Shown one piece after another: positions 1 to 22,924 of a stretch of DNA of 22,924 nucleotides. The DNA lies in assembly GCA_038150265.1 (NCBI GenBank), contig JAYOTF010000001.1, forward strand, positions 190,790 to 213,713. Direction: 5' to 3'. Under the pieces are notes generated by a model. That model was not told where the DNA came from, made no database searches, and worked only from the letters and a program-made list of their open reading frames with translations. Every line of letters begins with the position of its first letter. Position 1 is the stretch's first letter. Position numbers and translations under genes: made by a program. The DNA comes from Deltaproteobacteria bacterium (lineage in GTDB: Bacteria; SAR324; NAC60-12).

Positions 1-1
1 G

Positions 2-73
2 AATCTGGAAGATACCCTCGATTGGTACTTTCTGGCGATCAAAACCCTGAAAGAAGAGTTCAAGCTTCAGTGA
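2..73 (+). CDS. 3' end of an upstream CDS (partial), ...NLEDTLDWYFLAIKTLKEEFKLQ*
   Basis: Open frame from the window edge to TGA at 71-73 with genome-typical codons (CTG, GCG, ATC, AAG). Product not identifiable. Confidence 0.55.
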   Translation, partial: NLEDTLDWYFLAIKTLKEEFKLQ

Positions 74-152
74 GAACGAACGGTTCCCGTCGAGCGCTCG
101 TTCCTCTGCCTGCCTCACCAGGCCAACCTCCCATCCCCCAGCTTTGACCATC

Positions 153-2921
153 ATGAGTGCCATTACCTTTCAGCCAGCGAGCGCTTGGCAGCAGCAGTTT
201 ACCTTCGATTCCGTCAAGTGCCTGATTGTATGCCGAGGCCCCATTCGGTTGGAGACGATCGATGTCTTTGAATCGCTGGGAGCCGAGTGCGGGATTTTGC
301 TTTCAGAGAAGGACAGCATCCTCTACCCCCAGACGCTGGCTCCCGAGCTGCGCAGGCTCCGGAACCGGCACCAGCAGGTTCACCACGTTCCGGACTACAT
401 TGGCACCACCCGGGAAGAGCGGGTGGCGCGGATGGAGCAGATTGTCGACATTGCGCTGGGCAATGGCTACACCCACGTGTTTGCCGGGTACGGCTTCATG
501 GCAGAAGATGCGGAGTTTGTGCAGCGGATTGAAAACGCGGGCCTCTCGTTTGTGGGACCCAACTCGTCGGTGATCCGGAACGCGGGCTCGAAGGATGAGG
601 CCAAGCAACTGGCCCGTCGGCTTGGGGTCTCGGTGACTCCGGGGGAGGATCGCATTACCGCCCGGACGTTGCTGCAGAAGGCTCCGGGCGACGCCCAGGC
701 GTTTCTCCGGGAGCAGGTGGCTCAGCATGAACTGCAGCCGGCTTCCGGATGGGATCAGGGGGAGTTGATTGACCAGGCGGAAGCGGTGCTGCAGGCGTCG
801 TATCAGAAGCGGGTGGACCTCTTTTCCATGGAAGAGCTGCAGCAGGAAACAGAGCGCTGCGTAGGAGAGATCTGGAAGGACAACCCCGGAAAGCGCATCC
901 GCCTCAAGCACATCGGCGGCGGCGGCGGCAAGGGCCAGCGGGTGGTCTCCCAGCCAGAAGAAGTGGCGGAGGCCGTGAAGGCGGTCCTCATTGAATCCCG
1001 AGCAACTGGGGTCGGCGACAACAAGACGTTTCTGGTTGAGCTGAACATCGAAAATACCCGGCACAACGAAGTCCAGCTGCTGGGGAACGGCGAGTGGTGC
1101 CTGGAGCTCGGAGGCCGCGACTGCTCCCTGCAGATGCACGAACAGAAGCTGCTGGAAGTGTCGCTGACCGAAGAATTGCTGGAAACCGAGATTGCCCGTT
1201 ATGAAGCACAGGGCGACCCCGGCAAGGTCAAGGTGCTGCGCCGGGATCTGGAGATGGTCCAGGCGATGTGCCAGCAGGCAGCAGATTTTGGCTCTGCCAT
1301 TGGGCTGGATTCTGCCTCGACCTTCGAGTGCATTGTCGAAGACGACCGGCACTACTTCATGGAGGTCAATACCCGCATTCAGGTTGAACACCGGGTCACC
1401 GAAATGGCGTACTCCCTCAAGTTTGTCAACCCGGAGGATCCGGAAGACTTCTTCACCACGGAATCACTGGTTGCAGCGATGCTCCTCATTGCCTGCCACG
1501 GCAAGCAGCTGCCCAAGCCCGAACGGGTGCAGCGGCATGTATCAGGAGTGGAGGCCCGCATCAACGCCACCAATCCGGCGCTCAAGCCGCATGCCGGCGG
1601 CATCCTGAGGTTCTGGAGCGAGCCCACCGAATTGGAGCTGCGAGACGACCAGGGCATCGGCCTGCGGAATCCGGACACCAACCTCTTGCAGCCCTACAAC
1701 CTGGCCGGGGCTTACGACTCCAACGTTTCCCTCTCCGTGACCTGGGGGGGCACCCGCCAGGAAAGCTTTGAACGACTCGCCGAGGTGCTGCGCACCACAG
1801 AAGTCCGTGGGACGGACCTCCACCTCAACATGGATTTTCACTATGGCCTGCTCTACTGGCTCATGGGCAACGACTCCATGGTGAAACCCAACACCCGGTT
1901 TGTGCAGGCCTACCTCGCGCTGGCTGGGAAGATGAAGCATGAGGCCAACTCCCTCAGCCTCGAGATTGCCTGGGAGGCGATGCGGCAGAACGTTCTCAAG
2001 GAACAGGGCCCCGACAGCGTTGCTCTCTTTGAAGCCAAGCAGACCCTGATCCTCCGGCCCCTGAAGCGGTTGCTGGAGAACGCGCACCTGCTGATGGGCT
2101 GGCTGGCGCCTCGTCCGGTCCGGCGCTGGAACTTTGGCGCCGACTTCTTTACCTGGAAGCTGAACCCGCTGGAGGTGCTGGCCAGCCTGTACCACTACCT
2201 CCGCCTGGAGGAGCATGCCAACACCCCTCCGAGTGAGCAGATCTGGAAAGACGACCAGGAGCTGCTTCAGCGCGGGCTGAGCTTTTACACGAATCTGCAG
2301 GAACGCCTGGGGACGGCAAACTGGGAAGAGCTGTGTGCGCAGCTCAAGGCCCCTGCTGCACCGGCCGGGTTTGAGGCGGCAGGTGATCCGGCCGACCTGT
2401 GGGAGCAGGTGCAGGCGGCTCACACCGGGTTCCAGCTGGGGTTGGCGTTGCTGCAGCTTCCGGTGGCGCTGGGACGCTTTGCAGGCTACTACGAGTTCCG
2501 GGGCACTGAAACCCTGGACGTCGAGGTTCCGGAAGAGTTTCAGAAGGGAGATCAGGTGGAGGACTACCTGACAGCGCTCGCGCCTCCGCCTCCGGCAGCA
2601 AGCGACGAAGTCCTGGCCTGGACGGGTGGAACCTTCTACTCGAAGGAGACCCCGGAAGCCGAGGATTACGTTCAGGAGGGAGATCATGTGGACGTGGGCG
2701 ATGTGTTGGGGTTGCTTGAGGTCATGAAGATGTTCAACCCCATCCGCGCGGAATTTTCCGGAACCATCCGGGAGGTCTGTGTCCGCGGAGACGGAGGACA
2801 GGTGGTGGCCCGGGGCCAGAAGCTCTTTCAGGTGGACCCTGATGTGGCTCTGGTTCAGGAGTCTGAGGCGGAGAAGACGGCTCGTGAGCGGGCAGCGACC
2901 GAACGGCTGCTGTTCTGGTAA
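153..2921 (+). CDS. Long-form biotin carboxylase fused to biotin carboxyl carrier protein (acyl-CoA carboxylase alpha-type subunit)
   Basis: ATP-grasp BC motifs GYGFMAE, GGGGGKG, RDCSLQ..QKL, FMEVNTRIQVEH, EARINA; C-terminal biotinylation motif EVMKM. No carboxyltransferase domain. ATG 153 preferred over TTG 144. Confidence 0.9.
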   Translation: MSAITFQPASAWQQQFTFDSVKCLIVCRGPIRLETIDVFESLGAECGILLSEKDSILYPQTLAPELRRLRNRHQQVHHVPDYIGTTREERVARMEQIVDIALGNGYTHVFAGYGFMAEDAEFVQRIENAGLSFVGPNSSVIRNAGSKDEAKQLARRLGVSVTPGEDRITARTLLQKAPGDAQAFLREQVAQHELQPASGWDQGELIDQAEAVLQASYQKRVDLFSMEELQQETERCVGEIWKDNPGKRIRLKHIGGGGGKGQRVVSQPEEVAEAVKAVLIESRATGVGDNKTFLVELNIENTRHNEVQLLGNGEWCLELGGRDCSLQMHEQKLLEVSLTEELLETEIARYEAQGDPGKVKVLRRDLEMVQAMCQQAADFGSAIGLDSASTFECIVEDDRHYFMEVNTRIQVEHRVTEMAYSLKFVNPEDPEDFFTTESLVAAMLLIACHGKQLPKPERVQRHVSGVEARINATNPALKPHAGGILRFWSEPTELELRDDQGIGLRNPDTNLLQPYNLAGAYDSNVSLSVTWGGTRQESFERLAEVLRTTEVRGTDLHLNMDFHYGLLYWLMGNDSMVKPNTRFVQAYLALAGKMKHEANSLSLEIAWEAMRQNVLKEQGPDSVALFEAKQTLILRPLKRLLENAHLLMGWLAPRPVRRWNFGADFFTWKLNPLEVLASLYHYLRLEEHANTPPSEQIWKDDQELLQRGLSFYTNLQERLGTANWEELCAQLKAPAAPAGFEAAGDPADLWEQVQAAHTGFQLGLALLQLPVALGRFAGYYEFRGTETLDVEVPEEFQKGDQVEDYLTALAPPPPAASDEVLAWTGGTFYSKETPEAEDYVQEGDHVDVGDVLGLLEVMKMFNPIRAEFSGTIREVCVRGDGGQVVARGQKLFQVDPDVALVQESEAEKTARERAATERLLFW

Positions 2922-3054
2922 AGTGGCGAGAATTTCGCATGGCTGAGGAAAAGCAGGGACCGATTTGCGTGGGTCCACAGAATGACAATGCCAATGCGTG
3001 CTGGAGTCGGCTCAGGGAGTCACTCGAGAACGGCGCGGTTCAAGGAGATGATGA

Positions 3055-4932
3055 ATGAGTCCCGTTAAGCGTATCCTCAGTTTGGGCCTGTGCCTGCTCC
3101 CGCTGGTGGGGTGGGCCCAGAGCAAGCCCCAAGCCGAAGGACGGTGGTATGCCGTTCAGCCCCAGCAAATGCGCTCGGTGGCTGCGGATGCCGTACTGGA
3201 GCACATGCGAGCCACCGGAGGCGTGGAGGACTTCTACCGCATCCCCCCTCAGGAGATCGACTGGTTGACCGAGATGGCCACTGTGGAGCAGGACTGGAAG
3301 GTGGAGCTGCAAAACCGCGAAGGCCGCTACCGTGAGGCCCTGAACGAAGTCATCCTCAGCCAGATCAAGCGCCGGAACTGGGAGATGCTCCGCAAGCAGT
3401 ACAATGACGCCATCACCACGCTCAAGCGACACATTGGCACCCTGAACCGGCAGCTGGCTGAGATTGACAAGGAGGAGAAGGACTACCTGGTGGGCCTGGA
3501 CCAGCTGACCATGACGGCGCTGGTGGCCGTCCGGGTGCCGTACACGGAAGACCTCCCGGCTCGTCTCAAGCAGCAGAACCTGGGCGACCAGATCTTCGCC
3601 GGCTCTGCCCGGGTGGCGCAGGCCCACCTGAAGGACGAGTACTCGGCTCGGGTGGTGGTTCCCTTCCAGTCCGGAGTGCTGCGGACCACTTACCTCTACC
3701 CCGAAAACATCTCCCGCTTTGATGCCGATGCGGGGGAGTACGTGTACCTCTTCCATGCCGTCGAGATCAGCCCGTTTGCACGCGCTGCGGCGACCACGCT
3801 TGACTCGCCGACTCAGTCGGAAGCGGCGATCCGCATCTTCAGCACCGCCGAGGAGGTCCGGAATTACCTCCAGCAGGAACGGGTGGGAGACCAGCGGTTG
3901 CTGAACTGGGCACAGGGCGAGCTGGCGTACCAGTCGATGCAGAACGACCACACCATTGAGCAGGTCGTCTCCCGCCTCGACTACTTCCAGATGCGCCGAC
4001 GCGGTCCCCGCCAGATGATCCAGCAGACGCTGGATCAGATCCGGGAGCTGGAGAAGCAGCGGGACAGCCTTCCGGACGATAGCGCCCTGGAGGAAAAGCT
4101 CACGGCACTCAAGCAGGCCGAGATCGCCTACCGTCAGCACTACGCCACCCGCGTGGTTCCCGGGTACGAAAAGTACACCATGGAGTACGACATGATGTAC
4201 TTCAGCAATAAACCGGCTCAGGGGGTGAAGAAATCGGTGCCGGTGGTGAAGTCGACCCAGGGCAAGGGGGAGGCTCTCATTGAGTTGCCCATCAACAGCC
4301 GCAAGCTGCAGGACATCTACCGCGACATGCTGGACTCCGCCTTTACGCGCAAGGGAGCCCTGGAGGTGAGCGACGAGCAGCCCATCTATCGGGTGAATGA
4401 CGACCTCAGCGGGATGGAAGAGGGCAAGCTGCGCTGGAAGGTGGCGTCTCAGGAGTTCCAGATCCTCAAGATTGCTCGTGGCAACATTGGCTCCCGGAGC
4501 CAGTACGCGCTCCACCTGGCGACGCGTGCGAACCTCCAGAGCAATCCCCAGTTCCCGCCCCGCCGTTATGGCACCTGTGACTACACGGTTTATTTCGGTG
4601 GACAGGACTACACGCTGGACGAAGAAGACCGGCGGACCCTGGAAAAAGCGGTTGCCTGCCTGCGTCGGTTCTCCCGGCAGCCCGTGGAGATCGTGGGACA
4701 CACCGACCACCGGCAGGTCCGGAACGAGACAGCAGGTGTGGACAACAACGTGAAGCTCGGGATGCTCCGGGCAACGACGGTGTTTGACTACTTTGCGTCA
4801 CGAGGCTTCAACTCCCGGCGTTTTGAGGTCTCCAGCATGGGAGCCCGCCAGCCGGCTGTGCGCGCCAAGAATGAAGACGACCTGAGCAAGAACCGCCGGG
4901 TCCGGATTCTGTCTCTGCCCCCGAAGCGCTGA
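3055..4932 (+). CDS. Secreted protein with predicted coiled coils and a C-terminal OmpA-like peptidoglycan-binding domain
   Basis: AGGAG RBS at 3043-3047; Sec signal peptide MSPVKRILSLGLCLLPLVGWA; C-terminal VEIVGHTD...N..LG..RA..V...G...P......NRRV motifs of OmpA_C-like domains. Confidence 0.8.
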   Translation: MSPVKRILSLGLCLLPLVGWAQSKPQAEGRWYAVQPQQMRSVAADAVLEHMRATGGVEDFYRIPPQEIDWLTEMATVEQDWKVELQNREGRYREALNEVILSQIKRRNWEMLRKQYNDAITTLKRHIGTLNRQLAEIDKEEKDYLVGLDQLTMTALVAVRVPYTEDLPARLKQQNLGDQIFAGSARVAQAHLKDEYSARVVVPFQSGVLRTTYLYPENISRFDADAGEYVYLFHAVEISPFARAAATTLDSPTQSEAAIRIFSTAEEVRNYLQQERVGDQRLLNWAQGELAYQSMQNDHTIEQVVSRLDYFQMRRRGPRQMIQQTLDQIRELEKQRDSLPDDSALEEKLTALKQAEIAYRQHYATRVVPGYEKYTMEYDMMYFSNKPAQGVKKSVPVVKSTQGKGEALIELPINSRKLQDIYRDMLDSAFTRKGALEVSDEQPIYRVNDDLSGMEEGKLRWKVASQEFQILKIARGNIGSRSQYALHLATRANLQSNPQFPPRRYGTCDYTVYFGGQDYTLDEEDRRTLEKAVACLRRFSRQPVEIVGHTDHRQVRNETAGVDNNVKLGMLRATTVFDYFASRGFNSRRFEVSSMGARQPAVRAKNEDDLSKNRRVRILSLPPKR

Positions 4933-4959
4933 ACCGAACAAGCCACCTTTTGAGTTTTT

Positions 4960-4988
4960 TTGGAATTGGCCCATTTTTTTGCTAAACT
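4960..4988 (+). promoter_or_regulatory. Putative sigma70-type promoter for def
   Basis: TTGGAA (4960-4965), 17-nt spacer, TAAACT (4983-4988) preceded by an extended -10 TGn, 34 nt upstream of the def ATG. Confidence 0.45.
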
Positions 4989-5022
4989 GAGGCTCTGTTT
5001 TTGACCCGATCCGAGGTACACG

Positions 5023-5541
5023 ATGGCGCTTCTTGAGATCTATACCTTTCCCAATCCGATTCTGAAACAAACGGCTCAGCCGGTGACGGTGTTTGATGAC
5101 ACGCTCCGGGAGACCGCTGCTTCCATGCTGGAGACCATGTATGCCTCCAGCGGCATTGGCCTGGCCTCCATCCAGGTGGGCCTTCCGAAGCAGCTGGTGG
5201 TGGTAGACATCATGGCGGGCTCTGAAGATCCGGAGGACTTTGAGCCCCGTGTCTTTGTGAATCCCCAGATTGTGGAGCGACGTGGGGAGACCATCTCGGA
5301 AGAAGGCTGCCTCAGCGTGACCGAGTTCCGTGCCGAGGTGAAACGCGCCGAGTGGATCCGCCTGGAGTATCAGGATGTGGAAGGAACCCCCCAGGTGCTG
5401 GAAGCCGACGGCCTCCTGGCGATTTGCATTCAGCACGAGCTGGATCACCTCAACGGCGTCCTCTTCATTGATCACCTGCCGCCGATCAAGCAGAAGATGG
5501 TCAAGAAACGCCTCTCCAAACTTGCTGCGCAGGCCGCCTGA
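5023..5541 (+). CDS. def: Peptide deformylase
   Basis: All three PDF motifs: GIGLA, EGCLS, QHELDHLNG; GAGG RBS upstream. Confidence 0.97.
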   Translation: MALLEIYTFPNPILKQTAQPVTVFDDTLRETAASMLETMYASSGIGLASIQVGLPKQLVVVDIMAGSEDPEDFEPRVFVNPQIVERRGETISEEGCLSVTEFRAEVKRAEWIRLEYQDVEGTPQVLEADGLLAICIQHELDHLNGVLFIDHLPPIKQKMVKKRLSKLAAQAA

Positions 5542-5978
5542 TGTCTCGACTGCTGGGACTCCTGCTCCTGCTGGTTCTTTCCGGCTCTCCGATCTGGGCG
5601 TTTGAGTACGCCCAGGGACGCGTCACCACGCCCTCCGGCGCGACCATCCGGGTCCAGATCGCAGACACACCAGAGAAGCGCGCCCTGGGGCTGGGAGAGC
5701 GCGACCAGCTTGCCGAGGGCACCGGCATGCTCTTTGTCTTTAACCAAAATGAGCGCCACTCCTTCTGGATGAAGGGCATGCGCTTCCCCCTCGACATCCT
5801 CTGGATCCACAACCAGCGCATTGTGCATGTGGCCCAGAATGTTCCGCCTCCTGCCTCCGGAGAGCGCCCCGTCACCGTAGAACCGCAAGCGGCTGCCAAC
5901 TTTGTGTTGGAGATCCCTGCCAACACCTCCGCCTCCCTCGGCCTCCGGGTGGGCGAGTCTGTCGAGCTCGAGTTTTAG
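5541..5978 (+). CDS. DUF192-family exported protein
   Basis: Signal peptide; ADTPEKRALGL, GMLFVF, FWMKGMRFPLDILWI and VLEIPA motifs typical of DUF192; TGATG overlap with the def stop. Confidence 0.85.
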   Translation: MSRLLGLLLLLVLSGSPIWAFEYAQGRVTTPSGATIRVQIADTPEKRALGLGERDQLAEGTGMLFVFNQNERHSFWMKGMRFPLDILWIHNQRIVHVAQNVPPPASGERPVTVEPQAAANFVLEIPANTSASLGLRVGESVELEF

Positions 5979-6178
5979 CTCGACGCCCCCGATTTTTTCT
6001 TTCCGCAACGGACTTCTTACGCGATTCTTCCGGATTTCCGGGAAATCGACGCCCTTCGCTTTTTTCAAAATAGTTTTCTTCTGAAGTGATAAATCTGCCC
6101 GAATTGGGGAGAGAATCGGTGATGAGTTTATCATCCTGGCCGAGAAAAGGTGAATTCTCTTGGGTGAGATCGGGTAAA

Positions 6179-6213
6179 TAATTTTTTGATTTCAAAGACT
6201 TGAGGTAAATCAA
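6179..6213. promoter_or_regulatory. IHF-like site overlapping an imperfect inverted repeat upstream of the lipid-modification operon
   Basis: Minus strand of 6179-6191 reads AATCAAAAAATTA (matches WATCAANNNNTTR); TTGATTT (6186-6192) and AAATCAA (6207-6213) are inverted arms with an inner TCAA/TTGA pair. Confidence 0.35.
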
Positions 6214-6293
6214 GGCGAAGAAAGGGATCCGGTATATTCCTTGCCGAAGGAGGGAGTAGCAGATCAAGATCAACCCCAAACGAGAAGACCTCC

Positions 6294-7598
6294 ATGAGAA
6301 TTGCCATCATTGGCACCGGCATTTCCGGAATGACGGTCGCGCACCTGCTCCACGCGGACCATGACCTGACCATCTTTGAGGCAGGAGCGTATGTCGGAGG
6401 ACACACCAACACGGTGGAGGTCGAGAGAAACGGAAGCGTGTATGCCGTGGACACGGGCTTCATTGTCCACAACGACTGGACCTACCCGCATTACATGAAG
6501 CTGCTGGATCAGATTGGGATTGAAGCGCTCGATACAGAAATGAGCTTCAGCGTTTCCAACGAAATCACGGGTTTGGAGTACAACGGACACACGCTGGACA
6601 CGCTCTTTGCGCAGCGGCTGAACCTGGTCCGGCCTTCGTTTTGGGGCATGATCCGGGAGATCCTGCGCTTCAATCGCGAGGTGGTGGAGCATGAGCCGGA
6701 GGTGGGAGAGATGCGGCTCAAGGATTACCTGGAGCAGCACCAGTACTCGGCCCTGTTTCAGGAGAATTACATTGTGCCGATGGCAGCAGCCATCTGGTCG
6801 GCCAGCACCCGGCAGATTCAGGACTTTCCGATGCGGACCTTCATCCGGTTCTTCCGGAACCACGGCCTGCTGAACGTCAGCAACCGTCCGCAGTGGCGGG
6901 TGATCCGCGGAGGCTCTCAGGCCTACATGCAGCAGCTGGTGGCGCCCTTTCGGCAGAAGATCCGGCTGCAGAGTCCGGTATTGGGAATCCGCCGGTTCCC
7001 GACACATGTCGAGGTGCAGACCGAGTCTGGGCGGGAACGCTTTGACGCCCTGGTGGTGGCAACGCACAGCGACCAGGCCCTGGCGATGCTGCAGGATCCC
7101 ACCTCCGCAGAGCACGAAATCCTGGGCAGCATTCCCTATCAGGCGAATGAGGCGGTGCTTCACGAAGACACCAGCCTGATGCCCCGTCGCCGCAAGGCCT
7201 GGGCGAGCTGGAACGTCCGCATCACGCCTGAGCTTCAGGAGCACCCGGAGCATCCGGTGGCCGTGACGTACAACATGAACATCCTCCAGCACCTCAATCC
7301 TGCGCAGCCCTTTTTGGTGACGCTGAACGAGGGGAGCCGCATTGATCCGGACAAGGTGATCAAGCGCATCCAGTATGCGCACCCGGTGTTCACCGATGCA
7401 GGCGTCCGTGCGCAGCGTCGGCACGCCGAGATCAACGGCACCAACCGGACCTACTACTGTGGCGCTTACTGGCGCTATGGCTTCCATGAAGACGGTGTCA
7501 TCAGTGGCCTCCGGGTGGCCGAGTACTTTGGCAAGTCGCTTGATGGCGACATCCCGGTGCGCTTGCCGGATGTCGAAGTGCTCAAGGCCAGCGCATGA
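6294..7598 (+). CDS. FAD-dependent oxidoreductase of the amine-oxidase-like family found with DUF1365/cfa genes (UfaD-like candidate fatty-acid desaturase)
   Basis: N-terminal [11 protein letters not shown] and [32 protein letters not shown] and [12 protein letters not shown] motifs; gene context. Confidence 0.85.
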
Positions 7599-8374
7599 AG
7601 AGCGCCCTGTACAAAGGATGGGTGCGGCACCGACGCTTTGCCCCCCGGGAGCACACCTTCCGCTATCCGGTGTTCATGACGTACCTGGACCTGAGCGAGC
7701 TGGAAGCCGCCTTTACGGTGTCTCCGCTGTGGTCGCTGAAGAAGCGGGCGCCGGTTCGGTTCCGTCGGGAAGACTTCCATGGAGATCCCACGCTTCCTTT
7801 GGAAGAGGCGGTCCGGAACACCGTCTCCGAGCGCCTTGGCTTCCGTCCGGAAGGTCCGGTGCGGCTGCTGGCGAACCTCCGGTGCCTCGGACTCGTCTTC
7901 AACCCGGCTTCGTTTTACTACTGCTTTGGGAAAGACGGAGAAACCGTTGAGGCCCTGGTGGTGGAGGTGACCAACACCCCTTGGGGGGAGCGGCATGCCT
8001 ATGTGCTGGATCACCGGCGCCCAACGGGGTCTCGGCGCCGGATGCACTTCGAATTTTCCAAAGTCTTTCATGTCTCTCCCTTCATGGAGATGGACCACGT
8101 CTACCACTGTGATTTTACCCTGCCGGAGCGAGCGCTGACGGTGCACATGGAAAATCATCAACACGGTCAGCGAAAGTTTGATGCCACCTTGACGCTCAAG
8201 CGTCAGGAGTGGACGACTTCCAACTTGAATCGCGCCCTGGTGCAGTTTCCCTGGATGACTGCTCAGGTGCTGGGAGGTATTTACTGGCAAGCCCTGCGTC
8301 TGTGGCTCAAACGCCTGAAGTACCAACCCCATCCGGGAGGCCTGGTGCCTCCTGCTTCATCTCCAACTACCTAA
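7595..8374 (+). CDS. DUF1365 family protein (UfaO-like candidate)
   Basis: [38 protein letters not shown] and [11 protein letters not shown] motifs; ATGA overlap with the upstream gene. Confidence 0.9.
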
Positions 8375-8381
8375 ACGCACG

Positions 8382-9677
8382 ATGCCTAAAACTGTTTCCA
8401 CCGCTTCCCGAGGTGCAGCCCCAGCTCGTGGAAGTCACACCCCCTTTCTGGACTGGCGGACACGCATTGCCCGTCGCCTGGTGATCCGGCAGATGGAGCG
8501 CCTGCAATATGGCAAGATCACCCTGATTGACGCGTGGGGCACCCATAGCTTTGGCCAGCTGAGTGCCCGCTGCCAGTTGCATGTGACCCTGCATGTTCAC
8601 GATGCTGCCCTCTACCGCTCGCTCGTCTTTGGCGGAAGCATTGGGGTCGCTGAATCGTACATGGCCGGGGAGTGGACGGTCAGCCACCTGACCCACCTGG
8701 TCCGGATCTTCGTGGTCAACCGTGAGCTGCTGGACGGCATGGAGAAGGGCATGGCCCAACTCGGGGTTCTGCTCCACAAGGTCTACCACCTCACCCGCCG
8801 GAACTCGAAACAGGGCAGCCGCCGCAACATTGCGGCTCACTACGACCTGGGCAATGACTTCTACCGACTCTTCCTTGATGAGACGATGATGTACTCGGCT
8901 GCGGTGTTTGAGCAGCCTGAGCAGAGCCTCCACGACGCATCGGTGGCCAAGCTCGACCGCATTTGCCGCAAGCTGGACCTGCGTCCCGGAGATCGGGTGG
9001 TGGAGATCGGCACCGGTTGGGGGGGCTTTGCTGCCCATGCGGCGCAGCACTACGGCTGCCACGTCACCACCACGACCATCTCGCAGGAGCAGTTCAACTA
9101 CGCGCAGGAGCGCATCCAGCAAGCAGGGCTGCAGGATCAGGTGACGCTGCTGCTCAATGACTACCGCGACCTGGAAGGCACCTACGACAAGCTGGTCTCC
9201 ATTGAAATGATTGAGGCGGTGGGGCACGAGTACTTCCCCAACTTCTTCCGGAAGTGCAGCTCGCTGCTGAAACCCGATGGCTTGGCCCTGATTCAGGCGA
9301 TCACCATTGACGATCGCCAGTATGAGGTTGCCAAAAACACGGTGGATTTCATTCAGCGCTACATCTTCCCCGGTGGCTGCCTCCCGTCCATCAGCATCAT
9401 GAACGAGATGGTCCGGGACCACACGGACATGCGTGTGACCCACCTGGAGGACCTGACCCGGCACTACGCGCTGACTCTGCAGCACTGGCGTCATGCCTTC
9501 CTCGATCGCCTGGATGAGGTCCGGAACCTCGGGTACTCGGAAGAGTTCATCCGGATGTGGGAGTACTACCTGTGCTACTGCGAGGGGGGCTTCCATGAGC
9601 GCTTCATTGGGGTGGTGCACCTGATGTTTGCGAAGCCCTGGAACCGCCAGCAGGAAGTCCTGCCCCCGCTCAACTGA
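8382..9677 (+). CDS. cfa: SAM-dependent fatty-acid methyltransferase, cyclopropane-fatty-acyl-phospholipid synthase family (Cfa/UfaM-like)
   Basis: NIAAHYDLGNDFY, MMYS, VEIGTGWGG, SIEMIEAVG, FIQRYIFPGG, HYALTL..W and WEYYLCYCEGGF motifs. Confidence 0.9.
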   Translation: MPKTVSTASRGAAPARGSHTPFLDWRTRIARRLVIRQMERLQYGKITLIDAWGTHSFGQLSARCQLHVTLHVHDAALYRSLVFGGSIGVAESYMAGEWTVSHLTHLVRIFVVNRELLDGMEKGMAQLGVLLHKVYHLTRRNSKQGSRRNIAAHYDLGNDFYRLFLDETMMYSAAVFEQPEQSLHDASVAKLDRICRKLDLRPGDRVVEIGTGWGGFAAHAAQHYGCHVTTTTISQEQFNYAQERIQQAGLQDQVTLLLNDYRDLEGTYDKLVSIEMIEAVGHEYFPNFFRKCSSLLKPDGLALIQAITIDDRQYEVAKNTVDFIQRYIFPGGCLPSISIMNEMVRDHTDMRVTHLEDLTRHYALTLQHWRHAFLDRLDEVRNLGYSEEFIRMWEYYLCYCEGGFHERFIGVVHLMFAKPWNRQQEVLPPLN

Positions 9678-9678
9678 T

Positions 9679-9701
9679 CTGGGAAGGGTCCTCCTTCCCA
9701 G
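9679..9701 (+). terminator. Perfect 9-bp GC-rich hairpin right after the cfa stop (possible terminator or mRNA-stabilising stem)
   Basis: CTGGGAAGG-gtcct-CCTTCCCAG; no clear U-tract follows. Confidence 0.4.
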
Positions 9702-9912
9702 TCTCGCTCAATCTGTAAGGTGTGCCCCCGTGCAGATTGAGCTCCTCTCCCCTTCCCCCATGATGCGTTTCCTCGGAGGCGGCGTTTGGCACGGAAACCG
9801 ACGTTTTGTGCCTTACGTACTTTTGCTAATCAGCATTTAATTTATTAAAAATCCCTTTGGTGGTAGCCTAGTGAAAGGAAAAAAATAACCTTCAGCCAAA
9901 GGCAACCACGTC

Positions 9913-12588
9913 ATGTCCAACCATATTCTTGAGCCCCTATTCAACCCTCGTTCAATTGCCATCTTTGGAGCCAGCAACCGGGAAAACTCCGTGGGCGGCC
10001 AGGTTCTCCAGAATGTGCTGAAATCAGGGTACGAGGGCACCGTTCTCCCCATTAACCCCAAGCATGAGGAACTGCTGGGGCTGAAGGCCTTCCCTGACCT
10101 GAAAGCCACCGAGACCACTCCGGACCTGGCGGTGATCGCAACCCCGGCCCCGACGGTTCCGAACATCCTGCAGCAGTGCGGACAGAGTGGCGTCCGGTCA
10201 GCGGTGATCCTTACCGCAGGCTTCCGGGAGGTCGGCAACGCCGGAAAGCGCCTGGAGCAGCAGGTCCTGGACATCGCTCACACCTACGGCATTCGCTTCA
10301 TTGGTCCCAACTGCGTGGGCATCATGAGCCCACACATTGGCCTGAATGCGACCTTCAGCCGCAACCAGGGCATTCCCGGAAACATTGCGCTCGTCTCACA
10401 ATCCGGAGCCATCTGCACCGCCATTTTGGACTGGGCGGAGGCGAACTCGATCGGCTTCTCGCGGGTGATCTCCACCGGCATTGCAGCAGACACCGACTTC
10501 GGAGAGGTGCTGGACTACCTGGTGCAAGACACCAAGACCGACAGCATCCTCCTCTACATTGAAGGCCTCCATGAGTCCCGGAACTTCATGAGCGCGTTGC
10601 GGAAGGCCTCTCGTGTGAAGCCGGTGATCGCGATCAAGGCCGGTCGTCATGCGGCGGGCTCCAAGGCGGCCATGTCGCACACCGGCGCCCTGGTGGGAAT
10701 GGATGACGTCTTTGATGCGGCCCTGCGTCGCGCTGGTGTGGTGCGGGTGCTCACCACCACTCAGCTCTTTGATGCCGCCCGGATTCTGACCTCCAGGCGC
10801 CGGGCTCACGGAGGACGGTTGGCGATCATTACCAACGCCGGTGGTCCGGGAGTGCTGGCAACCGATCTGGCGGCTGACCGGCACATTGAAATGGCAGAGC
10901 TGAGCCAGCAAACCCTGGACCGGCTCAATGAGGTCCTTCCGGCGACCTGGCCCAAGGCCAACCCGATTGACATCATCGGAGACGCGGGTCCGGACCGCTA
11001 CAGGCAGGCCCTGGAAATCTGCCTGGAGGCACCGGAAATTGACGGGGTGCTCGTGGTCCTCACCCCGCAGGCGATGACCGATCCGCACACCGTTGCCGAG
11101 GCCATGGTGCAGCTGGATCCGAAGAAGCCCCTCATCACCTGCTGGATGGGCGAGTCCCTGGTCGAGAGCAGCCGGGACCTCTTCTCCAAGCACCACATCC
11201 CCACGTACACCTCTCCGGAAGCGGCCATTGAGGCCTTCAGCTACCTCGCAACGCACCACGCCAACCAGAAGCTGCTGCGTCAGACTGCCGAAGCGATGCC
11301 GCTGGAAGAGACGCCAGACGTCGAGCGGGCGCAGATGATCATTGAAGGAGCGCTGCAGGAGCGTCGCAAGGTCCTGACGGAGATGGAGTCGAAGGCACTG
11401 CTGAGCGCCTTCCGCATTCCCATCACTCCCACCATGACAGCGCACTCGGCGCAGGAGGCCCTTCTGCTGGCCTCGGAGCTGGGCTTCCCTGTGGTGCTCA
11501 AGGTGCACTCGCAGGAAATCTCTCACAAGTCCGATGTCGGAGGCGTCAAGCTCAACCTGAAGACGGCCCAGGAGGTGCGCTCGGCGTACAACGAGATCCT
11601 GGAGAACGTCAAACGCTTCCGGCCAGAAGCCAAAATCGACGGCGTTTCGGTGCAGCCCATGGCGATGCTGCCTCACACCCGGGAGCTGATGATCGGGGTC
11701 TTGCGAGACGATGTCTTTGGGCCCGTCATTTCCTTTGGGGGTGGTGGAACAGCAGTGGAGGTCTTCCGGGACCGAGCGGTGTCGCTTCCTCCTCTGAACC
11801 AGAAGCTGGCCGAAGACCTCATTGCGCAGACCAAGGTCGCCCGGATGCTGAAGCAGTTCCGGAACTTTCCGGAAGCCGATGTCGAGACCCTGAAGCAGGT
11901 CCTGTGTCGGGTGTCCGAGATGGTGTGTGAGCTTCCGTGGATTGAAGAGATGGACATCAACCCCCTCATGCTGGGGAGCGACGGGGTTCGGGCTGTGGAC
12001 GCACGTGTGGTGGTTCGCTCCTTTGTGGAGTCGCACCGCTACAGTCACATGGCGATTCACCCCTACCCGGCACACTATGCCAAGGACTGGCAGCTCACCG
12101 ATGGCACCCTCGTCCACATCCGCCCCATCCGTCCGGAAGATGCCGAGCTGGAGCGCGAGTTTGTCAACAGCCTCTCTGAACAGGCCAAGCTGTTCCGCTT
12201 TGGCCAGACCTTCAAGCAGATTTCGGCCTCCATGCTGGAACGCTTCACCCAGATTGACTATGACACCGAGATGGCCTTCATTGCCCTCATCCGCAACGGC
12301 AAGGAAGTGGAAATTGGTGTGGTCCGGTACATCATTCAGCCAGATGGCAGAAGCTGTGAGTTTGGGTTGGCGATTGCAGACGAGTGGCAGGGACGCGGTG
12401 TGGGCCACAAGCTCATGAGCGAGCTGATGGCCGCCGCCAAGGAGCGTGGGCTCCAGCACATGATTGGAGAAGTCCGGAGCGACAACTACCCCATGCTCAA
12501 GCTGATGGAGAGCCTGGAGTTCTCCATTCGGAACCACCCGGAAGATCCGGCCATCCGCCTAGTGGAACGTCAGGTCAGCCGCGGCTGA
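9913..12588 (+). CDS. pat: NDP-forming acyl-CoA synthetase-like domain fused to a C-terminal GNAT (protein lysine acetyltransferase Pat/PatZ type)
   Basis: PRSIAIFGAS, GPNCVG, SQSGA, SHTGAL, TNAGGPGV, NPIDIIGDA, HKSDVGGV, DINPL; GNAT domain HIRPIRPED...WQGRGVG...N.PML.L. Confidence 0.9.
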   Translation: MSNHILEPLFNPRSIAIFGASNRENSVGGQVLQNVLKSGYEGTVLPINPKHEELLGLKAFPDLKATETTPDLAVIATPAPTVPNILQQCGQSGVRSAVILTAGFREVGNAGKRLEQQVLDIAHTYGIRFIGPNCVGIMSPHIGLNATFSRNQGIPGNIALVSQSGAICTAILDWAEANSIGFSRVISTGIAADTDFGEVLDYLVQDTKTDSILLYIEGLHESRNFMSALRKASRVKPVIAIKAGRHAAGSKAAMSHTGALVGMDDVFDAALRRAGVVRVLTTTQLFDAARILTSRRRAHGGRLAIITNAGGPGVLATDLAADRHIEMAELSQQTLDRLNEVLPATWPKANPIDIIGDAGPDRYRQALEICLEAPEIDGVLVVLTPQAMTDPHTVAEAMVQLDPKKPLITCWMGESLVESSRDLFSKHHIPTYTSPEAAIEAFSYLATHHANQKLLRQTAEAMPLEETPDVERAQMIIEGALQERRKVLTEMESKALLSAFRIPITPTMTAHSAQEALLLASELGFPVVLKVHSQEISHKSDVGGVKLNLKTAQEVRSAYNEILENVKRFRPEAKIDGVSVQPMAMLPHTRELMIGVLRDDVFGPVISFGGGGTAVEVFRDRAVSLPPLNQKLAEDLIAQTKVARMLKQFRNFPEADVETLKQVLCRVSEMVCELPWIEEMDINPLMLGSDGVRAVDARVVVRSFVESHRYSHMAIHPYPAHYAKDWQLTDGTLVHIRPIRPEDAELEREFVNSLSEQAKLFRFGQTFKQISASMLERFTQIDYDTEMAFIALIRNGKEVEIGVVRYIIQPDGRSCEFGLAIADEWQGRGVGHKLMSELMAAAKERGLQHMIGEVRSDNYPMLKLMESLEFSIRNHPEDPAIRLVERQVSRG

Positions 12589-12609
12589 AGCCCACTTGGC
12601 GCGTTGCGG

Positions 12610-13845
12610 TCAGGTGACGGCAGCGCGCTGCTTGAACTCCGGACGGTCCCAGCGCCGTTCGGAGAGGATCTGCCGCAGGTGCTCCACCGCCTCGCCCACC
12701 TCCTGGAAGCTGAGGTACAGCGGCGCAAATCCGAACCGCATCAGGTTGGGGGCCCGGAAGTCCCCAATCACTCCCTCCGCAATCAAAGCCTGCATCACGG
12801 CATACGCCTCCTCATGAGCCAAGCTCACCTGCGAGCCTCGTTGCTCCGGAAGCCTGGGGGTGACCAGTTCCAGTCCAAAACCGCTGCAGCGCTCCTCCAC
12901 CAACTCAATGAAGAGCTGGGTCAGCTGCAGAGACTTCTTCCGGACCTCTTCCAGGTCCACGTCGGCAAACACCTCCAGCGCTGCTTCCAGTGCGCTCATG
13001 CCCAAGACCGTGGGGGTGCCGCAGAGGAGCCGGTCGATCCCGGGCGCAGGGGTATAGTGTGTTTCAAACGCGAAGGGCTGGGCGTGTCCCAGCCACCCGG
13101 ACAGGGGCTGCTGCAGCGAGTCGTGGTGCCGCTGAGCAACATAGACAAAAGCCGGCGCGCCCGGGCCCCCATTGAGGTACTTGTAGCCGCAGCCTACGGC
13201 AAAGTCGACTCCACCGCCATTCAGGTCAATCGGTAAAGCACCCGCGCTGTGGGCCAGGTCCCAGATGACCAGCGCGCCGACTTCATGGGCGCGCTGCGTC
13301 ACCGCCTTGAGGTCGTGAAGCCGCCCGGTCCGGTAGTCCACCTGTGTGAGCAAGGCCACCGCGGTCTGCTCGTCCAGCGCTTCCAGCACTGCCTCCGGTT
13401 CCACCAGCCGCAGCGTTCGCCCCCGTCCTTCCTGCTGCAGAGCGCCTTCGGCAATGTAGAGGTCGGAAGGAAAGTTTCCGGTGTCGCTGAGCACAACTGG
13501 ACGCTCGTTCTGGAGGGAAAGCGCGGCAGCGAGCACCTTGAAGAGGTTGACGGAAGTGGAGTCAGCCGCCCGGACTTCTTCCGGTGTGGCCCCAATCAGC
13601 GGGGCGAGGCGGGCGCCCACCCGTTGCGGCAGGTGCAGCCAGTCGGCCGTGTTCCAGCTTTGGATCAGTCCGGTGCCCCATTCCTGCTGCAGCACCTGCT
13701 GCAGGCGGGCCGGAACGGCTTTCGGGAGCGGGCCCAGGGAGTTCCCGTCCAGGTAGAGGGTGCCCTCCGGGATGGAAAACAGGTGTCGGCATCCGGCGAG
13801 CGGGTCCTGCTGGTCGAGGGCGTTGAGGTCGAAAGGTGAGGTCAT
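12610..13845 (-). CDS. kynU: Kynureninase (PLP-dependent)
   Basis: YLDGNSLG, NFPSDLY, WDLAHSAGA, GCGYKYLNGGPG (PLP lysine), RGSQVS, GDFRAP..RFGFAPLY. Confidence 0.95.
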   Translation of the reverse strand: MTSPFDLNALDQQDPLAGCRHLFSIPEGTLYLDGNSLGPLPKAVPARLQQVLQQEWGTGLIQSWNTADWLHLPQRVGARLAPLIGATPEEVRAADSTSVNLFKVLAAALSLQNERPVVLSDTGNFPSDLYIAEGALQQEGRGRTLRLVEPEAVLEALDEQTAVALLTQVDYRTGRLHDLKAVTQRAHEVGALVIWDLAHSAGALPIDLNGGGVDFAVGCGYKYLNGGPGAPAFVYVAQRHHDSLQQPLSGWLGHAQPFAFETHYTPAPGIDRLLCGTPTVLGMSALEAALEVFADVDLEEVRKKSLQLTQLFIELVEERCSGFGLELVTPRLPEQRGSQVSLAHEEAYAVMQALIAEGVIGDFRAPNLMRFGFAPLYLSFQEVGEAVEHLRQILSERRWDRPEFKQRAAVT

Positions 13846-13915
13846 GGTCGGTTGAGCCGCATAAGAAAAAGAAAAGGAAGAAGGGGCTTCCGGGTGGCGT
13901 CTACGTGTTGTCAGC

Positions 13916-13945
13916 TTGCGCCTCTTCAGGAATTGGTGCTAGGTT
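13916..13945 (+). promoter_or_regulatory. Possible sigma70-type promoter for the flavoprotein-dgoK operon
   Basis: TTGCGC (13916-13921), 18-nt spacer ending in TGn, TAGGTT (13940-13945) in the divergent kynU/flavoprotein intergenic region. Confidence 0.3.
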
Positions 13946-14027
13946 GGCAGCACTTTTTTCACCTGCATGCGTGCTTTCTTTGGAGGCAAGGCAGCCGATA
14001 GCTTACAAACAGGTCAGACAAAAGAAA

Positions 14028-15500
14028 ATGGAACATTACGATTTGTGTGTGATTGGAGGAGGACCCTCCGGATATGCGGCTGCGATGCGTGCCGTGGATT
14101 ATGGGAAGAAGGTGCTGCTGCTGGAGCGCAACCGTGTGGGGGGAGCCGGCATCTACAACGGAGCCCTTTCGTCCAAAACCTTCTGGGAGCTTTCGCAGAG
14201 TGTGGCCACCATGCACCGCCAGCTCAGCAGCTTTGGGGTGGAGGTTCCGAAGATCCACTTCGGCAGCATCCTCAAGGAAGTCGACGATGCCGTCTTTGAG
14301 CGCTCCTCGCAGCTGGAAGACCACTTGCGTCGGGTGGAAAAGGAAAGCAACGGGCAGTTTCGCTTTGTGCGTGGCTCCGGACGCCTGCTGAATCCAAACG
14401 AGGTGGAGGTCCGGGGGGACTTCGATCCGTTTGTCATTCAGGCCGACCACACCATTGTGGCCACCGGAAGCCGCCCCCGTCCGCTTCCGCATGTGCCGAT
14501 TGACGAGCGCACCATCATGACGAGCGACGGCATTGGCTCGCTCCGGGAGGTCCCGGAGAGCATCGTCATTGTGGGAGCGGGGGTCATTGGCTGTGAATTT
14601 GCCACCATCTTCTCGGCATTCGGACGCACCGAGGTGCGCCTGATTGCCCGCGATGACCACATCCTTCCCTTTGAAGACCGCGATCTGTCGCGCGTCATTG
14701 AAGAGAACATGGAGGCCAACGGCGTGCTCATCCACCGCAACGCGAGCCTGGTGTCCATGGACATCATCCACGGACGCGCTCACTACGTCATCTCGTATCC
14801 GGACGGCAGCGAAGAGGCCTTTGAGGCAGAGAAGGCCCTCATCTCGATTGGCCGGATCCCGAACATCGAGAACACCGGCCTGAAGGAGCTTCAGGTGAAC
14901 CTCGACCGAGGCGGCTGCGTCGATGACGAAGACACCCAGACCAACATCTCCAACATCTACGCCGTTGGCGACATGACGGCCGACATCGCCCTCGTCAACG
15001 TCGGAGAGCTGGAAGGGCGCCATGCGGTGGAGCGCATCTTCGGAAATGCTCAGAACAAGCTGATCTACGAAAACATCTCCACCATCATGTTCCTGAGTCC
15101 GGAAGTCGCCGGGGTGGGCATGAACGAGCAGCAGGCTCAGAAGGCAGGCATTCCCTACCGTGTGGCCAGCTTCGACTTCCGCTGCATTCCGCGGGCGGTC
15201 GCCATGCGTCGCACCCAGGGCTTCTTCAAGATTCTGGTGACCGATGATGACGAGATGCGCATCCTCGGCATGCGGGCGCTGGGGGAGCACGCGTCCTCGG
15301 CGATCCAGGCGGTGGCGCTGCTCATCTCCATGAACAAGGGCATTGACGAGCTGGCGGAGCTGATTCACCCCCACCCGTCCATCATTGAAGGCATTCAGGA
15401 GTGCGTCCGGATGCTCCTTGGAAAGTCCATCTACAAGCCGGCCATCTTCAGCGAGATGCTGCGGCTGCAAAGCTGGAAAGACGGCCACTACGCCTCTTGA
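14028..15500 (+). CDS. Class I pyridine nucleotide-disulfide oxidoreductase homolog (Lpd/SthA-like) lacking the redox-active cysteines
   Basis: YDLCVIGGGPSG, ATGSRP, GAGVIGCE, IGRIPN, IYAVGD and C-terminal HPHPSIIEG motifs; GGAGIYNGALSSK replaces GGxCxxxGCIPSK. ATG 14028 chosen because the ORF-track start at 13836 overlaps kynU and adds a non-homologous leader. Confidence 0.85.
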   Translation: MEHYDLCVIGGGPSGYAAAMRAVDYGKKVLLLERNRVGGAGIYNGALSSKTFWELSQSVATMHRQLSSFGVEVPKIHFGSILKEVDDAVFERSSQLEDHLRRVEKESNGQFRFVRGSGRLLNPNEVEVRGDFDPFVIQADHTIVATGSRPRPLPHVPIDERTIMTSDGIGSLREVPESIVIVGAGVIGCEFATIFSAFGRTEVRLIARDDHILPFEDRDLSRVIEENMEANGVLIHRNASLVSMDIIHGRAHYVISYPDGSEEAFEAEKALISIGRIPNIENTGLKELQVNLDRGGCVDDEDTQTNISNIYAVGDMTADIALVNVGELEGRHAVERIFGNAQNKLIYENISTIMFLSPEVAGVGMNEQQAQKAGIPYRVASFDFRCIPRAVAMRRTQGFFKILVTDDDEMRILGMRALGEHASSAIQAVALLISMNKGIDELAELIHPHPSIIEGIQECVRMLLGKSIYKPAIFSEMLRLQSWKDGHYAS

Positions 15501-16393
15501 CCCCGGTGATTGGTCTCGACTGGGGGACCACGTCGCTCCGGGCGTACCGCCTCCTGCCTTCAGGGGAGGTGGCAGAGGCTCGCTCTGCGCCTCAGGGCAT
15601 TCTGCAGGTTCCGGCCGGCGGCTTTGAAGCCGTCCTGCTGAACCTGGTGGGCGACTGGATCACCCCCAACGTGCCGGTGCTGGCCTCCGGAATGGTGGGG
15701 AGCCGTCAGGGCTGGGTGGAGACGCCCTACCTCCCGCTGCCCTGCAGTCCGGAAGCGCTGGCTGATCACCTGGTTCCCGTTCCGCTGCAGCAGGGCGGCA
15801 CCGTGCATGTGGTCCCGGGGGTGCAGTACGCAAACCCGCAGGGGCGCATGGACGTGATGCGGGGCGAAGAGACCCAGGCCCTGGGCACAACGCTGAACAC
15901 GGGGCTCCTGATCCTTCCGGGCTCGCACAGCAAGTGGGTGCAGGTGCAGGACGGCCTCTTGAAAAAGCATATCACCTTTCTAACAGGGGAGCTGTTTGCG
16001 GCACTGCACCAGCACACCCTGTTGGGGCGTCTGATGACAGCGACCGATCCGCATGAAGCCGCCTTTGCCCAGGGCGTCCGGGACGGGCTGGCGCCGGCAG
16101 CCGGCTCAGGAGGGCTGCTGCACCAGCTGTTTGAGGTCCGGACTTTGGGGCTGTTTGAGCAGCTTCCGGGTGAGGGCCTGTATGACTACCTCTCCGGGTT
16201 GCTCATGGGGACCGAAATTCGAGAAGCCTGCGCCGCATTTCCAGAGGCAACCGAGCGGCGGGTGGTGGGGGCCAGCGCCTTGAGCAAACGGTACCTGCAG
16301 GCGCTTGCGCTAGCGGGCCTCTCGGCGGTTGCGGAGCCTCCTGATGCGGCTGCGCGCGGACTGTTCCGCCTGGCTCAGCTCCGGAAGCCCTGA
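15497..16393 (+). CDS. dgoK: 2-dehydro-3-deoxygalactonokinase
   Basis: DWGTTSLRA, SGMVGSRQGW.E.PY, DVMRGEETQ, PGSHSKW, TGELF and LSGLL.G.E motifs. TTG 15497 overlaps the upstream TGA; GTG 15506 is an alternative start. Confidence 0.9.
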   Translation: MTPVIGLDWGTTSLRAYRLLPSGEVAEARSAPQGILQVPAGGFEAVLLNLVGDWITPNVPVLASGMVGSRQGWVETPYLPLPCSPEALADHLVPVPLQQGGTVHVVPGVQYANPQGRMDVMRGEETQALGTTLNTGLLILPGSHSKWVQVQDGLLKKHITFLTGELFAALHQHTLLGRLMTATDPHEAAFAQGVRDGLAPAAGSGGLLHQLFEVRTLGLFEQLPGEGLYDYLSGLLMGTEIREACAAFPEATERRVVGASALSKRYLQALALAGLSAVAEPPDAAARGLFRLAQLRKP

Positions 16394-16423
16394 TTTTCTC
16401 CTTTCCATATGACGAGGCCGATC

Positions 16424-17194
16424 ATGACACAAGCTGTGTATCCGGACCTGAAGGACCGTGTGGTGTTGGTGAGCGGAGGTGCCACCGGCATTGGAGCGGC
16501 CATTGTGGAGGCGTTTGTGGAGCAGGGCAGCCACGTGGCCTTCCTGGACCTTCAGGAGCAGGCGGGCAAGGAGTGGGCGTCTCAGCTCTCGGTCCGGGAG
16601 GTCGGTCCCTCGCCCCTGTTCGTGCACGTTGACCTGACGGATCCGGAAGCCATTCGGCACGCGGTGAAGCAGGTGGAAGACTGGTTTGGGCCCATCCGGG
16701 TGCTGGTGAACAATGCGGCCAACGACGAACGGCATGAGCCGAACGCGGTGACGCCGGAGTACTGGGAGGAGTGCCTGCGCCGGAACCTGAACCACTACTT
16801 TTACCTGGCCCAGGCGGTTTATGATAAGATGGCGGCTTCCGGAGGAGGCTCCATCATGAACATGGGCTCCGTGAGCTGGCGGATGGCCCAGGGCAACATG
16901 CCCGGCTACACCACCGCAAAGGCCGCGGTGGAGGGCCTGACCGTCAGCCTGGCACGAGCCTATGGCCCCCAGCAGATCCGGGTGAATTGCATTGTGCCGG
17001 GGTCGGTTCCCACCGAGCGGCAGATCCGGGAAGTCCTCACGCCGGAGGAGCGGCAGTTTTTAGTGGAGCACCAGTGCCTGCCTGGGGTGATCACGCCCCA
17101 GGACCTGGCGCAGATGGCGCTCTTTTTGGGCTCGGATGTGAGCCGTTTTTGTACGCGGGGCATCTATACCGTCGATGCTGGGCTGGGTGCCTAG
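16424..17194 (+). CDS. Short-chain dehydrogenase of the XylB/GalD aldose 1-dehydrogenase type (probable D-galactose or pentose dehydrogenase)
   Basis: YPDLKDRVVLVSGGATGIG, NNAANDERH, S..YTTAK catalytic residues, IRVN...PG...TERQ. GAGG RBS favours ATG 16424; ATG 16409 is the alternative. Confidence 0.8.
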   Translation: MTQAVYPDLKDRVVLVSGGATGIGAAIVEAFVEQGSHVAFLDLQEQAGKEWASQLSVREVGPSPLFVHVDLTDPEAIRHAVKQVEDWFGPIRVLVNNAANDERHEPNAVTPEYWEECLRRNLNHYFYLAQAVYDKMAASGGGSIMNMGSVSWRMAQGNMPGYTTAKAAVEGLTVSLARAYGPQQIRVNCIVPGSVPTERQIREVLTPEERQFLVEHQCLPGVITPQDLAQMALFLGSDVSRFCTRGIYTVDAGLGA

Positions 17195-17197
17195 CCA

Positions 17198-17219
17198 GCG
17201 GAGGCGACCCCCGTTTTTT
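17198..17219 (+). terminator. Weak hairpin plus U-tract between the SDR and galT
   Basis: GCGGAGG-cga-CCCCCGT (one mismatch, one G-U) running into a T6 tract. Confidence 0.25.
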
Positions 17220-17234
17220 GAAAAGCAGTGAACC

Positions 17235-18293
17235 GTGTCAGTGATTCAATTTGACCCCAAGGACCACCCGCATCGCCGTTACAACCCGCTGACCGGCCAG
17301 TGGATTCTGGTCTCCCCGCACCGGGCCAAGCGCCCCTGGAGCGGCAAGAATGAAGCCCCTTCCGGGGGCGAGCTCCCCAGTTACGATCCTCAGTGTTTCC
17401 TGTGTCCCGGCAATGCGCGCATCTCCGGAGAACACAACCCTGCCTACACGGAGACCTTCGTCTTCACCAACGACTTTGGGGCGCTTCTGCCCACAACGCC
17501 TCCTGCTCCCGATTCCGGCCACTCGCTGTTTCAGCTCGAGAGCGTCCGGGGGGTGAGCCGCGTCATCTGCTTCTCTCCCGACCACAGCAAAACGCTTCCG
17601 GAGCTGCCCCTGTCAGCGATCCGCAACGTGATTGCCACCTGGGAGCAGGAGATCCAGACCCTGTCGCAGGATTACCCGTGGGTGATGGTCTTTGAGAACA
17701 AGGGCGAGGTCATGGGGTGCTCCCAGCCGCATCCGCACGGACAGGTGTGGGCCAACAGCTTTCTGCCCAACGAGATTGAGCGCAAGGACCAGCTGCTCCG
17801 GAGCTACTTTGACGCGCAGGGCACCAACCTGCTCGTGGACTATGCGCAGGCCGAGTTGGCCGATGGGGCCCGGACGGTGCTGGAAACCGAGCACTGGCTG
17901 GCCGTGGTGCCGTGGTGGGCCGCGTGGCCCTTTGAGACGATGCTCCTGCCCAAGGCTCCGGCTCAGCGCTTCAGTGACCTGACGGACCCGCAGCGGGACG
18001 ACCTGGCCGACGCCCTCAAGCGCCTGACCACGCGGTACGACAACCTCTTCGAGTGCTCCTTCCCCTACTCCATGGGCTGGCACTTTGCGCCGTTCCTTCC
18101 GGAAGGAACCGACTTGCGCCACTGGCAGCTGCACGCCCTGTTCTACCCTCCCCTGCTGCGGTCGGCCACCGTCCGGAAGTTCATGGTGGGCTACGAAATG
18201 CTGGCCGAGCCACAACGCGACCTTACTCCGGAACAGGCGGCTGACCGCCTCCGGGTCCTCAGCGAGCAACACTACAAACAGGCTGGATCATGA
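17235..18293 (+). CDS. galT: UDP-glucose--hexose-1-phosphate uridylyltransferase
   Basis: [45 protein letters not shown] (catalytic HPH), [20 protein letters not shown] start. Confidence 0.97.
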
Positions 18294-19444
18294 CCGCTTT
18301 AACCGAAACCGTTGTCTCATTTTTTGAATCCAGCTATGGCGAATCTCCAGGCCGCGTGTTCCGGGCTCCCGGACGCGTGAACCTGATTGGCGAGCACACC
18401 GACTACAACGAAGGCTTTGTGCTGCCCTGTGCCATTGACTACGAAACGGTGATCGCCGCAAGGGTCCGGGACGACCAGTGGGTCCGGGTGGTCTCTGCCG
18501 ACTACCCCGGAGAGCGAGACGAGTTCAGCCTGCAGGCGCCGATTGTGTTTCAGGACGACCGCCTCTGGGTCAACTACGTCCGGGGGGTGGTGCAGTCGCT
18601 GCTGCAGGCGGGCCTGACACTCGGTGGGGTGGACCTGGCGATTCAGGGCAACATTCCGCAAGGAGCCGGACTCAGTTCGTCGGCGTCACTCGAGGTGGCT
18701 GTGGGCCAGACCTTCAAGGAACTCTTCAACCTGCCGCTGACGCAGACGGATCTGGCGCTGCATGGGCAGCACGCCGAAAACGACTTTGTGGGCTGCAACA
18801 GTGGCATCATGGATCAGCTCATTTCGGCAGAAGGGAAGCAGCACCACGCCTTGCTGATTGACTGCCGGTCGCTGGAAACCCGGCCCGTCTCCATGCCTGA
18901 GGATTTTGTGGTGGTCATCATCAACTCCAACAAAAAGCGTGGGCTGGTGGACAGCTACTACAACCAGCGTCGCGAGCAGTGCGCTCAGGCGGCCGCCGTG
19001 CTGGAGGTGTCGGCGTTGCGAGAGGTGTCGCTGGAGGTCTTTGAGCAGAAGCAGCACCTGCTGGAAGCCGTCCATGCCCGCCGTGCCCGCCACGTGATCT
19101 CGGAAAACGCCCGGACGGAACAGGCGGCCGAGGCGCTCGCACAGGGAGACCTGAAGCGGATGGGCGAGCTGATGGCGGAGTCGCACGCGTCGATGCGGGA
19201 CGACTTTGAGATCACGGTTCCGGAAGTGGACGAGTTGGTGACGATTGTGAAGGAGGTCGTTGGCCCGCGAGGGGGCGTCCGGATGACCGGAGGGGGCTTT
19301 GGCGGGTGCATTGTGGCGCTGGTGCCTCCGGACTGCGTGGAGCCGGTTCGGGAAGCCGTAGCGGCCCAGTACCAGGCCCGGACGGGGCTGAAGGAGTCCT
19401 TTTACGTCTGTCACGCCTCGGCGGGCGCCGGACCGGTCGCGTAA
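18290..19444 (+). CDS. galK: Galactokinase
   Basis: [29 protein letters not shown] and [14 protein letters not shown]-kinase motifs; ATGA overlap with galT. Confidence 0.97.
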
Positions 19445-19524
19445 ACGCAGCGACCAACCCTAATCGCTCCCTCACAGAACCTGAACCCGGGGAGGCTACG
19501 CTTGAGGGGCCTGAAACAGGCAAC

Positions 19525-19625
19525 GAGACACCGAACAAGTGACCCCGACGCCTCCTCCCCTTTTTCACGGTGCCTTCCGGGAAAATCAATAACGGCTCCG
19601 CCTGACGATGCTTGTTCGGTGCCTC
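19525..19625. repeat. 15-bp inverted repeat closing a 71-nt structured interior (candidate ncRNA or MITE-like element)
   Basis: GAGACACCGAACAAG (19525-19539) versus CTTGTTCGGTGCCTC (19611-19625): 14 of 15 complementary, and the mismatch becomes a G-U pair on the minus strand. Inner hairpin TTTTC-a-CGG-tgcctt-CCG-g-GAAAA. Confidence 0.5.
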
Positions 19626-19823
19626 CCTCCTCCTTTCCCCTGCTCCTCTGCTGACCGCTTCCTGTCGGCACACGGCGCCAGCGCCCCCTGGGCACCACGC
19701 TGGAACCGAATCGTAATTCTCCAAAAACGTATCCTGAACACGAGGGCCTTACTGTGGAACGCTTCCAGCTCCTCCGTTGGAGTTTCGTTTCCGTGAATCA
19801 ACCCTTTTTGGATATGGTGAAGA

Positions 19824-20432
19824 ATGAAAAGCTTCCTGGATGCGCTTCGTGAACAACGCTGGGACGACCACCGGTTTTATCATCAGAGCCGGATCAATCA
19901 GTCTCTGCACCTGGTGAGCGCCATCAGCTTCGTGTGTGTCTACGTCCTCATTTTTACAGATCCGGTGCTGGCGGCTCTGGTGGGGTGGCTCTTCTCGATG
20001 GTGACCCGGCAGGTGGGGCACTTCTTCTTTGAGCCCAAGGAGTATGACCAGGTGAACGCTGCGACGCATGAGTACAAGGAGTCGATCAAGGTGGGCTACA
20101 ACCTGTTCCGCAAGGTCATCCTCATGGGGATCTGGGTGGCCACGCCGGTGGTGCTCTACTTCGATCCGACCTTCCTGGGACTCTTTGAGCCCTACGCAGA
20201 CACCTACGGGTTCCTGCACAGCATGTCCGTGCTCTGGATCTCGGTAGGCGTGGGCGCGGTGCTGTTCCGGATGGTCCACCTGTTCTTCCTGCAGGGGGTG
20301 CAGGCCGGAGTGGTCTGGGTGACCAAGATCCTCACCGATCCGTTCCACGACATCATGCTCTACTGGAAATCGCCGTTTTACCTGCTGCGCGGGGAGCTGC
20401 TGGACCCGATGTACGACGTCCGGCACGCCTGA
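19824..20432 (+). CDS. Mpo1/DUF962-like integral membrane protein
   Basis: DDHRFYHQSRINQSLH (H..N..LH pattern) and RQVGHFFFE (Q.GH..E) match the Mpo1/DUF962 His signature; several hydrophobic segments. Confidence 0.65.
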   Translation: MKSFLDALREQRWDDHRFYHQSRINQSLHLVSAISFVCVYVLIFTDPVLAALVGWLFSMVTRQVGHFFFEPKEYDQVNAATHEYKESIKVGYNLFRKVILMGIWVATPVVLYFDPTFLGLFEPYADTYGFLHSMSVLWISVGVGAVLFRMVHLFFLQGVQAGVVWVTKILTDPFHDIMLYWKSPFYLLRGELLDPMYDVRHA

Positions 20433-20447
20433 GCCTGGGGCCGACGG

Positions 20448-21347
20448 GTGGAAAAATCGCCGGACCGCCTGTGTGGGTGGACGGAGTCCGGAACCTGGTA
20501 TCACCGAGAAGGTCGCCCGGATCAGCCGCTGCTGCTGCTGATTCATGGCGCCACGGTGCCGTCCTGGGAGTTCGACCGCCTGGTGCCGCATTTCCACAAG
20601 TCCGGATGGCAAACCCTGCGCTTTGACCTCCTGGGGCACGGACAGTCCGCGCGTCCGGAGGGGCCCTACACGCTGGACGCGTTGGTGGAGCAGGCGGAGG
20701 AACTGCTTCGGGTTTTGGAAGTCCGGGGGCCTGTCGGGATCCTGGGGCACTCGCTCGGAGCGGTGATTGCCACAGCGCTGGCTCAGCGGCTTCCGGGGCA
20801 GGTGGGCGCCTTGATTCTGGTGGCACCGATGCTGGACTTCATGGGCGAGCAACCCTGGTCGCGCCTGCTGCAGGCCGAGCCGTGGGGGCTCTGGCTGATG
20901 AGGGGGCTGGTGATTCCGCTGCTGAAGCGTCGCCGCAAGCGACGGTATGAGGCGATTGGGGCTCCAGAGCTGGCGGCCCGGTTTGAGGAGCAGCTGGCGC
21001 GTCCCGGATTCGACCGGGCCCTGCTTTCTCTCTTTCAGAATCAAACCCTGGGCAACCAGGAAGCCGTGTACCGCTCTGGCGCGACCCTGCCGGTGGCGAA
21101 GCTGGTGGTCTGGGGCGAGGAGGACCGAGTCGTCTCGGCCGAGCAGGTGGCCGTGATCCGGGAGCAGCTGGGCCCCCACACGTTCTGTTCAGGCGCTGGC
21201 CTGGAGCACAACCTCCTGCTGACGCATTCCGCGTGGGTGTCGTCGGTGATGCTTGCGTTTCTGCAGGAGTCCCCCCTCTTGAGACGTCATGATGGAACAA
21301 CCCCTGTACCTGATTCTGCTGGCTGCCCTGGCGCTGTTCTCCACTGA
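20448..21347 (+). CDS. Alpha/beta fold hydrolase
   Basis: LLLIHG, FDLLGHGQS, nucleophile elbow GHSLG, WGEEDRVV (Asp) and LEHNL (His); GTG start. The last ~22 codons may be an extension (see findings). Confidence 0.85.
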   Translation: MEKSPDRLCGWTESGTWYHREGRPDQPLLLLIHGATVPSWEFDRLVPHFHKSGWQTLRFDLLGHGQSARPEGPYTLDALVEQAEELLRVLEVRGPVGILGHSLGAVIATALAQRLPGQVGALILVAPMLDFMGEQPWSRLLQAEPWGLWLMRGLVIPLLKRRRKRRYEAIGAPELAARFEEQLARPGFDRALLSLFQNQTLGNQEAVYRSGATLPVAKLVVWGEEDRVVSAEQVAVIREQLGPHTFCSGAGLEHNLLLTHSAWVSSVMLAFLQESPLLRRHDGTTPVPDSAGCPGAVLH

Positions 21348-21450
21348 AATCCGACACCTGAGCCGCCTGATGAACTGCCCCCCTCGGTTCTTTGCGCTGG
21401 TCCTGCTGGCGTCTTCTCTCTTCCTGGTGGGGTGCCTCTCCGGAATCTGA
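21289..21450 (+). CDS. Small 53-aa protein with two hydrophobic segments, absent from the ORF track
   Basis: MMEQPLYLILLAALALFSTEIRHLSRLMNCPPRFFALVLLASSLFLVGCLSGI*; CTG-rich codon usage like the neighbours; fills the gap up to the convergent MDR stop at 21476. Confidence 0.55.
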   Translation: MMEQPLYLILLAALALFSTEIRHLSRLMNCPPRFFALVLLASSLFLVGCLSGI

Positions 21451-21475
21451 ACCCCTGCTTCCCAAACGTCCGGAT

Positions 21476-22537
21476 TCAGGTGCCGCTGGAGGGCATGGAA
21501 ATGACCAGCTTGCCGAGGTGCTGCTTCGTGGCAAACTGTGCCTGCGCCTGAGGCACCTCCTGGAGGGAGAAGGTCTGGTCCACCAACGGCTGAAGCTCGC
21601 CGGCTTCAAGGCGCCGGATGAGGTTGGGGAAGACTTCCGGATTGATCATGGTGCCGCCGAACAGGGTGAGGTCCTTGAGGTAGAGGGTCCGCAGGTCCAG
21701 CTCCACCAGGGGACCGGCAATGGCGCCGGAGGTGGCATAGCGACCAAATGGCTTCAGCACCTCCAGCAGGTCGGGCCACCGTTTGCCACCGACCACATCC
21801 ACCACCACGTCCACCGCGTTTCTTCCCAACTCCTGAATCAGCGGCGCGTCCCGCTCCAGCACCTGCTCCGCTCCCACTTCCAGCAAGCGAGCCGCCTTGG
21901 GCGGAGAGGCCACCGCGATGACGTGGGCCCCGCGGGCTCGGGCCAACTGCACGGCTGCCGACCCGACGCCTCCGGAAGCTCCGGTTACCAAAACGCGCTC
22001 TCCGGACTGGACCTGGGCCCGGGTCAGGAGGTTCTCCGCTGTGGAGTAGGAACACGGGAAGGAGGCCAGTTCCACATCCGTGAGGGTGCTGCGGATGGGG
22101 TGGGCGTGCCGTGCTGCAACCACGGTGTACTCCGCAAAGGCGCCATCGCAGTCGGAACCGAAGTACCAGGGTGGGTCCAGCTCCTGACCTCCGGCTTCAA
22201 ACAGGCAGGGCTCCACCAGCACGCGGGCGTTCTGGAGCGCCGGATCCACCTCTTTTCCCCAAGCGACCACCCGGCCACAGGCATCCGCTCCCTGAATGAG
22301 CGGAAACGGAATGGCGGTTCCCGTCCAACTGGCGTCGCTGCTGCTGTGGTCTGATTTGGAGTACCAGCCCAGCCGGGTGTTGAGGTCCGTGTTGTTGACA
22401 GCGGCCGCATGAACCTGAATCAGGACCTCCCGAGGCCCAGGGGTGGGCACCGGAAGGTCTGCTCGGAACACCAGCTTTTCCGGACCTCCGTGTCCGGTCA
22501 GCTGAACCGCTTTCATGAGTTTGGGGAGGGAGCGCAT
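21476..22537 (-). CDS. Medium-chain dehydrogenase/reductase (zinc-binding ADH family, quinone-oxidoreductase-like)
   Basis: MKAVQLTGHGGPE, AAAVNNTD, QGADACGRVV, DGAFAEY, VLVTGASGGVGSA and GKLVI motifs; classic catalytic-Zn C/H ligands absent. Start at 22537 or 22516. Confidence 0.88.
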   Translation of the reverse strand: MRSLPKLMKAVQLTGHGGPEKLVFRADLPVPTPGPREVLIQVHAAAVNNTDLNTRLGWYSKSDHSSSDASWTGTAIPFPLIQGADACGRVVAWGKEVDPALQNARVLVEPCLFEAGGQELDPPWYFGSDCDGAFAEYTVVAARHAHPIRSTLTDVELASFPCSYSTAENLLTRAQVQSGERVLVTGASGGVGSAAVQLARARGAHVIAVASPPKAARLLEVGAEQVLERDAPLIQELGRNAVDVVVDVVGGKRWPDLLEVLKPFGRYATSGAIAGPLVELDLRTLYLKDLTLFGGTMINPEVFPNLIRRLEAGELQPLVDQTFSLQEVPQAQAQFATKQHLGKLVISMPSSGT

Positions 22538-22699
22538 GAGGCTGTTGGAAAAGATACGGGTTGGAGACGCCACATTGAACGCTTCAGCCGAGCGATGCGG
22601 CAACGAGTCTCAAGGCAGGGCTGAATGAGCCTTTCTGTTTGGTGCTTCATTGACTCTTACAATCGGTCCCTGACCGAGTTGACTCAATCAGTAGAGAAA

Positions 22700-22924
22700 A
22701 AGTGTGGCACCCCAATTTTTATAAATTATTGATATTTTTAATATTAAAATTAAACGTCATTTGTTTTTGATAAAAAATCATCAACAACCTGAAAAAAATC
22801 TATTGGATTTGTCCAAATAAGTGGATGGCCTCCTGTTGAGAATAATTTCACCACGCTATTTTTAATCTTACTTCCTAGTTCAGAAGCTGTGTTTTCTACA
22901 TTTGGAAGAAAGCTATCCTGCTTA
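22700..22924. promoter_or_regulatory. AT-rich non-coding region with an IHF-like site
   Basis: Sharp drop in GC; minus strand of 22722-22734 reads TATCAATAATTTA (exact WATCAANNNNTTR match); imperfect palindrome TATTGGA-tttg-TCCAAATA at 22801-22819. Confidence 0.45.

Follow-up and report, generated by a model that had tools for sequence, protein, structure and literature searches.

The window, a 22,924-bp stretch (61.2% GC) from the genome of an uncultured estuarine bacterium, is conspicuously rich in the palindrome TCCGGA, which raises the question whether this hexamer behaves like the HIP1-type motif of cyanobacteria and, if so, what maintains it. The initial annotation had put about 67 copies against about 8 expected; the exact count is 67 (Table 1) against 7.6 from base composition, an 8.9-fold excess; no other hexamer in the window is as common, and the next palindrome, CTGCAG, has 29 copies. 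Each of the 17 genes carries at least one copy; 57 copies lie in plus-strand genes, where the three codon phases hold 13, 20 and 24, seven in two minus-strand genes (kynureninase and Zn-ADH), and three in non-coding DNA. The examples first offered for the three phases (GTT-CCG-GAC at 389, ATC-CGG-AAC at 574, TCC-GGA at 744) are correctly read, and one-mismatch TCCGGN variants are abundant, as had been said (TCCGGG 43, TCCGGC 19, TCCGGT 19; among other one-off variants, CCCGGA 23, GCCGGA 20, ACCGGA 6). ACCGGT is indeed rare, but occurs three times (9012, 19432, 19870) rather than twice, the copy at 19432 having been missed.

Table 1. Copies of TCCGGA in the window, with gene context, gene strand, codon register and, for close pairs, distance to the next copy
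Position	Context	Gene strand	Register	Next copy
358..363	biotin-carboxylase-type	+	nTC-CGG-Ann	31 bp
389..394	biotin-carboxylase-type	+	nnT-CCG-GAn	
574..579	biotin-carboxylase-type	+	nTC-CGG-Ann	
744..749	biotin-carboxylase-type	+	TCC-GGA (Ser-Gly)	
1439..1444	biotin-carboxylase-type	+	nnT-CCG-GAn	
1670..1675	biotin-carboxylase-type	+	nnT-CCG-GAn	
2528..2533	biotin-carboxylase-type	+	nnT-CCG-GAn	
2757..2762	biotin-carboxylase-type	+	TCC-GGA	
3670..3675	OmpA-domain	+	TCC-GGA	
3857..3862	OmpA-domain	+	nTC-CGG-Ann	
4071..4076	OmpA-domain	+	nnT-CCG-GAn	
4718..4723	OmpA-domain	+	nTC-CGG-Ann	
4901..4906	OmpA-domain	+	nTC-CGG-Ann	
5229..5234	peptide deformylase	+	nnT-CCG-GAn	
5856..5861	DUF192	+	TCC-GGA	
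6029..6034	non-coding, DUF192/amine oxidase intergenic gap			
6324..6329	amine oxidase	+	TCC-GGA	
6853..6858	amine oxidase	+	nTC-CGG-Ann	
7346..7351	amine oxidase	+	nnT-CCG-GAn	
7812..7817	DUF1365	+	nTC-CGG-Ann	
7846..7851	DUF1365	+	nnT-CCG-GAn	
8701..8706	CFA synthase	+	nTC-CGG-Ann	
9247..9252	CFA synthase	+	nTC-CGG-Ann	
9520..9525	CFA synthase	+	nTC-CGG-Ann	30 bp
9550..9555	CFA synthase	+	nTC-CGG-Ann	
10119..10124	acyl-CoA synthetase/GNAT	+	nnT-CCG-GAn	
10402..10407	acyl-CoA synthetase/GNAT	+	TCC-GGA	
10989..10994	acyl-CoA synthetase/GNAT	+	nnT-CCG-GAn	
11214..11219	acyl-CoA synthetase/GNAT	+	nnT-CCG-GAn	
11858..11863	acyl-CoA synthetase/GNAT	+	nTC-CGG-Ann	10 bp
11868..11873	acyl-CoA synthetase/GNAT	+	nnT-CCG-GAn	
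12132..12137	acyl-CoA synthetase/GNAT	+	nnT-CCG-GAn	
12473..12478	acyl-CoA synthetase/GNAT	+	nTC-CGG-Ann	
12638..12643	kynureninase	-	nnT-CCG-GAn	
12845..12850	kynureninase	-	nnT-CCG-GAn	
12939..12944	kynureninase	-	nTC-CGG-Ann	
14067..14072	pyridine-nucleotide disulphide oxidoreductase	+	TCC-GGA	
14376..14381	pyridine-nucleotide disulphide oxidoreductase	+	TCC-GGA	
14798..14803	pyridine-nucleotide disulphide oxidoreductase	+	nnT-CCG-GAn	
15098..15103	pyridine-nucleotide disulphide oxidoreductase	+	nnT-CCG-GAn	
15406..15411	oxidoreductase gene end, ORF overlap with 2-keto-3-deoxy-galactonokinase frame			
15686..15691	2-keto-3-deoxy-galactonokinase	+	TCC-GGA	
15748..15753	2-keto-3-deoxy-galactonokinase	+	nnT-CCG-GAn	
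16137..16142	2-keto-3-deoxy-galactonokinase	+	nTC-CGG-Ann	
16380..16385	2-keto-3-deoxy-galactonokinase	+	nTC-CGG-Ann	
16441..16446	SDR	+	nnT-CCG-GAn	
16642..16647	SDR	+	nnT-CCG-GAn	
16838..16843	SDR	+	TCC-GGA	
17424..17429	galT	+	TCC-GGA	
17597..17602	galT	+	nnT-CCG-GAn	
17797..17802	galT	+	nTC-CGG-Ann	
18098..18103	galT	+	nnT-CCG-GAn	
18172..18177	galT	+	nTC-CGG-Ann	
18227..18232	galT	+	nnT-CCG-GAn	
19219..19224	galK	+	nnT-CCG-GAn	
19278..19283	galK	+	nTC-CGG-Ann	
19327..19332	galK	+	nnT-CCG-GAn	
20266..20271	Mpo1-like	+	nTC-CGG-Ann	
20487..20492	alpha/beta hydrolase	+	TCC-GGA	
20601..20606	alpha/beta hydrolase	+	TCC-GGA	
20654..20659	alpha/beta hydrolase	+	nnT-CCG-GAn	
21439..21444	non-coding			30 bp
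21469..21474	non-coding, directly beyond Zn-ADH stop			
21636..21641	Zn-ADH	-	nnT-CCG-GAn	
21971..21976	Zn-ADH	-	TCC-GGA	30 bp
22001..22006	Zn-ADH	-	TCC-GGA	
22479..22484	Zn-ADH	-	nnT-CCG-GAn	

The whole genome (G000) repeats the pattern, with 9,711 copies, i.e. one per 349 bp, and TCCGGA again the commonest hexamer. Base composition there underpredicts it 8.67-fold, a first-order Markov model 7.6-fold and a third-order model 2.4-fold, while no other NCCGGN word exceeds 2.26-fold over composition. Within genes, a synonymous shuffle that held the protein sequence and per-gene codon usage fixed gave 1,954 ± 40 copies against 8,207 observed (4.2-fold, z = 157; 4.0, 3.3 and 5.2 in the three phases), placing TCCGGA first of all 4,096 hexamers. 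Even a codon-pair-preserving null left ratios of 1.61 and 1.34 in the two phases that span three codons. The bias can be read directly from codon choice: Ser-Gly pairs are spelled TCC-GGA in 34% of cases (8% expected), a codon preceding CCG-GAn ends in T in 68% (14% overall), and CGG encodes 70% of the Arg residues that stand between nTC and Ann (38% overall). Altogether 41.7% of the positions where the protein permits the word carry it (8,207/19,673), and intergenic DNA is no less enriched, by 6.9- to 8.2-fold across four size classes. The excess is thus a DNA-level signal, imposed on neither proteins nor codons.

Copies of TCCGGA are evenly distributed throughout the genome: 5-kb windows hold 14.5 on average (variance 16.4), none fewer than 3, and 106 genes of at least 600 nt lack them, against 105.9 expected under a Poisson model. 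Among the genomes compared, all of them metagenome bins, the trait is common to several related genera and patchy inside one family, at 41–61% GC; the sister family lacks it. The palindrome proposed from the window, in all phases, on both strands and between genes, is therefore a real, lineage-specific highly iterated palindrome.

As to its cause, the initial annotation had suggested methylation-directed or very-short-patch repair. Cytosine-C5 methylation coupled to such repair is unlikely to have produced the excess: no C5 methylase (PF00145), Vsr (PF03852), MutH or SeqA was found in the 97.8%-complete source genome, none of 24 genomes from the three most enriched genera has a full-length C5 methylase, and the one-off neighbours expected from deamination are not depleted. 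Two N4/N6-type methylase-like genes are present, one of them confined to the source genus; the other is conserved, but genera without the enrichment have it intact, and in three enriched genera its catalytic motif is degenerate. That gene does not track the trait, and together with the missing C5 methylase and Vsr this leaves the methylation and repair idea without gene support.

The spacing of neighbouring copies points elsewhere. Pairs of TCCGGA in the source genome show a 10.5-bp periodicity with a power-to-noise ratio of 48.5, recovered in seven of eight disjoint genome parts; 15 control hexamers reach at most 6.1 (2.9 for the equally common CTGCTG/CAGCAG), and CCGG, contained in TCCGGA, reaches 15.3. 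Protein sequence cannot explain this phasing, because pairs of permitted positions lack it (power 3.4) and permitted sites realised at random gave at most 6.1 across 200 trials, against 46 observed. W, AA/TT, TA, GC, CG and GG/CC around the sites have no such periodicity. Spacings of 11–17 bp are avoided (0.25 of the long-range level), and clusters of at least five copies within 120 bp, of which 3.5 were expected, do not occur.

Phasing was present in all four genomes tested. A second species of the same genus (G002) is in register at a power of 9.1, despite a single 400-kb sample of it that has no periodicity by itself (power 0.3) and counts against the signal. A genome of another genus at 43.6% GC (G021) has a power of 11.5, with in-phase to anti-phase pairs at 54:19. 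In a third genus (G051) the power is 15.2 and the register is shifted by half a turn; two independent halves give 46:85 and 47:86.

With some four in ten permitted places filled and copies spaced by helix steps, the data point to a protein that reads the chromosome through TCCGGA. We consider it somewhat better than an even chance (about 55%), judging from sequence patterns, that TCCGGA is a HIP-like motif read by a putative oligomeric DNA-binding factor, likely for chromosome organisation or the marking of self DNA; of the causes first proposed, chromosome organisation best fits the phasing. An abundant, sequence-specific factor would occupy the sites; since TCCGGA is palindromic it would probably be a dimer, one that could make contact with another bound copy of itself. 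Many sites that can be occupied at once in a fixed rotational setting may then be favoured, either by weak selection across the genome or by repair that the factor directs; selection and such biased repair fit these data alike. The half-turn shift of G051 counts against a factor of this kind and has no ready account. Among reader candidates, the source genome has no histone fold, SeqA, MutH, or NgoMIV- or Bse634I-like protein, the blanks for the last two being weak because these families matched no control genome either.

Comparison of the source genome with G002 (81% nucleotide identity) shows that sites turn over fast between sister species while density is kept. Shared copies number 442, out of 1,036 in the former and 802 in the latter, against 32% for all hexamers. 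Where both species permit the word, its retention by phase (0.46, 0.66, 0.51) exceeds that predicted from context-free codon retention (0.28, 0.37, 0.24); at positions without a copy in the other species, independent presence is 0.14–0.32. Sites are modestly conserved in position (rank 253 of 1,477 hexamers), and a neutral drive could therefore replenish much of the abundance. For single copies, being in register with the nearest neighbour brings no better conservation than being out of register (154/395 vs 90/210, p = 0.38). Phasing is strongest among pairs kept in both species, at 47:14 against 96:83 in a cross-species control, and the corresponding pair-level conservation test is marginal (47/257 vs 14/143, p = 0.03).

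TCCGGA is the most frequent of all hexamers in the window (22,924 bp, 61.2% GC), with 67 copies seen against 7.6 predicted from composition; the initial annotation had estimated about 67, which proved exact, and had bracketed them correctly (358 to 22479). The next palindrome is CTGCAG, with 29 copies, and ACCGGT occurs three times. The gene content is that of ordinary metabolism, including a biotin-carboxylase-type enzyme, an OmpA-domain protein, peptide deformylase, cyclopropane-fatty-acid synthase, an ADP-forming acyl-CoA synthetase, kynureninase, galT and galK among others, and each of the 17 window genes bears at least one TCCGGA. Genes of the plus strand hold 57 copies (13, 20 and 24 in the codon phases TCC-GGA, nTC-CGG-Ann and nnT-CCG-GAn, respectively), two minus-strand genes hold seven, and three copies are non-coding. 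At one gene junction of the window, the longest open frame for 2-keto-3-deoxy-galactonokinase opens 100 bp before the oxidoreductase gene ahead of it ends, and the true start of the kinase probably lies further downstream than that of the longest frame.

Coordinates of TCCGGA copies and of genes discussed in the text. Positions without a contig are those of the window, which spans G000:C1:190790-213713; G000 is the source genome, G001 and G002 are members of its genus, and L-numbers are loci drawn from the genomes.
Feature	Position	Remarks
Close pair in window	358/389	Spacing 31 bp
Close pair in window	9520/9550	Spacing 30 bp
Close pair in window	11858/11868	Spacing 10 bp
Close pair in window	21439/21469	Spacing 30 bp
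Close pair in window	21971/22001	Spacing 30 bp
Non-coding copies in window	6029, 21439, 21469	
Oxidoreductase/kinase gene overlap in window	15401-15500	
MT-A	G000:C45:2844-3617	258-aa SPPY methylase-like; G000 and G001 only, fragment in G002
MT-B	G000:C51:2-1387 (L002)	Full length in G002 (L010:451-2643)
Retron-type locus	G000:C45:1378-4500 (L001:35-3159)	

The whole source assembly (3.39 Mb in 87 contigs, the largest 214 kb, 97.8% complete) contains 9,711 TCCGGA, or one per 349 bp. This is the commonest hexamer of the genome, the next-commonest being about half as frequent and overlapping it. The observed/expected ratio (O/E) is 8.67 against base composition, and 7.57, 3.95, 2.39 and 1.22 against Markov models of order 1, 2, 3 and 4; nothing can be learnt from the order-4 value, since the hexamer dominates its own pentamers, A following 19,422 of 36,035 TCCGG. 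No other NCCGGN word exceeds an O/E of 2.26, with ACCGGT, GCCGGC and CCCGGG at 0.66-0.68. A simple codon-usage caller, which agrees with Pfam in the window, gave 2,656 genes, of which 2,342 confident ones were used. Shuffling their synonymous codons, with proteins and per-gene codon usage kept, yields 1,954 ± 40 copies against 8,207 observed (O/E 4.2, z = 157), and TCCGGA ranks first of 4,096 hexamers by both measures. Each codon phase is enriched (4.0, 3.3 and 5.2). Ser-Gly pairs are encoded TCC-GGA in 34% of cases against 8% expected, the codon ahead of CCG-GAn ends in T in 68% against 14% overall, and the Arg codon between nTC and Ann is CGG in 70% against 38% overall. A codon-pair-preserving null, which already includes four or five of the six bases, still leaves O/E values of 1.61 and 1.34, and against the same null NCCGGA is depleted (0.43-0.68) whenever N is not T. 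Non-coding DNA carries 2.38 copies per kb, with O/E 6.9-8.2 across all four intergenic size classes, and of the 19,673 positions at which the protein sequence permits the word, 8,207 (41.7%) are realised. The shuffle, codon-pair, intergenic and permitted-position results together mean that the signal acts on DNA. Neither an O/E near 1 after a codon-pair shuffle nor a lack of excess over other NCCGGN words, the two outcomes on which the initial annotation had staked its claim, was found.

That the excess is an artefact of composition, codon usage or amino-acid content, as might be read from the 1.22-fold left by the order-4 model and from the favoured status of the codons TCC, GGA, CCG and CGG, we count as refuted, since that model's pentamers are dominated by the hexamer itself, the shuffles leave 4.2-fold and 1.3-1.6-fold, intergenic DNA shows 7-8-fold, and relatives of similar GC without enrichment exist. 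On the shuffle, codon-pair, phase and intergenic data a dinucleotide cause was likewise rejected; so was survival of CCGG only beside thymine, as the remaining NCCGGN words fall only slightly short of expectation (0.66-0.89). Some words are strongly avoided in the same genome: CTAG stands at 0.048 of expectation and TATA at 0.07, and words containing TTAA are rare after the synonymous shuffle (TTAAGG 0.04, GTTTAA 0.08).

The conserved core is the six-base palindrome, to which the flanks add just T at -1 (1.67-fold) and A at +1 (1.64-fold). Its commonest 8-mer extension, TTCCGGAA, accounts for 2,258 of 19,422 both-strand counts, and a longer motif was rejected because the flanks carry little information. 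One-off neighbours of the word show no depletion in the source genome. Spacing between copies is near exponential (CV 0.98), and 5-kb windows hold a nearly Poisson number of copies (mean 14.5, variance 16.4), never fewer than three; on this ground, together with a density of 2.99/kb on the contig with the retron and methylase genes (C45), TCCGGA-free islands or foreign DNA were rejected. Genes of at least 600 nt without the word number 106, against 105.9 expected. Density is halved, to 1.35/kb, within 30 bp of start codons, and is 2.4 against 3.5/kb in the genes of strongest codon bias. Operator-like arrays were rejected, as there are no clusters of five or more copies within 120 bp where 3.5 are expected, and so was a dispersed repeat or mobile element, the DNA between close pairs being unrelated.

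The relatives compared are metagenome bins of uncultured Deltaproteobacteria or Pseudomonadota; the family with the trait is one of uncultured estuarine and marine bacteria, and six sequencing runs from three studies (estuary or aquatic metagenome) contain at least half of a sampled 10-kb stretch. Enrichment across 45 species genomes of the family was measured as the count of TCCGGA over that of the same-composition control AGGCCT (see the table of genera). In the order's one other family, the ratio exceeds 2.0 in none of 15 genomes of at least 80% completeness. The excess is independent of GC: in sampled DNA, O/E is 7.2 at 59.8% GC in G002, 7.6 at 56.6% in G051 (a member of genus g19) and 8.3 at 43.6% in G021 (of another genus), while it is 0.2-0.9 in the genomes of genus g2 at 49-55% GC and 1.3-2.2 in the three low-ratio species of genus g11 at 33-36% GC.

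TCCGGA enrichment by genus (g-numbers) within the family.
Genus	Genomes	TCCGGA/AGGCCT
g1 (source genome's own)	3	4-6
g19	3	14-30
g11	18	Mostly 4-32; three low-GC members about 1.6
g4	3	3-8
g6	2	4.6
g3	1	3.8
g10	1	2.6
g7	2	2-2.5
g9	1	1.4
g8	1	1.2
g5	1	0.9
g2	9 (species)	About 1.0

Turnover of sites could be followed in G002, which is syntenic with the source genome at about 81% nucleotide identity. The two have 442 copies in common, out of 1,036 in G000 and 802 in G002 (43-55%); by comparison, conservation is 32% for all hexamers and 25-38% for similar words, and TCCGGA ranks 253 of 1,477. At positions permitted in both genomes (740 kb), retention from G000 to G002 is 0.46, 0.66 and 0.51 by phase, where context-free codon retention predicts 0.28, 0.37 and 0.24. 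Site conservation is above the neutral expectation, and the effect is modest. G002 has TCCGGA at 0.19, 0.14 and 0.32 of the permitted positions where G000 lacks it, and about 40% of species-specific copies lie at amino-acid differences (414 of 1,005 and 254 of 630). With copies shared, retained and independently present, density is kept while positions turn over. The word also shapes coding; filling 42% of permitted positions, and with the said share of species-specific copies at amino-acid differences, it matters for codon models and for k-mer binning or host assignment. G001 is rearranged relative to G000 (67-74% identity over longer matches, short fragments to 83%), and because of this rearrangement and low identity it was dropped as an outgroup for polarising gains and losses.

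Distances between copies in G000 peak at 31, 41-42, 51-52, 61-63 and 72 bp onward, with a trough at 11-17 bp, and their spectrum has a component at 10.45-10.5 bp with a power/noise of 48.5. Fifteen control hexamer words reach at most 6.1, including CTGCTG/CAGCAG, of equal copy number, and TCCGGG/CCCGGA, both at 2.9; CCGG, which is contained in TCCGGA, gives 15.3. The phasing is seen in seven of eight disjoint parts of the genome, the eighth being the 190-kb remainder, and its relative amplitude falls from 28% at 18-100 bp to about 6% at 300-400 bp. In-phase and anti-phase pairs stand at 1,160:693. No periodicity exists among pairs of permitted positions (power 3.4), by which a protein-level periodicity (e.g. 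amphipathic helices) was rejected, and random realisation of permitted positions never took the power above 6.1 in 200 trials, the observed value being 46. Around the sites there is no 10.5-bp signal in W, AA/TT, TA, GC, CG or GG/CC, and a general rotational code in A/T or dinucleotides was rejected accordingly.

Phasing recurs in the relatives sampled. G002 (800 kb) has a power of 9.1 at 10.4 bp, in register, with one 400-kb half alone showing nothing, and G021 (320 kb) has a power of 11.5 and an in-phase to anti-phase ratio of 54:19. G051 (793 kb) has a power of 15.2 at 10.55 bp, shifted by 5.1-5.4 bp, i.e. half a turn, and its ratios are 46:85 and 47:86 in two independent halves (93:171 pooled). 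Pairs conserved in both G000 and G002 are the most strongly phased (47:14 versus 96:83 in a cross-species control), and joint retention is higher for in-register pairs (47/257 versus 14/143, p = 0.03); in-register single copies are not better conserved (154/395 versus 90/210, p = 0.38). In the G021 sample (L117-L136, 43.6% GC) copies cluster, spacings of 18-36 bp being 2-2.5 times as frequent as the long-range level; in G000 and G051 these spacings are depleted (0.3-0.8).

These facts fit a highly iterated palindrome (HIP) like the cyanobacterial HIP1, minus the methylase link and with helical phasing as a new property: TCCGGA is the top word of its genome, occurs in all frames and in non-coding DNA, exceeds what codon usage gives, is shared by a clade with exceptions, and has conserved sites. 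HIP1 is GCGATCGC, and alternate HIPs also occur in cyanobacteria (Elhai 2015, PMC4390886; Xu, Lawrence & Durand 2018, PMC5861425). As described in the available portions of these two papers, HIP1 is likewise a short G+C-rich palindrome, hyper-abundant in genes (all frames) and spacers, clade-wide with exceptional members lacking the word, and conserved at its sites beyond expectation; a role in nucleoid structure has been proposed for it there. TCCGGA differs from it in having six bases rather than eight, in belonging to a different, non-photosynthetic lineage, in an excess of 8.7-fold where those portions report 15-300 for HIPs, in having no cognate methylase that tracks it, and in a periodicity of 10.5 bp over tens to hundreds of bp, that of HIP1 being reported as 10-90 kb.

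Phasing through synonymous choice only, the exclusion at 11-17 bp and the genus-specific register fit the marks of a sequence-specific protein that contacts a second bound copy. We propose, at a probability of roughly 0.4, a sequence-coded chromosome architecture, in which an abundant, putative oligomeric protein would read TCCGGA about every 350 bp and couple neighbours by their rotational setting, the register having flipped by half a turn between sister genera. The abundance of the word might be kept by weak selection or by repair directed by the putative factor. Among systems already worked out, the nearest parallel is that of SeqA in E. coli, with GATC pairs on one helix face (Chung et al. 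2009, PMC2691817). Unlike the Dam/SeqA system, one genus here (g19, represented by G051) prefers opposite faces, G000, G002 and G021 being in register, and no Dam-type methylase with proven DNA activity, SeqA or MutH was found in G000. The density of TCCGGA sites is of the same order as that of GATC in E. coli, where GATC is not known to be strongly over-represented.

HIPs have been without an explanation for about thirty years. The same kind of genome-wide word is now shown in an unrelated, uncultured lineage; in the available portions of the HIP literature cited (PMC4390886, PMC5861425), HIPs are described only in cyanobacteria. A literature search found no paper on over-representation of TCCGGA, and the word does not appear in the available text of Elhai 2015 (PMC4390886) or in PMC6237814. 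Three features make the problem more testable: genera with and without the enrichment, as well as such species of a single genus, stand side by side and suit a comparison of gene content; a cognate methylase, which one would suspect first, does not follow the trait; and helix-phased copies with a genus-specific register would be the footprint of a physical reader, directly assayable. If the architecture reading is true, bacteria would have their own counterpart of a positioning code, and the HIP problem would gain a second case, easier to work on and not dependent on DNA methylation.

Four rivals have lower odds than a reader protein. The first, raised by the initial annotation and following Elhai's model for HIP1, is a methylation ratchet: with TCCGGA or CCGG marked by an orphan methylase, a methyl-directed or very-short-patch repair would rewrite near-matches as the full site, so that full sites accumulate. 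The word is a restriction-type palindrome, alternate HIPs of cyanobacteria accompany a cognate methylase in the available portion of PMC4390886, and G000 carries the family-conserved methylase-like gene MT-B, found in 17 of 24 genomes of the three most enriched genera (g1, g19 and g11). We nevertheless consider the ratchet unlikely. G000 has two PF01555-type genes, MT-A and MT-B, both with SPPY, and there is no further regular PF01555 gene in g1, g19 and g11. MT-A is confined to G000 and G001, beside a retron-type reverse transcriptase. MT-B (motif I DPFMGGGT, motif IV TSPPY; PADLOC type II methylase model match at 1.8e-35) is present in 34 of the 45 family genomes and does not track enrichment: it has an intact SPPY in non-enriched g2, g9 and g5, and a degenerate motif IV (RPPL/RPPF, HPPL, NPPM, APPA) in enriched g4, g6 and g3. 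Its predicted fold is ambiguous, as Trm11 tRNA m2G methylases and Dam match the model (pLDDT 88.7) about equally weakly, with TM-scores of at most 0.56, and MT-B may not act on DNA at all. A family search of G000 detected no C5 methylase (PF00145), Vsr (PF03852) or type I/IIG methylase (PF02384), no MutH or SeqA (PF02976, PF03925), no histone fold (PF00808) and no NgoMIV/Bse634I families (PF09015, PF07832), the last two blanks being weak because neither family matched any control genome. A full-length C5 methylase was found in none of the 24 genomes of g1, g19 and g11, and among the methylase families searched there is no cognate orphan methylase that tracks TCCGGA abundance. Helical phasing is not predicted by the ratchet on its own.

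Very-short-patch repair by Dcm/Vsr is a methylase-linked repair that raises the count of its own target words (those related to CCWGG). Unlike that system, C5 methylase and Vsr were not found here, and the transition neighbours of TCCGGA that would derive from T:G mismatches are not depleted (TTCGGA/TCCGAA O/E 1.34, TCTGGA/TCCAGA O/E 2.57); the cause first proposed for the excess is not supported by these results. The methylase-like genes have peculiarities of their own: (i) MT-B has an invariant THGFHxYPGRFHP motif ahead of motif I, and in G002 begins with a run of about 330 residues of Arg/Asp/Glu repeats (EDRPRREDRPRY-like). (ii) At the retron-type locus a reverse transcriptase of 469 aa (best PADLOC model RT_XIII, 6.4e-70) is followed directly by MT-A and then by a 311-aa gene without a Pfam or PADLOC match; the locus could represent a retron or a defence island in which the methylase partner is unusual.

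A neutral, context-dependent bias of mutation or repair would make TCCGGA a mutational sink, with no factor bound at the finished site. It would suit the fast turnover (over 40% of copies are not common to two genomes that are 81% identical in nucleotides), the even, Poisson-like spread, the lower density under strong translational selection (2.4 versus 3.5/kb) and the absence of better conservation of in-register single copies. We judge it improbable all the same: a sink leaves the 10.5-bp register, the 11-17 bp exclusion and the half-turn shift unexplained, codon-pair frequencies do not account for the coupling of the T and A ends, copies are retained 1.6-2.1 times as often as a context-free model predicts, and enrichment is equal at 41% and 61% GC.

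Intrinsic DNA mechanics, by which TCCGGA would be selected as a bendable or rigid element for curvature or supercoil geometry and without a sequence-specific protein, has some appeal in that two genera phase the word in register and a third phases it out of register, the contrast expected of bends that add or cancel. The odds nonetheless seem to us poor, given that no 10.5-bp signal accompanies the sites in A/T or any dinucleotide class and that words of the same composition or near to TCCGGA are without phasing; an exact six-base word would also be more specific than the usual mechanical codes.

Poorer still are the odds of a DNA uptake signal built up by biased uptake and recombination. As in USS of the Pasteurellaceae and DUS of the Neisseriaceae, the word is lineage-specific and spread evenly through genes (in all frames) and spacers, possibly by molecular drive, and recent papers reportedly tie HIP1 to transformation and gene transfer. 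Six bases discriminate little, however; USS and DUS are longer (9-12 bases) and non-palindromic, unlike the six-base palindromic core of TCCGGA, and to our knowledge no helical phasing has been reported for them or is a feature of uptake signals.

TCCGGA is also the same six-base word as that of the BspEI, Kpn2I and AccIII restriction-modification systems, whose site we take it to be. Restriction sites are usually avoided rather than enriched; unlike such a target, the word is enriched 8.7-fold in G000, and only three sister-family genomes (G015, G017 and G020) show avoidance. There it is strong, with 40, 133 and 37 copies against 182, 987 and 151 of AGGCCT, a pattern of word counts such as a restriction system that cuts TCCGGA would be expected to leave in those lineages.
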